NCBI GenBank assembly: GCA_965207885.1
Contig: OZ242311.1
Location: forward strand, 2,560,001 to 2,624,000
Direction of reading: 5' to 3'
Source of the DNA: Candidatus Latescibacterota bacterium
Lineage (GTDB): Bacteria > Latescibacterota > UBA2968
Length of the DNA: 64,000 bases
Shown: positions 1 to 64,000 of the stretch, piece after piece
Layout of the letters: every line of letters begins with the position of its first letter
Numbering within the stretch: the first letter of the stretch is position 1
Translations under genes and position numbers: made by a program
Notes under the pieces: generated by a model
Databases searched by the model: none
The model's input: the letters and a program-made list of their open reading frames with translations, nothing else
Told to the model about the DNA's origin: nothing

Positions 1-435
1 AAACGTTGGTCTCACCGGCGCGATAAGGAATGAGAATCCATGGCAGTCGGCAATGCGCTTCATAGCCAGTAAAATTTCTCGGCTGTAACCTTGTCCCTGG
101 CAATCAGGCCTTATATCGACTCCCAACGCGCAGAGGGTTGTAGGATTCTGTGTTCCTTCTCTCAAGCCCAATTCCAGTGTTGATGTCCAGCCTTCAGGTA
201 AATCTTCATCATGGCCGGTCCACGGGATGGGGATTGCGATACTATAGGCAGCCAGTCGATCCTCAGGTTCGCAATAATATAGTTGAAACTGGGGAAACTT
301 TGTGAGCAACTGAGCTGTTATCTCCTTGGGCCCCTCGGCATGAAAGATGAACTCGGGCCAGTTCGTACGGGAATCCCATGTCTGCTCTCGCAGATCGGGG
401 TGCTCGGTATGCGAATACACTGTCAACTTTTTCAC
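1..435 (-). CDS. GNAT-like N-acetyltransferase (3' end outside window)
   Basis: Manual translation from GTG at 435: MKKLTVYS...WPEFIFH...LCALGVDIRPDCQGQGYS...LIAPVRPTF; acetyl-CoA QGxG motif; open to the window edge. Confidence 0.75.
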   Translation of the reverse strand, partial: MKKLTVYSHTEHPDLREQTWDSRTNWPEFIFHAEGPKEITAQLLTKFPQFQLYYCEPEDRLAAYSIAIPIPWTGHDEDLPEGWTSTLELGLREGTQNPTTLCALGVDIRPDCQGQGYSREILLAMKRIADCHGFSFLIAPVRPTF

Positions 436-454
436 AGTATTTTTGTAATCCCTT

Positions 455-1303
455 CTAATTGGTTCTACGCCGAGAGGGTCTATTTATAGCGTCAGCCAGC
501 AATTGAAATCCCCCATCACGTTTATAGGTGCTCAGCCAATTCCCGCTTACAAATTCAAAATCGCCGGTCTCTGTATCGAGCGCACCAATACATCCTTCGT
601 TTATAACCTGCAATGTTGGGTCTCTGGGGTTGCTCACTACGCTGACGACCTGAATGCACTCCGTTTCATACACTTTTCTCGGCTCGACTGGATGGTGAAA
701 GTGCCCAAATACATGGTAGCGCGGTTTCGATGTTCTCAGATATTCGAGCAAATCCTGAGGCCCTTCGGCGAGGTTATCAGCATCGGCACCAACTCCAAAT
801 CCTCCTTCGTGTGAAACGAGAATATCTATACCCCTTGTGTGGCTGCGTCTAAGAGCCTTCGGGTTTCCTCCTTCACAAAAGCCAATTACTTCTTTTCCAA
901 CCTCAAGTGTGAAGCCGTCCGGTACGCACTCGAAGAGACCATGCGGGTCAAGTGGAATGGGTACAGAAGATTTTGTCTCTATAGCATTTCGAATAGCAGA
1001 GAATTCGTCGTGATTGCCTGCTACCACAAGGATCGAAGATGTCAATTGCGCCCGTGTATCGCGTGCGAGTTGTGCATCTGGCCCCTCTGCCAGGATGAGG
1101 CTACACAAATCGTACACGGCTGGGTCCCACTGTGCAAACCTGTCGTAGGGAATCTCACCACTCTGCGGTAGTGGCATAACCCCCAGATCGCCAACCTGCA
1201 CGACAAGGTCAAATATCTTTTTTCGCATTGACTGCCAGGTCAGGAGAATGGCAAGGGCATGGCATGCGCGTCCATGTATATCGCCTATGAAACCTATAAT
1301 CAA
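455..1303 (-). CDS. Calcineurin-like metallophosphoesterase
   Basis: GDIHG, VGDLG, GNHD, GHFH motifs. Confidence 0.85.
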   Translation of the reverse strand: MIIGFIGDIHGRACHALAILLTWQSMRKKIFDLVVQVGDLGVMPLPQSGEIPYDRFAQWDPAVYDLCSLILAEGPDAQLARDTRAQLTSSILVVAGNHDEFSAIRNAIETKSSVPIPLDPHGLFECVPDGFTLEVGKEVIGFCEGGNPKALRRSHTRGIDILVSHEGGFGVGADADNLAEGPQDLLEYLRTSKPRYHVFGHFHHPVEPRKVYETECIQVVSVVSNPRDPTLQVINEGCIGALDTETGDFEFVSGNWLSTYKRDGGFQLLADAINRPSRRRTN

Positions 1304-1363
1304 TTTAAGTTCCTTCTACCAAATGGTCCCTTCCATAGAGTGGTATGATCTCGCTTATATTCA

Positions 1364-1834
1364 TCAACACTCAGCGGACTGTAGATCGTTCCTGATTTTT
1401 GCACAAATCTCATTCATTTTATCTTCACTTACTCTTTCTTCTGGAGGGACTCCCAAATAGCCAAATACTTGCGCGCTTTGTCGGTTGGCTGGTTGATCAG
1501 CCATTCGCGGCACAATATGGAAATGAACATGCGGGTGATCCTCGTGTTCGGCAAATTGAATCACGTATGTTTTCACGCATCCGATTATACTCTTAAGGGA
1601 CGAGGAAACACGGCGAATCAGTGGGCCTAATTCAGCGGCTTCTTGCTCAGTAAGCTCATCAAGAGATTCGATGTGTCGTTTCAGAACCAATACCAGCCAC
1701 CCGGGTAAAGCGGTGTTATATGCATGCGCCACGTCCCAGTATTCGGTCTGGTAAATGCAGTCCCAAAGTGGAGCCTTACCCAGTCTTCTTTGCGCTGTTA
1801 ATTCGCACGTTTTACACACGTCACGACCGTTCAT
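1364..1834 (-). CDS. HIT family protein
   Basis: HVHFHIVPR histidine triad, N-terminal CxxC. Confidence 0.85.
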   Translation of the reverse strand: MNGRDVCKTCELTAQRRLGKAPLWDCIYQTEYWDVAHAYNTALPGWLVLVLKRHIESLDELTEQEAAELGPLIRRVSSSLKSIIGCVKTYVIQFAEHEDHPHVHFHIVPRMADQPANRQSAQVFGYLGVPPEERVSEDKMNEICAKIRNDLQSAEC

Positions 1835-1921
1835 ATGCGGCCTCTCGTTGCATCTTTATATTGAGGGGTTTTATCCGTTGGATTCCTCGGATGAATATCT
1901 TGACTGCCTGTGCATGACAGC

Positions 1922-3286
1922 TCAGAGTTTGTGTGTAGCAATCTCGTACATTTTGTCTGTGCAGGTCTTGAGGACTTTCAGGAGTTCTGGATATGGTTCG
2001 CCGTAGCCGGTGAGCAATCCAGAATGCTGACGGTCCTGTTTTTGGGAGACCAGATTGGAGGCGTCAATCAGACCGCAATAGTGCCAGCCAATAAATTCCG
2101 GGCGCGCAAAGGCGTTCCGAAAGAACTCATCGGTCCATTCGGCTCGCTGTTCGATGTTGTCTGCCACGGGACCGTAGGGGCGCGGCATGGTATCTGTGAT
2201 CATCGTGAATGCAGAATCGCCATTGATCAGCGGCTTGTCGGCGATCCTGTACCAGCGATCTAATCCGGGTTTTTGCACTTCGTATCGCGCATACATTTGA
2301 TAGAATACGATGTCGGTAAATTGGCTTGTAATGGGCAATAGGGTATCCAGCGCATCTGTGTTGGCATTGATTTTGTCGCCGACGAACAGGTGATTTGGAT
2401 CGTATCGGCGGATCGCATCTCGCGTTGTCTGGTAGTATTTTGCGACGACTTTTTGGAGGAATTCAATATTGTCGCGGGTTTCGTTGCCATTAGAAAGATC
2501 GGTGTGTGGCCGCCAGTTCTCGGCTATTTGGAGCGCGTCAAATGAATCAAATTGCGTGCTATAAGTTGTGTTGAAATCGCTGATTTGCCCGCGATATATA
2601 TCGCTCATGGTCTGAACATAAGCCTTTTTGCCCGGTGCATTGGCACCCAAATTGCGCAGCCGCCGCGGCCAGCCTATTCGAGCTTCCCGGCGTGCGCCGC
2701 CAATTACGTCGGGGCGTTCCCGGCAATCTTCTTCTGTAAACAGCGGACAGTCGGTCATGGCATAACCGAGCAGGAAGGGATCATCTTTTGTAGGCGCAGC
2801 AAACTCCTTTGCCATCTGATCGCAGTGTGAGGCAAATGTTTCTGAAAAGACATCCAAAAAATTGCTGTCGGGTATTTCTGCCTGCCAATGTGGGATATCG
2901 ACAAAGTGAATCGACTGCATATAGGGGATAGATGGCTGCGGGCGATTGACGGCTGACAACTCTGTGTGTACGCCTACTGTATTGAAGCCGTACTGACGAC
3001 ATGTTTGCAGGAACCAGGTTTTGAGGGCAGGTGTGAATTCGCGGCTGTCCAGATTGTCTATGCCCAATCGCTTTTTCCAGGCTTCGCGATTGTAGTCCTG
3101 TTTCCACAGATGGGGATGCAGGTGGTTTATTCCGAAGCTCAGAAACGCATTCCCCTCGGGCGTTACGAGCCACCATCTTTCGTCTTTTTCTATGCGAAAA
3201 AAGCCAGTTGCCTCAAATTTCTTGCCCGTCCAGCCGCCGTATTGATCGCGTTCGGCGGTGTCCCGGTGCGATTTATGTCTGTTCAT
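1922..3286 (-). CDS. Beta-agarase/GH50-like glycoside hydrolase
   Basis: D.YGGW...ATGFFRIEK..RWWLVTPEGNAFLSFGIN, DPFLLGY, AIRRYDPNHL, FIGWHY. Confidence 0.65.
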   Translation of the reverse strand: MNRHKSHRDTAERDQYGGWTGKKFEATGFFRIEKDERWWLVTPEGNAFLSFGINHLHPHLWKQDYNREAWKKRLGIDNLDSREFTPALKTWFLQTCRQYGFNTVGVHTELSAVNRPQPSIPYMQSIHFVDIPHWQAEIPDSNFLDVFSETFASHCDQMAKEFAAPTKDDPFLLGYAMTDCPLFTEEDCRERPDVIGGARREARIGWPRRLRNLGANAPGKKAYVQTMSDIYRGQISDFNTTYSTQFDSFDALQIAENWRPHTDLSNGNETRDNIEFLQKVVAKYYQTTRDAIRRYDPNHLFVGDKINANTDALDTLLPITSQFTDIVFYQMYARYEVQKPGLDRWYRIADKPLINGDSAFTMITDTMPRPYGPVADNIEQRAEWTDEFFRNAFARPEFIGWHYCGLIDASNLVSQKQDRQHSGLLTGYGEPYPELLKVLKTCTDKMYEIATHKL

Positions 3287-3317
3287 TTGGGTACCTTTGA
3301 ATAGTTATCAGAGTATT

Positions 3318-4169
3318 TTACTCGGCGGGAATAACTTCTCGTGTAACCTCTTGAACTTTACCGGGGAAGGTTTGTCCTCTTATCCACATAATGGGTTGGC
3401 CGTTGCCGGCGTTTTCAGGATTCATCCATTCTGCTTGCGCACTTAAGTAATGCGATACATAGCTGCGCCTAAATCGTTGGCTATGATTATTTGTGCTTTT
3501 GTGTAGCAGGTGAGAGTGGAACCAGATGACCGCACCAGGGGGGGCTTCTACGGGAATGCCGTCCTCATCGCGGGCATTGCGCGCGAGTTTGAATTCATTT
3601 TGCTGAGATCCTTCAATGTCGTCGTGTTCGGAGATTTCCTGTTTGTGACTGCCGGGAATTACGTAGAGGCAGCCGTTTTCGCGATCGGCTGGATCGACTG
3701 CTGTCCAGGTGCCGACAGTTGTCGCTGTTTTGAACCGCCTGCCAAAGTAAAATTTGTCCTGATGCCAGGGGAATCCCAATCCGATTTTTGGGGCTTTCCA
3801 GATGAAGAGGTTGTTGATGCCCAGAATGTCTGGGCCGAGTATGTCGAGGAGTGGGTCTGTCAGGCGTGGGTCGCGCACGCGGGCGAGGAATTCCGGGATG
3901 TAGCAACTGGGGTGGTGGATTTTGTGCATGGCGTAGATACCCGATTGTTTGTGTTTGCCGTCCCGGACGAGGGCATTGCGGTCGATATGAGCCATTGGCA
4001 TTTTTCGCTTTCCCTCGACAATGTCTTCGGCGACCTGCCGCAGGTCGTCGTTTTCTTTATGTGAAAAGACGTTTTCCCGCACAAAATATCCATTGCGCTC
4101 CCAGTGCTGAATTTCATCGGGTGTCATGCGGTTGGTATTTGTTTTTAATGGTGTTGCTGGGTTTTTCAT
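3318..4169 (-). CDS. Phytanoyl-CoA dioxygenase family (PhyH) protein
   Basis: WHQD, NGCLYVIPGSH, HKS..N.S..FRR; likely start MKNPATP at 4169 after AGGAG. Confidence 0.9.
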   Translation of the reverse strand: MKNPATPLKTNTNRMTPDEIQHWERNGYFVRENVFSHKENDDLRQVAEDIVEGKRKMPMAHIDRNALVRDGKHKQSGIYAMHKIHHPSCYIPEFLARVRDPRLTDPLLDILGPDILGINNLFIWKAPKIGLGFPWHQDKFYFGRRFKTATTVGTWTAVDPADRENGCLYVIPGSHKQEISEHDDIEGSQQNEFKLARNARDEDGIPVEAPPGAVIWFHSHLLHKSTNNHSQRFRRSYVSHYLSAQAEWMNPENAGNGQPIMWIRGQTFPGKVQEVTREVIPAE

Positions 4170-4411
4170 ATACGATCTCCTGAGTATGATAGTGATCAAT
4201 CGGTAGTCGAGAACTGCCTTGTAGTAATTTGCTATTGAGCTCTGGTATTTACGATAGCCGAAGTTCCTTTGGACTCGACTTTGTCCGTTTTGAGAGATAT
4301 ATTCAAATTGCGGATGGGGAAAAGCAAAGAGTGTATCCTTTAATATCTGAAAAAAATAAATATTATGCAATTATCTGTAGGGAGATTGCGTTTTAGCACA
4401 GGGAGCGGGAG

Positions 4412-5251
4412 ATGGCAAATGCAGGTGTGAGATCGAAACGGGAGATTTTGCTCGATACCGGATATTTTGTAGAAAAGGGCGTCCTGAGCGATTCGGATAT
4501 TAGGGTTTGTAAGGATCGATTGCGAGAGATTGCGCTCCGTATTGATTTTTACCGCGATAAGCTTCGGGCGATTATAGATGTGCAGGACGAGGCGTACCAG
4601 AACCATCCCGATCCTCTGTTGCGATTTGATTGGATCAATGAGATTTCGTTTCGCGATCGGGTATTGTGGAAATATTCTGCTGCACACCCCAGGCTTATCG
4701 CATTGGCTATGGAAGTGTTAGGTCCCGATATTTATCCACTTAATGGCGGCGGGTTCTTTATGAAGCCTCCCCGTTGTGGCGGTGAGGTACCGTGGCACCA
4801 GGATGCGAGTCCTTTCGATGGTTCAGAGGATATACCCGTGCCTGTGCTTTTCGATTTCTGGCTGGGACTGGATGCGGCAGATGTTGAGAATGGGTGTATG
4901 GAACTGATTCCTGGATCGCATACCTTGGGGCGTTTGGAGCACGAGCAAACGGGTAAGATTTTGAGGGAGATGGATCCCTTTAAGCACGGATTTACCGAGG
5001 ACGATGTGGTGCGTATTGAGACTGATCCTGGCGATGTGATTGTGTGGCATCAAGATCTGATCCACCGATCTTCTGCTAATTTCTCAGATCGTCCGCGGAT
5101 TGGCAAAGCGAGTGTTTATATGTCCCAAGCCGATGAGGAGACGATACGGCAAATGTCCGATCCCTGGGGAATGAATCCGAATCGACCACCGATCTGTTTG
5201 GACAGTAAAATCTGTGAGCTGACGCATTTTATTGAAGCACCGGGGCTGTAA
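4412..5251 (+). CDS. Phytanoyl-CoA dioxygenase family (PhyH) protein
   Basis: PWHQD, NGCMELIPGSH, HRSSAN.SDRPR; RBS GGGAG. Confidence 0.9.
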   Translation: MANAGVRSKREILLDTGYFVEKGVLSDSDIRVCKDRLREIALRIDFYRDKLRAIIDVQDEAYQNHPDPLLRFDWINEISFRDRVLWKYSAAHPRLIALAMEVLGPDIYPLNGGGFFMKPPRCGGEVPWHQDASPFDGSEDIPVPVLFDFWLGLDAADVENGCMELIPGSHTLGRLEHEQTGKILREMDPFKHGFTEDDVVRIETDPGDVIVWHQDLIHRSSANFSDRPRIGKASVYMSQADEETIRQMSDPWGMNPNRPPICLDSKICELTHFIEAPGL

Positions 5252-5693
5252 GTGCTGGCAGTTTTTTCATCTGAACATGTGTAGAATCTTCACCGATGAT
5301 TGAAAATCCCAGTCTCTGGTAGAAGGCGATGCCGCGGATGTTGATCTTTAATACTTGAAGGTTTACAGCTTTCCCCGCAGCGTTGGCATCAGCGAGAATG
5401 CTTGTCATGCACGCTGATCCGATTCCTCTACCCTGATACTCAGGATGGATAAAGAACTGATAGACCTTGAGAGAATCGGAAGTACAGGATGTGGAGAAGA
5501 AACCAATATCGTTTCCTTGAAATTGGATAATGCGAAAATTCTGCGAATCAAACCGCTTATTGTGTAATCCCCTCTGATGTGTATCGTCCCACTCCTCGAC
5601 CTGCTCCACATATTCGCGGAATGCGGCCTTCTTTACGGCAAAGACAAAGTCGCTGTCAGTTGCATCCGCCTTCCGAATGTTCAACTCTTTCAT
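5229..5693 (-). CDS. GNAT N-acetyltransferase
   Basis: IHPEYQGRGIG, N.RGIAFYQRLGF. Confidence 0.88.
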   Translation of the reverse strand: MKELNIRKADATDSDFVFAVKKAAFREYVEQVEEWDDTHQRGLHNKRFDSQNFRIIQFQGNDIGFFSTSCTSDSLKVYQFFIHPEYQGRGIGSACMTSILADANAAGKAVNLQVLKINIRGIAFYQRLGFSIIGEDSTHVQMKKLPALTAPVLQ

Positions 5694-5726
5694 GGAGAGA
5701 CCTTTTATTAGAATGTATCCTGGCAT

Positions 5727-6218
5727 TTACCACACTTCTTTCCCTACAGGTTTTCCCCAATCTAACTCTTCGATCGGTTTCACCATCTCGAGGTACCAGG
5801 GAGCAAATCCACAGTCCCGATAAAATGCAAGGATGTCATCGAAACGCTTCGCTGCCGAGTAGAGCCGCATGTAACCGAATCCAGCGGCTTCTGCTTTTGA
5901 TTGAGCAGTTTTGACCAGTCGCTGGCCTATTCCACTGTGGCGGGATTCGGGACGCACATATAGTTCAATGATTTCGAGAATACGGCTACCTTCGGGGAAT
6001 ACACATTCGCCTCGATATGGCCGTTCCTCACAATAGATGAATCCAACAGATTCACAGCCATCTATCGCCAAAAAGAGCCAATCCAGGTCACGATTATTCC
6101 ATACTTCCACCGAATCGGATCCATAACCCCATATTGCGCCTTCGGATGTTAGGTCTTCTTGCATCGAAAGGACGGCGACTATATCCGCCTCGTTTGCCTT
6201 ACGGATTGTAACGGTCAT
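5727..6218 (-). CDS. GNAT N-acetyltransferase
   Basis: LYVRPESRHSGIG, FYRDCGF. Confidence 0.88.
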   Translation of the reverse strand: MTVTIRKANEADIVAVLSMQEDLTSEGAIWGYGSDSVEVWNNRDLDWLFLAIDGCESVGFIYCEERPYRGECVFPEGSRILEIIELYVRPESRHSGIGQRLVKTAQSKAEAAGFGYMRLYSAAKRFDDILAFYRDCGFAPWYLEMVKPIEELDWGKPVGKEVW

Positions 6219-6252
6219 ATTGCATCCAGTCCAGTACTGGCAATTCCTGCAT

Positions 6253-7071
6253 CTAACCGAAATGTTCTTCTAACCATGCAACGGCGAAATCAGTCAGATC
6301 CTTAGCGTCGAACAAATAAGAGTCTGCGGCTCCAACCCGTCCTGTTGCATAGCTTGCCTGGGTCATATATTCCTCTACAATACGAAGGAAATAGTCGCCA
6401 TTGGGGGGCCCCCAATCGACGATGCCACCAGAAGTGTCAAATTGCTCAAATTCTATCCATTCGCACTTGCCATCACGCAAGATGGGCCACCGATAGCGCT
6501 CGGTTTTCTTGTTGGGCACGTCAGCAATATGCTCTGCGTAATGTAGAATCGTCAGGCTATCAAAGAGTGGTCCAAGCAGTAGTATTCGCCCCCTGACTTT
6601 GCACAATTTTGCGAGAGGGGAGCCTGCACCATAACCAAATTGGAGGGGATGATCCGATGTGATCCACTCCGCTTTTGCACCAATAGCCGCCATTCTTGCT
6701 TCAGGATGGTTGCTGCAATACGCGCCGGGCCATGTTCGGAGGTGCTCGGTGAGGATGCTCCACTTGCGGAAGGCGCGTGTCCGTTTAGGATCAAACGGTG
6801 GGCATTCTGCCAGGTACGCTTTTTGCCAGTCCTCTGGCCAATATTCAATTTCGTTTAGAGGCTCCTCGCATTTTATGTACATCATCAAGGTGCCCGTAGG
6901 TCCAATCACATCCAAAATTGCCTGAATCACCATATCAGGTCCGCCAACGATCCAGCCGACTGCCTTGACAGACGCGTGCAGCATCAGGGTATCGCCCGGG
7001 ACAATCCCCAGTTTTGATAAGTCAGATACCAGCTTGCTTCGCGTAATTACTGGCAAATCTATTTTCGCCAT
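6253..7071 (-). CDS. aac(3): Aminoglycoside 3-N-acetyltransferase family (Antibiotic_NAT)
   Basis: LGI.PGDTLMLHASVKAVGWIVGG, GTLMMY, S.HP, G.GSPLAKL, LTILHYAEH. Confidence 0.85.
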   Translation of the reverse strand: MAKIDLPVITRSKLVSDLSKLGIVPGDTLMLHASVKAVGWIVGGPDMVIQAILDVIGPTGTLMMYIKCEEPLNEIEYWPEDWQKAYLAECPPFDPKRTRAFRKWSILTEHLRTWPGAYCSNHPEARMAAIGAKAEWITSDHPLQFGYGAGSPLAKLCKVRGRILLLGPLFDSLTILHYAEHIADVPNKKTERYRWPILRDGKCEWIEFEQFDTSGGIVDWGPPNGDYFLRIVEEYMTQASYATGRVGAADSYLFDAKDLTDFAVAWLEEHFG

Positions 7072-7108
7072 TGCGATCTCCTTTTTAGATCAGGTTTATC
7101 ATAATCCT

Positions 7109-8380
7109 CTATTTATCTAAACCAGGTACAACTGCGCCATGTGACAAAAGCAATTCGCGCAGATCGGAAATAGGGACTTCGCGAGGTGTGGTTTCCAGAC
7201 GCACAGATAATGCAGCGGCAGCACCCACAGCCTGTCCCATGGCCATAGATGACGCCTGTACTCGTAAAGCGGAATTCGCCAACCGGTCACTGCTCACGCT
7301 GCGACCAGCGACCAGCAAATTGCGACTCTCTTTGGGGATAAGCGCGCGAAGAGGGACGGTGGGAACGATTCCTTTGGATAGCGGTCTGGGTTTGATGCCA
7401 TCGCGGTCGTGGAGATCAATGGGGTAAAAAGAATAGGATACGGCATCGTCAAAAAACCGTCCGCTCGTGTAATCTTCATGGGTTATTTGCACATCGCCAA
7501 CAATGCGATAGGTCTCACGCACGGCTGTTTCTGCCTGAGCTTTCAAAACACATGCGTTTTCGCACCCTGGTAGAGAACGCACAAAACGCAGAATCCGCAA
7601 TAGCGCCTGTCGCCCTGCTATGTTGGTTTTTGTATGCCTGTCAGAGGTTGATGCATCAGCACCAAATACATGCTGGGCATTTCCGCCTTTTCGAAGATAA
7701 CTGATAAATCGCACCTGTGGATTCATTACATCGCCGTGCTGCAAGCGGCCATCTTTAATGGCAGCAGAAAAATGCGCCTGAATGACCTCCTCATCCAGTG
7801 ATTCGACATTATACCCCCCGAGTTCAAAAATCAACGTGCCGGGTTGGGTTTCTTGTTCGCGCAAACGCGGAAAACCGATCTGCCCGACAATATTTGCGCC
7901 ACCAGTACAATCAATTAACTGTTTGGCCCATATAGTGCGGCGCATGTTTTTGCCTGTGGTTTCTACTGTCCAGCCCGTGTCCGTTTCTGAAACCCGAGCC
8001 GGTATTTCGTAGAAATGTAATTTCACCCCTGCTTGCGTACAGGCTTCTTCGACGAGTGCGGCATATACTGGACCGTTGATGCGAATTTGGTGCATCCAAT
8101 GGCGCTCGGGAGGTACTGAAAAATCTGGCAATTTTCTACTGTCAAGTGCCACAGCTTTTGTAACGAGTTCCCATCCGATACCCGCAATAATCTGTTTTCC
8201 CCAGGCGTGAAAAAGGCCCGGAAACGAGACCCCACCCGTTGTGGTTACACCACCGAGTTGGCTGCCGGATTCAATCAGGGCTGTGCGAAGTCCCGTGCGC
8301 CCAGCTTGTACCGCAGCAATGGTGCCCGCTGTACCACCGCCAATGACCAGAACATCTACATTTTCTTTCATGTGCTCCAT
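7109..8380 (-). CDS. FAD-dependent oxidoreductase
   Basis: VIGGGTAG Rossmann motif, IDCTG, RETYRI.G, NLLVAGR. Confidence 0.88.
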   Translation of the reverse strand: MEHMKENVDVLVIGGGTAGTIAAVQAGRTGLRTALIESGSQLGGVTTTGGVSFPGLFHAWGKQIIAGIGWELVTKAVALDSRKLPDFSVPPERHWMHQIRINGPVYAALVEEACTQAGVKLHFYEIPARVSETDTGWTVETTGKNMRRTIWAKQLIDCTGGANIVGQIGFPRLREQETQPGTLIFELGGYNVESLDEEVIQAHFSAAIKDGRLQHGDVMNPQVRFISYLRKGGNAQHVFGADASTSDRHTKTNIAGRQALLRILRFVRSLPGCENACVLKAQAETAVRETYRIVGDVQITHEDYTSGRFFDDAVSYSFYPIDLHDRDGIKPRPLSKGIVPTVPLRALIPKESRNLLVAGRSVSSDRLANSALRVQASSMAMGQAVGAAAALSVRLETTPREVPISDLRELLLSHGAVVPGLDK

Positions 8381-8400
8381 ATTGACAATCTCCCTGTGCT

Positions 8401-9000
8401 TTACTCCTCAGTTTCAGTGTCGCCAAGAGGATGAAGATCAATCGGTGTGAGAATTCCGTAAAATCCGTATTTGATACCTGAGCGATCTCCTTTTCCGGGC
8501 GGAAAGTATTCTTCTATAAGTGCCAATAATCGACGACCAAATTCTGATGCCTGTTCTTCAGATAGCCGCGCGCGGTTGTGATTGACGGATGTCTGGAATG
8601 TCGAACCGTACAAGCCCTCAGCAGCTTCGCGAAATGATTGATTGAACTGGCTGATAACATCGATTGGCATGGCCTCTGCAACCTGGTTGTTTGCGAGGAG
8701 GTCCTCTCGAACGCGAATCTTATCCGCTGCTGGCGAACAACGCCATTCATTGGGGTCAGTTTCACCTTCCTTTAAATGTACGACACCTGTTTCTGCCAGC
8801 TTTTTCAAGTGATACAGCACCCGGGCATCAGTAATTTCCAATGTCTGCGAGATTTCTGCAACCGACTTTCCGTCGCGAAGAGTTTCGAGGATGATCCAAC
8901 GCAGTGGATCGGCAAGTATGTTCGCGCGGTCATCCTCAATAACGATTACCGTCTCCTTTAAGGCATTGGTCGGGAATGTCAATTCGCGCCATGTACTCAT
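8401..9000 (-). CDS. Winged-helix (ArsR-like) transcriptional regulator
   Basis: LADPLRWIILETL..GKSVAEISQTL......VLYHLKKL. Confidence 0.75.
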   Translation of the reverse strand: MSTWRELTFPTNALKETVIVIEDDRANILADPLRWIILETLRDGKSVAEISQTLEITDARVLYHLKKLAETGVVHLKEGETDPNEWRCSPAADKIRVREDLLANNQVAEAMPIDVISQFNQSFREAAEGLYGSTFQTSVNHNRARLSEEQASEFGRRLLALIEEYFPPGKGDRSGIKYGFYGILTPIDLHPLGDTETEE

Positions 9001-9066
9001 TCATACTCTCCAGTCGTATAATTGAAGGATCACTCTTTGAGGCGGGGAAGCACATCTTCTGTATTT

Positions 9067-10182
9067 TTAACCTTTCTTTCCTGCTAAATATAGTATTCGA
9101 TGGACAAAGTCGGTTTTGCCTTCTGTATAACCCTTACCAGATGGGTCTTTCTGTAATAACTCTTCTTTGAGTTTTGCATACTCATCTCTTGCTTCTTGAT
9201 TAGATCGCAAAAAGTCGCGGAAAAGGATCTGACGATCCCAAAATCCTCCACGGTCAGTATAGGCAATAGACAGATGGAACTTGACAGGCGTGCCCTTGGC
9301 AAAGAAGTGCCGTTCGGTACTGGACCGGGTGGAGTAGAAATCGTATCCTATTTGAGCAAGGGCTTTTATGAATCCATCGGCATCTTTGTGATTTTCAATC
9401 TTAACGGCAATATCAATTATCGGTTTCGATGGCAGTTTCTCAATGGATGTACTACCGATATGTTCAATCTCTATAGCTGCCGTACCGAATATATCCCAGA
9501 GCTTACGTTTTTCCACGTTAAATTCCCGCTTCCAGATTGGCTGATATTGAGACAATTGGATTGGAGTAGAACTATTCATTGTTTGACTCAGCTTTGATAT
9601 CCACTCGTGTCCAGGATAGCATAGCTCTAAACTTCGTCTTAGCCACGTAGCTTCCTCGTAGTTGAGGAGCGGCAGAGTATTTCTGAAGTCGGCGTTATTC
9701 CGATCAATCTGTAGATTGTTCGCCTTGTAGAGAAGCTGAATCTGCGGAGAGAGATAAGGTATTCCGGATCTGGTTATCCGTCCCAGGGAGGAAATTGGTC
9801 CAGTGATCTTCGGTTCACGACGGAAAACCCACGAATCTCCATCTGTTTCCATAAGCATTAGCTGGATCGCCCAGGGGGATTCCGGCGTACGGCGCCCCCA
9901 AATGTCATTAATGGGTGGATCCAGGAAATCGCCTTTGGACCATGTCGTAAACTCTGGCGAACTCCTGTCGCTTAGGTCCCAATTAGAAAGGTGTTCTTGG
10001 AATATGAGTTGATCGTCTCTAAGGATCAGGACATCCAGGTCCCCATGAGGGCGTGTCTGATGACCGATAAAAAGATCAATGGCCCACCCGCCAGAAATCC
10101 ACCACGGTGCGGATAGCCCAGAGAATAGTTCCTGTGCCTCCGTGGGGGAGAGCGGATCCCAAATATGGGCGGTTTCTTCCAA
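9067..10182 (-). CDS. Fusion: ANT(2'')/Lnu-like nucleotidyltransferase + GrpB (UPF0157) domain
   Basis: N-term WWISGGWAIDLF.G.QTRPHGDLD; C-term EHIGSTSI..LPSKPIIDI...FRDFLR...YAKLK...YTEGKTDFV. Confidence 0.8.
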   Translation of the reverse strand: MEETAHIWDPLSPTEAQELFSGLSAPWWISGGWAIDLFIGHQTRPHGDLDVLILRDDQLIFQEHLSNWDLSDRSSPEFTTWSKGDFLDPPINDIWGRRTPESPWAIQLMLMETDGDSWVFRREPKITGPISSLGRITRSGIPYLSPQIQLLYKANNLQIDRNNADFRNTLPLLNYEEATWLRRSLELCYPGHEWISKLSQTMNSSTPIQLSQYQPIWKREFNVEKRKLWDIFGTAAIEIEHIGSTSIEKLPSKPIIDIAVKIENHKDADGFIKALAQIGYDFYSTRSSTERHFFAKGTPVKFHLSIAYTDRGGFWDRQILFRDFLRSNQEARDEYAKLKEELLQKDPSGKGYTEGKTDFVHRILYLAGKKG

Positions 10183-10261
10183 GTGGCTTCTCCTTGTATG
10201 CTACGCCAGAACTAAATTTTGCAGAAATCTTATCGCGCGTCTTCTGATTATTAAGGCTTGT

Positions 10262-11041
10262 TTAATTTTTGATCAGAATCACGTAGGTCCTGCGAGAGAC
10301 CTCTTGAAAGCCAAGTTTCGCTGCAACTCGCAAAGAAGCAAAATTATCCTCTCCTGTGCTCCAAACGGGAACGCGTCCTTCTTTCTGAAGCCGATTCGAT
10401 ACTATCGAGGCGGCGGCACTACACAGGCCCATTTTGCGCCAGGGTTCGAGAGTTCCAACGCCAATCTCACCGTGAAGATCAGTGACGCCGCTTGTGTGGG
10501 CTATGGACACCAATCGCCCCGCATCAATAGCGCCCGCCACAATTCCCTCTGAGAGCATTATTTCCATATCCTCGTAGCCACTACCCTGTATTTCGATAGG
10601 TGCGGAGGCAATTAAGTTTCGGTCCTGCGTGGTCAATTCGCGAACGTATTCACTGGTGAACAGTTGGACTGGTCTCGTCAACGAATGATAAACGTCGCCA
10701 TAGTAGCGCACTTTTATTCCGTTGGACTTCTCTATCATATCACCAAGCGGTTTGGCGCATTGTCGATTCACACCTATACAGTCCCAACCCTCCACCAACT
10801 GAAGCAATTCCCACAGTGCCCGCGCCTCGGTCCCAAATCCCCTGGGTTCTTCTGGATCGAAGTGGCCCTGGACGATAGCTGCGCTGAAGGAGGTGGGACT
10901 TCCTGCGACAAAGGCCTTGCACAGTTTCTTTCTGAGAAGGTGTACTGCCACTACAGTCTCGGGAGTATCACCCAGAGTATCCGCGAGTTCGGCAAAATCC
11001 CCTGAATCCAGTTGTGCGATGTCGTATGCCATTGAAATCAC
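10262..11041 (-). CDS. GNAT N-acetyltransferase
   Basis: EIGVGTLEPWRKMGL, N.ASLRVAAKLGF. Confidence 0.82.
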   Translation of the reverse strand: MISMAYDIAQLDSGDFAELADTLGDTPETVVAVHLLRKKLCKAFVAGSPTSFSAAIVQGHFDPEEPRGFGTEARALWELLQLVEGWDCIGVNRQCAKPLGDMIEKSNGIKVRYYGDVYHSLTRPVQLFTSEYVRELTTQDRNLIASAPIEIQGSGYEDMEIMLSEGIVAGAIDAGRLVSIAHTSGVTDLHGEIGVGTLEPWRKMGLCSAAASIVSNRLQKEGRVPVWSTGEDNFASLRVAAKLGFQEVSRRTYVILIKN

Positions 11042-11758
11042 TCAGGTCAGTTTTTCGACCAGATCATCGAAGTCAGATGCGCTTACATCAAAGGTCTCAA
11101 GGGGCATAGTAGGCTCATCCGTTGGAAACCTCCTCCACCAGTCGTTTTCCCTATGTACGTATGCGGTTTTCAGACCTGCGTTTTTGGCACCCTTGAGATC
11201 GTTCGCATGCGCCGCCACCATCATCACCTCATCTGGTGCGCAACCGAGGAGTTCAGCGGCCTGTTGATAAGCTCGCGTGTCTGTTTTATATCGCTCCAGA
11301 AATTCACACGATAATATACCGTCCCAACTGAGGTTGTTATACTTTGAGCAATCTACGGCAATTGCGTAACTCAATACGGTCAATATGATGACTGAATAAT
11401 GATCTCGCAATTTGTGTATTGCGCTAACAGCGTCTGGTCAGGTTTTCATTCTGTGCCACACCAGATTCAGGTCGTCCCTTTCCTTCGCGGAAAGATGAAT
11501 GGCGTTGAGGTTCTCGAGAATATTGTCAAGTACGAGCCGATGAATCGCATCGGCGTTCATCCTTGGCAACTCACCTGTTTTTACTCGCGCCAGCATCTCA
11601 AACATACCACTGCGCCAGTCCGTGGCGAACTGACGTGCGTCAAGCCTTACACCTTTTTCTGCTGACAATGCGCGGAGTTCTGCCTCAATCGTCCCTCTCC
11701 AATCAAAAACAGTACCTCCAACATCAAATGTAAGCGCTTTTACACCTGGATATTTCAT
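11042..11758 (-). pseudogene. Haloacid dehalogenase type II with an in-frame TGA at 11438-11440
   Basis: FDVGGTVFDW...WHRMKT*PDAVSAIHKLR...MMVAAHANDL; the two ORFs are in the same frame, 9 codons apart. Confidence 0.8.
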
Positions 11759-11768
11759 TGTTGGCTCC

Positions 11769-12320
11769 CTACTTGAACAGTTCGAGCAAAAGGGCGGTTA
11801 GTGAGAGCCCGTCCCTGAGTTTTCTTTCCCGGATCAGTTGACTGACTTCAGCACGAGTACACCATCTCACACTCCTCACTCCATTCCTATCAAACTCCCC
11901 TTGGGACCCTGTTGCCAAACATTTCGCAATGTGGAACACCTGGTTTGAAATACCATTGGAGGGATGAAAAGTGTAGATCACTTCCATATTACTCGTATCA
12001 TATCCTGTCTCTTCAATGACTTCGCGCCTGGCAGCTTCCAGTACAGATTCTCCTTTTTCAATTCCTCCTGCTGGAATCTCCCACTCGATAGTGCCGGTCG
12101 TGTATCGGTAAGATTCGATCATCAGGATTTGTCCATTATCATTTTCAACGAGTACAGCGACTGCCTCCTTCTTAAAATCTAAGAAATAATGGCGATCAAT
12201 TATCCTGCCTTGGGGAAATTCCACCTTGTCGGCATAGAGATTCATCCACGAACTCTCGTAGATTATCTCCCGGGATAACCGGCGTGGCTTCCGCGGTCCA
12301 TGGCTATCTGAAGTATTCAT
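11769..12320 (-). CDS. NUDIX hydrolase (ADP-ribose pyrophosphatase-like)
   Basis: Nudix box GGIEKGESVLEAARREVIEETG. Confidence 0.92.
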   Translation of the reverse strand: MNTSDSHGPRKPRRLSREIIYESSWMNLYADKVEFPQGRIIDRHYFLDFKKEAVAVLVENDNGQILMIESYRYTTGTIEWEIPAGGIEKGESVLEAARREVIEETGYDTSNMEVIYTFHPSNGISNQVFHIAKCLATGSQGEFDRNGVRSVRWCTRAEVSQLIRERKLRDGLSLTALLLELFK

Positions 12321-12343
12321 AGTTTATCCTTTTAGCTATCATT

Positions 12344-13468
12344 CTATTTCCCATTATCTGTCTCGCTGACCGCAGGTAACACATGACCAATCGCGATCCG
12401 GAACGCTTGATTGGCCACAGACGAACCGTAGTTGCCACCTGTGAAGACGATGACCAGAGACAACTCTGGGATGGCGAAGATGAACTGACCGCCGTTTCCT
12501 TCGGCCGCAAGAACTTCAACTGATCGCCCGCGGTATGGAAAATGATCGAGCCACCAGCCGAAACCATATCGGTCGTTGCCGTAATGCCCCTTCGCCGACT
12601 CGCTGATCCAGGTTGCCGATACAATCTGTTTGTCCTGAAAACGTCCGTTATCTACATAGAGTTGGCCGATCTTGGCCATGTCGCGCGGCCTGAGTCGCAA
12701 GCCAGCATGCGTTTGGGGCAAGCCGCTTTTGGTGTACCACCATTCTGAATGATCTATTCCGAGCGGCGCAAAGAGATGGTTATCTGCGAATTTATCCGCA
12801 TGCATACCCGATGCCCGCTTGATTACGCCAGCGAGCAAGATGAAACAACCGCTGTTGTAGTTGAATCGTGAACCTGGTTCGTCCGACACCTCTCTGGAAA
12901 GCACATACTCTATAAAGTCGCTGGCGTTTTCCATCTGCGCTTCGGAATTGAGGGAACCCGGCTCAGAGTTATGTGCGCCAGATTGATCCCAGTTGAATCC
13001 GGCGGTCATCGTCAGTAGATGCTTCAGGGTAATTCGCCCTTTTTCCTTCGTTAGATAGCGGGCATACTCCGGAAAAAAACGAGCCATTGGTACATCTACG
13101 GAGTCGATATATCCACGATCGATGGCGATGCCGATTAGTGTAGAAGTGATGCTCTTGGAAACAGATCGTGTATCATGCAGGGTTTGCTCACCGAACTCGA
13201 CCACACCCCTCGCACCGTCAGTGCCGGTGTAATACGCTTCGAATACCAGCTTGCCATTTCTGACGATTAGAAAACTATGGATGTTCTTATATGCTTGGCT
13301 GCGTATCTGGTTTGCAACCTGAACAATCGGTTCTGGATCAATCCCCTCCAATTCAAGTGTTGATAAGGGCCAGTCATCGGGTAGGGTAGATTCGCTGGTT
13401 TCTTGTGCCATTGCGACGCTGGGAAGGCAAACGAACCATAGTAATAGGGCTAAAGCTGGCTTCAACAT
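12344..13468 (-). CDS. Secreted serine hydrolase, beta-lactamase-related
   Basis: Signal peptide, SVSK (SxxK), HLLTMTAG, FNYNS, GNGGQ. Confidence 0.88.
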   Translation of the reverse strand: MLKPALALLLWFVCLPSVAMAQETSESTLPDDWPLSTLELEGIDPEPIVQVANQIRSQAYKNIHSFLIVRNGKLVFEAYYTGTDGARGVVEFGEQTLHDTRSVSKSITSTLIGIAIDRGYIDSVDVPMARFFPEYARYLTKEKGRITLKHLLTMTAGFNWDQSGAHNSEPGSLNSEAQMENASDFIEYVLSREVSDEPGSRFNYNSGCFILLAGVIKRASGMHADKFADNHLFAPLGIDHSEWWYTKSGLPQTHAGLRLRPRDMAKIGQLYVDNGRFQDKQIVSATWISESAKGHYGNDRYGFGWWLDHFPYRGRSVEVLAAEGNGGQFIFAIPELSLVIVFTGGNYGSSVANQAFRIAIGHVLPAVSETDNGK

Positions 13469-13480
13469 GTGGAATCTCTA

Positions 13481-14119
13481 CTACGTATTTTCGACTCGAA
13501 AACCACTAACGAATTCGCGAATCACCCAAAGATGTTGATCTGGTTTATAAAGCGTTTGAATGTATCCTGTATCCCCAAAGGAAAATTCAATCCCCTGACC
13601 ACTGACCGATGGCTGTGCACCGACTATACAACGCAACGTGGCATTTAAAATACCTCCGTGTGCGACCACCAGATAGCGCCCTCTTCCTTGTCTGATCACT
13701 TTCTCCAGCGCCCGTGCGGCTCGACAGTGAAATGCCCAGGCACTCTCTCCCGCATCTGCACTTACAACATGGGGTTGAAAGGGATTGTGAAAATCAGGTA
13801 ATGGATATCTGGCTCTGGCGACCTGATGTGGCAAACCTGCAATCGGACCATTATCCTTTTCCATCCAGTCTTCATCAAATTCGACACCTACACCCAGGAT
13901 GTTATCTACTATTTGGGCTGTCTCGCAGGCACGCTTTAATGGACTCGCAATAATCCTGTCAAATGTGATCTCTCTCGACTTCAGTTCCTGTGCTCGGGCT
14001 TCAGCTTGTTCACGACCCACATCTGTAAGAGGTGCATCATATCGGCCCTCAATGACATTCTCGTCATCTGCTCGAGAGCGTCCGTGGCGCATGAACATAA
14101 TCTTGATATCACTATTCAT
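13481..14119 (-). CDS. Histidine phosphatase family protein (copy 1)
   Basis: RHGRS, ASPLKRACETA, VVAHGG. Confidence 0.9.
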   Translation of the reverse strand: MNSDIKIMFMRHGRSRADDENVIEGRYDAPLTDVGREQAEARAQELKSREITFDRIIASPLKRACETAQIVDNILGVGVEFDEDWMEKDNGPIAGLPHQVARARYPLPDFHNPFQPHVVSADAGESAWAFHCRAARALEKVIRQGRGRYLVVAHGGILNATLRCIVGAQPSVSGQGIEFSFGDTGYIQTLYKPDQHLWVIREFVSGFRVENT

Positions 14120-14150
14120 AAAATAACTCCATCATCAATCAGGAGAGAGA

Positions 14151-14214
14151 GAAACTCCATCTTGTCGGCATAAAGATTCATCCACGAGCTCTCGTAGATT
14201 ATCTCCCGAGGTAA
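14151..14214 (-). repeat. 64-bp copy of the NUDIX 5' coding segment (12215-12278)
   Basis: 58/64 identical by manual alignment. Confidence 0.9.
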
Positions 14215-14218
14215 TAAG

Positions 14219-15145
14219 TCAGTGTTTCCTATGGCCCACGAGTTGAGTAAGTTTTTCCCTATTTGCTTCAAAATTCTTTTTATTATGATTCACGTATGTT
14301 GCACCAAATAAGAAACACACTTCAAACCATAGAAGCTCCGCAACGTCCCTTCTAAATGCCTGACAAAAAATGGTCTTAAGTTCCGGTTTTTGGTGTAACC
14401 AACCTACGCATAGAATTTCACCGAGTGGATCATTTTTTAAACAAGCAAATTCCCAATCTATGGCAGCATATATAATACCATTTTTATGCAGAAAATTCTG
14501 TGGGTTCGGATCCCCGTGACAAAAGGTTAGAGGACGTGCATTTGGAAGCCGTTCACTCAGCCAGGAGAGCGAATATCTCACCAATGGATCATTTCTAAAT
14601 GTGCGCGAGTTCTCATCTAACCAGGCAAGGTTACTACACATTGTGCGGATAGGGAGAATAGATTCGAGGCTATCGGCTTCTTTGTAGTCGATAGTAGAAA
14701 TATATGCAATCAACTCTGCCAGTTGCGAAACCAATTGGTCGCTATAGGAAGGATGGAATGTCCACCTTAGATGCTTGCCAGGCAGACATTCCATCAGAAA
14801 ACTGGGGACACCAAAAGTTTCTCCATGATCATATCCCCAAACTTGGGGGGTGCGAAGCCTTAGATTTAGTTTATGTAGTTCCTGTAAAATCAAATATTCG
14901 CGGTGAAGATTATACAGATCATAGCTTTTTCGCCATTGGGGGATATATTCGGGTTCGCATCTTAGGACGAAATCAACATTTCCATCATCCGTTTTTGCAT
15001 AAATATAGTAATTGCGATTCTCTGTGCCCCCTGTCGTAGGTTGGGGCGGTCTTCTGAGCTCGATGATTTCTTTACCAACAGCAATAGACAAATATTCAAT
15101 GAGGTTTAACCTGTTTTCCTCAAATGTTGGATTCAGAAACTTCAT
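14219..15145 (-). CDS. Aminoglycoside phosphotransferase/choline kinase-like protein
   Basis: CHGDPNPQN Brenner motif, IDWEFA. Confidence 0.85.
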   Translation of the reverse strand: MKFLNPTFEENRLNLIEYLSIAVGKEIIELRRPPQPTTGGTENRNYYIYAKTDDGNVDFVLRCEPEYIPQWRKSYDLYNLHREYLILQELHKLNLRLRTPQVWGYDHGETFGVPSFLMECLPGKHLRWTFHPSYSDQLVSQLAELIAYISTIDYKEADSLESILPIRTMCSNLAWLDENSRTFRNDPLVRYSLSWLSERLPNARPLTFCHGDPNPQNFLHKNGIIYAAIDWEFACLKNDPLGEILCVGWLHQKPELKTIFCQAFRRDVAELLWFEVCFLFGATYVNHNKKNFEANREKLTQLVGHRKH

Positions 15146-16437
15146 TCGTCTCGAAGGGCATCCGTTACTTGCCCCTCCCTCTCAGCTCGAAAGCTTATAG
15201 ATTTACCATCTTTAATGGTGAAAGTCACCTTGTAATACGGATCGGTAGAAAAAACAAAGGTGTGATTTCCCATGGCTCGAAGTGGACGACCACTTACTCT
15301 GAGTGTACCTTCTGCAACTGATACTGGGAATGGCACGGGTGCCATAGTTGATCCCCACTTGTAAGTTCCCGTATAGATTTCGAGGTTATCTTCTGACACA
15401 TGGATTTCATCAATTACGATTTCAGGAATCCCCAACATCAGGCGTGAAACTTGACTCTCAAGTTGTGCACGAGGAGCAGAGTTGAGATTGCACAATACAG
15501 TGACAGTAAGACCATCATCGGGATAAGCAGATAATTGAGCACGAAATCCGTTTATGTCTCCGCCATGCTCAATTTTGCGATGTCCATTGAGATTGCTGAT
15601 GAAAAAACCATATCCGTATGTAGTTTGTTTTCCATTCCTTAAAAGACCTGGCTCAATCATCTCATTATAGCTTTGTCGTGATATGAGTTTATTCTCGTTT
15701 AGTGCAGTCTGCCATTTCAGCAGGTCTAATATACTGGAACCCAATGAACCTCCAGAGAATGGGTTATCCATGCCGAGGGGGCGCGCCAGAACAAATTCAT
15801 TATCCTTATGGTCATAACCCGTTGCGAGATTCTTGATAGGTTTGGTTTTCCCCAAATAGTAGGTGTCAAACATTTCCAAAGGTTGCCATACGTTCGCTTT
15901 GAGAAAGTCAGCATAGCTCATACCAGACACATTTTCGATTATCAAGCCCAGGAGGTAATACCCTGAGTTATTGTACTGAAAATTTTCACAGGGTGAAAAT
16001 TCAACGGGTTCTGACGAGAACAGATCAACGATCTCCTTTCGCGAAAGATCGCGTTCAGATATTTCCCAAAATTTCTCGATATCTGTATAGCTTTTGATGC
16101 CCGATGTATGGTTGAGAAGCTGATCAATTGTGACTTTATGATCTCTTTGGGGATAATTGGGCAGATAGTCCAGCATAATATCATTCAAATCCACCTTGCC
16201 CTGTTCAACAAGAATCATGATAGCGAGAGCTGTAAACTGTTTCGTTATTGAGCCAATCCGGTAAACAGTATGTTCAGTAGCTTCTACTTTTTTGTTCAAA
16301 TCTGCGTAGCCATATCCACGCGCAAGAATGATCTCATTATGGCGCATAACACCCACCGATGCCCCCACCAATTGGGTCTCATTTATCGCATTTTCTACAA
16401 TTGCATCAATCTGTTCTTGAATGGTTGCGTCTGGCAT
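15142..16437 (-). CDS. Serine hydrolase, beta-lactamase-related
   Basis: GSITKQFTA (SxxK), LLNHTSG, YNNSGY, HGG.ING. Confidence 0.9.
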   Translation of the reverse strand: MPDATIQEQIDAIVENAINETQLVGASVGVMRHNEIILARGYGYADLNKKVEATEHTVYRIGSITKQFTALAIMILVEQGKVDLNDIMLDYLPNYPQRDHKVTIDQLLNHTSGIKSYTDIEKFWEISERDLSRKEIVDLFSSEPVEFSPCENFQYNNSGYYLLGLIIENVSGMSYADFLKANVWQPLEMFDTYYLGKTKPIKNLATGYDHKDNEFVLARPLGMDNPFSGGSLGSSILDLLKWQTALNENKLISRQSYNEMIEPGLLRNGKQTTYGYGFFISNLNGHRKIEHGGDINGFRAQLSAYPDDGLTVTVLCNLNSAPRAQLESQVSRLMLGIPEIVIDEIHVSEDNLEIYTGTYKWGSTMAPVPFPVSVAEGTLRVSGRPLRAMGNHTFVFSTDPYYKVTFTIKDGKSISFRAEREGQVTDALRDE

Positions 16438-16452
16438 GAATTCACCATATAT

Positions 16453-16508
16453 GTTCAACGATATTTTTTCGGGTAGTGGGTTCGGAAGGACGCGTGAAGC
16501 CGTTGGTA
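16453..16508 (-). repeat. Possible degenerate attC remnant
   Basis: Minus strand TACCAAC...GTTGAAC in the spacer; weak internal symmetry. Confidence 0.3.
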
Positions 16509-16552
16509 TAAGCCGTGCCGTATTTTTCCCAGCGGCCTTAGATCATCAATAT

Positions 16553-17353
16553 TTAGACCTTCATAAAATCGCTGAAATTGATCTGCTTGGGTCTGCAATA
16601 GGTGAAATCAAAAAGTCGTTCAAACCCGATTTTTCGGTAAATTGGCTCGCCCATTGATGACGCTTGAAGAGTTGAAATTTGAAAACCCCTCTCTAATGCA
16701 TCTAGCAATGGTGCGATCGTTAAAGCAGTTCCAATTCCTTGATTCCTGAATTCTGGCAAAACCATAACATTGTAGAGTCCAGCTACACCGGAAGAATAAA
16801 ACATCATAGACCTGCCAACGACTTTTCCACCCAATGATCCTGAATAGAGTCGCAAATTCGGTTCTGATAATAGCCTCTCATAGAGGCTGAACTCAAAACC
16901 ACTTCCCACTTGACACCATTGAGTGAGTTTTTCGATAGCATCGACAACCTCGATAGCTACGTCTTCAGATTTATGAGAATCGAATTTGCATTCGCTCAGA
17001 TCAGCAGCCATTGCAGGGCGCGAGAGAAACGGTTCAAAGTCTTTTTCTATCAGCCTTTCCTCCAGATTATCGGGTTTACTACTCACACTGAGTTTTATGA
17101 CAGGCGGGGCGACAAAATCCCTTATTGCGTCCATGATCGCGTCAAGTCTTTCATCTACCTGTTGTGGGGCAAAGCAGGGAGAAAAAATAAAATTTGGCCA
17201 CGAAGGTTTAGCTATAACCCAACTGACATCATCCTCTTCCACAAGAGTACGTCTACCTTTCTGTGCAAGAAATTTGTAGATATCGTATAGATTGTTTTCA
17301 TTCGCTGAAATCAAGTCATCAAGTGATGTTGACTTCATGATTGACCCTAACAT
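16553..17353 (-). CDS. GNAT N-acetyltransferase
   Basis: AGLYNVMVLPEFRNQGIG, LQASSMGEPIYRKIGF. Confidence 0.87.
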   Translation of the reverse strand: MLGSIMKSTSLDDLISANENNLYDIYKFLAQKGRRTLVEEDDVSWVIAKPSWPNFIFSPCFAPQQVDERLDAIMDAIRDFVAPPVIKLSVSSKPDNLEERLIEKDFEPFLSRPAMAADLSECKFDSHKSEDVAIEVVDAIEKLTQWCQVGSGFEFSLYERLLSEPNLRLYSGSLGGKVVGRSMMFYSSGVAGLYNVMVLPEFRNQGIGTALTIAPLLDALERGFQISTLQASSMGEPIYRKIGFERLFDFTYCRPKQINFSDFMKV

Positions 17354-17376
17354 AGAGTCTCCTGATTTATTGAACT

Positions 17377-18018
17377 TTAAAAAAAGCGAAGGCGTTCTTC
17401 CACTGATAAATCTTTGGTCTGCAAATAATGCACTTGCCGAATGAAGTGTATTTCCTGCATCATTTCATCATTCGGAAATTCCTTCTGAACGTCCTTCCAA
17501 TGACTGGTGGCTGTGCACCGACTATACAACGCAACGTGGCCATTTAAAATACCTCCGTGTGCGACCACCAGGTAGCGCCCTTTTCCCAGTCGGATCACTT
17601 TCTCCAACGCCCGTGCGGCTCGACAGTGAAATGCCCAGGCACTCTCTCCCGCATCTGCACTTACAACATGGGGTTGAAAGGGATTATGAAAAGCAGGTAA
17701 TGGATACCTGGCTCTGGCGACCTGATGCGGCAAACCTGCAATCGGACCATTATCCTTTTCCATCCAGTCTTCATCGAACTCGACACCTACACCCAGGATG
17801 TTATCTACTATTTGGGCTGTCTCGCAGGCACGCTTTAATGGACTCGCAATAATTCTGTCAAATTTGATCTTTCTTGCCTTCAGCTCCTGTGCTCGGGCTT
17901 CAGCTTGTTCACGACCCACGTCTGTAAGAGGTGCATCATATCGGCCCTCAATGACATTCTCGTCATCTGCTCGAGAGCGTCCGTGGCGCATGAACATAAT
18001 CTTGATATCATCATTCAT
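17377..18018 (-). pseudogene. Histidine phosphatase copy 2, frameshifted, truncated and fused to an unrelated gene end
   Basis: Near-identical to 13602-14140; extra C near 17540 shifts the frame; similarity ends about 17501; tail WKDVQKEFPNDEMMQEIHF... is unrelated. Confidence 0.85.
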
Positions 18019-18148
18019 AAAATAACTCCATCATCAATCTTCACATACTCTTACAAGGATCTCCGTTGAGTCCGAGGTGTTCGTAGAACTCTTTGCCCGG
18101 CTGGTCAAGAGGCTTCCCATACACCGGCTCAAAGACACTAAGGTCCAT

Positions 18149-18811
18149 CTACGAGCTATCTCTTTTGACGGCGAAGAAAAATGGGTGAACTTCCTCCGGC
18201 GCATTAACACTTTTGGATCCACTTCCTACGGTACCTTCCTGTTCAATCTGGAACCCAGTCTCAGTGAGAAACTTTTTGTAGGTTGAGGGGCCAAAGTTGC
18301 TCCAGTACATGGTCCCGCCGAAGAAATCATCTTCAGTATATCCCGGCCCATCGTCGTACCTTGCAACCGTAAACAGAAGGAGGCCACCGGGCCGAAGCCA
18401 TTGTGCAAATCTACGAAAGAGGTCCTGGTGCTCCTGTCTCGGGATATGGAAGATGGCGTAAAAGCTGACAATTGCATCGAAGCTACCTGAGGGGAATTCG
18501 GTCTTCATTACGTCGGCGATGATGAATTCGGCTGTGGGGACGTTTTTCTTAGCTAAAGCGATCATGTTTGAGGAGATGTCGATCCCAGTGAGGCTGAATG
18601 TCCCGGCAAGATGTTGTGCAACCGGGATACCAGCACCACATCCAACATCAAGGATCTTTGCACCAGGCAGCAGATGCTCAGTTATCAAGTTGAGTTCCGC
18701 TTCAGGTGTGATACGCCTTTGCCCAGCGTAATCTCTCGCACACCGGTTATAGGCGGTCCTTACCAGGTCCCGATAATCGGTCTCCGGATCGTCAGCAATC
18801 TTGAATGGCAT
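18149..18811 (-). CDS. Class I SAM-dependent methyltransferase
   Basis: ILDVGCGAG, LRPGGLLL. Confidence 0.9.
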   Translation of the reverse strand: MPFKIADDPETDYRDLVRTAYNRCARDYAGQRRITPEAELNLITEHLLPGAKILDVGCGAGIPVAQHLAGTFSLTGIDISSNMIALAKKNVPTAEFIIADVMKTEFPSGSFDAIVSFYAIFHIPRQEHQDLFRRFAQWLRPGGLLLFTVARYDDGPGYTEDDFFGGTMYWSNFGPSTYKKFLTETGFQIEQEGTVGSGSKSVNAPEEVHPFFFAVKRDSS

Positions 18812-18825
18812 AGGTCTCCTTGTTG

Positions 18826-18838
18826 ATCTAAGTTATGC
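18826..18838 (-). repeat. Fully collapsed attC-like remnant
   Basis: 6 nt after the EamA stop: GCATAAC directly joined to TTAGAT. Confidence 0.4.
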
Positions 18839-18844
18839 GTTTCC

Positions 18845-19753
18845 CTATCCGGTTCCGACGAGCACAAGCCCTGTGAAGATGATGGCGGTTCCGAGATATT
18901 TGGGGGTGTAGCCGGGTTCTTTGAGACAGAGAATACCGAAAATAGTGCCCAGGGGAATGCTGATCTGGCGAAAAGTAACGACATAGCTGACGTTTGAGAC
19001 AAAGGCCAGACTGATCAGGACCAGAGTATAAGCGACGGCCATGCCAGCACCTGCCAGCAGGGCGCGAGATGCCCGCGTTTTCAGGATTTCCCACATAAGG
19101 ATGCGACCGCGTTTTTGAAATAAAACCCAAATGCCCAGCCAGAGTGAGGTAATGAGGCCTTCAAAAAAGGCATAGAGAATCGTAGCCTGCCAGCCTGCAA
19201 TGGGAAGATCGGGAGTATCTCTGAGGAAGCGCAAAGCCTCGTCGTCGATGATCGAATAACCTGCTGAGGTGAAGGCGGCCATCAATGCAAACAATACCGA
19301 TGAATTCAGGTAGTTGTCAATACGGAAATCACTCAGATGCTTCATGGGCAGGATAAACATTCCAACGGCAACCAGGGCAATGCCCCAAATGCACTGTGTG
19401 CTGACCTGGTCGGCACGGTCAAAAAAAAGCGTCACGATAATGACTACGATGACCGGGGATGACCGGGCGATGGGGTAGAGGATGGACAGATCTCCTCTCT
19501 GGTAGGCGTTGGCCAACCCGAGGATGTAGATGGTCTGAAAAATACCTGTTGCGATAAGCAAGAACCATACGGAAGTAGGGAATGTGGGAATTGCTGAACC
19601 GAATAGGATGAGTGCGGGAATCAGGCACAGAGTTCCCAGTGTGTTGACCAGGAGGAAGAAGGCAGAGGACGGATGTTCCCGCTTACACAACAGGTTCCAG
19701 CCCACGTGAGTGAAGGCGGAGATGAGGATGAGGATGATGGCGGTGAGGGTCAA
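18845..19753 (-). CDS. EamA/DMT family transporter
   Basis: About 10 hydrophobic segments, AY..GDLSILYPIARSSP, FRQISI. Confidence 0.87.
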   Translation of the reverse strand: MTLTAIILILISAFTHVGWNLLCKREHPSSAFFLLVNTLGTLCLIPALILFGSAIPTFPTSVWFLLIATGIFQTIYILGLANAYQRGDLSILYPIARSSPVIVVIIVTLFFDRADQVSTQCIWGIALVAVGMFILPMKHLSDFRIDNYLNSSVLFALMAAFTSAGYSIIDDEALRFLRDTPDLPIAGWQATILYAFFEGLITSLWLGIWVLFQKRGRILMWEILKTRASRALLAGAGMAVAYTLVLISLAFVSNVSYVVTFRQISIPLGTIFGILCLKEPGYTPKYLGTAIIFTGLVLVGTG

Positions 19754-19819
19754 GGCGACATTTTTTGAATGATGGAAACAGGGAGGGTATCTTATCGTAA
19801 AAAACGGGCAAGTCGAGTA

Positions 19820-20122
19820 CTACACTTTATTTCGCGCTTCTAACCATCGCTTTAGCGAACGTTGGCTCTCTCCCGAAGGTCGGCCAGCCCATACATTTTC
19901 GACGCTAATATCCTCATCCAGATCAGGCCAATGGATGCCTTCACCTCGACCGATGAGTCGCCAATTATTGCGCTCTTGAGAGGTGCCATGCAATAGACGA
20001 GGATACCATTCTAAAGGGACTCTTATGCTTCGTCCATCAACTAAGTCTATCATTAGTGACTCGTCGTCGATAGAGATACGCTCCGCAAGCGTAGGTTGAA
20101 TTTCAATCGTTGAAATACTCAT
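19820..20122 (-). CDS. DUF2442 protein (putative antitoxin)
   Basis: DLVDGRSIRVPLEWYPRLL...GEGIHWPDLDEDISV. Confidence 0.88.
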   Translation of the reverse strand: MSISTIEIQPTLAERISIDDESLMIDLVDGRSIRVPLEWYPRLLHGTSQERNNWRLIGRGEGIHWPDLDEDISVENVWAGRPSGESQRSLKRWLEARNKV

Positions 20123-20339
20123 TCCAGAACTCCACGATATCGTCTTGTTTTTCTCCAATAATCCTTCTGATACGCCTCAAATCCGTACTGCGAAAACCAC
20201 TACTTCTCTGTAATCGGATAGGTTCTATCCAAAATTTTGCGATAGAATCATCTCTTTCCACATGAACATGAATCGGTTCATCCCGGTCACCTGCATAAAA
20301 GAAAAATCGGTAGGGACCGTTTGAAAAAATAGTTGGCAT
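20103..20339 (-). CDS. DUF4160 protein (putative toxin)
   Basis: MPTI...GPYRFFFY..D..EPIHVHV...AKFW. Confidence 0.88.
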   Translation of the reverse strand: MPTIFSNGPYRFFFYAGDRDEPIHVHVERDDSIAKFWIEPIRLQRSSGFRSTDLRRIRRIIGEKQDDIVEFWNEYFND

Positions 20340-20459
20340 GTACGTATATCATTGTTTTACAATGAAATGGAATCAAATAACAATTTTCAATGAAATATGA
20401 AAATTGTCAAGGGAAATGTATTCAGCGGGCTGAACAACCAAAGGAAGTAAAGGGGTAAT

Positions 20460-21725
20460 TCAGGCCTCTGCCAACTCTAATTCACTCTCAAACGCTGTCA
20501 GGGATGCCTGCATTTCACTTGCCAATGCCCTTGAGTTGGACGCTTCTGTTAGGTTCCTGGTTTCCCAGGGATCCGCTTCCATATCGAAAAGCTGGATTAC
20601 TGGGTCGTCCTCATAGGTAATGAGCTTATGTGTGTTGGTGCGGAGCATCTTACCGCCTCCGGTGGCGTGTGCTACCACAAAATCCCGCCAATCTGGATTT
20701 TTACCTTCAGCAATCGCACGCAGGCTGTATCCCCGCATCATGGGAGGTGGCGAGATCCCGGCATAATCACAAACTGTCGGAAAAACATCCACGCCCGATA
20801 CGAGATGCTCGTGGTCGATCACCTGTTCCTCGATGTGACCGGGCCAGCTCATGATAAAGGGTACCCGCGCGGCCTCATCGTATAGAAAGCTCTTAAAGAC
20901 CATCTTGTGCCGAAGATGCCCATCCCCATGGTCGGACGTAAGGATTATGACTGTATTGTCCTTAAATGCTGAGTTCTCGAGCGCGTCCATGATCAGGCCG
21001 ATCTGTCCATCCACCTTTTCAATGTAGCGGTAGTAGGTCCAAATATAGTACCGGTAGAGTTTCTCTTCCCACTTTTCCATACCCGATTCTTCGCCTCGAT
21101 CTACCATTTTCTGATTCCGGGAGTTCCTGATTCTTTCCGGCTCCGCCATGTCTGTCTCGAAATTGGGGGGTAGCGGGGGAAGATCGTCAATCTCGGGGAA
21201 CGGCATCTCCCCGTCGTGCATCGTATGCGTCAGTACGAAAGAGCAGATATCGTGCGGATTCAAGAGTCCGACTGACAGGAAGAAGGGTTCTTTCTTCTGG
21301 TAGTTCTGGAGAAACCCGATCGCACTGCGGGTCGAAGCAATGTCTCCGGTCTCAGCCGTATTCCGCGGATCGAGGCAGATATGGTGGAAACTCTGTGCGA
21401 CATCTCTGCCGGGAATATGCCATTTCCCGCTGTAGTAGGCGTTGTAACCATTTTTGTTCAGCCATTGTCCCAGGTCCGGCATGGATGGAACCATGTTGGC
21501 ACCGTTAGTTACTACTCCGTTTTCGGGTGTGTGGCGCCCGGTAAACCAACTCGCACGCGCTGGACAGCAGACTGGATTGGCGCTATAGGATTTTGCAAAG
21601 CTGATTCCCCTTGCTGCAAGTCGGTCCATACCGGGTGTCTTCACGTCATTGCACCCCAGATGTCCAAGGGCTTCCGCGCTGTGCTGGTCGGTTGTAATCA
21701 GAAGGATATTTGGTCTCTGTTCCAT
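20460..21725 (-). CDS. Sulfatase (S1, Cys-type)
   Basis: PNILLITTDQ, CCPARASWFTG, GKWH, SDHGD. Confidence 0.92.
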   Translation of the reverse strand: MEQRPNILLITTDQHSAEALGHLGCNDVKTPGMDRLAARGISFAKSYSANPVCCPARASWFTGRHTPENGVVTNGANMVPSMPDLGQWLNKNGYNAYYSGKWHIPGRDVAQSFHHICLDPRNTAETGDIASTRSAIGFLQNYQKKEPFFLSVGLLNPHDICSFVLTHTMHDGEMPFPEIDDLPPLPPNFETDMAEPERIRNSRNQKMVDRGEESGMEKWEEKLYRYYIWTYYRYIEKVDGQIGLIMDALENSAFKDNTVIILTSDHGDGHLRHKMVFKSFLYDEAARVPFIMSWPGHIEEQVIDHEHLVSGVDVFPTVCDYAGISPPPMMRGYSLRAIAEGKNPDWRDFVVAHATGGGKMLRTNTHKLITYEDDPVIQLFDMEADPWETRNLTEASNSRALASEMQASLTAFESELELAEA

Positions 21726-21728
21726 CGC

Positions 21729-22454
21729 TTATGACCCCTCTTTCTTGAGGATCACTGTCCGACGCGTACTCACCACGAGAAATAATCTTCCATTCGCATC
21801 TACATAATAACAAGTGGGAATAACGGATTCTCCGTAGTGGCAATACACATCTGCAGTCACAGCACTTTGATCTGTTGTGATCTTCGATGTCCCGCGATAA
21901 ATTAGAAACTGATTTTCCCGGATCATTGAGAATTCTTCTATCAGGTCAAATGCGTGCTTTGTAGTGTCCTTTCTCACGGCCAGACGCTGGACTGCGTCAA
22001 AAAGACACCAGTCGGCGGTATAGAGCCCAAGCGTTTTTGAGCGCGCAGGCTCTTTGCCATCCATCAAAAGCCGACTATTTTGGATTTCCCCTTTCTGGGT
22101 GTATCCAACCAGTCCTTTTCCCGCCGGGCTTCCGTTGGAATACTTTAGCGTCCAGACCGTTGGAGATGTGAGTGCGTTGTTCTCGCATTGTGCATTAATT
22201 TTTGTCGTGTTATCGAACTTCAGGTCTGAGCAGGTGATGTCCAAATGACGGTTTTTACCTTCATGCCTGGCGGAAATCCTGAGCGTAGCCTCAGGCTCGT
22301 GAGACCTGCTCCCTCGCGTCGTCCGAATGTTCATCCAGTAGATGTCGTATGTCTGCTCTCCCGGCGCCTCCGGATCAAAGGCTCCGGCGGGCAAACCGTA
22401 TTTGTTCAACACCTTCTTTGTATGGATATATTCCCATGGCTCAGCCATTTTCAC
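21729..22454 (-). CDS. Hypothetical protein
   Basis: 241-aa ORF with RBS AAGGAG, fills the gap in the array orientation. Confidence 0.7.
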   Translation of the reverse strand: MKMAEPWEYIHTKKVLNKYGLPAGAFDPEAPGEQTYDIYWMNIRTTRGSRSHEPEATLRISARHEGKNRHLDITCSDLKFDNTTKINAQCENNALTSPTVWTLKYSNGSPAGKGLVGYTQKGEIQNSRLLMDGKEPARSKTLGLYTADWCLFDAVQRLAVRKDTTKHAFDLIEEFSMIRENQFLIYRGTSKITTDQSAVTADVYCHYGESVIPTCYYVDANGRLFLVVSTRRTVILKKEGS

Positions 22455-22478
22455 GCTCCTTTCCGAGAAAGGCTCTCG

Positions 22479-22589
22479 ATGAACGACATGCAGATTCTAC
22501 GACATACTGAGGGGAAGAGCAAGCATCATCTGGTATGGATTTCGAAAGAGGGGCGGAAAATGCTCTATAACCCACTTCGCCGAGCTTGA
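22479..22589 (+). pseudogene. tnpA: IS200/IS605 tnpA (Y1 transposase) 5' remnant
   Basis: MNDMQILRHTEGKSKHHLVWISKEGRKMLYNPLRR resembles the TnpA N-terminus (L.HT.W.CKYHLVW.PKYRRK.LY). Confidence 0.55.
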
Positions 22590-22661
22590 CCCACAAAGGC
22601 GAAGTCGCTATTGTATTGGGTCACGAATAGTGCTGCAGGAGCGACTGATGGAGGGCCGACG

Positions 22662-23981
22662 ATGTCGAATGAAAAACCGAATGTGCTGGTGATTCAGCCC
22701 GACCAGCACCGCGGAACGGTGATGGGTTGTGCAGGTGACTCGCAGGTGAAAACGCCGAATCTGGACCGCCTTGCGTCGGCGGGGATACGGTTCTCGCACT
22801 GCGCCTCGTCCAGCCCTGTGTGTTCCCCGTTTCGGGGGACGATGCAGACCGGATTGTATTGCCATACCCACGGCGTGGATGTGAACAATATTCTGCTGAA
22901 TCCCGAGCTGATCACGTTCGCCGATCTGTTTGCGGATACTGGATATGCCACAGGCTATATCGGAAAGTGGCATCTGGATGGGTTTAAGCCCAGGGGATGG
23001 GGTGGATTTATTGAGCCTGGTCCCAGGCGAGCGGGATGGCGGGAATGGCACGGGTACCAGAAGGGGCACGAGTTTTTTGAAGTCTGGGACTACAACGAGA
23101 ATCGCGAGAGGGTGCGGATCAAAGGCTACGACTGGGAGCCGACATGGCATACGGATATGGCTCTGGACTTTGTAAAACGAAATCGCGACGCGGGTCGTCC
23201 CTGGCTCTACTATTTGGGATATGGCCCGCCGCACCAGCCCGAACAGTGCCCGCAGAAGTACCTGGATATGTACGATCCAGATATCTTTGAACTGCCAGAC
23301 GACGTGAAGGGACGGTTCGGAGATCGGGAACGCGAGCTTCGGCGGCTTTATCGAATGTATTACGCTCAGGTAACAGCAGTGGATGTAGAGATTGGACGTG
23401 TGATGGCTGGCCTGGAGGAATTGGGAATCGGAGATAATACGATTGTGGTCTATGTAAGCGATCACGGCGACAAGCTGGGCAGTCACTGCGAACCCGATGA
23501 CCGCAACTTTCGTGGTAAGGGAAGTCCTTTTGCGACCGCGTTTCGCATCCCGTTCATCGTGCATTGGCCCGATCACATCAAACCAAATCAGGTGTGTGAC
23601 GCGCTGGTGAGTAGCGTGGATCTCACGCCCACGATTTTGGACCTGGCGGGATTGGGGATTCCCGATGTGATGCAGGGCGACAGTATGGCGAACTGGTGTC
23701 TGGAGGGGAAAGGCGTGAAGAACGACTGTGTATATATGGGACTCCGCGGCGCGACCCAGCCCGATGGATGGCGTGCCGTATGGGATGGCCGTTACGTGTT
23801 TTCACCAGGAATTCACAATGTCCTGTATGACCACGAATCCGATCCGTTGGAGATGGAAAATCTCATTGACGCGCCACAGATTTCAGAAGAGAAGAAGCGG
23901 TTAGCAGGGCTACTCGTACAGATGGCCGAGAAGACAGAAGATCCGATGCTGCAGGAGGTGAAGGGTCTTTGCGATGTGTGA
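22662..23981 (+). CDS. Sulfatase (S1, Cys-type)
   Basis: PNVLVIQPDQ, CSPFRGTMQTG, GKWHL, SDHGD. Confidence 0.92.
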   Translation: MSNEKPNVLVIQPDQHRGTVMGCAGDSQVKTPNLDRLASAGIRFSHCASSSPVCSPFRGTMQTGLYCHTHGVDVNNILLNPELITFADLFADTGYATGYIGKWHLDGFKPRGWGGFIEPGPRRAGWREWHGYQKGHEFFEVWDYNENRERVRIKGYDWEPTWHTDMALDFVKRNRDAGRPWLYYLGYGPPHQPEQCPQKYLDMYDPDIFELPDDVKGRFGDRERELRRLYRMYYAQVTAVDVEIGRVMAGLEELGIGDNTIVVYVSDHGDKLGSHCEPDDRNFRGKGSPFATAFRIPFIVHWPDHIKPNQVCDALVSSVDLTPTILDLAGLGIPDVMQGDSMANWCLEGKGVKNDCVYMGLRGATQPDGWRAVWDGRYVFSPGIHNVLYDHESDPLEMENLIDAPQISEEKKRLAGLLVQMAEKTEDPMLQEVKGLCDV

Positions 23982-25280
23982 TCATCCCTGACCGTCATCG
24001 CGGCCATGCGCACGCTCCCACGCCTTCACCCGTTCAAACAATACGCCCACGCGCTCTTGACATCTTGCATCCTCAATCCGATTATAAAACTCCTTCGGAT
24101 CCTTCGATAGATCAAAATACTCTCCTGCTTCACTCTGATATACATTCAACTTTTCCGTCTCCGTCCGAATCATCTGGGTATCACCAATCTGACTGAATAC
24201 CGCATCCCGCCAATCATCAGGGGGCGGCTCTCCATCCAGCAATGGTTTCAACGACTGTCCGTGTACAGAGTCGGGAACCTCAGCTCCAATCAAATCACAA
24301 ATCGTCGGAAATAAATCAATGTGTTCTACCAGTTCATCCCGCACGCCCGATCGAATTCTGGGATCAGAAATCAACAACGGCACATGCACCGAAGCCTCTC
24401 GCATATTAAACTTCAAAAACATCTCATGCTCCCACATCTGGTCGCCGTGATCTGCCGTCCAGATCACAATCGTCTCGTCCCTGATCCCCAACCGATCCAG
24501 CGCATCTAAAACCATCCCACAATACCCATCCACAAGTTCAATCATCCCATAATATCCCGCAATAACCTGCCGCAGTTCCACGGGTGTCAGATGCGCCCAT
24601 TCTTTCCGTTTTTTCAAAATATCACTGTGAGGCAAGGGCGCATCAGCAGGTGCTTGTTCTGGTAATTCGATCTTTGACTGATCGATCTTTTCATAAATTT
24701 CTTTGGGCGGATAAAACGGGGGATGAGGCTCGGTAAAACTCGTCCAGGACAAAAACTTCTCTCCTTTACTGACGGCTTCTTCAATCTGCCGAATCGACTC
24801 TGTCGCCACATGATATCCCCAATGCTGTTCTCGACTTCGCGGACTTGGCCCGCCAGATGACCTCCGCAATACACCCTCATTTTCCCAATCGTATCGGGCC
24901 AGCATATTCTCAGGCATTGTCTCGCGCCACATCTGTTGTGTAATTTCTGGCTCATAGCCATTGTCCATATCGGGATCTTTCCAGTGCATATGGCCCAGAT
25001 GAAAACGGCGATAATTCAGGGGTTGCACGGCGTGTGCGATCGTGTACATCCCCGGATAAGGCATTGAATTATTGGTAAAGACGCCATGTGTATGGACATA
25101 TTTGCCGGTTGCCAAACTGTGCCGCGCTGGCGAACACACAGGCGACTGTGTATAACACTGGTCAAATCGCACACTCTTTTCGGCCAGACGATCCAGATTG
25201 GGCGTATGAGCCAGTGGATTCCCCAGGCACCCCAATGCGCCAAATCTGTGATGATCGCTCATCAAAACAAGCACATTCAT
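23982..25280 (-). CDS. Sulfatase (S1, Cys-type)
   Basis: CSPARHSLATG, PHPP, ADHGD. Confidence 0.92.
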   Translation of the reverse strand: MNVLVLMSDHHRFGALGCLGNPLAHTPNLDRLAEKSVRFDQCYTQSPVCSPARHSLATGKYVHTHGVFTNNSMPYPGMYTIAHAVQPLNYRRFHLGHMHWKDPDMDNGYEPEITQQMWRETMPENMLARYDWENEGVLRRSSGGPSPRSREQHWGYHVATESIRQIEEAVSKGEKFLSWTSFTEPHPPFYPPKEIYEKIDQSKIELPEQAPADAPLPHSDILKKRKEWAHLTPVELRQVIAGYYGMIELVDGYCGMVLDALDRLGIRDETIVIWTADHGDQMWEHEMFLKFNMREASVHVPLLISDPRIRSGVRDELVEHIDLFPTICDLIGAEVPDSVHGQSLKPLLDGEPPPDDWRDAVFSQIGDTQMIRTETEKLNVYQSEAGEYFDLSKDPKEFYNRIEDARCQERVGVLFERVKAWERAHGRDDGQG

Positions 25281-25298
25281 CGATAAATCTCCTTTCAA

Positions 25299-26546
25299 TC
25301 AACTCCTCGTTCGATTTCTCCATTGGTTAAGCGCGAGGAGCATGCTGTCTCTGGTTTCGGAGTTCAGACTCTGAGCCAGGTTGTTGCGTTCATACGGGTC
25401 GTCCGCCAGATTAAAGCAATGCGTAATGTCATTATCGTTCCGCTTCGTAATTAGCTTTACGTCGCCCCTGATAACACAATCATCTTTGTGCTCGATAAAG
25501 ACATCGGTTGAGGTATCTGGCTCTCCTGTCATGCAGGGCAGTAGAGAGCGTCCTTCAGTTTCTCCTGGATTTTCAGCATCGGCCAGATGGAGAATTGTGG
25601 CGAATAGATCTACGGTAGATACTGGTTTCTCAACAACACATTGTGCTGTTCTGGGTACGCGGATGAGCAGGGGCACGCGAACAGACTCATCGAACATAAC
25701 GCCTTTTCCGAACAGGCCATGACAACCGGCCATATCGCCATGGTCAGATGTGAAGATGACGACAGTATCATTTGCCAGTCCAGTCTTTTCCAGTGTTTTT
25801 AATACGCGGCCCAACGCGGTGTCCAACTGAGAAATTTCCCCAAAGTACCGCTTCCTGAATTCTTCAACACCGTAGTCCGCATTCCAACCCCTGTTCTTGA
25901 ACCAGGCGTCGCGGTCTGTATTAGGCGGACCATCCAGTACGGATTTGTCATATCGATGCATGTCGGCCATCGGAGGCGAACAGGGAGGGTGGGGCGCTTG
26001 ATACGATACGGCCAGGAAGAATGGGGATTTCGGGGATGATAGCGATTCCAGTTCCTCGCAGACAATATCTGTCAAGCCATCGGTTTCGTGCCCACGAAGC
26101 TTTACGGGGGTGTCGGGATCATCGTACCAGATCAGTCCGGCGTTGTGATCTACATGGTGGCTTTCCCACCCAATGAAGTGCTGAAAGCCTCCCCGCAGTT
26201 CTGGCGGGACCCATCCATTCTGTTTTTCACCACTCAAATGCCATTTCCCGATATAGTGCGTGTCATAACCCGCCCGGTTCAGATGATGGGCAATGGTCGG
26301 CTGATTCTCGGGGAGGCGCATACCATTCCCTGTGACGCCGGTCTGGCTCGGGTATTGACCGGTTAATAGACAAGCCCTGTATGGGGTGCACAGCGGTACA
26401 TTCGTATAAGCGCGATTGAATTGCGCGTTTTGTGCGGCGAATTGTGATAGGTTGGGGGAATGAATTAGATGATTCCCATAGAACGGCAACCATCTGGCGC
26501 TAAGCTGGTCGGGAAAAATGAACAGGATGTTTGGTCTGTGTATCAT
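25299..26546 (-). CDS. Sulfatase (S1, Cys-type)
   Basis: CTPYRACLLTG, GKWHL, SDHGD. Confidence 0.92.
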   Translation of the reverse strand: MIHRPNILFIFPDQLSARWLPFYGNHLIHSPNLSQFAAQNAQFNRAYTNVPLCTPYRACLLTGQYPSQTGVTGNGMRLPENQPTIAHHLNRAGYDTHYIGKWHLSGEKQNGWVPPELRGGFQHFIGWESHHVDHNAGLIWYDDPDTPVKLRGHETDGLTDIVCEELESLSSPKSPFFLAVSYQAPHPPCSPPMADMHRYDKSVLDGPPNTDRDAWFKNRGWNADYGVEEFRKRYFGEISQLDTALGRVLKTLEKTGLANDTVVIFTSDHGDMAGCHGLFGKGVMFDESVRVPLLIRVPRTAQCVVEKPVSTVDLFATILHLADAENPGETEGRSLLPCMTGEPDTSTDVFIEHKDDCVIRGDVKLITKRNDNDITHCFNLADDPYERNNLAQSLNSETRDSMLLALNQWRNRTRS

Positions 26547-26578
26547 GTATTCGGGGTGGGGGAGCGATTGATTCTTTT

Positions 26579-29041
26579 TTAGTTGCTTTTGAAAGGGTCG
26601 CTCAAAACAACGAGGGTGATAAGATCGCGCAGGCCCTTATTTTTTTCCTGTACATCTCGAACGATTGCATCAATCCCCGGTCGATCAGTAATTCCCAACT
26701 CGCGACCAATCGCATAGGTCAACAATTTTTCTGTCAGACAACGCGTGAATTCTGCGTGACGCTTTGCCATTAACTTGCGAAATTCGACGAAGGATTGAAA
26801 GGTCTCTCCACTCGGCAATTGTCCCGAGGGATCAATCGCTGCGCTTCTGGTATAGTGGGTTCGCCAGCCGCCGATCGCGTCAAAGTTTTCCAGCGCGAAA
26901 CCAGGGGGATCGATTTTGTTATGGCATTGGGCGCAGGTCGGCATCTCGCGGTGCTTGACCAGTTGATCTCTGACAGTCGTTGCGCCGCGCGTGTCTGGCT
27001 CAATTTCGGGCACATCGTCTGGCGGTGGCGGCGGTGTGTATCCCAGCACATTTTCCAGCACATAAATCCCGCGCACCACGGGCGAAGTATCTACGCCATT
27101 GGCTGAAGCCATGAGGAAACTGCCCTGGCCCATCAAACCACCGCGTGGTGTCCCGGTGAGCGAAATCCGGCGGAAATGATCGCCTTCAATACCTTCTATC
27201 CCATAATGCCGGGCGAGTTCTCGATTGAGAAAGGAATAATCAGCAGAGAGAAATTCGCGAGGCGAGAGATTGTTGTCGAGTACGTGCCGGAAAAACGTCT
27301 CTGTTTCAGTCACCATAGCAGGGCCGAGGTTGTCGCGAAAATAGACTCTAAAATCCGGGGACGGTGGCATCTCTCCAATATTGTCATAGTGGAGCCACAC
27401 GCGAATGAAATTTTTAACAAAGCGGTGCGATTTTGTGTCTTTGAGCATGCGATGGATCTGCTTACTGAGCGTGGCCGGGTCGCTTAGTTTTTTCTTTTGA
27501 GCAAGTGCTATCAGTTCATCATCTGGTGCAGAAGACCACAGAAAATAGGATAATCGAGCCGCCAGAGAATAATCATCCAGAGCACCCTCGCCTTCATGCA
27601 AAAACAGAAACGCAGGCGAACTGAGAATGGTCTGAAAACCCAGCTGTAATGCGGTTAACGGCTCCATGCCATTGCGGAGTTTTTCATGCGCAAGCGATTC
27701 AAATGGTGCCAGTTCTCCGGGCCGCAAGGGCCTGCGAAAAGCGGTTGTGGCAAATGCACGCAGACGCTCCGAAATACGCTTCTGGTCCAGATCCTCAGGT
27801 TTTAGGTCGCCATACATCAACTGATGTCCGCGTGGAGGCCAGTCTTTCTCTTGAGGACCACTAACCTGAATTTCCCAAACCCTTAGCTTAGGCCCGCGGT
27901 AAACCTTTAGCAGCGCGTGATTTCTTTTATTTCCCGCTTTCTGATCCACGAAGGGCAGGATTTCGGGTTTTGGATTTTTTGCCTTAGTAAGTTTGCGAAC
28001 CAGGGCTTTGGTTGCCAGCGTTCCATTGCGGAAACGAACCTCAGGCTCAAATCCTTTTTCCAGATAGACATCCCATTCAAACCACTGAGGCTCTTCACGG
28101 GTCAGTTCAACAGTTGCAAGCGTGTATTCGCGAGTAATATTGCCCGTGCTCACTACACTGCCTTTGCGATCTACAGCCGCTAACTCCAGCACAAGCGGGT
28201 CGCCTGTGGGAAAATCGTTGAGTTCTCTGTCATAATGGTGATTGCGATCAATTGCTGCCGCCTGTACCCTTATGGTGTAGGTACCACTGACAGGGGCGCC
28301 ACCATTCGCCAGCGGGTAAAAGCCAATATGACCACCGCGGTAGTGACGTCCAGTGAGATCATCGTATCCCGTATCGGATACAAACCGAAAGCGATCCTCT
28401 CTAAAAACCTTGGGCAAGGACAAGGAATTGGCCTGTTTGTTTGTAAAATAGAAGGGTGATTCTTGCACGTAATTTTGGGCTTCGGGTTTGGCTTCAAAAT
28501 GCGTGGCACGTGTGACGGCTTCTTCAGCAACACGCAAATAGTGATCGAGCAACATGCCCGACGTGACAAGCCCGGCAGCATTGTTATCAAAGCCCTTGAC
28601 CTTCACTTCGGGCGGAAAATCTTCCGTTGGATCCCAGGCCTCCATATTCAGACCGAGTAAATCGCCGAGTGTCTGGCGATATTCCCAGGCGTTGAGCCGC
28701 CTCAAAGGTGTGTGCTGTCCTTTGCCCGACAATCGCATACGCGCTTCAGCAATTGATGCTGTAATCACCTGAACAGTGGCGAGTACCTCATCTTTACCCG
28801 GCTGCATCTGGCGCTTTGGTGGCATCAACTGCAGGTTGAGCTGATCGACAATATCCTGCCAGAGTTCTAATTCTTTGAAATCGGCAATTGTCTCGGAAAA
28901 CTGATCAAAGCGCCGATCGGCTTTTTGCACGCTTGAACCGTGACATTTGACACAATATTGTGTGAGAAATGCCCTGGGCAGTTCTGCCCAGACAGAATGG
29001 GCGAATAGGGTGGAGACAATGACCATCAAAATCCGTTTCAT
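26579..29041 (-). CDS. DUF1592/DUF1588/DUF1585/DUF1587/DUF1595 (PSD) planctomycete cytochrome c-like protein
   Basis: Signal peptide, CVKCH, LRRLN..EY..T, RLSYFLWSS.PD, TSPVVRG, CAQCH. Confidence 0.88.
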   Translation of the reverse strand: MKRILMVIVSTLFAHSVWAELPRAFLTQYCVKCHGSSVQKADRRFDQFSETIADFKELELWQDIVDQLNLQLMPPKRQMQPGKDEVLATVQVITASIAEARMRLSGKGQHTPLRRLNAWEYRQTLGDLLGLNMEAWDPTEDFPPEVKVKGFDNNAAGLVTSGMLLDHYLRVAEEAVTRATHFEAKPEAQNYVQESPFYFTNKQANSLSLPKVFREDRFRFVSDTGYDDLTGRHYRGGHIGFYPLANGGAPVSGTYTIRVQAAAIDRNHHYDRELNDFPTGDPLVLELAAVDRKGSVVSTGNITREYTLATVELTREEPQWFEWDVYLEKGFEPEVRFRNGTLATKALVRKLTKAKNPKPEILPFVDQKAGNKRNHALLKVYRGPKLRVWEIQVSGPQEKDWPPRGHQLMYGDLKPEDLDQKRISERLRAFATTAFRRPLRPGELAPFESLAHEKLRNGMEPLTALQLGFQTILSSPAFLFLHEGEGALDDYSLAARLSYFLWSSAPDDELIALAQKKKLSDPATLSKQIHRMLKDTKSHRFVKNFIRVWLHYDNIGEMPPSPDFRVYFRDNLGPAMVTETETFFRHVLDNNLSPREFLSADYSFLNRELARHYGIEGIEGDHFRRISLTGTPRGGLMGQGSFLMASANGVDTSPVVRGIYVLENVLGYTPPPPPDDVPEIEPDTRGATTVRDQLVKHREMPTCAQCHNKIDPPGFALENFDAIGGWRTHYTRSAAIDPSGQLPSGETFQSFVEFRKLMAKRHAEFTRCLTEKLLTYAIGRELGITDRPGIDAIVRDVQEKNKGLRDLITLVVLSDPFKSN

Positions 29042-30291
29042 GAAATCTCCATCGCAGAAAAGGTCCCTGTGCTTTTGCCAAAGCTATCTCGTTCTACACC
29101 AAACCACTGCAAGGCGGAGAGCCAGAGATTTGACAGTGGGATCCGCTTGTGTGCTTCAGCAGGACACACGAGATGCCCCTGATGTTTCAAACCGCCTCCA
29201 GCGAGAATCACCGGCAAATTCCTGTTGGAATGCCTGGAGCCATCGCCCATGCCACTTCCCAGAACGACCAGCGTGTCGTCAAACACCTTTGCTTCTTTGA
29301 GGCGATCCAGAAACCGACCAAACTGAGTCAACAAATATTTTTCCACAATCTGCAGGTCTTTCAATCGCCCCTCGTCCTTGCCGTGATGCGAAAGGCCGTG
29401 ATATCCGCCAAGGTTGAGTTCGGATGTCTTAAAGCCCATGGGGATTTCAAAGGTTATGACCCGTGTCGAGTCTGTCTGTAATGCCAGTGTTAGCAGATCA
29501 TAAAAAAGCGGCATTTCCTCAATTTGCATCCGTTCGAGGTCTTCCACGGGTTCGATTGGAGATTCTGGCTTGGGTTTGTCGAGCCATTCGCGCGACATTT
29601 GCAAACGACGCTCGACATCGCGCACCGAAGTCAGGTATTGATCGAGCTTTCCGCGATCCGCCGCATTCAACTGTCCATCGAGTGTTTTTGCCGACGCGAG
29701 TAAGGCGTCGAGCACACTGCCCCGATTTGATAGCGTACGACGCTCTGCGTTTCGCATAGCCTCATCATTCTGTACAAACAAAGCCTGAAAAATGCGGGCG
29801 GGATTGTTAATCGGTGCCACATTTACGCCAGACCGCGTCCATACCATGTCTGTCCCCCCGCCCAGTCCTGCAGTAATTGAGGGAAAGCGCGTTGTACTGC
29901 CCACGTGCTCAGCCGCGACCTGGTCCAGCGTCATATTCTTTTCGGGAAAACCTGCGGCTTCTTCCTTGCGTATGCTGCTCAGAAATACATGTACGCCGGA
30001 GTGTCCACCGCCCGTACCGTGATCGAGATTTGAAAAGATAGTAAAATCATTTCGGTGTGAATCGATATACTTCAGCGTCAGGCTCGTCTCATAGTCCTTG
30101 CCGGACTGCTCGGGAAAAAATCCGCCCGGCCAAAATCCCAGATGATTGCCCACGCAGACCAGGCGCCTCGGATTTGCCGCACCGTACACCATGCTGCTTT
30201 CTAAGAAGGGCAAAGATAGTGCTATGCCTGTGCCCTGTAAAAAGTGCCGACGATTAACCCTCGCTTGCAAAAGTTCAGAAATGACGTTCAT
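29038..30291 (-). CDS. DUF1552 (HXXSHH) protein
   Basis: Tat-like RRHFL, YHGLSHH; canonical partner of DUF1592. Confidence 0.88.
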   Translation of the reverse strand: MNVISELLQARVNRRHFLQGTGIALSLPFLESSMVYGAANPRRLVCVGNHLGFWPGGFFPEQSGKDYETSLTLKYIDSHRNDFTIFSNLDHGTGGGHSGVHVFLSSIRKEEAAGFPEKNMTLDQVAAEHVGSTTRFPSITAGLGGGTDMVWTRSGVNVAPINNPARIFQALFVQNDEAMRNAERRTLSNRGSVLDALLASAKTLDGQLNAADRGKLDQYLTSVRDVERRLQMSREWLDKPKPESPIEPVEDLERMQIEEMPLFYDLLTLALQTDSTRVITFEIPMGFKTSELNLGGYHGLSHHGKDEGRLKDLQIVEKYLLTQFGRFLDRLKEAKVFDDTLVVLGSGMGDGSRHSNRNLPVILAGGGLKHQGHLVCPAEAHKRIPLSNLWLSALQWFGVERDSFGKSTGTFSAMEIS

Positions 30292-30351
30292 GCCTTATCC
30301 TCTTCTATATAGGTTAAAATCTCTACGCCAAAATCTGTTCTAATATAGCAG

Positions 30352-30381
30352 GTAATCAAATCTTTTGTCAAGCCAACGATT
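30352..30381 (-). promoter_or_regulatory. sigma70-like promoter for the DUF1552-DUF1592 operon
   Basis: TTGACA-N18-TATATT on the minus strand. Confidence 0.5.
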
Positions 30382-30442
30382 GGTGTTTCTGCCTTGCGAT
30401 TCACTGGATTGATTTAGAGATGTGACATCATTGGATAGGGGG

Positions 30443-31441
30443 TCAGATTGTCGTTCTTCCCTGATACAGTAATGGATGTATGATCCCAATCGCGTCAATC
30501 TCAGACTGGAGATCGGCAGGGAGGGGACCACGCTCAATGGCGTCGATATTCAAATCGATTTCATGCGGATTTTTGAAGCCAGTTACGATACATTTGAGAC
30601 GTTGCTCAGGCAGTAGCCAGCGCAGGGTGAGTTCCGGCAACTCCAGGCCCGATGATGCCTGGATGTCCAGGTATTTGCAATACGCGCGGTGGAAACTTTC
30701 ATCCATCCATTCTGGCAGATGGTCACGCCACTCTGACTTGGCAACGGCAAGCCAGCCCTTCATAAACATCGCACCACCAACCACTCCTACGCCCTCTTCT
30801 TCGGTAAGGGGAAGCAGAAAGCGAGCAGCGTTGCGATAAATTGGATTGTATTGGTGTGCGACCATCATTGAATCCAGTTCAGTGGCGCTGACCAGCCGAG
30901 CAAGGCGTCGTGCATCTTTACCAGTGATGCCGATGAAGCGTGCCTTGCCTTGTTTCTTTGCAATGCGAAGAAACTCCAAACAAGGTGCCGCCGGAAAGTC
31001 ATACTCTTCCTCGTCTATGATCAGCGGTCCTCCGTGGGATATGGCAATCTCTTTAGGCACAGGATCATCTGACCACCACTTTCGCTGATCTGCCTCATGT
31101 AGCTGGATCAGATCTACATAGTCGGTCTGAAGCCTGCCCAGACTCTCTTCAAATTGTCGCATGAGAGAATTGACTGTGCGGTGTCCCCCGGGGTCTTCTA
31201 CACCACCTACCTTGGTCGCCAAGAATACCTTTTCCCGGCGACCACGCAATGCCTCACCTAACATACGCTCATCTTTGCCTTTGCCATAGGCGGCAGCCGT
31301 ATCGAAGTAATTGATCCCCCGGTCAACTGCCAGGGCAATACATTCGTTTACTCCCGGTTGGCCCTGGCCAGACATAAAAGCTGTGCCCAGGCCAAGTTCG
31401 CTGACATTCACTCCCGTATTTCCAAGTGCTCGACGCTTCAT
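30443..31441 (-). CDS. Aldo/keto reductase
   Basis: R.LG.TG..VSELGLG, GINYFDTAAAYG, LQTDYVDLIQLH. Confidence 0.92.
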   Translation of the reverse strand: MKRRALGNTGVNVSELGLGTAFMSGQGQPGVNECIALAVDRGINYFDTAAAYGKGKDERMLGEALRGRREKVFLATKVGGVEDPGGHRTVNSLMRQFEESLGRLQTDYVDLIQLHEADQRKWWSDDPVPKEIAISHGGPLIIDEEEYDFPAAPCLEFLRIAKKQGKARFIGITGKDARRLARLVSATELDSMMVAHQYNPIYRNAARFLLPLTEEEGVGVVGGAMFMKGWLAVAKSEWRDHLPEWMDESFHRAYCKYLDIQASSGLELPELTLRWLLPEQRLKCIVTGFKNPHEIDLNIDAIERGPLPADLQSEIDAIGIIHPLLYQGRTTI

Positions 31442-31522
31442 ATAAATACCGTACTCCTTTCGCCGTCATGTTGCTTTTCTCGCATACACGCCGGTAGTCA
31501 AACATTGAACGGAATGACTCTG

Positions 31523-32410
31523 TCAATTCAAGTGGTTGTCCAGGAATCCCAATACTCTCGCGAAGGCGGCTTTCACTTGAGGGTCCCACCTGCGTCCGTC
31601 GAATCCGTGGCCGCCGCTCTCGATCGTGACCATCTCGTGGTCCACACCGGCCTCCTTCAGGCGGTTCTGCATACGCACAGACAGTTCGTATGGAACGTCG
31701 GTATCGTCTGTCCCGTGTAGCAGCAGCGTTGGCGGATAGTTCGCGTCGATGTTCTGATCTGGGCAGTAGGGGGTGAAAAACGCGGGATCCTTCGCAGGAT
31801 CGAAGCCGCTGACTTCGATCGGCCAGATGCCCTGTTGCCGCGTGTACAGATAGAACGTGCCTGGACGTCTGCCTTCCGAAATCGCTCTCGGCTCGATCTG
31901 CTCCATCGCCTCTTCGCGCCCGATATGCCGCTGCTTTAAGTAGAATGGGGACGGTTTTGAATACCACGAACCGATCAGATCTCCATATCCATAGAAGGAT
32001 ACCAGGGCCCTGGGCTTCGAATCGAACGTACCCGTCATCAATGTCAGGTAACCGCCCGCAGAATGTCCGACTGCGCCAATTCGCGCAGGATCGACACCGA
32101 GTTCATCTGCGTTCGACCGAATCCATCCAAACGCATCGCGGACGTCTGCTATGATCTCCGGTAGTTTGGTCTCTGGGGCGAGTCGGTAGTCGATCGATAT
32201 GACTTTGTATCCCGCATCCACGTAGCGGGCCGCGTGATCCTGACCGTTTTCTCGACTGCCCATTATGAGTGCACCACCGTGAATCCACACTACGGCGGGG
32301 GATATTTCGGCCATCGCTTCTGACGAATACACGTCGAGATGGATGTCGCAGTCTGTCGTCTTCTTGAAGGCGTAGGTTCGGCGTAGGAGTGTGAAAATGG
32401 GGTCCGGCAA
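31523..32410 (-). CDS. Alpha/beta hydrolase (esterase/lipase)
   Basis: HGGAL, DYRLAPE, GHSAG, HG..D..VP, GHGF. Confidence 0.9.
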   Translation of the reverse strand: MPDPIFTLLRRTYAFKKTTDCDIHLDVYSSEAMAEISPAVVWIHGGALIMGSRENGQDHAARYVDAGYKVISIDYRLAPETKLPEIIADVRDAFGWIRSNADELGVDPARIGAVGHSAGGYLTLMTGTFDSKPRALVSFYGYGDLIGSWYSKPSPFYLKQRHIGREEAMEQIEPRAISEGRRPGTFYLYTRQQGIWPIEVSGFDPAKDPAFFTPYCPDQNIDANYPPTLLLHGTDDTDVPYELSVRMQNRLKEAGVDHEMVTIESGGHGFDGRRWDPQVKAAFARVLGFLDNHLN

Positions 32411-32423
32411 AGTATCCTCGTTA

Positions 32424-33029
32424 TTAAAGAAGTCCCAGATGATTCAGCTTATGCCAAAGACCATCGGCTCCAGTATAGGTGTATCCGGCTATACCCAATC
32501 TGGTCGCTGCTGCCACATGCCCGGCGTTGTCGTCGATGAACAGAGCCTGATTCGGAGTTGCGCCCACGGTATCTAAAGCTGTGAAGTAGATGTTGGGATC
32601 GGGTTTTGTAAACCCGACCTCTGAGGAGTTGATGATGTAATCGAAATCCCCGGCGATGCCCAGTCGTTGAAGGTCTGAGGGTAACCTCGATGTCGCATTG
32701 CTGATGAGGACTAAACGCGCCCTCTTTCGACAAGCCCGCAAGATCCCCAGGACCTCCAAATCGACTTCTCCTGGCGATGCGGACCAGAGTTCGACCGCAC
32801 GCTCCGCGTTGGCCTCTGGAAAGTCCTCGCTGAGCAGGTTCGCAATTCTCCGGCGCCACTCATCGTCAGAGATTTGTCCTGTGATTACCAGGAGGAGCAA
32901 GTCATCTGAGAACGCTACTCTGGGGATGGCTCCCTCGGGTAGTCTGGTTGCTCGTTCCGCCTTACGATGTATTTCAGGGGACCAGATACGAATTACCCCA
33001 TCGAGGTCTGTCAAGATTACGTTCGTCAT
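32424..33029 (-). CDS. HAD family phosphatase
   Basis: DLDGV, KPDP.IY, FIDDN. Confidence 0.88.
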   Translation of the reverse strand: MTNVILTDLDGVIRIWSPEIHRKAERATRLPEGAIPRVAFSDDLLLLVITGQISDDEWRRRIANLLSEDFPEANAERAVELWSASPGEVDLEVLGILRACRKRARLVLISNATSRLPSDLQRLGIAGDFDYIINSSEVGFTKPDPNIYFTALDTVGATPNQALFIDDNAGHVAAATRLGIAGYTYTGADGLWHKLNHLGLL

Positions 33030-33090
33030 TTAGGTTTTACGTTTCTTTTTTTCAGTGATGTACGGCATTTCTATGGCATCAGTTGAATAA

Positions 33091-33105
33091 ACACTGTTGT
33101 TATGC
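33091..33105 (-). repeat. attC left-arm remnant (R'' GCATAAC aacagtg)
   Basis: Just downstream of the S66 gene stop; similar to the arm at 37840-37855. Confidence 0.55.
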
Positions 33106-33117
33106 GTTGTGGGCTTC

Positions 33118-34185
33118 TCAATCAGGTTCGACTGCATTCTCCAAAATGGTAAACTTGCGCCAATCAGAGTCGATTTCTGCTTGAATTCCATACGGAAGAA
33201 CGAACATCGGATCTGTATGCCCGAAATCCATCTGCGTAATTATGGGGAGCGAAGTCAATCCTTCCTCGTCAGCGACTATCTGAAGTATGGCGTCGTCATA
33301 AGCATGAAACGAATCAGGCGACAACTCGTGGCCACCTGGTCTTCCAAAGAGAATCCCACTCAATGATGGAAGAATATCCATCGCAGCAAGAGACCGGAAA
33401 AACCTGGTTACCGTACTTGGCGGCGGTGTTTCTTCAGACGTTTCGATAAAGAGTATCGCGCCTTCCCACACTTCTTTGTTAGGCCAAACGTCTGTACTTC
33501 TTATCCAGTCGAGAACTTCGAGGCAACCACCTATGAGGTGTCCTTCCGTTTGCCCTTCTCCCTGGAGATACTGCCAACCCGCAGAGCCTTGAAGGATCCT
33601 CTTTCTTTTTTGATTCGCAGGATTTGCCCAGTCAAGACGTTCGACGGTCCAGCCATCTCGATTCTCCGGTATTTCACCAATATTTCCAGAATCAAATAAG
33701 GTCCGTCTAACGGAGTTCACCATGTAGGGAAACAACCCACCGTTCTCGGCAAATCCTGCCATAATTGCTGGACCATAAAAGGAGACAATGCCCGCCTTTA
33801 GGCACGCAAAGTGGGAAACGGTCGTATCGGAATATCCCACGAAGGGCTTCGGATTCTTCCTGATAAGATCAAGGTCTAAGTGACGAAGAATTCTAATCGA
33901 GTCATCGCCGCCAATAGTCGATATAATTCCTTTGATTTCTGAGTTTGAAAAGGCTTCCATCAAGTCATCCGCACGCGCTTTTGGATTCTCAGAGAGCCAT
34001 TTTGGCTCTTTGAGTGTATGAGGCATCTCGATCACGATCAGGCCAAATGCTTCTTCCAGTTGCTTTTTTCCAGCTTCATATCGATGTGGAATTAGCCCCG
34101 GTCCACCCCATGACAGAGATACAGTGGCTACCTTATCTCCCTCTTGAAGCTTTGGTGGTTTAGTAAGCGATAGTTTCATTATCAA
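33118..34185 (-). CDS. S66 peptidase (LD-carboxypeptidase/MccF-like)
   Basis: IGGDDS, GYSD.T, GHLIGGCLE, LFIETSEE, DFGHTDP. Confidence 0.9.
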   Translation of the reverse strand: MIMKLSLTKPPKLQEGDKVATVSLSWGGPGLIPHRYEAGKKQLEEAFGLIVIEMPHTLKEPKWLSENPKARADDLMEAFSNSEIKGIISTIGGDDSIRILRHLDLDLIRKNPKPFVGYSDTTVSHFACLKAGIVSFYGPAIMAGFAENGGLFPYMVNSVRRTLFDSGNIGEIPENRDGWTVERLDWANPANQKRKRILQGSAGWQYLQGEGQTEGHLIGGCLEVLDWIRSTDVWPNKEVWEGAILFIETSEETPPPSTVTRFFRSLAAMDILPSLSGILFGRPGGHELSPDSFHAYDDAILQIVADEEGLTSLPIITQMDFGHTDPMFVLPYGIQAEIDSDWRKFTILENAVEPD

Positions 34186-34212
34186 GTCTGTTTAGTTTTT
34201 GTGGGCGATTGC

Positions 34213-34249
34213 CGCTAACGTCTTCCGGTTTGTGAACCCGCTGTTAACG
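34213..34249 (-). repeat. Collapsed attC-like site
   Basis: CGTTAAC-agc-gggttcacaaaccggaagac-GTTAGCG; right arm homologous to 37764-37791. Confidence 0.7.
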
Positions 34250-34361
34250 GCGGTCATCCTCAAATGACGTTTGAAGCCTTTGAAAGGCCTTAAGAGTTGA
34301 CGGATCAGTGATTATTTCCCTTGCGGCTTCAATAGTCAACCATTTGGCAGCCTGCTTGCTG

Positions 34362-35183
34362 TCACTTATCCCCATTCTTGGTAGCAACGAAGATCATCTC
34401 TTTTTCGTGTTCAGAATTCAGGGTCTCGTCTGTCCAATCGCCTTTGACATCGACATCTTGAAAGCCTGCCAATTCCAGCATCCACATCAGTTCATTTCGA
34501 TGGTACCAGTGCGTCTGTCCGGTGTGAATCTCCTCCTTTATGAGACGGTCGCCTTCGTATAGTTCGTATCGCCGTTCTCGGACAGCATATTGCGCCACCG
34601 TATCTTCAAAAATCTTGTGGTGATAAACCAGTAGGCGCTTTCCGTCTTCAAGCTCCTTGTTGGCGATCTGTTTCCACTCGCCAGGCCAGGCGTGAATCTC
34701 TTTGGGGCCCCAGTAATAAAAACTATGGGCTGGGGCAACATTAAAGGCGAGAATTCCACCAGGCTCCAAATGAGCGTGGCATCGGCGGAGCGTTTCCAAT
34801 GCCGCTCGCCGTCCCATTACACACTGGAAACCGCCGCACGGGATATAGATGGCATTAAAACGATCGGGGAGATCCAACTGCTGCATCTGCTGCTCGTAGA
34901 GCACGGGGGCCAGCCCCATCGCGTTCGCATGCTGGCGACATACAGATAGCATATCGCCCGAAATGTCCACCCCCTGTACATCAAATCCTTCTTGCAAAAA
35001 GGTGAGTAGTAACCGTCCCGCTCCGCATCCCAGTTCCAGGGCCTTACTTCCGGCTTTTTCAAGGATGCCTTTGTAGAATGACTTGTCTATGCGGGGGTCT
35101 GACGTCGATATCGTAGCCCAATGAAGTGCGGAGAGTCCAGTATATAGATCTCGTTCATCGAATTTCATGAAAATATCCTCCAA
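34362..35183 (-). CDS. Class I SAM-dependent methyltransferase (paralog A)
   Basis: ALELGCGAGR, LEPGG; close paralog of 46210-47013. Confidence 0.9.
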   Translation of the reverse strand: MEDIFMKFDERDLYTGLSALHWATISTSDPRIDKSFYKGILEKAGSKALELGCGAGRLLLTFLQEGFDVQGVDISGDMLSVCRQHANAMGLAPVLYEQQMQQLDLPDRFNAIYIPCGGFQCVMGRRAALETLRRCHAHLEPGGILAFNVAPAHSFYYWGPKEIHAWPGEWKQIANKELEDGKRLLVYHHKIFEDTVAQYAVRERRYELYEGDRLIKEEIHTGQTHWYHRNELMWMLELAGFQDVDVKGDWTDETLNSEHEKEMIFVATKNGDK

Positions 35184-35255
35184 AATGTTTAAAGGTTAAT
35201 GTTTTAGCCTATAAAAACACTTTAAAGGATGCATTTTGGAGGGGGCAAAGAGGTG

Positions 35256-35849
35256 TCAGCTTTTGCCGAACTTCCATTCTGAATCCAAAATCGCATAGAC
35301 CAATCGATTCACCCACTTGTCAAACCGAATACCTCCCTCGCGATATTCCGCTTCTTTTGTCATTCCACATTTGATCATGATTTTTTCGGATGCGATATTT
35401 CCCTTGATACAGGAGGCAGAAATTTTGTGCATTCCAAGTTGCGAAAAGCCAAAATCAATGACCAACTTCACGGCTTCGGTCATATATCCTTTGCCCCAAT
35501 AGGATCTGTTCATGAAATACCCAACATTTCCATCCCCACCACCATACTTTTTGCTTATCCATCGAAGGTCAACGTGACCAACCACTTGATGGGATGATTT
35601 GAGCACAATAGGCCAATAATAGCCTTGTCGATCTTCTTCAAATCGATGGCGCATAAAATCTGCCAATTGAATAAATGTCTCATCCCTTGTTTTTGTCGGT
35701 CCCCAACTCAGAAATTTCATGACTTCAGAATCGCTCATCCATTGGTGAACCATATCCAGATCACTTGAAGTATATTCTCTAAGAAAGATTCGATTTCCAG
35801 TCAGGTCAGGCATCAATGGTATGCTTTCATCGAGATAAAGCGGAGACAT
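35256..35849 (-). CDS. RimJ/RimL-family GNAT acetyltransferase
   Basis: YWGKGYMTEA, NIASEKIMIKCGM. Confidence 0.88.
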   Translation of the reverse strand: MSPLYLDESIPLMPDLTGNRIFLREYTSSDLDMVHQWMSDSEVMKFLSWGPTKTRDETFIQLADFMRHRFEEDRQGYYWPIVLKSSHQVVGHVDLRWISKKYGGGDGNVGYFMNRSYWGKGYMTEAVKLVIDFGFSQLGMHKISASCIKGNIASEKIMIKCGMTKEAEYREGGIRFDKWVNRLVYAILDSEWKFGKS

Positions 35850-35875
35850 TCAGTATCCGGGTTTTGTTTTCCGCT

Positions 35876-37090
35876 TTACAAAAGATTCCCTTGTGCGCGG
35901 GAATTGCGGCCTATCACGGTGATCGGCTCGGCCATTCCTATACAGACATTGCCACTCACGAGGTTCCAGTCACTGTGGCCACTCTCGACGATGCCTCGCG
36001 TCTGGCACGGTGTGTCGCCCCCAACAGTCGGCGATTTGTCAACATCATCGGCGCAGCGGTTGCCCTGGACAAGAAATCTTTTGGCATTGTGCAGGCGCAG
36101 GGCGGGATAAGCGCCAGGCTTCTTCCAGGAATTGCTACGGAGGATGTTCCCGACGATCACATGTTCCACGCCATCGCTTGCGTTAATGCCCCACTTGCCA
36201 TTTTCTGAGCACACATTGTTGCTGATGATGTTGTGGTGATCCTCCCCGTGCCCCACGCCGCCGATGCCACTGTGGTCGTTGCCTGTGAAGACACTGTCGC
36301 TACATATAGAGTCTCGCACATGGCCGCAGAAGTACAGACCGTCTCCGCCGTTTCCAATGGCGATGTTGTGTGACCAGATGCTGCGTTCTATACCAGTGCC
36401 GGGGTGGTATCCGTGTCCGCGACAAAAGCGAACCTGACAGTGGGTGACCTGCACATCCGAGCCGCCCTGCACACTGATGCCGTCACTCGGCCAGTCGATG
36501 ACCGCTACATTCTGGATGCGTACACCTCTACAGTGGACAGTGTGTACAGCGCTGTAAGTGAAGTCTTGCCACCAGCACCCTTTGGGATCTCTCGATCCAC
36601 GTAGCGTCAAATCGCGTAAGCTCACATCGTCTCTTCTGACAGCGGTAATACCTGGAAAGAGGCTGACGATCTGGGATCCCTCTTTTACCCTCAGGCCCCT
36701 GTTCAGTGGCTCGCTCAAGCGAACGAGGTCGCCCTTCACCGACTTCACCAGCGCGTGGGTCCCATCCCACCATTGGCGAGGACGGTCGGTCAACCCGACG
36801 CCATCGTCTGCTACAAAAGGCACTCGTCCGCGCAAGTAGATGTTGCGGGAACCTTTGCGGGCATCTCGAATCAGGAATAGTGCCCTGGGTGCAGCTATCG
36901 TCAGTTCAGTCGCTGATCCATCGCCGATGAGGCTTATGCCACTTCGGAGGACAATTGACTGACGTAGCCGCCATTTGCCTGCCGGAATCCGAACGCTCCC
37001 ACCTCGCTCGCCAAGGGCGTCAATCGCCTCCTGAATCCCCGAGGTAGCCGAATCCTGATCGAGAGATGCCGTGATTATTTTGCTCATCAT
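35876..37090 (-). CDS. Right-handed parallel beta-helix (pectate lyase-like) protein
   Basis: IQEAID...GGSVRIPAGKW, repeated NN/GN beta-helix turns. Confidence 0.8.
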   Translation of the reverse strand: MMSKIITASLDQDSATSGIQEAIDALGERGGSVRIPAGKWRLRQSIVLRSGISLIGDGSATELTIAAPRALFLIRDARKGSRNIYLRGRVPFVADDGVGLTDRPRQWWDGTHALVKSVKGDLVRLSEPLNRGLRVKEGSQIVSLFPGITAVRRDDVSLRDLTLRGSRDPKGCWWQDFTYSAVHTVHCRGVRIQNVAVIDWPSDGISVQGGSDVQVTHCQVRFCRGHGYHPGTGIERSIWSHNIAIGNGGDGLYFCGHVRDSICSDSVFTGNDHSGIGGVGHGEDHHNIISNNVCSENGKWGINASDGVEHVIVGNILRSNSWKKPGAYPALRLHNAKRFLVQGNRCADDVDKSPTVGGDTPCQTRGIVESGHSDWNLVSGNVCIGMAEPITVIGRNSRAQGNLL

Positions 37091-37221
37091 AGGCTTTCAA
37101 TACCTTTTCATCAGGGCCTGTATCCCATAATCGTACCCATCTATTGGTTTATGTGAATGGGGTGTAGTTCTGGGTTACTTTTGCGCCCTTATGTTTTTTA
37201 TCACACAAAAAAAACCTGCGC

Positions 37222-37241
37222 TCATAACCGTGCTGTTATAC
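37222..37241 (-). repeat. Collapsed attC (20 bp)
   Basis: GTATAAC-agcacg-GTTATGA downstream of the GNAT stop. Confidence 0.7.
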
Positions 37242-37259
37242 GCTGGCAGAAATTCAACT

Positions 37260-37733
37260 CTACTGGTTTAGCCCATCTATCAATTCCATTCGGATGAAGT
37301 CGAACTCGCCTCCATTTGTCCTATTCATATAGTGTTCAACTTCCCTAAAACCAACTCGTTTATATACCTTGATTGCTCGTTTATTGAAAGCCGCAACATG
37401 AAGTTGGATGGTTTTCGGTGAGAATCGAGATTGTGCAAAAACCAAACCTGCGCGAACAAAATCTGCCCCTAAACCTTTACCCGTTAGATCTGGATGAAGT
37501 CCTAAACCAAAAATCACTACGCCTTCTTTGTTCTGGAACGCAAAGAACCCCACTAATTCGCCTGCGCCATCTCGAACAGCGAACATGGACTCGCCCCGAA
37601 GAGCAGGATTAAGAAGCTCTGCTAAATCTTCGGGATCCGCTTCAGGATCATAAAAGGCGTATTCATCCTCATAATGCCATGAAGCAATTTTCTCAGCATT
37701 TGATTGATCCAATGGTTCAATGTAGAATTGCAT
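37260..37733 (-). CDS. GNAT acetyltransferase (cassette-like)
   Basis: GLGLHPDLTGKGLG, FNKRAIKVYKRVGF; start MQFYI at 37733. Confidence 0.88.
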   Translation of the reverse strand: MQFYIEPLDQSNAEKIASWHYEDEYAFYDPEADPEDLAELLNPALRGESMFAVRDGAGELVGFFAFQNKEGVVIFGLGLHPDLTGKGLGADFVRAGLVFAQSRFSPKTIQLHVAAFNKRAIKVYKRVGFREVEHYMNRTNGGEFDFIRMELIDGLNQ

Positions 37734-37763
37734 CAGAACAGCTCCATAGATTTTCCTGCTGGC

Positions 37764-37855
37764 GTATAACGTTATGCCGGTTTGCGAACCCACAAAGCGG
37801 GTTGTCGTAGGCCAAGGCGCCACCAGCACCGCAGCGGAACACCGTGTTGTTAGCC
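37764..37855 (-). repeat. attC-like site (92 bp), the most complete in the window
   Basis: R'' GGCTAAC, L'' cggtGtt pairing with L' aaaccg with an extra G, R' GTTATAC. Confidence 0.75.
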
Positions 37856-37876
37856 GAAGTCGATCTATTTTCAAAG

Positions 37877-38626
37877 TTACATTTTTCGGACTATGAAGTA
37901 TGCACGTCTGCCCAGCTCATAGGGCTCGCAATCCAGTGACGAAAAAGTATCGCACACCTCGAAACCCACCTCGGAAAAGAGGAATGTCAACTCTCGAAAC
38001 CCATAGACCCGCATAGAGCTTGTCTTCGTCTCGGAAATTCCGTTCGCAACCAGAGTCCATTCAGTATCAATCCGGCTCTCCGTGTGTCTGTATTTTATGT
38101 CCTCTATGACAGTTGTTTCACCTACTTTGCTCCAACTGCGAAGCTGGAGTTTTGGAAGTATTGTTTCAGCGACGTTGGGAATATCCAGAGCAAACCTCGA
38201 ACCAGTCTTGAGCGTTCGATGCACTGCCTTGAGGAATCGCCTATTTCCGTCGTCGTCGAAGTATCCGAAACTTCCCCAAAAACAGAATGCTGCATCAAAT
38301 GTCTCAATCCAGGACAGATCCCTCATATCCATCTCAACAAGCTCAAGACCAGGATTCGCTCCTTGTGAAGCGGATTGCGCCTCTTGAAGAAGGACGGTTG
38401 TAATGTCAACGCCGGTTACTTTATAGCCTCTCTCAGCCAGCGGAATCGCCAATCTGCCATTGCCACACGGCACATCGAGAACCCGACATCCTGGCTTCAA
38501 ATTGAGCACGCGCACCAGAAAGTTTACCTCTTCTGAGGTACGCTCTGCTCGCATGTTTCTTTGAACGTCGAGCCAGTTTCCAGAAAAAAAGGTGGTCCAC
38601 CATTCATTACTCACGTTTCGCCTCAC
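37877..38626 (-). CDS. Class I SAM-dependent methyltransferase
   Basis: VLDVPCGNGR, DMRDL, SFGYF. Confidence 0.9.
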   Translation of the reverse strand: MRRNVSNEWWTTFFSGNWLDVQRNMRAERTSEEVNFLVRVLNLKPGCRVLDVPCGNGRLAIPLAERGYKVTGVDITTVLLQEAQSASQGANPGLELVEMDMRDLSWIETFDAAFCFWGSFGYFDDDGNRRFLKAVHRTLKTGSRFALDIPNVAETILPKLQLRSWSKVGETTVIEDIKYRHTESRIDTEWTLVANGISETKTSSMRVYGFRELTFLFSEVGFEVCDTFSSLDCEPYELGRRAYFIVRKM

Positions 38627-39677
38627 TGCACAAGGTTACGTCTTGTCGGCAACATTCAATCCTTTCAATCGTATCATTCGCGATATGCATCCACCTTTCA
38701 TTAGAATGCTCGAATGCCTTTAAAGCATTGAGAACTTCATCATCTGGGTAAATAACATCTGTGAAGCGAAACAGGGCTTGCGGCAGACTTGATGTATCAT
38801 TTAACTTTTTGAGCCAGAAATCTCTGTAAATCAATAAATAGTGGTTCTCAAGTTCCAATACTTTTTCACATATACTTCGCAATTTTTGCTTTGCATGTGC
38901 TTCTTCAGGAATGCAATACTCCCATTGCGTTCTACAGGTTTCCCATATATCGGTCAAAAAATCTGCCCAAGCATCATTGATGTGGTTCCTATAAAGTTGA
39001 AATGCTTCACTTTTACCAAGCACATATGAATGTGTTTCGATGGCGACAATAGGGATAATAATTTGATACAAGAGTGCAATTAGGTCTTTGGTACCTTTTG
39101 GATACTGTGCGCCATTGAGTGAATAGACTTCCCTCTGATCATATCCGAAGAACTCACCTTCTGGATCGGGGAAGTCCAGTGGATAGATAAGAACCTCCCG
39201 GTCGCGAATATCTTTCTGATTGATTACATTCATACAATTTCGGATATATTCGTCAACCGAAGGAATCGGAAATGTATCTCTCACTTCTTCCCCATATACC
39301 AAACGACCTATGAGTTTGAAAATACCATTATAGCCTACTGGTTGCCGATCATCTTTAGGAGAAATCCCCAGTTCGATGGGCGTCATCAAATCACATAACC
39401 AGCCAATTTGACGCGCTTTGCTTCTTTCTTTTTTGCTGTATCCTCCTTTAAACAGAGGATGTATATCAAGATCGCTGGTCGAGATAGCCGTGCCATTTGC
39501 ATAGCTGCCCACGAGATAATAACTGCAGATTCTATCGGGAAATATTCGCTCGAAGATACCGATGACTCCCTGTATTATCTGATCGACTTGGGAGTATCCA
39601 GTTGAATTCGTCAGCGAAACACTATTTAGCGTATTCTCTAATAGATTTTCATCTTCTTCTGATAATGGCATTTTCAC
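38607..39677 (-). CDS. Nucleotidyltransferase-domain protein
   Basis: YLVGSYANG.....SDLD pol-beta-like motif. Confidence 0.7.
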   Translation of the reverse strand: MKMPLSEEDENLLENTLNSVSLTNSTGYSQVDQIIQGVIGIFERIFPDRICSYYLVGSYANGTAISTSDLDIHPLFKGGYSKKERSKARQIGWLCDLMTPIELGISPKDDRQPVGYNGIFKLIGRLVYGEEVRDTFPIPSVDEYIRNCMNVINQKDIRDREVLIYPLDFPDPEGEFFGYDQREVYSLNGAQYPKGTKDLIALLYQIIIPIVAIETHSYVLGKSEAFQLYRNHINDAWADFLTDIWETCRTQWEYCIPEEAHAKQKLRSICEKVLELENHYLLIYRDFWLKKLNDTSSLPQALFRFTDVIYPDDEVLNALKAFEHSNERWMHIANDTIERIECCRQDVTLCSEAKRE

Positions 39678-39709
39678 CTCTAATAGTAAGATCGAAAGGA
39701 CTGACTTGC

Positions 39710-40984
39710 CTATTCTGTCACAACCGCTTCAGGTGAGACGCGAACTGATGACAATATCAAGTAGGTAAAAGCCACCATCATTATAGCAGCTGAAATCAAC
39801 AGTGTTGCCTCCCAGCCAAAAGTTTCACCAAGGTAGCCACCTGACAATGCCGCAATCGGAATTATTCCGAATACGACAAGACGCCTGGTGGCATTGATTC
39901 TACCTAACAGTCTATCTGGAGTCACTGCTTGCCTCAGGCTAATCTGGCTTATGCTGAAGAGGGTCAAGGCCAGGCTAAAGACTGCCTGGATAGCAATGAC
40001 GGCTGGGAGCTTCATCCAACCGAAGTGGCCTGCGAAAGGAAGCACGCCCATCGCAATCCCCTCAAGTAGCAACGCAATAATCATCAACCAGCCTGCACCC
40101 ATCCGCTTTGCAAGTGGAACAGCGGATAGGGCCCCGATAATCGAGGCACCTCCTGCAACAGATCCGATGATTCCCAGCCAGATCGGAGTAATGTCCAGGG
40201 TGCGAACAAGAAAAAGTGTCCAAACTGTATGTTGTACAGCACCTGCTGCACTTGCAAGAGCAGTCCCGATAGTCATGGCTCTCAGAATAGGGTGACTGAA
40301 TAGGGTCGATATTCCCTCCTTAATGGCAGCTATCACCCTTTGGTCCATCCTGGTCCTGATATTATCAGATTCATCAAATCGGATCCTCAATAGGAATAGA
40401 CCAGATAAGAAGTACGAGACTGAATCCACAAGTATTGCCAACGGTGCACCGAGAATATCGACAAGGTATCCAGCTGCTCCGGGTCCTGCTACATTCGTTG
40501 TCGAAGTGCTTAGCTGAAGTCGGGCATTCCCTTCGACCAGATCTTCCCGTTTCACGATAGAAGGCAAAAACGATGTTGAGGCAAGGACGTACATCATCGC
40601 GAGTGTACCACTTGTAAAAGCCACAATATATAGCAACTCTATGGATAGCCAGCCAACCAAAGCTGCTGCGGGGACCAGACTTATGACCAATCCTTGTCCG
40701 AACGCACTCGCGACCAGTATGGGCTTTCGTTTGGCCCGATCAATCCAGACGCCAGCCAGGAGAGCGAAGAGCAGTACTGGAAGATGCGTTGCTGCGTTGA
40801 GGAATCCCATTTCCTTCGCGCCAACCTGAAGCGTTATTACTGCAACAAGGGGAAGCGCAAGGTTGGTGACAGAAGAGCCAAGATCCGAAATAGTGACGCC
40901 GCTCCAGAGCTTGGCAAAGTCAGAATTGGAGCGCGCCAGCCGGAAGAGGCCACCCTCAGGTGCTATACCCATTTGCTTACTCAT
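39710..40984 (-). CDS. MFS transporter
   Basis: 12 TM pattern, FAKLW...IS.LG, GVWIDRAKRK, RQAVTPDRLLGR. Confidence 0.9.
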   Translation of the reverse strand: MSKQMGIAPEGGLFRLARSNSDFAKLWSGVTISDLGSSVTNLALPLVAVITLQVGAKEMGFLNAATHLPVLLFALLAGVWIDRAKRKPILVASAFGQGLVISLVPAAALVGWLSIELLYIVAFTSGTLAMMYVLASTSFLPSIVKREDLVEGNARLQLSTSTTNVAGPGAAGYLVDILGAPLAILVDSVSYFLSGLFLLRIRFDESDNIRTRMDQRVIAAIKEGISTLFSHPILRAMTIGTALASAAGAVQHTVWTLFLVRTLDITPIWLGIIGSVAGGASIIGALSAVPLAKRMGAGWLMIIALLLEGIAMGVLPFAGHFGWMKLPAVIAIQAVFSLALTLFSISQISLRQAVTPDRLLGRINATRRLVVFGIIPIAALSGGYLGETFGWEATLLISAAIMMVAFTYLILSSVRVSPEAVVTE

Positions 40985-40991
40985 TTCGTAT

Positions 40992-41004
40992 GGTCGTGTT
41001 ATGT
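40992..41004 (-). repeat. attC left-arm remnant (ACATAAC acgacc)
   Basis: Same arm as at 45281-45293 and 48587-48599. Confidence 0.6.
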
Positions 41005-41017
41005 GTCGTGCGATCCT

Positions 41018-41833
41018 CTATCCGTCGCCGAATGTGCCAATTGCGATTTCGTAGTCATGCCTGTCGGCGAACCCCACCTTTTCTGCCACTCTGATCGATG
41101 GTATGTTGCTTGCCCAACAGTCCCAGTGGGGATTCATCCCTGAAGCGAGGGCGTACCTGACAAACTCTCCAGCCACTGCAGTAGCAATGCCCCTTCTCTC
41201 GTATGCTTCAATCGTCTCGATACCTATGCCGCACTTGCCTTCGCTCACGTATTCTGCTGTACACCAACAGACGATTGACGTCCCATCGAGCATCGTGAAG
41301 CCGAATCCCTGGTCGAGAAATATTTCAAGGGATGGCCAGCCTCCCAGGATCTCATCTTTGACCGAGCCAATGTGTGCAAAGTCACTTTGGAGCAATTGGG
41401 CGTTGATCTGCCTGAGCTTCAGCGGAGGCGATGGGACGTCAATTCTCGATGAGCTGTCCCGAACAGAGCAGTAAATCCGTCTTTCCACGTTCGTGTGCGA
41501 GAGCGGGCCGAAAATCTTCTCCAGCCGGAGGCTCCATGCATCTGGTGAATAGTAGAGCTTGAAGAACCCGAGTTCTCTTGACTGACCCTCTAACTGGATT
41601 TCAGTCGAGAAGATCTCTCGCAGCCCATTGTTGGTTTCAACGCCTTCAAAGTCTCCTACGAGGTAGATACACCGGCCTTCCCAGGCTAATACGGTCCTCG
41701 GGGTAGCTGGATCGTCTGCCCAGACTCTGGCAGGGGTTTTGCCATCGATAATGCTATCTACAACGAGGCGGAGGTTGGGCGTGTCAAAATGAGGCCGAAT
41801 TGACGAGGTCTCTTCACTGGAAAGTCGGTGCAT
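41018..41833 (-). CDS. GNAT acetyltransferase
   Basis: IGIETIEAYERRGIA, HWDC..SN.PS.RVAEKVGF. Confidence 0.87.
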   Translation of the reverse strand: MHRLSSEETSSIRPHFDTPNLRLVVDSIIDGKTPARVWADDPATPRTVLAWEGRCIYLVGDFEGVETNNGLREIFSTEIQLEGQSRELGFFKLYYSPDAWSLRLEKIFGPLSHTNVERRIYCSVRDSSSRIDVPSPPLKLRQINAQLLQSDFAHIGSVKDEILGGWPSLEIFLDQGFGFTMLDGTSIVCWCTAEYVSEGKCGIGIETIEAYERRGIATAVAGEFVRYALASGMNPHWDCWASNIPSIRVAEKVGFADRHDYEIAIGTFGDG

Positions 41834-41856
41834 AGTGTCTCACTCTGTATGCTTTT

Positions 41857-41911
41857 GTTAGCCGAATGCGGGTTCTAACCAGCCGGTTTCGTGGCTATGA
41901 AAACCATGTCC
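41857..41911 (-). repeat. 3' end plus R'' box of the paralog B methyltransferase cassette (copy of 46192-46246)
   Basis: 41863-41911 vs 46198-46246 is 47/49 identical; followed by GGCTAAC. Confidence 0.9.
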
Positions 41912-41956
41912 TTTTCTTGAGATTGATCCAAAAGTGCATCCCTCTTGGGTATAAAG

Positions 41957-41998
41957 TAAGAAAGAGTTTAGGCTGAATAAGAAAGAGTTTAGGCTGAA
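41957..41998. repeat. Perfect 21-bp tandem duplication
   Basis: taagaaagagtttaggctgaa x2. Confidence 0.95.
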
Positions 41999-42120
41999 AT
42001 TGAAGAAACGCTTGCATTTTTACAAGGAGGTGATGCGCTTGTGTAAAATGATGACGGTTCCTCTATGAGGGAGAGGCATGCGTATGCCACGAACGAGAAT
42101 CGAACAGAAACAACAGGTTG

Positions 42121-42190
42121 CGCTATTCGCTTTGAATGGCGTTTTTTTATTGCGTCGGCCACTGCACAATTGGATGCTGTGGCCTTTTTT
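42121..42190 (+). terminator. Two terminator-like hairpins in the 5' leader of the AKR gene
   Basis: cgctattc-N5-gaatggcg+T7; ggccac..gca-N-tgc.gtggcc+T6. Confidence 0.55.
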
Positions 42191-42204
42191 ATTTGGAGGT
42201 GCCT

Positions 42205-43167
42205 ATGGATATCCTGAAAGATGGTTGCTGTCCACGACGACGTTGGGGAAAAACGGAATTGTCCATCCCGGTAATTGCCTTTGGAAGTGATGGATTTGGC
42301 AATCGGTTCGGCCACGTAAGTGATGAAACTGCCATAAGGCTCATGCTACGCGCTGTAGAGTTAGGTGTCAATCACTTTGACTGCGCTCGATGCTATGGAG
42401 ATTCGCTACGCAAAATAGGGTTGGCAATCAAGCAAAACGCAATCAAACGAGAGGATTTAATCATCACTGGCCGAATATGTTGTCACGGTAGTGGTCAATG
42501 GGGTCTCTTTGGAAAAGGAGATCCTGAATATGCATCAGAAATCGCTGATTATTCGTCAGATCGCGTGCTGCCAGATATTGAAGATCAACTCAAATGCTTA
42601 GAAATTGACCGCTTCGATGCGCTACTCGTTCACGGCCCCTGGCCTGTCGAACCATCCCTTGCACCGGGCGGTATCCTCGAAGGTCTGGAACAAGCCCGAG
42701 ATCGCGGTCTGGTAGATTTTATCGGCTATGGCATGCACCACCCTCCCTTTCATTTGAAAGCCATTGAATCAGGGCGGGTTGATGTCCTTTTGACCTACTC
42801 TGATTACAATCTGCTTCGCCAAAATGCAGCAGATGATATTCTGCCAGCGGCAGCAGCGCATGACATCGGGGTACTCAACGCCTGGTCTATTTTTAGAGGT
42901 TGGCTAACGGGTTTACCCGTTGCGTCGTTTGTCCCCCGACAGGAATGGAAGGAGGATCATCACCAGGCTGAAAATATCCGGCTCTGGTGTAAATCGCAAA
43001 ATGTTGATATGCTCCAACTCGCTCTACAATTTTGCCTGCGAGAAGCTCGAATACATGGCAATCCAATTGGCATGATGAATATTGAACAGTTGGAAATGAA
43101 CGTGGCTACTGTATTAAAACCATTGCCCGATGAAGTATTCGACGCTTTCAAACTGGCGCACTTATGA
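42205..43167 (+). CDS. Aldo/keto reductase
   Basis: RRWGKTEL, GVNHFDCARCYG, FDALLVHG; RBS GGAGG before ATG 42205. Confidence 0.88.
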   Translation: MDILKDGCCPRRRWGKTELSIPVIAFGSDGFGNRFGHVSDETAIRLMLRAVELGVNHFDCARCYGDSLRKIGLAIKQNAIKREDLIITGRICCHGSGQWGLFGKGDPEYASEIADYSSDRVLPDIEDQLKCLEIDRFDALLVHGPWPVEPSLAPGGILEGLEQARDRGLVDFIGYGMHHPPFHLKAIESGRVDVLLTYSDYNLLRQNAADDILPAAAAHDIGVLNAWSIFRGWLTGLPVASFVPRQEWKEDHHQAENIRLWCKSQNVDMLQLALQFCLREARIHGNPIGMMNIEQLEMNVATVLKPLPDEVFDAFKLAHL

Positions 43168-43202
43168 CCACAGGAGAAATCTCAAAAGCACGTAGCATTG
43201 CG

Positions 43203-44237
43203 TTAATTGTCCTTTTTAACAGCACTTGCCAGAGCACGATCTTCTGCGTCATAGTCGAAGATGGACTGGTCGTATTCCTCCGGCGGGTTCTCGCGTTCCC
43301 AGTCAACCGTACGCTTCAGGCCCACGTTCAAATCCGTCCTGTGTTCCCAGCCCAATTCGTCGCGAATCCTGCTGACGTCGTAGATCAGGTCTTGCGCGGG
43401 GTTCGCCAGTTGTCCGAGATGGTCGGGTAGTTTGTTCTCGGGAAGGATTTGGATTTCGCCCTTCCAGCCCGCAGCCTTTGCAATCGATTCAACCCATTCT
43501 CGCTCCATGCAGTAATTTCCGTCTCCCACGTTGTAGATGCGTCCGGTAGCTGAGGCGTTTACTGTCGCGGCGACAATGGCCTCGGCGACGTCGTCGATAT
43601 ATCCGCGGATGAAGCGCCAGTGCGCGGTCTCTTCACCCAGCAAAATCACCGACCGACCGTCGAGCATCTTCTTGAGGTATCCCCAGGGACGGTGATCGCC
43701 GGGACCATAAACGGCAGGCAATCTGAGAATCGTCGTGTCGAACGCCTGTGAAAGTATTCGCTCTACAGGGATCTTGTCGTAGAAATCCATGTGTTTGTGC
43801 GGGTCGTTGTCAGACCGAAGCGATTCGCCGCGGTAGGGATACAGTCGCGTGCGGAGGTCTCCGTCTTCGCGGATGGGGACTTCCTGAAGCGGACCTGTTC
43901 CGTATCCTCTCATGATGTCATAGGCGTGATAGACGTCACCGCTCGAGAGGACGACAACTCTGGGCGCAACATCCTGCATGGTGTCGGTGAATGTCTGCGC
44001 GAATTGCTCGTTCATGGCAATCGTGTCAAGGAGGACATCCACCTTCAGCGATAGGAACTGTTCACGGAAGTCGCCCAGGTCCAGTCGATTGCCGTGAATA
44101 TGCTCGACGCTGTCCGGAACGAGATCGGCGTTGTGCTTGCCCCGGTGGAAGACGGTGACGGTATGACCGGCTTCGGTCAGCCTGGCGACAGCATGGGCAC
44201 CGATAAAGCGCGTGCCACCGATGACGAGTATGTTCAT
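43203..44237 (-). CDS. NAD-dependent epimerase/dehydratase
   Basis: VIGGTRFIG, LSSGDVY, YDKI, RLPAVYGP. Confidence 0.9.
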   Translation of the reverse strand: MNILVIGGTRFIGAHAVARLTEAGHTVTVFHRGKHNADLVPDSVEHIHGNRLDLGDFREQFLSLKVDVLLDTIAMNEQFAQTFTDTMQDVAPRVVVLSSGDVYHAYDIMRGYGTGPLQEVPIREDGDLRTRLYPYRGESLRSDNDPHKHMDFYDKIPVERILSQAFDTTILRLPAVYGPGDHRPWGYLKKMLDGRSVILLGEETAHWRFIRGYIDDVAEAIVAATVNASATGRIYNVGDGNYCMEREWVESIAKAAGWKGEIQILPENKLPDHLGQLANPAQDLIYDVSRIRDELGWEHRTDLNVGLKRTVDWERENPPEEYDQSIFDYDAEDRALASAVKKDN

Positions 44238-44266
44238 GATATCATTGCTCTATATAGGAATGGAAT

Positions 44267-45226
44267 CTAACCGATGTCCTTCAAGATCTCTTCGGGGAAT
44301 CTCAGCAGTTCAGGAGTGACAGCAAGCCGCTCGCGAAACTCCCACACATTAAGTTTCTGTCCTGTGTATAGCCAGTGAGACAATCGATCTGCGCTGTAAG
44401 ATGCCCAGATGATGCCCACCACTATTTTTTCTTCTTCCGAAAGTGGACTCAAGGCAACATATCCCTCCCAAAACTGCCTTGTTTCCTCAGTTGTGAGGAG
44501 TCGAGCGTCCCCAGCTGGATCATGAAGAAGCCAGCGATCTTGGACCATTACGAGATCACAGAGCCGGGGTTGAAAGACAGCACCAATATCTGTGTACGCC
44601 ACATTCTCTCCATCGCGGATAGCATTCGCCGAACGCAAATCGTAGTGCGTCAATACCCAGGCTACAGGAACATCGAGAAGCCCGGAAGGGAGACTGTCTG
44701 TGAGAGAAGTAATCGCTTCCTTTGCCTCATTTGGAATCCGGCTCCACAAAACCGACCTCAGGCGTGGACCCACGAAGTCGCGAACGGGTCTTTTTTCCCG
44801 AAGGCGGCCGGGAAAGTGAACGGAGATATCATGGAGCCTGGCCAACTGCTTACCTGCCTCGGGGAGAATCGAAAGGCATGTGGAATCACACATTGTTCCC
44901 GGCAGAGCCCGCTCAACCGAAAGACAGCGATTCCCTATCGGCTCAGCAAGCTGACCGTCCTGTGTTGGGATGATGACCGGGACCGCCGCGCCCCAGTTGC
45001 CAAGGAAGTTGATAAACTCAACCACTTGATCAGCAGAGAAACCCCTGCGCGAGGAGCTCAAGCGAGCGTAGTATAGCTGCTTACTTGTCTCGACACGGAA
45101 GACCTTTGAGGTGCCGGGAACGACGGAATCGACTTTCCCTCTGATTCCCCACCGATCCTGCAAAAGCCTCGCGATATCATTGGTAGAGAAAAGTACCAAG
45201 CCCCACCCCTTTGATTCGATCTGCAC
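44267..45226 (-). CDS. Phosphotransferase (APH/homoserine kinase type II-like)
   Basis: LARLH, THYDL...N Brenner-like motif. Confidence 0.65.
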   Translation of the reverse strand: MQIESKGWGLVLFSTNDIARLLQDRWGIRGKVDSVVPGTSKVFRVETSKQLYYARLSSSRRGFSADQVVEFINFLGNWGAAVPVIIPTQDGQLAEPIGNRCLSVERALPGTMCDSTCLSILPEAGKQLARLHDISVHFPGRLREKRPVRDFVGPRLRSVLWSRIPNEAKEAITSLTDSLPSGLLDVPVAWVLTHYDLRSANAIRDGENVAYTDIGAVFQPRLCDLVMVQDRWLLHDPAGDARLLTTEETRQFWEGYVALSPLSEEEKIVVGIIWASYSADRLSHWLYTGQKLNVWEFRERLAVTPELLRFPEEILKDIG

Positions 45227-45258
45227 AATCGCCCTGTTTTTAGAACGGTTTAGTTAGC

Positions 45259-45293
45259 GTATAACGTCCCCGTAGGGCACGGTCGTGTTATAG
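45259..45293 (-). repeat. Collapsed attC (35 bp)
   Basis: Stop codon inside R'' (CTATAAC) acgaccgtgccc-tacg-gggac GTTATAC. Confidence 0.7.
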
Positions 45294-46076
45294 GAGTTTG
45301 TCTTTTTCGGACTCTGAGGACACACTCAAGCGTTTTGCTTGCTCGGCTCGGTAGCGATTGATCCATTGGGCGTTGAGGTCATCAGCCAGACGCCTGTGGC
45401 GTGTCTGAATCTCACGCCCGGATGGTAGCTCTAGCTTGAGAAAGTCAAGGATGCCACAGGTCTCACCGACGGGATCGGCGGCAAGGTCTTCGTACTGCAC
45501 AAGGTAAGGCTGAATACCAACCGAAGCAAACCACACCCGCCATGCCGCATTGTGCTCATTGATCATCTGAACCAACTTGCAGATCTGGTCGAAGTCGAAC
45601 CTGGGTTCCTGTTCTGGCTGTTCCAATTCCGACTGATCGGTCTTGAACCAGATGTTGGTTTGCTCGGCGCGGTGCCAGGACACGGCCTGCGCCAGAACAT
45701 CATCGCGCTGGAGATAGACAAAGCGCGTATGGCCGAACACTCGGTTCAATAGGTCGATATCGCCACCAGTGATAGTTGGATAGACCGCGCCCAACCTGTC
45801 GACCACATAGTCCAAGGTCCCCCACATAATCCTTGCGGCAAACACGCCATTTTGGGTCCTGCCTGCGGCAAGGGCTGCTCGCACATATTCGGAATATTCA
45901 AAGACCTCATCAGACGAGTGGACAATGTTCCATCGGGCGGCCCACATTTGCTCGTCGGGCTGGCGGAAGTATGACTCAGGACGACCCGCGACTTCCGCAG
46001 ACGCCAGCAATCCACACAACAAGGTACTGCCTGTGCGTGGGGTGGTGCAGATCAAGTACGAATCCATGTGTTCCAT
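45288..46076 (-). CDS. Stf0-family sulfotransferase
   Basis: YLICTTPRTGSTLL, GRPESYF, AQAVSW.RAEQT, YEDL. Confidence 0.88.
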   Translation of the reverse strand: MEHMDSYLICTTPRTGSTLLCGLLASAEVAGRPESYFRQPDEQMWAARWNIVHSSDEVFEYSEYVRAALAAGRTQNGVFAARIMWGTLDYVVDRLGAVYPTITGGDIDLLNRVFGHTRFVYLQRDDVLAQAVSWHRAEQTNIWFKTDQSELEQPEQEPRFDFDQICKLVQMINEHNAAWRVWFASVGIQPYLVQYEDLAADPVGETCGILDFLKLELPSGREIQTRHRRLADDLNAQWINRYRAEQAKRLSVSSESEKDKLL

Positions 46077-46209
46077 AGACTTGTTTTTTTATGTTTTGCT
46101 GTTCAAATGGATTTCGAATCCCCACCAATGTTCTGTCTGCTTGTAGTGCGCTCTCTCGAAGGCATTGACCATCGGAAAATTTGTCGCCGCCGTTGATCGA
46201 ATGCGGGTT

Positions 46210-47013
46210 CTAACCAGCCGGTTTCGTGGCCACGAAAACCATGTCCGTATGCTCAGCGTTCAGGGGCTCGTCCGAGAAGTTACCCTTCACCTCCACGTCG
46301 GCGAATCCCGCCAACTGTAGCATCCAGAGCACCTCATTGCGATGATACCAACGCGTCTGGCCCACATGTACCTCTTCCTCGATAACCTGGTCACCGTCGT
46401 GGACCTCATACCGACGTTCCTGCATCTGGATCTGTTCAACTGGATCCTCTCCCATGTCTCGTAGATATACCAACAATCGTCGGCCGTCTGAGAGTTCCTT
46501 GTTTGATCGCAATGCCCATTCTCCTGGGTAGGTCTTCTCTTCTTCGCTGCCGTAGTAGTTCCGGTTCCCCGGAGAACAGGCGAATACGAGTTGTCCTTTC
46601 GGTTCCAGGTGGGTGAAACAACGTCGCAATGTCTCCAATGCCTCGGTACGATCCATGACACACTCGAAGCTCCCACAGGGGATATAAATAGTACTGTAGC
46701 TATGCGGAACGTCGAATGTCTGCATAGATTGCTCATAAAGGACCGGTTTGACTCCGACACGCTCTGCATCCCGGCGGCACACTGCCAGTTGATCTGATGA
46801 TATGTCTATTCCCTCAACGTCAAGTCCATCCTGCAGATAGGCGATCAACAAGCGACCCGCGCCACACCCTAATTCGAGTGCTTTGCCTGAGTTCTTCACG
46901 ATTATAGAACGATAGAATTCCTGGTCTCTACGGGGGTCGGTGACCGATATTGTGGCCCAATGGACGGACGCCAGGCCGGTGTATAGATCGCGTTCGTCGT
47001 ATCGCTGCTGCAT
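46210..47013 (-). CDS. Class I SAM-dependent methyltransferase (paralog B)
   Basis: DERDLYTGL..HWATIS, ALELGCGAGR; followed by R''-like GATCAAC at 46192-46198. Confidence 0.9.
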   Translation of the reverse strand: MQQRYDERDLYTGLASVHWATISVTDPRRDQEFYRSIIVKNSGKALELGCGAGRLLIAYLQDGLDVEGIDISSDQLAVCRRDAERVGVKPVLYEQSMQTFDVPHSYSTIYIPCGSFECVMDRTEALETLRRCFTHLEPKGQLVFACSPGNRNYYGSEEEKTYPGEWALRSNKELSDGRRLLVYLRDMGEDPVEQIQMQERRYEVHDGDQVIEEEVHVGQTRWYHRNEVLWMLQLAGFADVEVKGNFSDEPLNAEHTDMVFVATKPAG

Positions 47014-47047
47014 TGCGTTGTCCTTGAGAAAGAGGTCAGTCTGGTCC

Positions 47048-47085
47048 TTATGACGTGGTTGTTTTCAGAGAATCGAATGTTGGGT
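47048..47085 (-). repeat. Degenerate attC remnant
   Basis: ACCCAAC 9 nt after the stop; possible R' GTCATAA. Confidence 0.45.
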
Positions 47086-47094
47086 GCTCTTTAA

Positions 47095-47997
47095 CTACAG
47101 CCTCTTCACGTATGCCGAAGAGACATCACCGATGCGGAATCCAACTCTGGTATAGAGCGAGACCGCAGCTATGTTGTTTTCGCGGCAGTTCAGAATCACG
47201 CGCTTATATCCTTCCTCTTGTGCCTCAGACAGTGCGAGATTGAGCAGATGGTGCCCTATGCCTTGCCGTCGGTGCTCCTGATCTACCCCAAGCCATCGCA
47301 AGTAACAGCAGGAGGCGAGTTCGTCAAGGTTGGCGTAAGCTTGACAACTGAACATGCGGCATATTCCGATTCTGGAATCACCAGAGAACGCCCTCACGAA
47401 TATGTCGGGCCGTTCTGCATGTGTCGGGACTTTCTCGACATTCACCCGCGCTGCAATTGTAGTTGGGATCACTCCTCCTATTCGTCGCTCCAAGGTCAGA
47501 TGGGCATCGTGAGGTGTGTATCCATTCTCACTGAAAAGTTGGCGAACGTGGGCGAGCCGATCAGACAGGACGCCAACCTTATAGTTGTGAAACGAGTATC
47601 CGTGATAGAGCGGAAACGCATCGATGTACCCATAGTCCGATAGCAAGTCTTCTACGCTCTCCAGCAACAACTGCCCGACCACTGGGAAATCTGGCACAAA
47701 CGCCAGGCAACGGATGATTCCGCATTCGGTGTCTTCGCCACGTACTTCGGCCGGGCCAGCACAAATGTGCGCGAACCCAACAGGCTCGGCATCGACAGAC
47801 GCAACAAGCAACTTCTGCTCCCTATCTGTTGCCAGTGACTCGCTGTCTTCCAGATTTGGTACAAGGCCACTTGCGAAGTCTTCGGGAACAACCGAATAGC
47901 TGAAGGGGGCCTTTGTCGTTGATTCCGACCAGACCTTGGAGAGACTACCCGCACGATACAGGGGCCACTCCTCAATCGTAGGTGAGCACTTGTCCAT
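47095..47997 (-). CDS. Tandem GNAT acetyltransferase
   Basis: LGVDQEHRRQGIG, N.AAVSLYTRVGF. Confidence 0.85.
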   Translation of the reverse strand: MDKCSPTIEEWPLYRAGSLSKVWSESTTKAPFSYSVVPEDFASGLVPNLEDSESLATDREQKLLVASVDAEPVGFAHICAGPAEVRGEDTECGIIRCLAFVPDFPVVGQLLLESVEDLLSDYGYIDAFPLYHGYSFHNYKVGVLSDRLAHVRQLFSENGYTPHDAHLTLERRIGGVIPTTIAARVNVEKVPTHAERPDIFVRAFSGDSRIGICRMFSCQAYANLDELASCCYLRWLGVDQEHRRQGIGHHLLNLALSEAQEEGYKRVILNCRENNIAAVSLYTRVGFRIGDVSSAYVKRL

Positions 47998-48032
47998 TCA
48001 CTGTCCTCTCTACTGTCGATAGGATCGCGTTC

Positions 48033-48072
48033 GGCTAACATTTGGCATCTGCGACGGCGAAAGTAGTTACGA
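48033..48072 (-). repeat. Collapsed attC-like site
   Basis: TCGTAAC...aaat GTTAGCC gaacgcg; flank resembles the reverse complement of 41857-41870. Confidence 0.55.
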
Positions 48073-48102
48073 ACTATTTCTTTGACATCTTTCAGAGCAA
48101 TC

Positions 48103-48474
48103 TTAAGCCTGCACATTGGCATAGAAATTGACGATGTTCCCATCCGGGTCACGAAACCAAACAGATCGGCGCCCCCACGATTGGGTTGTAGGCGATTTAA
48201 CAATCTCAACATTCATGGCTTTCAAACGCTCAAATTCCCGGTCGACGTCTTCTACCTCAAACTCGATAGTATAGCTACCATATCCAGCTCCCTTCAGGCA
48301 TCCAGGAGCCATCTTCTCCGTGCGTTCTGAGGAGAAGATTGACAAATCTGCACCCTCCGTTGGAATGATCTCAAATACATTTCCTTCTTCTGGTCCAAGT
48401 TTTAGTATTTCTCTGTAGAAAGCGCACAATCTGTCCACATTCTGCGTTATTATACAAATGCCAGTGAACCGCAT
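48103..48474 (-). CDS. VOC/glyoxalase-bleomycin resistance family protein
   Basis: FYREIL, IEFEVEDVD, WGRRSVWFRDPDGN. Confidence 0.9.
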   Translation of the reverse strand: MRFTGICIITQNVDRLCAFYREILKLGPEEGNVFEIIPTEGADLSIFSSERTEKMAPGCLKGAGYGSYTIEFEVEDVDREFERLKAMNVEIVKSPTTQSWGRRSVWFRDPDGNIVNFYANVQA

Positions 48475-48560
48475 GATGAACCTCCAGAAGTCTCAGTGAA
48501 ATTCTTTTGGACAGCGCAGGACGCGTCGCCTCCTTCGAGGTGGGGAAAGTCACGGCTTGT

Positions 48561-48599
48561 GTATAAGGTTCTCGCCGTGTGCGCACGGTCGTGTTATGT
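48561..48599 (-). repeat. Collapsed attC-like site
   Basis: ACATAAC acgaccgtgcgcacacggcgagaac CTTATAC (R' G>C). Confidence 0.6.
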
Positions 48600-49214
48600 G
48601 GTGTTACGCATCGCTCTGGCTGATTCCCTTCGCCGTCATGAACCGCGGTCGATCCAGGACGTTGAAGCTCCTCGAGTGCAGAGCCGACATGTTCGTGACA
48701 TACGCCTCACCCGGATCCCCTGTCAGTTCCACCACACGCAGAGGATGACCCCAAACGTCGGTGGGTTTTTCCATGAATCGTTGCCTGCGATCCTCGGAGC
48801 CCCTTTTATGAGTTAGATTTCGCAACCAGGTGTGAGAGGCAAAGAACCTTTGCTTTATGTGCTTGACCTTCAGGTCAAGCTGATGCGGGGTGAGCTCGTT
48901 GTAGAACTTGCACACAACGTGGTGTGAACCCTCAACCAGAACCGTGCCTCCGCCTTCCGGATCGACCTTACTCAGAAAGCAGAAAATGAAGATGTCGCGG
49001 AGTTGGTCAACATTGCGAAGCGGGTTTCCGTGCCAGTGCCAGTCGGTTGCGATGTCCCAACTTTCTCGCTGCTGGGGGAAGGTGTACAGCACAATGCCGC
49101 GATCTTTCGGGGGACGCCACCGTCCCTGACCGAGCAACTGATCTACCACTGCTGCAAATTCTGCCGTCATGGCTTCTCGAAAGATGCGAGAGTTTCTCAC
49201 GGATCGGTAGTGTC

Positions 49215-50054
49215 TCAGTTTGAAATTTTGCGGTACGTTTTTGGTCGATTGGGTTTGGGTGCGTGAGCATCCACCAGGTCAACGATCCAGCCCATTGTGT
49301 AGGCTTCGTCTGCCAACCCTGCCGCGACTGCTGGCGTTGTCTCCAACGTCAAATGCATCCGCACGAAATTGTAATACAGAAAGTAGAGACTCAGCATGTG
49401 AATGTGGTTTTCCAACTTCTTTGAAAACGCATTCGTCAGTCGCGTAAACCGGCGCATCCCCATTCGCATATTGAGATTCTGACGCTCAACGTGGGATGTT
49501 GAAATATCGCTCTCAACAGGGTTTCCAATCACCACACGTTTCAACTGGTTCGTCTCAGTATCGTAAATCTTCACCAATTGGGCAAAGTCTATATCATCAC
49601 CAAACGCGCCCTCGACCGCTTCGAGATACGCCCTCAGGCCATCCGTCGTCAATTGTACCCGGGTCACCAATCTCGCACGGAGATTCGATATAAACTCCAT
49701 TGCGGTCACAGCAGACCGATCTCCGACCTCATAGGCAATGATCAACTTTGTGTCTCGCTCTAATGCCGTCCACGTCCACACATCACCCGCACCGTATTGA
49801 TCCACATTCCCGTTTTCTACCGTTTTCTGCTTACAATAACAAAAAGCCCATATCTCATCACACTGGATATGGGCTGCTTCTATACCGCGCACATGCTCAT
49901 CATGGTAAAACGCACACACCTGTCCTGCATCTACCAACAACTTCAATACGGAGTTGATAGAACACCCGACAACACGGCTTACCGACCGCATCGACATGCC
50001 CTCACACAACATCGCAAGTATCTGTATCCGCTTGTTTTTGCTTAACTTATTCAT
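49215..50054 (-). CDS. IS1-family DDE transposase
   Basis: N-term HTH (EGMSMRSVSRVVG), CDEIW, TTDG, STSHVERQNLNMRM..RRFTRLTNAFSKK. Confidence 0.92.
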   Translation of the reverse strand: MNKLSKNKRIQILAMLCEGMSMRSVSRVVGCSINSVLKLLVDAGQVCAFYHDEHVRGIEAAHIQCDEIWAFCYCKQKTVENGNVDQYGAGDVWTWTALERDTKLIIAYEVGDRSAVTAMEFISNLRARLVTRVQLTTDGLRAYLEAVEGAFGDDIDFAQLVKIYDTETNQLKRVVIGNPVESDISTSHVERQNLNMRMGMRRFTRLTNAFSKKLENHIHMLSLYFLYYNFVRMHLTLETTPAVAAGLADEAYTMGWIVDLVDAHAPKPNRPKTYRKISN

Positions 50055-50089
50055 ACCTTAAATTTAGCGATTAAGGTGCTGTTTGTCAA
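50055..50089 (-). promoter_or_regulatory. Transposase promoter (leaderless) with overlapping palindrome
   Basis: TTGACA-N17-TAAATT-N6-ATG; accttaa/ttaaggt inverted repeat flanks the -10. Confidence 0.7.
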
Positions 50090-50117
50090 GCATTTATGTC
50101 AAACTAAGTGGGAATGG

Positions 50118-50146
50118 TTGACAGGGTGGGGAAAAACGGTTAATAT
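50118..50146 (+). promoter_or_regulatory. sigma70-like promoter for the 50306 ORF
   Basis: TTGACA-N17-TAATAT. Confidence 0.6.
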
Positions 50147-50194
50147 TGAATAGTTGCAGAGCGCAACGAGCCTGCCGAAAATGAGGTGGGCAAG

Positions 50195-50245
50195 GAAAAG
50201 GGCGTGTTATGAGCACGCCCCAAAAGAATGCCTTGGCACCAGACA
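50195..50245 (-). ncRNA. Putative cis-antisense sRNA 1
   Basis: Promoter TTGACC(50279-50274)-N17-TATAAT(50256-50251); terminator gggcgtg-N7-cacgccc+TTTT. Confidence 0.55.
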
Positions 50246-50305
50246 CTTAGATTATACTAAATTTGTGTACTGAGGTCAAGTCTTTAGTTAGAGGAGACCT
50301 CTGTC

Positions 50306-50491
50306 ATGGTAAAGTGTCAGCAATGCCCGTATCTTGGCTATTATGTGCTATGCACCAGAATCTGCCCTGAAAGGCAGAATCGGGCCGAACAGCAGAAGAA
50401 GCGTCAGATATTGGTAAAAACCATCAGACCAGCACCAGGCGTCACCTTGGAGGAAATCACGGTCATTGAGGATTATCAGATCCCGCGATAG
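50306..50491 (+). CDS. Small Cys-rich hypothetical passenger protein
   Basis: RBS GAGGAG; CxxC...CxxxC; 61 aa. Confidence 0.55.
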   Translation: MVKCQQCPYLGYYVLCTRICPERQNRAEQQKKRQILVKTIRPAPGVTLEEITVIEDYQIPR

Positions 50492-50509
50492 CGACTAAAG
50501 CTATGTGGC

Positions 50510-51142
50510 CTATTTAATCTCCAATTTCCAGCGACGGGATACCTTCCGGTAAACCTCAACTCGCCCGCCCTCTCCCCAGCCATGCACATCTTTGTCACCT
50601 TTGTTGATGAGGTATTTAACAAGAGATTTAGGGTCTCCCTTCAGGCGGATGCTTGTGATGCGCGGACACTCCTTCTGGCCGCGCGGAGACTTCTTGTGGA
50701 GTATGATGTCGGGGTTGGTCCCACCAACACGCCGCATCCACCCCCGCGGCAATTCGTACTCCCTGCCTCCAATGACCACGGTGTCATCTACCCTTCTGCC
50801 CTCCAAGGGATCAGTCCACCAATTCCCCTTGACGGTTATCACATTTCCATTAGAACACTCGTACTCCCTGTCTCCAATGGTCACAGAATACAGATCCCGA
50901 GCCGTATCGTTGACTACTAACCATTTCACGAAGGTCATGGAATTGCTAGGAGTCCATGACATTATTATATGAAGGTTAATGGTGCCCTCTGTTCCGTACC
51001 AGGCCGTTGCATAGATCTCCGAATAGCGCAACTGACGGGCTTGGCCGCTATCAGTCCGTAAATAAGGCCGCTCAGTAGCGAGCATTGGCGAGCCAGCAGA
51101 GTACACAAGTACCGACAAAACAGCAAGAATGAACCTATACAT
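50510..51142 (-). CDS. Secreted hypothetical passenger protein
   Basis: RBS GAGGAGG; signal peptide MYRFILAVLSVLVYSA; 210 aa. Confidence 0.7.
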   Translation of the reverse strand: MYRFILAVLSVLVYSAGSPMLATERPYLRTDSGQARQLRYSEIYATAWYGTEGTINLHIIMSWTPSNSMTFVKWLVVNDTARDLYSVTIGDREYECSNGNVITVKGNWWTDPLEGRRVDDTVVIGGREYELPRGWMRRVGGTNPDIILHKKSPRGQKECPRITSIRLKGDPKSLVKYLINKGDKDVHGWGEGGRVEVYRKVSRRWKLEIK

Positions 51143-51224
51143 TTAAACCTCCTCTGTGTGGTGAGTCGCCACATCCACCTGTAACAGAATTGACACAAAG
51201 CAGGTTTTTACTTACTTTGAAATC

Positions 51225-51327
51225 CACTCATTTACGAATCAGGTGGATGCAGCGATAAACTTTCAACGGGTGGTTCGCGTGTCTGCCTTTGCCGGGAGGC
51301 TCCGCCAGAGTCTTCCGGCTCTTTTTT
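51225..51327 (+). ncRNA. Putative cis-antisense sRNA 2
   Basis: Promoter TTGACA(51190)-N17-TACTTT; terminator gccgggaggctc-N5-gagtcttccggc followed by a T-tract. Confidence 0.5.
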
Positions 51328-51372
51328 GTGTATGAATGTGTGTGGAAAAGATTGCGCAAGGATGCCGGGTAG

Positions 51373-51507
51373 TAGTCACACTCACGCAGAGAGATGCGAG
51401 GAGGGCCCTACCTATTCACCGGGGACGGGTAGCTAATCCGCTCCACAATTTGGCTATTCTATTCAGCAGGCTACCCGACCAAGCGGGGCCTCTACTGAGT
51501 GTGACTA
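51373..51507 (-). ncRNA. Structured ncRNA/leader candidate
   Basis: Nested stems tagtcacactca/tgagtgtgacta (12 bp), gaggccc/gggccctc, cgggtagc/gctacccg; just downstream of a near-consensus promoter. Confidence 0.6.
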
Positions 51508-51522
51508 ATCTGAAGCATAAGA

Positions 51523-51551
51523 AATGTACCACTGCAAAAAGCCATTGTCAA
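51523..51551 (-). promoter_or_regulatory. Strong sigma70-like promoter
   Basis: TTGACA-N17-TACATT with an extended -10 TG. Confidence 0.7.
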
Positions 51552-51573
51552 GGATAGAGTGGTTTTTGAAAAC

Positions 51574-51604
51574 AAAAAAGCCGAGATCGTATAGACCTCG
51601 GCTT
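51574..51604 (-). terminator. Rho-independent terminator after the small basic protein
   Basis: aagccgaggtc-tatac-gatctcggc-TTTTTT. Confidence 0.8.
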
Positions 51605-51621
51605 ATTCCTTGCTCTGATAG

Positions 51622-51837
51622 CTACCACCTTGCGGCGGCAGCTTTTTTCGCTATTTCTTTGCGTCGCTTTGGCGAGAGTGCTTTTGCACGGGCACGCCCA
51701 CCTGCGACCCCTCCTTTTCGTTTGCCTGGCTGTTTGTATTTCGTATCTTCTATTTCACCGGTTGCAATACGTGCTACTGTTACAGCACAAGATACGACAT
51801 CGCCAGGGCGCTTTTCTCCGTTTGGTCCCTTTGGCAT
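51622..51837 (-). CDS. Small basic protein (histone-H1-like/putative nucleic-acid binding) associated with IS1-type elements
   Basis: MPKGPNGEKRP.DV...A..VARIATGE...GG.ARAKALSP.RR.EIAKKAAAARW; RBS GGAGG. Confidence 0.8.
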   Translation of the reverse strand: MPKGPNGEKRPGDVVSCAVTVARIATGEIEDTKYKQPGKRKGGVAGGRARAKALSPKRRKEIAKKAAAARW

Positions 51838-52226
51838 AGTCGGTTGCCCTCCTGAATCCTGAATGTATTTCTCTTGTGAACGAACGAAATCTGCGGGTTA
51901 AGTTGAATAATAAAGTACGCACCGTACCCCTGTCAACAGAAAACCGCAAATTTTCAAACTGAGACACTACCCACGGATCGGCTGACTCCTCCCGGGTATT
52001 TTCGCCAGGTCGCAGGATCATCCCGCAATACGCCCTCTCTCTCCAGCCGACGCCAGATCGTTGATTCCATCTCTGCGGCGTCTTCGGGCGTAAAGGCGCG
52101 CACCTTGACGTAGCCTCGGGTGGAGAGCTGCTCAAGGTCTTGTTCATTCAGTGGTCCATCAATCGTCATGGAATTGCCTTTCTACATCGGTGAATAAAAA
52201 AATGAATTCGCCACTGATGTCAATCA

Positions 52227-52323
52227 TGGCAGAGGGTGTGGGGATCGAACCCATATACGGGATATCCCACAGGATACCCGTAGCCCTCGGTTTGGAAGCC
52301 TCGGGGCCAGCACCACTGGCTCA
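52227..52323 (-). tRNA. 5'-truncated tRNA-Sec/allo-tRNA-like remnant
   Basis: D-arm gccag-tggtg-ctggc, loop CT-TCC-AA, long variable stem tacgggtatcc/ggatatcccgta, T-loop TTCGATC, 3' caccctct-GCCA; 5' acceptor strand absent. Confidence 0.65.
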
Positions 52324-52402
52324 ATAATACGACGATGTCATAAAATGGAATGTTTCGGATGGGATAGGGGAGACTACACCTTATTGGTCTCGAAGCGCTT
52401 GC

Positions 52403-52426
52403 GTCTAACGATGGGGGTGGTTGATG
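52403..52426 (-). repeat. Collapsed attC (24 bp)
   Basis: CATCAAC-cacccccatc-GTTAGAC 11 nt after the methyltransferase stop. Confidence 0.65.
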
Positions 52427-52437
52427 TGGCAGGGCTT

Positions 52438-53199
52438 TTATTCAGGCTTACGACAGGAAAAAACGACGATATCATGCTCCGATGGTTCGGTATCCCCGTA
52501 AGCTTTCGTCGTCTGTATATCCATAAATCCTGCAGTACGCAGCATTTCTTCAAATTCAACTATGTCATAAAACCGCTCATTATAGTCGAACAGTTCCGTC
52601 GTAGTGAGCTCTCCATTCACATACACTTCATATTTGGTCAGGTTGCGAATAACAAGTCCACCGTCTCTTTCAGACCATAATGAAGTAATCCAAACAGTCG
52701 AACCATCAAGCCGGTCTTCGATTTCAATTTCCGTTTCGCCTGATTTTCCAAACTCACCTTCTTCAGGTGGCGTCTTGAGGTCCAGAACAAACCATCCACC
52801 GGGCAAGAGATAGTCCCAGAGTTTCTGAAGCGATTTCTGAGCAGCTTCCCGTTCATAGAGATGACCAAATGAACGGTCCGGGATGAAAATGAATCCATAT
52901 TGTCGCGACAGGTTGATCTCTTCAATCAACTGTTGATGCAGCGAGGGATCTAAGCCCTTCTCTGCGCATTTCTTACGACATTCAGCCAGCATATATGGTG
53001 AAGCATCTACCCCATCAATATCCGCTCCTGCTTCCAGAAAGGGGATTAGAAAATATCCTGTTCCACACATCGGTTCAAGGACCGGGCCTGGTCTTCCAGC
53101 TTTCTTCCACTTGTTCAGGTAGAACGGAAGCATATCGCCGCGTCTTCCTTCCAGGTCGTAGCTTTGAGAGTAGATTCTTCCGTAAAAGGACTGCTTCAA
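52438..53199 (-). CDS. Class I SAM-dependent methyltransferase (cassette-like)
   Basis: VLEPMCGTG, GVDAS..ML, LLPGG; TTG start at 53199 after GAGGAG. Confidence 0.88.
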   Translation of the reverse strand: MKQSFYGRIYSQSYDLEGRRGDMLPFYLNKWKKAGRPGPVLEPMCGTGYFLIPFLEAGADIDGVDASPYMLAECRKKCAEKGLDPSLHQQLIEEINLSRQYGFIFIPDRSFGHLYEREAAQKSLQKLWDYLLPGGWFVLDLKTPPEEGEFGKSGETEIEIEDRLDGSTVWITSLWSERDGGLVIRNLTKYEVYVNGELTTTELFDYNERFYDIVEFEEMLRTAGFMDIQTTKAYGDTEPSEHDIVVFSCRKPE

Positions 53200-53210
53200 G
53201 TTTGGGGTCT

Positions 53211-53230
53211 CCTCAACACATCGGTTCAGT
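53211..53230 (-). repeat. attC right-arm remnant (actgaaccgatgt GTTGAGG)
   Basis: L'-like CTGAACC plus R'; repeated at 61442-61461. Confidence 0.6.
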
Positions 53231-53237
53231 GAAATAT

Positions 53238-54431
53238 TTAATGGATGTGTCTGATCCTGGGATCTCTGAAGTTCACGGACGACCACCACAGTCCCAGAGC
53301 TATTCCACCCTTTCGGTATGAGTTGTCCGTTACTTGATTAACCAGCTTTCCGTCGATGTAACTCGTCAACGACTGCGCGCGTGCTGCGATCAGAATATTG
53401 TACTCGCGACCCTTTTCAAAAGGGAAGTTGACAACACTCAGCTTGTCCACTTCTCCAGCACCAGGTTCCATTTTGCTGATGGCGATGGCCTGCCAACCAT
53501 AGAGGAAATTGAGCATGTAGTAGGCTTGTCCTTCCTCTGAAACGCGGAAGTGTATTTGCACATCCGGTCCTTCAATTAGCGTGCATAGAGCTGAGATTTC
53601 GTAGTCGCGCCAATTCGCATCTCCCTGGACAATTCGGCTTGTCTTCTCGGCTGGCACTTTCCCCATGACTGCATTGCCGTTGCGAGTCCACGATATCCCT
53701 CGCTCTGCTGGCGTGGAATTGGCCAACGGCACATCGGTCTCGCACCAACCTTCTAACCCATCACCCCGCAGGAGCGGTTCCCATGTAATATCGCCTTCCA
53801 TTCCCCCTAACCCCGATCGGCCGAAATCATCTTCTGGCCCTGAGGCGTTGAAATTTTTTGTTTTCATTTGGATCATTTCTCCTTTCAGTTTTCTTCGTGC
53901 CCGATTGAGCCGACTCTTGACGGTTCCCAGAGGAACGCCTAACGTATTTGAAACGCTCTGCTGATCAAGACCGACAAAATAGTGGAGAACCACCGTGATC
54001 TTGTCGTCCGTTGGGAGTTTGTTTATCGCAAACCACAGGTGATTCAACCGATTAAACTCGTCCAACTGTTCGGCAGGTGTACTCACCAGATCCCGTTCTC
54101 TGAGCCAGTTCTCGTCTATGCGATGCCGCTTCCTCTTGTCCAATACATCAAGTGCTGTATTGCGGGCAATTTGACTGATCCAGGGGGCAAACTTCCTACC
54201 GTTCTTCAGGCTATACAATCGGCTGTACGCAGAAACGAACGTGTCTTGCACCACATCGTCGGCGTCTTCTCTCCGTCCCGTAATGGCCCAGCCAATTCCG
54301 TAAATAAGACGGATATAACGGCCAGAAAGGATGTTGAATGCACCCATATCGCCGGACCCTGCTCGTTGCACCAGCAGGTCGTCAGTGGCATCGTTGAGGT
54401 CAGTGTGGGATGTAGGTAATGACCGCGGCAT
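53238..54431 (-). CDS. ECF sigma factor with a C-terminal DUF1080-like domain
   Basis: DADDVVQDTF, FAPWISQIARN, LGVPLGTVKSRL.RAR; C-term WEPLL.GDGLEGW...WRDYE...GGIALG..FRD.RI. Confidence 0.85.
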   Translation of the reverse strand: MPRSLPTSHTDLNDATDDLLVQRAGSGDMGAFNILSGRYIRLIYGIGWAITGRREDADDVVQDTFVSAYSRLYSLKNGRKFAPWISQIARNTALDVLDKRKRHRIDENWLRERDLVSTPAEQLDEFNRLNHLWFAINKLPTDDKITVVLHYFVGLDQQSVSNTLGVPLGTVKSRLNRARRKLKGEMIQMKTKNFNASGPEDDFGRSGLGGMEGDITWEPLLRGDGLEGWCETDVPLANSTPAERGISWTRNGNAVMGKVPAEKTSRIVQGDANWRDYEISALCTLIEGPDVQIHFRVSEEGQAYYMLNFLYGWQAIAISKMEPGAGEVDKLSVVNFPFEKGREYNILIAARAQSLTSYIDGKLVNQVTDNSYRKGGIALGLWWSSVNFRDPRIRHIH

Positions 54432-54439
54432 TTGCCTAA

Positions 54440-54466
54440 TAGACCGAAAAAGCTGCCAAAGGTTCA
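54440..54466 (-). promoter_or_regulatory. ECF-type (sigmaE-like) promoter upstream of the sigma gene
   Basis: TGAACC-N16-GTCTA, 8 nt before ATG. Confidence 0.6.
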
Positions 54467-54530
54467 CAGAATTTTGAGCTTAAAAAAATAAACACAAAAA
54501 GCAACTTTTATGACTCGGCTATGATCGTCG

Positions 54531-54576
54531 GATCAACGCCTGGGGGATATGCCAATGCCGCACCGTGCTGTCAGCC
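54531..54576 (-). repeat. Collapsed/degenerate attC-like site
   Basis: GGCTGAC agcacggtg...GTTGATC; left arm matches 37840-37855 and 37227-37241. Confidence 0.6.
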
Positions 54577-54606
54577 GCTGGTGCCTGTCGATCTCCCCAA
54601 TCATTT

Positions 54607-55743
54607 CTATGTCGTGTCGATCCACCAGTGATACACGTTCGTCAAGTGCTGTTCATACGCATGCGACGCCTGTAGCAGCAGCCGATTCCGCTTGTGTGGA
54701 TTTAGCGATCCGACCACGATGCTGTTCGAATATGCTGCGATTCCCTCCTCGCGCATCCTCAAGTAGATGCCGTCATCCCAAGCAAGGCCATCTCGTGAAG
54801 CATACAGAACAAAGTGACCTTTTTCCTCTTTCTTACCCTGCAAGAATGCACTGCGTCCGTGCATGAAATAACTGCCGTTTAGCACGGCCATCTGAGGATT
54901 TCGGATTCTCTTCTGGAAGTGCGCGATCTTCGGGTCGGACCAGGTGTGGCCGCAGTCGTCGCTAACCACATAGTCCATCGTGTGCTCAGCCTTGCTGTTG
55001 TATATGTACACAATGATGCTTCCGTTATCGCGTATCCCCATGGTTCCGTACGATTTCCCGATGGTGTCGAAGGGAAGCTCGCTGCGCTTCACGAACGTCC
55101 GGCCACCGTCTCGGCTCACGTGCAACTCGTACACATGCTCGGGCTTGTTGCCCAGGAAATTGATCTCGTTGTCGTTCTTGAAGTGCAACACGAGTATCTC
55201 TCTGTTGTGATACTTTGCATCGTAGAGCCTGCCCCGACTGTCGCACAGTGCAGACGGCTCACGCCATGTGTGCCCTCCATCCGGACTGCTGATGTATGTC
55301 GGCACCTGAAATTGCCTCCAAATGACATTGGTCGTGATATCACATACAAGGAAAAAGAGGACGATTTCACCCTTGTCCGTCCGAACTGCCTTCTCGGCGA
55401 AGGCGGACAGTTTCTTGCTGGTCTTCCCGCTCTGCCCGGTGTCGAACAGGTTCTTCGAATAGGCAACCACGTTCCGGTCGCTCCATGTTTCGCCGCTGTC
55501 TTCCGAACGCTTGTATTCCATCCAGCCCCTGGCCGAGTGGCCCCTGTTAGGCTTCTCCGGGTTGTGGCGTTCGGCGGAGCAGTTCGGATAGAAGGCGAGG
55601 ATCTTCCCGTCTTCATACTCCACCAGTGCGTGCCCGAGATTTCCACCTCTTCTTGCCGGGGCGTGATCGACGAAGAGAATCCCATCATTCGGTGGGTTTT
55701 TTGGGGTGATCTCATAATCTGCTTTGTTTGGATGCGCGTCCAT
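54607..55743 (-). CDS. BNR/Asp-box sialidase-like protein
   Basis: Multiple Asp boxes (SEDSGETW, SPDGGHTW, SRDGGRTF, SDDCGHTW). Confidence 0.85.
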   Translation of the reverse strand: MDAHPNKADYEITPKNPPNDGILFVDHAPARRGGNLGHALVEYEDGKILAFYPNCSAERHNPEKPNRGHSARGWMEYKRSEDSGETWSDRNVVAYSKNLFDTGQSGKTSKKLSAFAEKAVRTDKGEIVLFFLVCDITTNVIWRQFQVPTYISSPDGGHTWREPSALCDSRGRLYDAKYHNREILVLHFKNDNEINFLGNKPEHVYELHVSRDGGRTFVKRSELPFDTIGKSYGTMGIRDNGSIIVYIYNSKAEHTMDYVVSDDCGHTWSDPKIAHFQKRIRNPQMAVLNGSYFMHGRSAFLQGKKEEKGHFVLYASRDGLAWDDGIYLRMREEGIAAYSNSIVVGSLNPHKRNRLLLQASHAYEQHLTNVYHWWIDTT

Positions 55744-55763
55744 AAGTGTCTTCCTGGATGAAT

Positions 55764-57212
55764 TTAAATGCCTTTGTAGATATTGGAGGAGTACATTTCG
55801 AAGCCTTCGGGGCCGGGGTAGCCGTCGAAGAGGTTGCATTCGGGTACATTGCCGGGCGCGCCATTTTTGAGCCAGTTGATGAAGGTGGGGTCGGCATTGC
55901 GGTGTTTGAGTTCGGCGAGGCCCGACGCGTGAAGGTCTTGAACGCGATCGGGGTTTTCAGAAGCGATATTGTCCAGAGAGCCGTAGGGGGTGAGGATGCT
56001 GTCTTCGGGGTTGGGGTGCCATTCGAGATAGCCTTCCTGGTCGAAGACGGTAAAGTACCCGCGTTGAAGATGTCGCATCGCTTTGCCGCGCGCCACGCCT
56101 GATAGGGCGATTTCGCGGTTGCCCAGGCTGTTTTCACGCGCAGCTTTGAGGATGTCATAACTTTCGATATTATCGGGTATAGGCGCGCCTGATAGGTTGG
56201 CGATGGTGGCGAAGAAATCTTGTGGTTGAAAGATGGCAGAACTGCGACCTGTGTCGCCTTCGGGGGTTTTGATGAAAAGTGGGATGTGGATTTCTTGTTC
56301 GCGAACAGGTGCGCCTTTGCCGAATCTGCCGCGTTCACCGACGTTGGTGCCGTGATCGCCTGCGACGAGGATGGCGGTGTTTTTATCCAGGCCTGTGGCT
56401 TCAAGGGCTTCGAGAAAGCGGCCAAAGCAGTGGTCCATCCAGGTGACTTTGGCTGCGTAACTGGCTTTGATGCGTGCCCTGGCTGCGTCGGGTAAGTTGG
56501 GATTGCTGCGGGCTTGCGTTCCTCCTTTAAATATGCGAGGATCGAGCCGACCGTCATAGCCGGGCGTTTTGTCGTATTTGAGCATGAATTCGGGGGGTAC
56601 ATCCCAGGGTTCGTGAGGGTCGAAACAGTCGGTCCAGAGGAAGAAATTTCCCCGGTTTTTATTGTCGCGGAGAAACTCGGCGGCGGTGTTGAAGAGTCTG
56701 GCGCAGTTCCAGTCGTCTAAGTTTTCGCGACCTCTGTTGGTGCGGGCATATTGAATGGTTGGTATTGGGAGTTCGTCTTCGAGGATGTCAAAGAGCGGAT
56801 CTTTTGCCCAGTTGCTGGGCCATTTGGCTTCGTCATTTATCCAGGCGCGGTCAACTTCGGCACCGCGGATGAAGGTCCAGGTGTGAAAGGGATAATCGAA
56901 GGCGTGCCCCCCGTTGACGAGGTGGGGGGTGTCGTGCAGGAGTTGCGTCGCGTAGCCTGCTTCGCCGAGGATATACGGCAGTGCGTTGGTGTTGAAGGGC
57001 AGTGGTTTCCAGGCGTGAAAGGGACTGCCGTATTTGCCGGTCATGACGTCGGTGCGATAGGGGATGGTGGGAAAGCTCGCTGCGAAGGCACGGTCGAAAC
57101 ACCAGGATTGTGAGGCTAAGCGATCGAGGTTGGGGGTTTCGATCCAGTCATTGCCGTTGGCACCGATATAGTCGTAGCGCATGGTGTCGATGATTAAGAG
57201 AATGATGTTCAT
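55764..57212 (-). CDS. Sulfatase-like hydrolase (Thr at the nucleophile position)
   Basis: NIILLIIDT.R, TPNLDRLA, FPTIPYRTDVMTG, FDPHEPW, GDHG. Confidence 0.82.
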   Translation of the reverse strand: MNIILLIIDTMRYDYIGANGNDWIETPNLDRLASQSWCFDRAFAASFPTIPYRTDVMTGKYGSPFHAWKPLPFNTNALPYILGEAGYATQLLHDTPHLVNGGHAFDYPFHTWTFIRGAEVDRAWINDEAKWPSNWAKDPLFDILEDELPIPTIQYARTNRGRENLDDWNCARLFNTAAEFLRDNKNRGNFFLWTDCFDPHEPWDVPPEFMLKYDKTPGYDGRLDPRIFKGGTQARSNPNLPDAARARIKASYAAKVTWMDHCFGRFLEALEATGLDKNTAILVAGDHGTNVGERGRFGKGAPVREQEIHIPLFIKTPEGDTGRSSAIFQPQDFFATIANLSGAPIPDNIESYDILKAARENSLGNREIALSGVARGKAMRHLQRGYFTVFDQEGYLEWHPNPEDSILTPYGSLDNIASENPDRVQDLHASGLAELKHRNADPTFINWLKNGAPGNVPECNLFDGYPGPEGFEMYSSNIYKGI

Positions 57213-57395
57213 TGTAAATCTCCGAAGACGGATGGACGAATTAAGACCCTTGAAATCGCAATAAGCTATAGACCCATTTGTCCCGACACAATAGGAATAC
57301 ATACTGATCGGGCTGCCATTTCTTCATTGCTTTCTCTCGCGGATTTGTTCATATAAACAAGCCGTTATTATCTTTTTAAAACAGGAGGTTATCAG

Positions 57396-58376
57396 ATGTC
57401 CAAGCCGCTTTATCAACTGGACTGGCAGCGTTGGGAGCAGCCGGTTCTGTCGGGGATGACCACAAACCAGGACTGGTGCCGGGTGACGTTGTACAGCCCG
57501 ACTGTTCTCCGTATGGGCGATACGTACAAAATGTGGTACCTGGGCAACCGAACGGCCACGCGTACGAGCGATATGGATCTGGGGTATGCCGAGTCCCCGG
57601 ATGGGCTGACCTGGACGCCACATCCGGACAATCCGATCCTCAGCGGCGGGTTGCCGTGGGGCCGTGCGTGGCAAACGCCGCACGTGATTTTCGACAGCGA
57701 TGAGAATCTTTACAAGATGTGGTTCGTGATGGCTGACAGCCGTCCGGGTGAGGGGGGTAGGGCGATCGTTCTGGGACAGAAGCTGGGGTATGCGACCAGT
57801 TTCGACGGTCTGGCATGGGAGGCCTACTCCAAGTCGATCTATCCGAGCGGGCGGGGGCCGTGCGTGTTGAAGGAGGGACCAAATGCCTACCGCATGTGGA
57901 TGTGTTCATCCCCCAGTCCGGACGGAGAATTTGGAGATCTGGTCGGGAATATCTACCACTTCGAATCGACCGACGGCATCGCCTGGACGCGGGATCCCGA
58001 ACCGATGATCCGGGCCACGGAAACGCACCGGAGCGTGGTCTATCCGAGCGTTTTGCGGGATGGGCAGGGATATACGATGTGGTACGGATGCCATGTGGAG
58101 GGAGGAATCTTTGAGATTTTCTGTTCAACGTCGGAGGACGGACTGAATTGGACGCACCACCTGAAGGAGTCTTCGTTTCCCGCAACACGCGATCCGAACG
58201 ATTTCGACGGACGATACACATCTACGCCATGCGTACTGGACGACGGTGACCGCTACCTGATGTACTATTCCGCCCGAGACTGGGGAAACCTCTACCGGGC
58301 TGGGGACGGGACGATTAAGACCGACGGCGCGGGTATTTATCGCCACATCGGAGTGGCCGTATGTCCGAAGGAATAA
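57396..58376 (+). CDS. Five-bladed beta-propeller glycoside hydrolase-like protein (GH43/GH130-like)
   Basis: Repeated P.V...YxMWY and GYAxS.DGxxW units. Confidence 0.7.
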   Translation: MSKPLYQLDWQRWEQPVLSGMTTNQDWCRVTLYSPTVLRMGDTYKMWYLGNRTATRTSDMDLGYAESPDGLTWTPHPDNPILSGGLPWGRAWQTPHVIFDSDENLYKMWFVMADSRPGEGGRAIVLGQKLGYATSFDGLAWEAYSKSIYPSGRGPCVLKEGPNAYRMWMCSSPSPDGEFGDLVGNIYHFESTDGIAWTRDPEPMIRATETHRSVVYPSVLRDGQGYTMWYGCHVEGGIFEIFCSTSEDGLNWTHHLKESSFPATRDPNDFDGRYTSTPCVLDDGDRYLMYYSARDWGNLYRAGDGTIKTDGAGIYRHIGVAVCPKE

Positions 58377-59371
58377 ACCGATTTATTCGAAGATAGCCAA
58401 TCTAACTACCCCACCAAAACGAGTCAAGTCCACTCAGACTTTAACGTTGCTCCGACGACTTTATTCGCTTCACGACGGGAGCTCTCTTCCTTGGAGGATA
58501 ATCTGGGTGCAACCCGGCCATTCGCGGCGTCTGGGGACGGATCGGTCCCCAGTTGATCGCATAGGGGTGATCCTTACAGAGTTGCTCGATCTTTTCCCAG
58601 GCGGCGAGTACGTTCGCCTCTTCCCTTTTGTCTCCGTTCCAATACCGGGTCATTCCAGCGCGAATGTCGATCATGTGGCGGGTGTGATCCAGGCCTATGC
58701 GGACGAAATCGATCCGCGCCCCGAATCGCTCCGGTTCGTCCGTAACCTTGCGTGACGCCTGGTCGAGTAGCGCGTAAGCGCGGTCGAAGAACGCCTTGTC
58801 ATAGACATCCGGGTATGCTCGTTCACTTGCCCAAAAGATGCTGCGCGTCTCCTCCATCAGATTCCAATAGGCCTCGAGTTCCGTGGCTGCTGGGCCGAAT
58901 GCACGTTGATAGTAATTCTGTAGAATCGCCTGCCCATCCTGCGACGGATCCCACAAGAGATGCGCCATGAGATAGTATTGTGGCCCGTGCGTTGCCCAGT
59001 GTTCCCATACCATATCGACAAAGATGCCCATCGCTTTTTCACCGATCAGTTTGAAGTCCTCAATTGCTTGTATGAGAGCCACATCCGGCTGCCCCTGAGG
59101 CCAGCCTGCGGGGTCACCGACATTGGGTCGCCACATCATGTGCTTCGCGACCTTCGACCACGCGATGTATTGCTCTTTGTGTGTGGAACCCCTGGTCGAA
59201 CCACGGTCGATCAGGCCGTCTCGGTTGAGGAAATTCGCCACGCTTGCCACAATGACATTCTCTGCCGGAACTTCGCGAATCGGAGCAGGCCGGGAATGCC
59301 CGTAGGCCAGCATCATGACATAGTAGTCTCGATCCGGATAGCGCTGCTTGAGTAGCCGCGCACATGTGTTA

Positions 59372-60308
59372 GGTAGTGTCTGAAAAGTCGTAAAGTATGT
59401 ATTTTAGTTGCAGCATACGCCCTAAACCAAGGAGTATGATATGCAACGGAGATATGAACTGCGCGACGAGGCTTGGCATCTGATCCAAGACCTGTTCCCA
59501 CCGCCGAAGAAGATGGGTCGTCCCCGTCGGGATGATCGTACATTATTCAACGGGATCTTCTGGATATTGTGTTCAGGTGCAGCTTGGCGCGACCTGCCAG
59601 AACGATATGGTCCTTGGCAGACAGCCTTTGACCGATTCTGCAAATGGAAACAGGATGGCACCTTTGATCGCATTGTAGAAAAGCTACATCTCAAATTGGG
59701 TGAAGATGGTCTTTTAGATTATGCGACCTGGATGATGGATGCAACCCATATTCGAGCCACACAAGCCGCGGCAGGAGCGAAAAAAAAAGGGCAAAAAGGG
59801 TGAAGAAGAGCCCCCAGATCACGCTTTAGGACGCTCTCGTGGCGGTTTGACCACGAAAATCCATCTTCTTTGCGATGCAGTCGGGCATCCTTTAGCAGTG
59901 GATCTTCTCCCTGGTAACCAGTCAGAATCCACACAGGCTGAAAGGCTACTGTCAAAGGTATGCATACCCACCAAACGAGGGCGTCCAAGAAACCGACCCA
60001 AGTATCTGGTAGCTGATAAATCTTATGATGTCTCACGCATCAGAGTCTATCTACGCAAACGGGGTATCAAGGCTGCTATCCCAAACAAGGCGATTCCCAA
60101 AGGCAGAAAACGGCGTAAGAGAGGACCACGGCCTAAGTGTGATAAAAGATTATATGCCAAACGCAATATCGTGGAGCGTCTCTTTGGTTGGCTTAAACAC
60201 TGCCGACGGATTGTGACCCGATTTGAAAAAAAGGCGACTCATTTTCTCACTATGGTCAAGCTGGCCTGTATCAGACAACTCTTCAAAGCTTACTTTTCAG
60301 ACACTACC
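59372..60308 (+). mobile_element. IS5-family (IS427-like) element, 937 bp
   Basis: 17-bp perfect TIRs ggtagtgtctgaaaagt; TA duplication at 59370-59371 and 60309-60310. Confidence 0.93.
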
Positions 60309-60311
60309 TAG
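59441..60311 (+). CDS. IS5 transposase, orfA/orfB joined by a probable -1 frameshift
   Basis: WRDLPERYGPWQT, DATHIRA, A9-GGG slippery run near 59780, GRSRGGLTTKIH, ADKSYD, RNIVERLF. Confidence 0.9.
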
Positions 60312-61391
60312 CAAACCGGACGTGTCGATCAGATAGTGCGGGCCGTTCCTGCCTGGTCCCTTTCCAGTGAAACGAACGGAGTTCGCCATCCGGATGGTCC
60401 CAGGCGCAACAGGGCTCACAAACACAATGCCCGCTAGCCCAGCCGTCGTTAGGCGACGCATTGAAGACGCGTTGATTTGGGTTTTGTTTTAGTGCTTTCT
60501 CGACATCCGCGAGCCATTGCTGCGGTACCTCCGGATTCGATTGGCAGAGCTTGGCGTATTTGGGTTGTGGAAATCCGCTCCGCGTTCCGTCAGGCTGAAG
60601 GGCGAAGTATTCGGGGTGTGTTTCATGAAATCGCTCCCACCAGTCGCGGAATCCATGCCCCCCTTCCATTTCGAGGGAACCCAACTGCAGCCGTTGACGG
60701 CGTGTCCACTTCTGGGATCGACCGTATGATCCCCTGGGCGCCAGCCTGGAGTAACTGAACAGTCCGGCCCGGAAACGAAGACTGGGATGGTAGCGATAGC
60801 TGAAGGTCGCGAAGCGGATGGATTCCTGCGGGATGATATCCTCGCCGAGATCGCCAGGCCAGAGCCAACGCACGCCGAGTCGATCGTGCAGAAACGTATA
60901 GATCGCATTTACAGTCCCATACTCTTGCTGGATTCCCTCGATCCGTTTCCCGTTGATCTGTGCAATCAGGTGGTTGGGATCCCAACGGTCTCGCCCCGCG
61001 ATTACGAGGTGCTTTTCGCTCGCCGCGATGACGATTTCCTCGGGGTGTTGGAAGTCGAAGTCGATATTTGGAAACAGCGAATCAAGCGCCGGTTGGTAAC
61101 CCACCCAGATGGCCCGATCTGGGAATTGGCGGGGTGGACCGTCGATCCATTCCGGTCGAGTGCCACAGGTTTTCTCGATGTAATCGGCAAGATCAATCGC
61201 GGCTTTGCGCGTGAATGGTGGTGCATCTGGAAAGAGGATCAGCGGCGCCGGTTTGATCCCGGCTTTTTTGTCCACGAGGGTGAACTCGGCGGTATCGGCT
61301 GCTGAAATCGAGGTTAGCACGATGGAAACGGTGCGGAGCAGCTTGATTTTTTTTAACATGTTTTATTCCATTCATATACACTTAATATTTG

Positions 61392-61475
61392 GTTAGGTTG
61401 AGAATGACTTGCCCTCAGTCTCTTTAAAAGGACTGCTTCAACCTCAACAAATCGGTTCAGTAGCCCGTATTATGC
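61392..61475 (-). repeat. Scar of a deleted methyltransferase cassette with attC remnants
   Basis: 61425-61441 = 53183-53199; 61442-61461 matches 53211-53230 (19/20); flanked by GCATAAT (61469-61475) and ACCTAAC (61392-61398). Confidence 0.75.
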
Positions 61476-61481
61476 ACTGTC

Positions 61482-62183
61482 TCAATCACCGACTATCTTA
61501 TTCTTTCTAAGAATCGGAAATTCGGCACCTTTCATTCCGGTGTCTGTCAAATATGTAAGGTTGCAATGATGATACGCACAGATATAGCTTCTACGTAATT
61601 TATCAGATGAATTGGAGCCGCTTCTATGTAGAACATGCGAATGAAAAATAGCGATTTCACCTGCGTGCATTTCGATGGGGACCTGATTTTTATCATCCAC
61701 ATCTTGCGCGAACCGACCTGCGTAGAATGTTTCCGTTTCTCTCAAGAATACATGATCAAGTCGTCCCCATTTGTGTGAGCCTGGTATCACCCATAGACAT
61801 CCATTGCGGATAGTAACAACATCAAGGGCAACCCAACACGTGATGTAATTTTCAGGCTCTGTCAGACCGTACTGAGCATCTTGATGCCAATGAAATTCTT
61901 TGCCTTGAAACGGAGGTTTATGAGCTATCAAATTCCAATGAAGATCAGCATTGGGCCCAATCAGTTTCTTACAAGCTTCGACAAAGAGAGGTTGTTTTAC
62001 GAACTCTGCAAATAGATCACTCTCCAAATGAGGATTACGTTGAAACCATTTGGGGTTGTCTGTGTTATATTTTTCACATTCCGACGTCAACTTATTGAGC
62101 CACTCACCTGTGACTTTTTGTCCAGCAACGAAAAACCCTTTCTCATCAAAGTCACGAAGATTACGGCTGGTTATGATATCCAT
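61482..62183 (-). CDS. Phytanoyl-CoA dioxygenase family (PhyH) protein
   Basis: HWHQD, NGCLWVIPGSH, HRSGSN.SDKLRR. Confidence 0.9.
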   Translation of the reverse strand: MDIITSRNLRDFDEKGFFVAGQKVTGEWLNKLTSECEKYNTDNPKWFQRNPHLESDLFAEFVKQPLFVEACKKLIGPNADLHWNLIAHKPPFQGKEFHWHQDAQYGLTEPENYITCWVALDVVTIRNGCLWVIPGSHKWGRLDHVFLRETETFYAGRFAQDVDDKNQVPIEMHAGEIAIFHSHVLHRSGSNSSDKLRRSYICAYHHCNLTYLTDTGMKGAEFPILRKNKIVGD

Positions 62184-62197
62184 TTTGGCCTCGCCTC

Positions 62198-62259
62198 CCT
62201 CAACCTGGTTTATCTATGAAATAGTCTGTGCAATCCGAATCGTATATACTATGTTAGGC
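62198..62259 (-). repeat. attC-like remnant
   Basis: Perfect R'' GCCTAAC 16 nt after the MFS stop; GTTGAGG at 62198-62204. Confidence 0.5.
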
Positions 62260-62275
62260 GCCTCGCAGACCCAGA

Positions 62276-63514
62276 TCATGGTTTTTTGTCTTCGATACTA
62301 ACAATAGATGGAATCATCCGAGCAGAAGTTCCGAGAATGAGGGTCAGTACTCCCGCCGCTAAAAACCACGGCTGCGGGCCAAATACATCGGTTACGGGAC
62401 CTATCACGATGAGCCCAAGCATAGTTGTAAATTGCACGGAACTATGAAGAGCGCCAAATACACGGCCTTGTAGATGGGGATCGACATTGGCCTGAAGGAG
62501 TGCGCGGAGAGGCGCGTTAATTAGCGAGCTACCGACGCCGCTTAAAGCTATGCCCGTGATGGCTAAAGCAAAGCGGGTATGAGGGGCGATACCTACGAGT
62601 ATTGTTCCAATGCCATATACAATCCAGCCGAAGATCGTCGTCATGATTCGGCGACGGAATCCACCCCAGGCCCCGATCAGAAGACCTCCCAGGACAATGC
62701 CCACTCCCCAGGCAGAATTAAACCAACCAAGTTCGGTAGCACCTCCATTGAAGTGATCTGTTATCAAGAGAGGCGAGATGGTCATCTTCGTGTTCCCAAA
62801 TATGTTTAATACGGCAGCAATTAAGATTAAGTTCCGAAGACCAATCCATCTCCACAAATAACGAAATCCTTCCAGCATATCAACCCAGATGCCAACTCCC
62901 TGGCTTTGCTTTTCCTCCATCCTTTTGGGCTGTGGAATCATAATGAAGATGAGGGGACAGATAGCCAGCATTGCCGTCAAAACATCGAGGGCCAATATGA
63001 TATGCATCTCGAATAAGGCCAGTGCCAGTGCTCCAAGGGGAGGCCCTCCCATGCTGAGTACTCCATGCAGGGTTTGGTTCGTCCCCTGGATTCTGGCCAG
63101 ATGTTTTTCTGGCACCATCAGAGGCGTGGCAGTTATCATCGCCAGGCCCTGGAATGCACGGCCAATACTCGCCAGGAAGTTTACTGCGTAGATATGCCAG
63201 ATCTCGATAATTTCCATCCAGAAAAGACCTGCCAGACCGGCCATGGCTATCGCGACAAGCGTATCCGAGACGAGCATTACAATTCGGCGGTTCCATCTAT
63301 CATTCAGTGTGCCAATGATAGGAGCCAGGAAGACTTCTGGCAGATAGGCGACAAGGACTGAGGTCGCGAGAATGGTCGCAGATCCTGTCTCTTCCGTAAG
63401 CCACCACACCAGGGCAAACTGTGCAACTTGAGTTCCAAGAGACGACAGCGTTTGTCCGGTCCAGATGGTAAAGAAGCCGCCAGCCCATGAACCATCTCTA
63501 TTCAGACGAATCAA
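62276..63514 (-). CDS. MFS transporter (Mef/DHA3-like)
   Basis: FFTIWTGQ.LS.LG..VAQFALVWWLT..TGSA, DRWNRR, LQGRVF. Confidence 0.9.
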   Translation of the reverse strand: MIRLNRDGSWAGGFFTIWTGQTLSSLGTQVAQFALVWWLTEETGSATILATSVLVAYLPEVFLAPIIGTLNDRWNRRIVMLVSDTLVAIAMAGLAGLFWMEIIEIWHIYAVNFLASIGRAFQGLAMITATPLMVPEKHLARIQGTNQTLHGVLSMGGPPLGALALALFEMHIILALDVLTAMLAICPLIFIMIPQPKRMEEKQSQGVGIWVDMLEGFRYLWRWIGLRNLILIAAVLNIFGNTKMTISPLLITDHFNGGATELGWFNSAWGVGIVLGGLLIGAWGGFRRRIMTTIFGWIVYGIGTILVGIAPHTRFALAITGIALSGVGSSLINAPLRALLQANVDPHLQGRVFGALHSSVQFTTMLGLIVIGPVTDVFGPQPWFLAAGVLTLILGTSARMIPSIVSIEDKKP

Positions 63515-64000
63515 TCATCTCTCCTTTTTATCTGAATCGGCAAGAAAGAACGTTCCCCTCTTTTTGAATCTAAAACTCTCATCGGGTACGACGAACGCCA
63601 GTTTATCACACAAAAAAGAGCCAGACGGAGCTGAATTTTGGAGCCGTACACAAAGCTCAAGGCTCTCGTCTATGGAGATGAACTCAGCAATGGTCATGTG
63701 CGGAGCTATGTTGCGCCTGTGATACGCTTCGCCGGAAAATGCCGATGTACTGTGGAGGATCTGCTTTAAATTATCGATAGGCTCTCGTGGCCTTATCGGA
63801 TACGAGACGCCAGGGTGCCTGGTTGAGGCATGCGGCTTGTCGTAATGAAGCGTGAATGGCTGGACATCCGTAAGGACGTTGTTGATTTCATCGATAAGAT
63901 CAGGTGTCATTTCCCGACCCAAGGGATCTGACAAAGAGATGTGCGTCGGGCAGGAGGCAGCTGAGCGGGGATCATACTTTGCTCGCAAGAGGTCGATATC
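63515..64000 (-). CDS. 2H phosphoesterase (2'-5' RNA ligase family), 5' end outside window
   Basis: PTHISL and PHMTIAEF HxT/S motifs; frame open to the window edge. Confidence 0.75.
   Translation of the reverse strand, partial: DIDLLRAKYDPRSAASCPTHISLSDPLGREMTPDLIDEINNVLTDVQPFTLHYDKPHASTRHPGVSYPIRPREPIDNLKQILHSTSAFSGEAYHRRNIAPHMTIAEFISIDESLELCVRLQNSAPSGSFLCDKLAFVVPDESFRFKKRGTFFLADSDKKER

Follow-up and report, generated by a model that had tools for sequence, protein, structure and literature searches.

The 64,000-nucleotide stretch analysed here (the window) is part of the complete 6.23-Mb chromosome of a sponge-associated Latescibacterota bacterium, which we label G000; its relatives carry G-numbers as well. 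Our own gene calls, a crude combination of longest ORF and codon score, placed 58 of 64 genes on the minus strand. The plus strand holds four ordinary genes (4412-5251, 22611-23981, 42136-43167 and 57396-58376), two IS5 ORFs and an ORF at 60787-61305, which overlaps a DUF4838 fragment on the minus strand and is probably spurious. Of the 386 windows of 64 kb into which the genome was divided, just 9 had a majority-strand share of at least 0.90, the median share being 0.65. Thus the co-orientation asserted in a preliminary description of this DNA was confirmed, and the bias is local and not genome-wide. The window lies in the middle of a minus-strand-biased region of about 120 kb, from -27,900 to about 92,100 in window coordinates, with a shuffled core at about -5,600 to 78,200.

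Pfam matches were obtained to GNATs, methyltransferases, AAC(3), APH, NUDIX, HAD and VOC families and a toxin-antitoxin-like pair, besides a conserved sulfatase operon. Further families are ANT-like enzymes, beta-lactamase-fold proteins and MFS and EamA transporters. The array genes mostly serve small-molecule modification or export, and the cassette-like content noted in the preliminary description agrees with the Pfam matches. Its count of about 70 unrelated genes was right in number (64 to 68 called), but several genes are mutual paralogues: two His_Phos genes, a methyltransferase group of five, three PhyH and two MFS_3 genes. A change of base composition from gene to gene, also claimed there, is not distinctive with a standard deviation of per-gene GC of 0.046 in the array versus 0.043 elsewhere (rank 154 of 489 windows of 80 genes). 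The array genes are short (median 272 aa, rank 14 of 489 windows), and their codon usage is unusual with the lowest score of all 489 80-gene windows. A tRNA scan and an Rfam scan of the window gave no match.

Table 1. Features of the window (coordinates in window positions).
Feature	Position	Strand	Basis or remark
Array, middle part	1..64000	-	Strand counts and congener comparison
AAC(3)-type N-acetyltransferase module	6253..7071	-	Pfam, congener comparison
FAD-oxidoreductase module	7072..8396	-	ORF 7109-8380; 16-nt leader, 37-nt tail
Chimeric ORF, truncated ANT(2'')-like N-terminus plus GrpB module (about 9039-9574)	9067..10182	-	
His_Phos copy 1	13481..14119	-	Paralogue at 17377-18018
NUDIX 5'-end remnant, 64 nt	14151..14214	-	91% identical to 12215-12278
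DUF4160/DUF2442 pair, toxin-antitoxin-like	19820..20339	-	Pfam, congener comparison
Block of four sulfatase genes, PSD/PSCyt (DUF1592 etc.) and DUF1552	20460..30291	-	
Spacer segment, 89 nt	34263..34351	-	92% identical to window 64898-64986
Abutting CATAAC / GTTATAC, possible collapsed attC core pair	37761..37776	-	No statistical support
Methyltransferase 3'-end remnant, 49 nt	41863..41911	-	96% identical to 46198-46246
Best attC-like candidate, 35-nt imperfect AAC..GTT hairpin with TATAAC/GTTATA ends	45259..45293	-	
Short hairpin with local ATAACACGACC repeat	48556..48602	-	z = -3.4, plain 5-bp stem
IS element, 2.8 kb, IS1-like DDE transposase	49208..51971	-	
IS5-family element	59373..60308	+	More than 20 genome copies
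Repeated spacer segment	61367..61475	-	Copies at 66939-67058 (86%) and 72479-72537 (97%)

Long transcripts that start at a few promoters probably cover the array by read-through. Neither terminator-like nor promoter-like sites were more frequent than in shuffled sequences, and a strong sigma-70-like promoter is predicted at 30342-30371 upstream of the sulfatase block. Of 30 bins, 24 are covered by contigs from two sponge RNA libraries, and a single contig bridges the ArsR|AAC(3) junction; only contigs were available, and DNA carry-over is possible. Cover by RNA contigs is interrupted at 7338-8004 and 14008-17342, gaps that do not equal silence.

The genus comprises more than 20 genomes, 13 of them single contigs. 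Six share the locus at 90-97% nucleotide identity in blocks broken at gene boundaries. Between the anchor genes each genome has 39-81 genes, and the seven genomes together hold 142 families, 12 of which occur in all seven and 59 in one only. Just 10-28 of the 82 adjacencies of G000 are retained in the six congeners. Relocation affected 18 families in the core and none in either flank (-27.9 to -4.1 kb and 78.2 to 111.6 kb); per genome 1-8 families were out of order in the core, while the flanks had none in six of six comparisons. Inversion was not seen, as 0 of 83 multi-genome families were found in both orientations. Two control regions of 20 kb elsewhere were collinear in five relatives. The locus thus combines variable content between conserved collinear flanks, as in a flexible island, with co-oriented, mostly promoterless single-gene units that turn over among relatives, as in a cassette array. 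A composite transposon would show units delimited by inverted repeats or IS copies; no such units were found, the window holding only two IS elements.

Single modules illustrate the turnover. The FAD-oxidoreductase module is missing in two genomes, G004 and G017, in which 6 nt separate the ArsR stop from the start of AAC(3). Every genome listed has a paralogue of this module elsewhere, at 79% nucleotide identity. GrpB is absent from G008, G017 and G002, and G006 carries GrpB without the N-terminal part. The slot of the DUF4160/DUF2442 pair is occupied in G004 and G006 by the sulfatase gene 23982-25298, and a beta-lactamase-family gene (G008, G010, G002) is exchanged one for one against a NUDIX gene (G004) between the same two neighbours. 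The sulfatase/PSD block is kept by relatives as a single unit of about 10 kb. Both IS insertions are recent, single and missing from relatives: the IS1-like element has three more identical copies in the genome and an empty site in G008 and G010, while the IS5 element interrupts a DUF4838 gene, whose parts lie at 58441-59316 and 60304-61359, and its site is empty in G004 and G006.

In units with different neighbours, homology reaches past the ORF by a median of 16 nt on the 5' side (324 pairs, 59 families) and of 3 nt on the 3' side (375 pairs, 62 families). The units of the array are single ORFs that keep little beyond their own Shine-Dalgarno leader. The same 5' boundary recurs in two to three contexts for a HIT gene (about -10), the sulfatase gene 23982-25298 (-18) and an MFS gene (-14). 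Paralogue pairs in transit are the His_Phos genes of G000, which share a 300-nt core of 96% identity and have APH, beta-lactamase-family and GNAT genes between them, and two methyltransferase genes of G008. Duplicated families of at least 75% amino-acid identity were present in only two of the seven genomes.

Traces of past events were found as well. AAC(3) was lost independently by different imprecise deletions: G006 retains 24 nt of its 3' end, and one other genome about 41 codons of its 5' end. Because these remnants differ, the losses were not site-specific. The preliminary description had also seen pieces of other genes in the spacers, correctly so: remnants of NUDIX and methyltransferase genes are present, and two further spacers hold duplicates, 89 and 120 nt long, of array sequence located just outside the window. 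Direct repeats of gene ends, 49-120 nt long, sit at segment borders. The methyltransferase remnant and its counterpart at 46198-46246 bound a four-gene segment of 4.3 kb, and in G008 a complete methyltransferase copy is still present near the GNAT gene of this site. The changes that can be reconstructed are of ordinary kinds: deletions with imprecise ends, IS insertions, and duplications marked by junction repeats of 49-120 nt.

The precision of the units may be taken to suggest an undescribed, integrase-independent process for the movement or capture of individual ORFs, always in one orientation and bounded by the Shine-Dalgarno sequence or start codon and by the stop codon. Template switching at start-codon junctions, an RNA-mediated route or an unknown nuclease-guided one would be candidates. 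Besides the ORF-precise ends, the reuse of a unit boundary across contexts with no filler nucleotides, the one-for-one slot replacement, relocation in the absence of inversion, the paucity of duplicated intermediates and an ORF-only paralogue in the array of a gene located elsewhere in the genome would fit. On the other hand, no recombinase domain other than those of IS transposases was detected among 68 ORFs of the window and 40 of the flanks, hence a candidate enzyme in or beside the array is missing among the scanned ORFs. The Shine-Dalgarno sequence is the sole motif shared by junctions, selection for an intact ORF with its Shine-Dalgarno sequence in a tight array can mimic precision, and the imprecise deletions and junction repeats show ordinary processes at work. 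Gene-precise presence or absence is, moreover, likewise seen in the collinear flanks. We regard it as rather unlikely that single ORFs actively move, independently of integrase and attC, within and between co-oriented arrays of sponge-symbiont Latescibacterota with ends at ribosome-binding site and stop codon. The different capture process considered in the preliminary description has thus gained no positive evidence. If a dedicated process did make such ORF-precise, orientation-keeping moves, this would amount to a new system of gene capture and a functional integron analogue working without hairpin sites. Microhomology at Shine-Dalgarno sequences was rejected as the way in which junctions form, since neither the sulfatase nor the ArsR|AAC(3) junction has a Shine-Dalgarno overlap at the break.

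An integron integrase was searched for with TIGR02249. The best match in the own genome reached 88.6 bits at a cut-off of 265 and skipped model positions 180-243, and 0 of 21 genus genomes searched had an IntI above the cut-off. In the window the spacers have a median of 35 nt (67 gaps), so most junctions are too short for attC. Our own scans of the window spacers yielded no canonical attC (at least 45 nt). Among 73 spacers no repeat family was found, and the Shine-Dalgarno sequence AAGGAG was the sole enriched k-mer. An R''-like heptamer was weakly enriched in spacers (6 versus 1.7 expected, P = 0.008). Short AAC..GTT hairpins occurred at background rate with one non-coding match in the array versus 113 in 716 kb genome-wide. 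The loose scan for such hairpins proved unspecific and was discarded, with 39 matches in a 20-kb positive control of which 4 were real; the non-coding densities per kb of G033 (1.35), sister-family arrays (0.63), genus arrays (0.46) and G000 (0.39) did not separate the sets.

Two short attC-like candidates, 45259-45293 and 48556-48602, lie 3.3 kb apart in the window. The DNA folding z-score of the former is only -0.9, and in G010 the latter stretch is preceded by 89 different nucleotides. Candidates of G000, G006 and the sister family had z-scores of -0.9 to +0.1 and thus resembled shuffles, while the attC sites of G033 were recovered as a positive control with -1.9 to -5.5. When eight G033 sites were aligned, MAFFT matched the TAAC/GTTA cores only and RNAalifold gave 0 pairs. 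Of five genome copies of ATAACACGACC three are found within 8 kb (41003, 45292, 48598); the repeat is not an attC family, and comparison with G010, G017 and G004 shows that its left part arises at deletion junctions. 'Mini-attC' elements on either side of AAC(3) in the sister family convinced by eye, with GTTRRRY-like heptamers about 44-50 nt 5' of the ATG in most of ten loci. They folded no better than shuffles and are not taken as evidence.

Thus the array has neither an integron integrase nor attC sites recognisable in our scans, and congeners differ from gene to gene in what it contains and in which order. The preliminary description of an integrase-less array holds in its claims of a missing intI and of gene-by-gene turnover; its claim of attC halves filling the spacers is not supported.

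In the order the TIGR02249 search found IntI over the cut-off in 2 of 53 genomes. IntI together with true attC arrays and co-oriented ORFs occurs in the order in G033, and also in G043 of the same family. The cassettes of the G033 integron were dismissed as kin of the array genes at no more than 41% amino-acid identity. Co-oriented arrays of the sister family contain 51-87% relatives (amino acids) of 10 distinct G000 array genes (13 matches). For AAC(3), the one gene whose taxonomy was analysed, 19 of 24 related loci belong to Latescibacterota; so at least this gene is a long-term resident and not a recent import. A uniform best-hit taxonomy had been named as an objection to accretion, and this result for AAC(3) does not refute the earlier view. 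Titles and abstract openings of the literature on integrons in Latescibacter or on gene cassettes of sponge symbionts yielded nothing on topic.

The integrons of the order make it conceivable that the locus is a functional CALIN-type array (clusters of attC sites without integron integrase, two or more attC by definition; Cury et al. 2016, PMC4889954), served by an integrase in trans at attC sites that are shorter than usual (about 35-40 nt) or have diverged beyond the reach of our scans. Co-orientation, cassette-type genes, gene-by-gene turnover and relocation without inversion agree with this, as do the weakly enriched heptamer and three short AAC..GTT elements of the window, whose TATAAC/GTTATAC-type ends resemble some attCs of G033. 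Yet the genus genomes are devoid of IntI over the cut-off, the short spacers and 3-nt shared tails leave no room for attC, the candidates fold like shuffles, and the losses with their differing remnants are not site-specific. We consider an integrase in trans improbable, even more so than a dedicated movement of ORFs. A chimeric assembly or a conserved operon region of the ordinary type, for which the undivided sulfatase/PSD block might be quoted, is refuted by the lost adjacencies between flanks free of reordering, by the collinearity of these flanks in six other genomes and by independent metagenome contigs that support the assembly, among them a 10-kb contig of metagenome run X8, which spans window 4333-14139 except for one replaced stretch of 79 nt.

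Taken together, we favor the view, with a probability of roughly 0.55, that the locus is an integrase-less, attC-poor flexible array that evolves by general recombination and is possibly a decayed integron array. Its present evolution would rely on general, not site-specific processes: imprecise deletions trimmed by selection down to ORF and Shine-Dalgarno sequence, segmental duplication and subsequent loss, by which orientation would be preserved, allelic replacement by homologous recombination through conserved neighbour genes, and IS insertion as a further source of change. More speculatively, layout and gene content might be inherited from an integron-type cassette array, the integrase having been lost before the genus diversified and the attC hairpins having been deleted. 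The case for such an ancestry is weak. The eroded, domesticated cassette array of the preliminary description is at most plausible: integrons exist in the order, but the candidates are shuffle-like and the G033 cassettes are not close relatives. Against duplication and loss stand the 18 relocations that have to be explained with few duplicated intermediates. The shared 5' boundaries would fit a site-specific process; here we read them as convergent trimming to the Shine-Dalgarno sequence.

If the favored reading is true, the locus shows a possible fate of a large cassette-type array after site-specific recombination has ended. Such an array would not be frozen, but compacted to bare ORFs with continuing turnover by general recombination, which gives a pool of 142 families in seven genomes. 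This would affect the recognition of CALIN-like or attC-less arrays, since attC-based tools would miss the present one, and has a bearing on the variable repertoire of antibiotic- and xenobiotic-modifying enzymes of uncultured sponge symbionts.

Flexible (additive) genomic islands or hypervariable plasticity zones carry strain-specific content at one locus between conserved flanks. The array resembles them in its fixed locus and variable content, with exchange probably through flanking homology, but about 90% of its genes are co-oriented, its units are single ORFs, no inversion accompanies the 18 relocations, and its border lacks both tRNA and integrase. An 'insertion with long target duplication' was reportedly described by Nobusato and colleagues in 2000 for restriction-modification genes. 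Multi-gene segments bordered by 49-120-nt repeats of a neighbouring gene end are similar to this (41863-41911 / 46198-46246 and 12215-12278 / 14151-14214); however, tandem duplication with later deletion could just as well have left these repeats behind, and the cargo is not restriction-modification. With sedentary chromosomal integron arrays and CALIN, in the sense defined above, the locus shares one direction, mostly small unrelated accessory genes (GNAT, methyltransferase, VOC, toxin-antitoxin-like) and gain, loss and reordering gene by gene among close relatives at one locus with no integrase nearby. Unlike CALIN with their two or more attC it has spacers of 35 nt in the median and no candidate that passes the folding control; imprecise losses, the conserved 10-kb sulfatase operon, genes of 400-800 aa and a genus without IntI set it apart further. 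In Xanthomonas, according to the account in bioRxiv 10.1101/2025.06.18.660453, integrase activity was lost lineage-wide, and the inactivated integrons persist as arrays in which the cassette genes stay. The present locus would be comparable to that account as an ancestral platform whose cassette genes outlast a lineage-wide loss of integrase activity. Yet in that account the Xanthomonas arrays are still recognised as integrons, whereas here neither integrase gene nor recognisable sites are left and the array is still changing.

The host chromosome is a single contig of 6.23 Mb with 51% G+C, in which the window spans bases 2,560,001-2,624,000; a 10-kb piece of the window was also present in sponge metagenome contigs of several studies. 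Genes were called with a crude ORF caller that ranks the longest ORFs on a codon-usage score. It placed 58 of 64 window genes on the minus strand; the plus strand carried four ordinary genes, two IS5 ORFs and a further ORF that is probably spurious. The one-strand packing stated in the preliminary description is thus real, and it is local rather than genome-wide: over 386 overlapping 64-kb windows of the whole genome the majority strand held a median share of 0.65, with only nine windows at 0.90 or above. GC skew along the chromosome was locally very strong, to about +/-0.2 in 50-kb bins, and because its sign flips many times no simple origin/terminus pattern was visible.

Pfam searches confirmed the cassette-type content described earlier, i.e. 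GNAT, methyltransferase, VOC and toxin-antitoxin-type genes (Table). A domain scan of flanking ORFs showed similar gene content in the parts of the biased region beyond the window and no recombinase there; tRNA and Rfam scans of the window gave zero matches. The codon-usage score of the array was the lowest among 489 80-gene windows, and its genes were short with a median of 272 aa (rank 14 of 489). The reported change of base composition from gene to gene was not distinctive, as the standard deviation of per-gene G+C was 0.046 vs 0.043 elsewhere, an ordinary value (rank 154 of 489). Sulfatases are greatly expanded throughout the genome.

Table. Location of the array, its gene content and associated features. 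Window coordinates below 1 or above 64,000 lie outside the window on the same chromosome.
Feature	Location	Basis	Details
Strand-biased stretch	window -27,900 to ~92,100		
Anchor genes bounding the core	window -5,596 and 78,179		
Transferases and methylases	window	Pfam	8 GNATs, 5 SAM methyltransferases, AAC(3), 2 APH
Other array genes	window	Pfam	2 beta-lactamase-fold, 2 histidine phosphatases, HAD, NUDIX, VOC, GrpB, 3 PhyH
Transport, regulation and others	window	Pfam	2 MFS_3, EamA, ArsR, DUF4160/DUF2442 pair
Interleaved genes	window	Pfam	5 sulfatases, PSD/PSCyt protein, DUF1552, two IS elements
Array sulfatases	window 20460-26546, 55764-57302	BLASTP, E<1e-10	150-180 genome paralogues per single sulfatase
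Fusion ORF	window 53238-54467		409 aa; ECF-type sigma factor (regions 2 + 4) fused to 3-keto-disaccharide-hydrolase-like domain; 13 genome paralogues
11-mer ATAACACGACC	window 41003, 45292, 48598 (minus)		directly after stop codons
attC-like candidate	window 45259-45293		
Gene-precise presence/absence in flanks	window -20364..-20098, 87800-88729, others		breaks 0-8 nt from stop codons
Recurrent alternative junctions	window 7071 to 8397/8408, 11038 to 15151, 14139 to 18159	independent sponge metagenome contigs	
Dispersed repeats, source genome (L068, G000:C1:1000001-1020000)	10437-10679, 14437-14509, 9573-9760, 6428-6491		~50-240 nt, MITE- or REP-like
intI with second tyrosine recombinase, same-order genome G033 (L076/L077, L081/L082)	G033:C1:2493564-2495430, 2158606-2160115, 5719267-5719791		second recombinase 115.5 bits, 314-aa frame; three matches, identical scores
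Additional tyrosine recombinase, two genus members	G005:C51:20385-21200; G010:C1:4368129-4368845	IntI model	stretches 117+104 and 104+97.5 bits; without model middle; below cut-off

The window DNA is shared by genomes of the same genus at 90-97% identity, and the matching blocks end at gene borders. The syntenic locus (~160 kb) was taken from six of them, and blocks and gene families were mapped. This comparison, proposed earlier as a check, proved decisive and revealed gene-by-gene turnover between conserved flanks. In all six comparisons the flanks were collinear with no out-of-order family on either side, while the core between the anchor genes held 39-81 genes (41-82 kb) per genome. Its 142 gene families comprised 12 found in all seven genomes and 59 confined to single genomes. 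Relative to the source genome 18 families were relocated, and only 10-28 of its 82 adjacencies were retained. None of the 83 families present in at least two genomes occurred in both orientations. Alternative junctions recurred in metagenome contigs (Table). Control regions at two other places in the chromosome were collinear in five relatives, interrupted only by IS elements, small dispersed repeats and a single indel. The array is a real, unusual and well-delimited structure that is integrase-less, attC-poor and one-directional with turnover of single ORFs.

The breakpoints lie from a few to ~20 nt from start or stop codons. In families with differing neighbours, homology extended upstream past the start by a median of 16 nt (IQR 2-56; 324 pairs, 59 families) and downstream past the stop by 3 nt (IQR -3 to 19; 375 pairs, 62 families). 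Replacement of the stop region itself is common, and the preceding ORF then runs into the Shine-Dalgarno sequence of the following gene. The 5' boundary was constant across two or three contexts for HIT (~-10), the sulfatase at 23982-25298 (-18) and MFS (-14). Gene-precise presence/absence was also seen in the collinear flanks; because such events occur outside the core, ORF-level indels may be a genome-wide habit of the genus and not peculiar to the array.

The spacers are short with a median of 35 nt (67 gaps). Word enrichment among the region's 73 co-oriented spacers was confined to the Shine-Dalgarno type, AAGGAG being present in 13 spacers vs at most 11 in 200 shuffles. Hence the attC halves said to fill the spacers were not recovered. 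Pieces of other genes, also claimed, do occur there: a 64-nt 5' fragment of a NUDIX gene, a 49-nt 3' fragment of a methyltransferase gene and two longer segments repeated from the array. The 11-mer ATAACACGACC has five copies in the genome, three of which fall within 8 kb of each other in the window, and comparison with relatives did not reveal the nature of this element. The dispersed repeats of locus L068 were numerous in each of the five relatives searched and sat at breaks of otherwise collinear blocks; a search of the array spacers for repeats of this type found none.

The absence of intI was upheld. With TIGR02249 the source genome yielded only Xer-like genes, the best at 88.6 bits vs a cut-off of 265 and without a match to the IntI-specific part of the model, and none of 21 genus genomes had an IntI above cut-off. 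Two of 53 genomes of the order did, G033 with 464.5 bits and G043, of the same family, with 274.4 bits. In two genus members an additional tyrosine recombinase outscored Xer on the IntI model (Table). The arrays behind the integrase genes of G033 served as a positive control for attC: co-oriented ORFs were each followed by an imperfect hairpin of 55-131 nt with AAC..GTT cores and bottom-strand folding z-scores of -1.9 to -5.5. The G033 cassettes run co-oriented with intI, not divergently, and each intI is trailed on the same strand by one recurring second tyrosine-recombinase gene. A hairpin scan of the window spacers detected no canonical attC site. Short AAC..GTT hairpins were at background density (one non-coding match in the array vs 113 in 716 kb), and an R''-like heptamer was weakly enriched (6 vs 1.7 expected, P=0.008). 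The best attC-like candidates, i.e. the one in the window, an 83-nt site in the same-genus genome G006 and, in the sister family, elements on either side of AAC(3), folded no better than shuffles, with z-scores of -0.9 to +0.1. None of the G033 cassettes exceeded 41% aa identity to array genes. An integron ancestry, to which layout and lineage point, is thus rated as no more than plausible.

Two sister-family genomes carry, in co-oriented arrays, relatives of ten distinct array genes of the source genome at 51-87% aa identity (69% or more for eight of the ten), and 19 of 24 loci with AAC(3) relatives stood under Latescibacterota or Latescibacteria MAG titles. Judged from these matches, at least some of the content is old and lineage-resident, not freshly imported. 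Terminator-like and promoter-like sites were no more frequent than in shuffles; a single strong promoter was predicted upstream of the sulfatase/PSD block. In window 1-20000, contigs from two sponge RNA libraries covered 24 of 30 bins; one contig spanned the ArsR|AAC(3) junction. Since these are contigs with possible DNA carry-over, they no more than suggest co-transcription across array genes.

The events that could be reconstructed were not site-specific. Two different deletions removed AAC(3), one leaving its last 24 nt in G006 and the other its first ~41 codons in locus L106. An FAD-oxidoreductase unit between the ArsR gene and AAC(3) is variably present, and its junction has no shared core sequence. 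A four-gene segment is flanked by 49-nt direct repeats of the methyltransferase 3' end, and the same-genus genome G008 retains an entire second copy of this methyltransferase. His_Phos is duplicated on both sides of three genes; GrpB forms an in-frame fusion with a truncated ANT-like ORF in the source genome and is a free unit in G006. Two IS insertions were found only in the source genome. We favor, with a probability of roughly 55%, the view of an integrase-less, attC-poor flexible array that evolves by general recombination and is possibly a decayed integron array. Tandem duplication followed by loss would keep orientation, as would deletion between co-oriented genes, and selection for an intact ORF with its Shine-Dalgarno sequence in a tight array would trim junctions convergently. 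This inferred mechanism has two weak points, the scarcity of duplicated families, with a duplicated family in only two of seven genomes, and the reuse of boundaries in different contexts. The latter would be explained more simply by a dedicated process. We deem it improbable that an ORF-precise shuffling process, so far undescribed, acts on the array.

A literature search by title and abstract opening returned no paper about integrons or cassette arrays from either Latescibacterota or sponge symbionts. The nearest published case found was the inactivation of integrons across Xanthomonas (bioRxiv 10.1101/2025.06.18.660453), where, according to the consulted part of the preprint, the arrays are still recognisable as integrons. 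A CALIN, in the consulted part of Cury et al. 2016 (PMC4889954), is defined by two or more attC sites, whereas the best attC-like candidates of the array fold like shuffled sequence. The array qualifies as a flexible genomic island, and its behaviour resembles that of a CALIN or of a cassette array in a chromosomal integron, from which it may descend.

Follow-up and report, generated by a model that had tools for sequence, protein, structure and literature searches.

The spacers of an accessory-gene array in this Latescibacterota genome (G000) contain short hairpin motifs which are probably what is left, after decay, of the recombination sites in an integron-type gene-cassette array, a reading to which we give a probability of approximately 0.8. 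The motifs would thus be remnants of sites that are still around 90 bases long in related bacteria, which makes the region a cassette array in the process of losing its mobility signals. The whole stretch of DNA that was analysed, 64,000 nucleotides in length, is referred to as the window and all coordinates are numbered within it. A preliminary description had presented 16 sites in the window as a series of collapsed attC sites; the core of this idea holds for some of them, while about half found no support.

Accessory-gene array

The array and the two insertions within it are as follows.

33030..64000, minus strand: window part of a one-directional accessory-gene (cassette-like) array, based on ORFs, Pfam domains and mosaic modules in 11 congeners
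49208..51971, minus strand: insertion found in this genome alone, with an IS1-family transposase gene (49215-50054; NCBIfam/Pfam IS1); congeners join 49207 to 51972
59373..60308, plus strand: IS insertion (DDE transposase, Pfam) interrupting a DUF4838 gene; congeners join 59372 to 60309

The array runs for about 10 kb past the window end, to about 74,086 (L053:10086), with conserved flanks enclosing it at or before 33,050 and at or after 74,119. The minus strand holds 29 of the approximately 33 window genes after position 32,424, plus 12 more past the window. Their products include GNATs, methyltransferases, a glyoxalase, NUDIX and APH/ANT-like proteins and MFS transporters (Pfam). Spacing between the array genes has a median of 77 nt, with 15 of the 37 same-strand spacers being shorter than 55 nt, and the array is terminated by a 200-nt divergent spacer, too small for a gene. 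The IS1-family insertion has three further identical copies elsewhere in the genome.

Sites within the array

Sites were searched for with covariance models. R1 and R2 derive from canonical attCs of the phylum, taken from the IntI-linked integrons of genomes G157, G097, G098, G042, and G039, while R3 models the family of approximately 90 nt (alignment A6, comprising the window copy and seven copies from G168 and G169). The sequences of all 16 listed sites were located at their reported positions on the minus (coding) strand. One is intact, four are collapsed, three possess only a 5′ box and have weaker evidence, and one is possible.

37764..37855, minus strand: intact attC-like element of subfamily A, 92 nt, with GGCTAAC and GTTATAC at its ends, located between the stop codon of the methyltransferase gene (37877) and the true GNAT start
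34213..34249, minus strand: collapsed subfamily-A site, keeping TAAC+AGC and GGGTTCACAAACCGGAAGAC+GTTAG, with about 55 interior nt gone
37222..37241, minus strand: collapsed site of 20 nt in which GTATAACAGCACGG runs straight into TTATGA; only the R box is aligned by R1/R2
45259..45293, minus strand: collapsed subfamily-B site of 35 nt, whose first box CTATAAC contains the sulfotransferase stop codon
48561..48599, minus strand: collapsed subfamily-B site of 39 nt with the second box mutated to CTTATAC; its arms match both ends of an element of about 80 nt (L064/G169)
40985..41017, minus strand: 33-nt spacer (listed site 40992) with only ACATAAC and 6 nt of the subfamily-B 5′ arm; the full element follows the GNAT ortholog in G168
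41863..41911, minus strand: 49-nt remnant of the 3′ end of methyltransferase gene 46210-47013, then a GGCTAAC box (listed site 41857), upstream of a GNAT gene; direct repeat D1, 96% identical, with junction alignments as further evidence
54531..54576, minus strand: candidate shortened site with a subfamily-A 5′ arm (GACAGCACGGTG), read from the sequence

The third of the sites with a 5′ box only, 46192, is a diverged copy, and the candidate at 54531-54576 gave no model match at E ≤ 10. The remaining seven listed sites (33099, 47079, 48033-48072, 52403-52426, 53211, 61392-61475, and 62253) were unsupported by every test. It had also been stated that the R boxes are kept throughout, and this applies to just four sites, the others retaining one box or none.

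The intact element is 75–84% identical to six copies lying within 16 kb of G168 and to one in G169, and has orthologous copies in G077 and G086; its R3 score of 93.1 bits is that of a member of the model's own training set. In comparison with its 92 nt, the collapsed sites measure just 20, 35, 37, and 39 nt, the minimum length of a functional attC being approximately 55 nt. With three of them, R3 aligns the arms alone: at 34213-34249 (12.2 bits, E 1.4), where 4 nt stand in place of 58 model positions, at 45259-45293 (E 6.6; R1 E 8.2) and at 48561-48599 (E 8.6), with an interior of 0 nt. The 20-nt site scored 10.8 and 9.9 bits with R1/R2 (E 2.4–4.9); this mini-site is conserved in G077 and G089 and its 5′ arm, TAACAGCACGG, is the A6 consensus. 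Individually these matches are weak (E 1.4–8.6 in 188 kb; 2.4–8.2 with R1/R2), and coding DNA and the opposite strand yield R3 noise matches of equal rank. The recurring arm families that had been pointed out proved real; they correspond to the two arms, 5′ and 3′, of the ~90-nt element in its two subfamilies. A 15-nt arm of 45259-45293 is identical to the copy at 48583-48597 (direct repeat D6) and is matched at 13 of 15 positions in a third site; its 11-mer occurs only five times in 6.2 Mb.

Full-length site family in related genomes

The proposal that longer attC-type sites gave rise to these sites by shortening gained support from full-length counterparts at two orthologous positions and from ORF-plus-site arrays in G168, a class-level relative. 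In G089, the element upstream of the LD-carboxypeptidase gene is 80 nt long (R3 36.3 bits, E 6.9e-6), against 37 nt in G000 and G086. The GNAT gene is followed in G168 by an element of 83 nt (L182:920-1002; R3 36.4 bits, E 5.9e-6), whereas at this position G000 and eight congeners show a 13-nt arm or other junctions. This GNAT gene, 90.6% identical over 864 nt between the G168 ortholog and the window, is common to different families of the class. Among the IntI-linked arrays examined, none contained close homologs of window genes.

R3 detected 69 copies in G168, 20 in G169 and 8–35 in five further genomes, with 0–5 per genome in the genus of the window. Copies outside the training set, found in G168, G106, G105, G040, G101, G102, G086, and G089, score 26–98 bits. 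In G168, 10 of 11 elements start between −5 and +57 nt from the stop codon of a co-oriented ORF of 112–271 aa, with the next ORF beginning 5–132 nt past the element. Such arrays in the relatives, with one co-oriented element per ORF starting at the stop codon, extend for up to about 50 kb.

In the proposed structure of the family, 91.8% of cells are paired, against 29–42% when partners are slid. The inverse TAAC/GTTA boxes at the ends pair in 7–8 of the eight aligned members and are also present in the four collapsed sites. Beside the R box lies a 9-bp stem (85.9% of cells paired, with an optional bulged G), which has mismatches and no compensatory changes; covariation is limited to three pairs in two inner hairpins. 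In attC sites, the second paired box (L″/L′) carries extrahelical bases that determine which strand is used, and the integron integrase acts on the site in the form of folded single-stranded DNA. As with the canonical attCs of the phylum, the first box is ATAACA, often holding the stop codon, the last is GTTAT, and a putative L stem comes after the paired R box, the interior being variable. Canonical sites, however, each fold as one imperfect hairpin carrying extrahelical bases and lie beside integrases scoring over the TIGR02249 cut-off. In the window family the unpaired spacer is longer, the interior is branched and the 3′ arm (TTCGCAAACCGG) is conserved, and the recombinase to which the family is linked has no IntI insertion.

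These features bear on another possible identity of the ~90-nt elements, namely that of a dispersed intergenic repeat (REP/MITE-like, a terminator or a regulatory RNA), with the short forms being terminator-like hairpins or decayed repeats unrelated to cassette mobility. The two inner hairpins are stable and dominate the consensus fold, the canonical models R1/R2 do not recognise the family, and the neighbouring recombinase lacks the IntI domain, all of which would suit such a repeat. It is nevertheless unlikely, given the regular succession of ORF and element over long arrays, the inverse boxes at the element ends, the presence of a divergent recombinase gene at the array start in all six genomes that carry it, and the sharing of a closely similar cassette gene between families of the class. 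In addition, a search of the window against Rfam matched no family.

Recombinase and integrase genes

In each of six genomes with close orthologs of this recombinase (at least 79% identity, G107 included), a divergent R3 array starts approximately 0.7–6.5 kb upstream on the opposite strand. Canonical IntI (E ≤ 1e-40) is absent from all six. The integron integrase is a tyrosine recombinase with an additional domain of about 30 aa (PMC7784347). On TIGR02249 the array-linked recombinase reaches 230.7 bits (cut-off 265), its match falling into two stretches with model positions 180–234 skipped, and alignment with bona fide IntI leaves gaps of 25 and 9 residues where the latter has its specific domain. 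With a score below the cut-off and no IntI-specific insertion, it falls outside the definition of an integron integrase.

The recombinase ortholog is absent from 19 of the 21 genomes of the window's genus, among them G000. No protein over the TIGR02249 cut-off was found in G000 or in any of its 20 congeners, nor did tblastn detect intI fragments (E < 0.1) within 100 kb on either side of the array or in the congeners' arrays. The integrase adjoining the array that characterises a complete integron is thus lacking in this genome.

Array variation and junctions

The cassettes were initially considered to be locked in place. This does not agree with the comparison of species, as array content and order differ in all 11 congeners examined, gene-sized modules of 87–99% identity occurring in differing sets and orders between the conserved flanks. 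Junctions lie mostly at ORF ends and 4-nt microhomologies rather than in boxes: recurrent block ends are within 20 nt of ORF ends in 24 of 29 and 16 of 23 cases, and many junctions are plain deletions with a 4-nt microhomology that leave gene-end remnants. In mosaic phage genomes, junctions likewise map to gene boundaries, and block ends close to ORF ends are expected if selection for intact genes filters random illegitimate recombination. Unlike these phages, the array is chromosomal, composed of single accessory genes and is not a virus.

Continued shuffling among species would be explained if the collapsed sites of 20–46 nt were still functional mini-sites served by a recombinase in trans. 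Some junctions with several partners do fall exactly at a box (TTCGGCTAA|C with 3–4 partners, ACACATAA|C with two and TAAC after the HAD gene with three), AA|C is enriched about 3-fold at block ends (19 of 403 contexts, which are not independent), and modules are often more alike between species (96–99%) than the flanks are (90–95%). Boxes are, however, involved in only about 3 of some 22 multi-partner nodes, and together with the predominance of ORF-end and microhomology junctions and the lack of recombinase ortholog and IntI described above, this makes functional mini-sites very unlikely.

Motif statistics

The reported placement of RYYYAAC-like boxes after stop codons and GTTRRRY-like boxes before the next gene is at background: RYYYAAC lies within 32 nt after the stop in 2 of 41 array genes (shuffle mean 1.27) and GTTRRRY within 60 nt before the start in 1 of 41 (shuffle mean 1.97), most sites not matching the full 7-nt consensus. 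TAACA follows the stop in 8 of 41 array genes compared with 184 of 5,259 long ORFs (3.5%) elsewhere in the genome (binomial P = 7.6e-5), a motif picked after the data had been seen but identical to the consensus of the phylum's bona fide attCs. TAAC-N(3–30)-GTTA occurs four times in 33–49 kb (1.04 expected) and five times in the whole array (2.7 expected). While the background-level counts, the mere five TAAC-N(3–30)-GTTA occurrences over the whole array and the weak E-values would suit chance matches in an ordinary accessory-gene island without integron-type ancestry, this is extremely unlikely, as it is already contradicted by the intact family member within the array, the R3 arrays and the cassette architecture of G168, besides the orthologous full-length elements, the shared 15-nt arm and the TAACA excess.

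Proposed decay of the array

Under the favoured reading, that of decayed recombination sites, a cassette in related Latescibacterota consists of one co-oriented ORF and, behind it, a site of approximately 90 nt. In this site a TAAC box adjoins or overlaps the stop codon, a stem is paired, two hairpins form in the interior and a GTTA box lies a short distance ahead of the following gene. The arrays begin beside a divergently transcribed tyrosine recombinase, whose substrates the sites presumably are. With this recombinase lost from most genomes of the genus, the hairpin-forming sites would no longer be maintained and would suffer internal deletions, possibly by replication slippage across the hairpins. 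The likely outcome is the present arrangement of one whole site (37764-37855), four with outer arms only, others reduced to one box or vanished, and tightly packed genes. Deletion, duplication and homologous exchange, and not site-specific recombination, may underlie the present differences between species. Selected, systematic inactivation and neutral decay after recombinase loss have the same appearance here and cannot be told apart.

Relation to known integrons

Clusters of attC sites without an integron integrase are known as CALINs (Cury et al., 2016; PMC4889954), and the same authors proposed that these, and some single attC sites, result from integrase loss and cassette degradation. The array resembles sedentary chromosomal integrons and CALINs in being one-directional, with small promoterless-looking accessory genes, no integrase nearby and sites with inverse core boxes that reach from a stop codon almost to the following gene. 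It differs from both in that its site family is missed by canonical-attC models of the same phylum and its sites have been lost through internal deletion instead of being kept. In Xanthomonas, an ancestral integron platform lost intI in some lineages, whose arrays then became more stable (Gillings et al., 2005, as cited in Colombi et al., 2025; Colombi et al., 2025, PMC12444791). The ancestral acquisition, integrase loss in some lineages and later array stability provide a parallel. In the latter report, however, attC sites are still detected and used for cassette counts, whereas the window sites are mostly destroyed and its arrays still vary in order and content between species.

Little information exists in integron biology on the fate of cassette arrays after integrase loss. 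The locus and its congeners offer a gradation in which full-length sites give way to arm-only stubs and finally to gene-to-gene fusion, and the orthologous before-and-after pairs allow deletion endpoints to be mapped. The parent site family, tied to the recombinase in six genomes without canonical IntI, is a candidate for a new integron-like system. We tentatively suggest, at slightly less than even odds, that the branched ~90-nt sites and an Xer-like tyrosine recombinase without the IntI-specific domain constitute a second, so far undescribed integron-like cassette system in the Latescibacterota, the window showing its state after recombinase loss, with imploding sites and cassettes fusing into an operon-like block invisible to standard integron finders. 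Were a recombinase without the domain thought necessary for attC recombination to act on these sites, integron-like systems would need a broader definition.

The expectation that standard-type models would overlook the sites was confirmed with R2, which finds none in this genome at E ≤ 1. The CALIN rule calls for at least two clustered attC sites without an integrase (PMC12444791); the models used here, R3 and R2, yielded one intact site of the lineage family and zero canonical-type sites respectively. Cassette-derived gene blocks can escape attC-based detection, so integron-derived DNA may be under-counted. A separate canonical-type attC relic is held by the homologous array of G072, this being the sole R2 match at E ≤ 1 in the 21 genomes of the genus.

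A family of ~90-nt sites in the array and its relatives

The recurring arm families that the preliminary description had picked out in the spacers of the array are real and correspond to the 5′ and 3′ arms of an element of ~90 nt, eight copies of which align well (alignment A6). The 5′ arm of this family is TAAC-AGCACGG and its 3′ arm is GGGTTCGCAAACCGG..AAC-GTTA. In the proposed fold, which also has two inner hairpins and a 9-bp stem, the TAAC box pairs with GTTA; 91.8% of cells are paired compared to 29–42% in slid controls, and compensatory changes are limited to the hairpins.

A scan of the collection with the shared 15-nt arm returned at least 80 loci, mostly chance matches in unrelated phyla, and among the 15-mer matches listed only two Latescibacterota chromosomes were informative, namely L064 (genome G169) and L118 (genome G168, identical to G107, from the same class as the window genome G000 and from another family). 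In G168 a full 83-nt element follows the ortholog of the GNAT gene at 41018–41833, compared to a 33-nt spacer in the window with the first 13 nt only. L064 has an element of ~80 nt, the two ends of which are both arms of the window's 39-nt site at 48561–48599. With the window mapped onto 40 kb of G168, six copies of the intact 92-nt element at 37764–37855 were found within 16 kb. A planctomycete record (L089) has a 52-nt TAAC...GTTA hairpin (E-value 0.89).

A covariance model of the family (R3) found copies in a number of genomes of the phylum.

Copies of the site family identified with R3, by genome
G168: 69 (E ≤ 0.01)
G169: 20 (E ≤ 0.01)
G040, G101, G102, G105 and G106: 8–35 each (E ≤ 1e-6)
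Window's genus: 0–5 per genome (E ≤ 0.001)
G000: 3 (E ≤ 0.01)

Full-length elements elsewhere in G000 lie on contig C1 at 2,905,600–2,905,688 (L185; 60.8 bits) and 2,944,390–2,944,479 (L186; 55 bits). In the array of G168, 10 of 11 elements begin −5 to +57 nt after the stop codon of a co-oriented ORF, with the next ORF within 5–132 nt of the element. This arrangement of ORF plus element is the classical cassette layout.

Collapsed sites in the window

R3 scores site 37764–37855, one of its training members, over the full length. At three other sites it aligns with the arms only.

Window sites matched by R3 through their arms
34213–34249: 58 interior positions reduced to 4 nt (E-value 1.4)
45259–45293: 58 interior positions reduced to 5 nt (E-value 6.6)
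48561–48599: 52 interior positions reduced to 0 nt (E-value 8.6)

Taken singly, these arms-only scores fall short of significance, and there are noise matches that rank equally. Orthologous positions, including that downstream of the GNAT gene in G168, give the collapsed sites support that is independent of the scores. The LD-carboxypeptidase gene is preceded by an 80-nt element in G089 (R3 36.3 bits, E-value 6.9e-6) and by a 37-nt form in G000 and G086. Full or near-full elements are kept downstream of the methyltransferase gene at 37877 in G077 and G086. In G077 and G079 the entire spacer after the carboxypeptidase gene has been lost, leaving no gap between the stop codon of that gene and the start of the next. 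The loss of sites is graded. The mapping of deletion endpoints that had been proposed places them inside both arms, examples being AACAGC|GGGTTC and ACGG|TTAT, with an ambiguity of 1–2 nt as read from the alignments.

The claim of a series of collapsed attC sites is partly confirmed as an observation, with four arm-only or end-box sites and orthologous full elements in its favor but canonical motifs at the level of shuffled sequence. Its interpretation is partly supported.

Canonical attC sites and integron integrases

The enrichment expected for canonical boxes did not materialize. RYYYAAC was found within 32 nt after the stop codon in 2 of 41 genes against a shuffle mean of 1.27, and GTTRRRY within 60 nt before the start in 1 of 41 against 1.97. 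The box of the phylum itself, TAACA, follows the stop codon in 8 of 41 genes, compared to a rate of 3.5% among the 5,259 long ORFs in the rest of the genome (post hoc test, P = 7.6e-5), and TAAC-N(3–30)-GTTA was seen four times in 33–49 kb with 1.04 expected.

No integron integrase scoring over the TIGR02249 cut-off was identified in G000 or in any of 20 congeners, compared to 17 of 168 genomes of the phylum, and a tblastn search for intI remnants, covering ±100 kb and the arrays of the congeners, gave no match at E < 0.1. A broken intI in G062 was rejected as the lost integrase of the array; it lies on a 3.6-kb contig and adjoins a housekeeping gene, the G000 ortholog of which is at 6.04 Mb, and it has no array link.

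Regular attC sites beside the integrases of the phylum have a first box of the ATAACA type and a last box GTTAT, with covarying R and L boxes. Two covariance models were built from such sites, R1 from six and R2 from 18 in three genera. Scans for AAC...GTT pairs with DNA folding were too noisy alone and were used only for choosing training sites beside IntI genes, and MAFFT alignments of attCs of mixed length (A1, A2) were structurally incoherent and excluded from the models. Both models recover untrained attCs in other genera, and whole-genome positive controls gave 18 sites in G157, 17 in G097 and 6 in G042. The proposed attC-model search, run unfiltered on the window and a further 30 kb, gave nothing significant, only matches with E-values of 2.4–10. 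These weak matches include 37222–37241 and 45259–45293, in which the alignment is confined to the two end boxes and passes over the interior. Over all of G000 there was no match at E ≤ 1.

Across 21 genomes of the genus R1 and R2 had one match, a 56-nt relic in the homologous array of G072. It lies directly after a methyltransferase ORF (L041:17008–17825), the TAA of which is inside GCATAAC; bona fide attCs of G157 and G098 have an almost identical center, and the last box of the relic carries a mutation. In G077 and G079 a truncated form of this methyltransferase gene runs into the start of the LD-carboxypeptidase gene, to which it is fused. Matches of the canonical models in loci L047, L052, L045 and L051 (E-values 0.02–1) were dismissed, being located in the conserved flank and having the appearance of coding sequence.

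It had also been proposed to look for the same genes in intact integrons. The GNAT ortholog with its full element is present in G168. Against IntI-linked loci, 50 window proteins showed only family-level similarity (tblastn, 24–34% identity). Flank homologs lie away from the integrons of G042, G097, G157, G098 and G039, and a second flank query had no match, leaving synteny uninformative either way. Literature listings on Latescibacterota integrons, and on integron-like systems whose recombinases are without the additional domain, showed nothing matching.

A recombinase beside the arrays of relatives

In all six genomes with a close ortholog, the array starts ~0.7–6.5 kb upstream of one tyrosine recombinase gene on the opposite strand. 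Canonical IntI was found in none of the six at E ≤ 1e-40.

Arrays beside the divergent recombinase gene
G168 (=G107), C1:1,208,941–1,219,147
G106, C1:2,011,281–2,062,184
G105, C1:1,754,216–1,759,636
G102, C1:4,482,489–4,489,287
G040, C1:1,718,960–1,748,138
G101, C2:1,318,108–1,341,065

The best family match of this recombinase is "integron integrase", below the TIGR02249 cut-off (230.7 versus 265 bits), and the protein is without the IntI-specific insertion or domain. Several of the copies in the six genomes have internal stop codons, and the array region of G169 contains two fragments of a gene of this type, of which one is interrupted by an internal stop. Homologs in the window's genus are found only in G076 and G086 (56–57% identity), that of G086 adjoining three elements, and G000 has no recombinase of this kind. 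The array of the window is a genuine and unusual state of a system of known type, and the relatives may possess a new integron-like system.

A 314-aa homolog (48% identity) occurs in G042 in three identical-scoring copies (C1:2,493,564–2,495,721, 2,158,606–2,160,406 and 5,718,976–5,719,791), two of them lying immediately 3′ of a canonical intI gene or a fragment of one. Six similar copies are present in G041, suggestive of a mobile unit that is repeated.

Array modules among congeners

In DNA searches of the genus (21 genomes), gene-sized pieces of window 33,000–50,100 were recovered at high identity. Homologous regions of 11 congeners were mapped against the array, and the selection and order of modules differ in every genome between conserved flanks (window ≤33,050 and ≥74,119), with array length ranging from ~7 kb (G090) to 41 kb (G000). 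Where the ends of homology blocks recur, 24 of 29 downstream ends and 16 of 23 upstream ends fall no more than 20 nt from an ORF end, compared to 8% for random positions. Two types of junction were seen. The first consists of plain deletions with ~4-nt microhomology that leave stubs of adjoining genes. In one example CGCA links the methyltransferase 3′ flank with the GNAT gene, of which the final 28 nt remain, and in another a methyltransferase stub of 49 nt is left at 41863–41911. The second, a minority, lies exactly at a TAAC box with several different partners. The motif profile of the breakpoints has no sharp site-specific peak.

In the arrays of 12 genomes, several genes, such as the NUDIX gene starting near 65,424, stand behind five different upstream neighbors, and their homology begins exactly at the base before the ATG; the boundaries of the gene units are thus precise almost to the codon. 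In comparisons between species, the modules often show greater similarity than the flanks. The GNAT gene (41018–41833) has 90.6% DNA identity to L182:69–932 of G168, a genome of a different family, which points to a probable recent horizontal transfer of the cassette. Together these similarities suggest that horizontal exchange may have continued.

We infer that the recombinase of the relatives acts on the ~90-nt sites. Palindromic DNA is unstable, and once the recombinase was lost the hairpin-forming sites would have been removed through replication slippage or other illegitimate deletion. Species would then differ at present through deletion, duplication and homologous exchange, with a filter that favors intact ORFs.

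Array layout and gene content

From 32,424 to the end of the window nearly all genes are on the minus strand. ORF calls and Pfam show the array products to be small, mutually unrelated accessory enzymes, including several GNAT acetyltransferases and SAM methyltransferases as well as an LD-carboxypeptidase, MFS transporter, epimerase, APH-like kinase, sulfotransferase, glyoxalase, PhyH dioxygenase and LigT-like protein. The pattern extends 10 kb beyond the window, up to L053:10086, where a 200-nt spacer is followed by a conserved gene in divergent orientation. The median length of same-strand spacers is 77 nt (15 of 37 below 55 nt), compared to 154 nt (3 of 18) in the IntI-linked array L019. 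No Rfam match was found in the window and ARAGORN found no tRNA in 30–64 kb, although by eye spacer 52148–52437 has a stretch resembling a tRNA T-arm and acceptor 3′ end, ending in CCA.

A 2.8-kb insertion unique to G000 (49208–51971) possesses an IS1-family transposase gene, of which the genome has three more identical copies, and two ORFs that match no family (50510–51142 and 51755–52147). Another IS with a DDE transposase (59373–60308) interrupts a DUF4838 gene; congeners have this gene intact.

Window 1–20,000 resembles the array in gene content. This second array has GNAT, APH, ANT/GrpB, beta-lactamase-fold, NUDIX and phosphatase genes, with very short spacers without visible sites. One member (6253–7071) matches the AAC(3) aminoglycoside 3-N-acetyltransferase equivalog over its cut-off (344.7 versus 270 bits). 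Two histidine-phosphatase paralogs (13481–14218 and 17377–18148) are each followed by an identical 21-nt junction ending in the next start codon, which looks like a segmental duplication that took the gene boundary along. A perfect 21-nt tandem duplication is also present at 41957–41998, in the divergent spacer upstream of an aldo/keto reductase gene.
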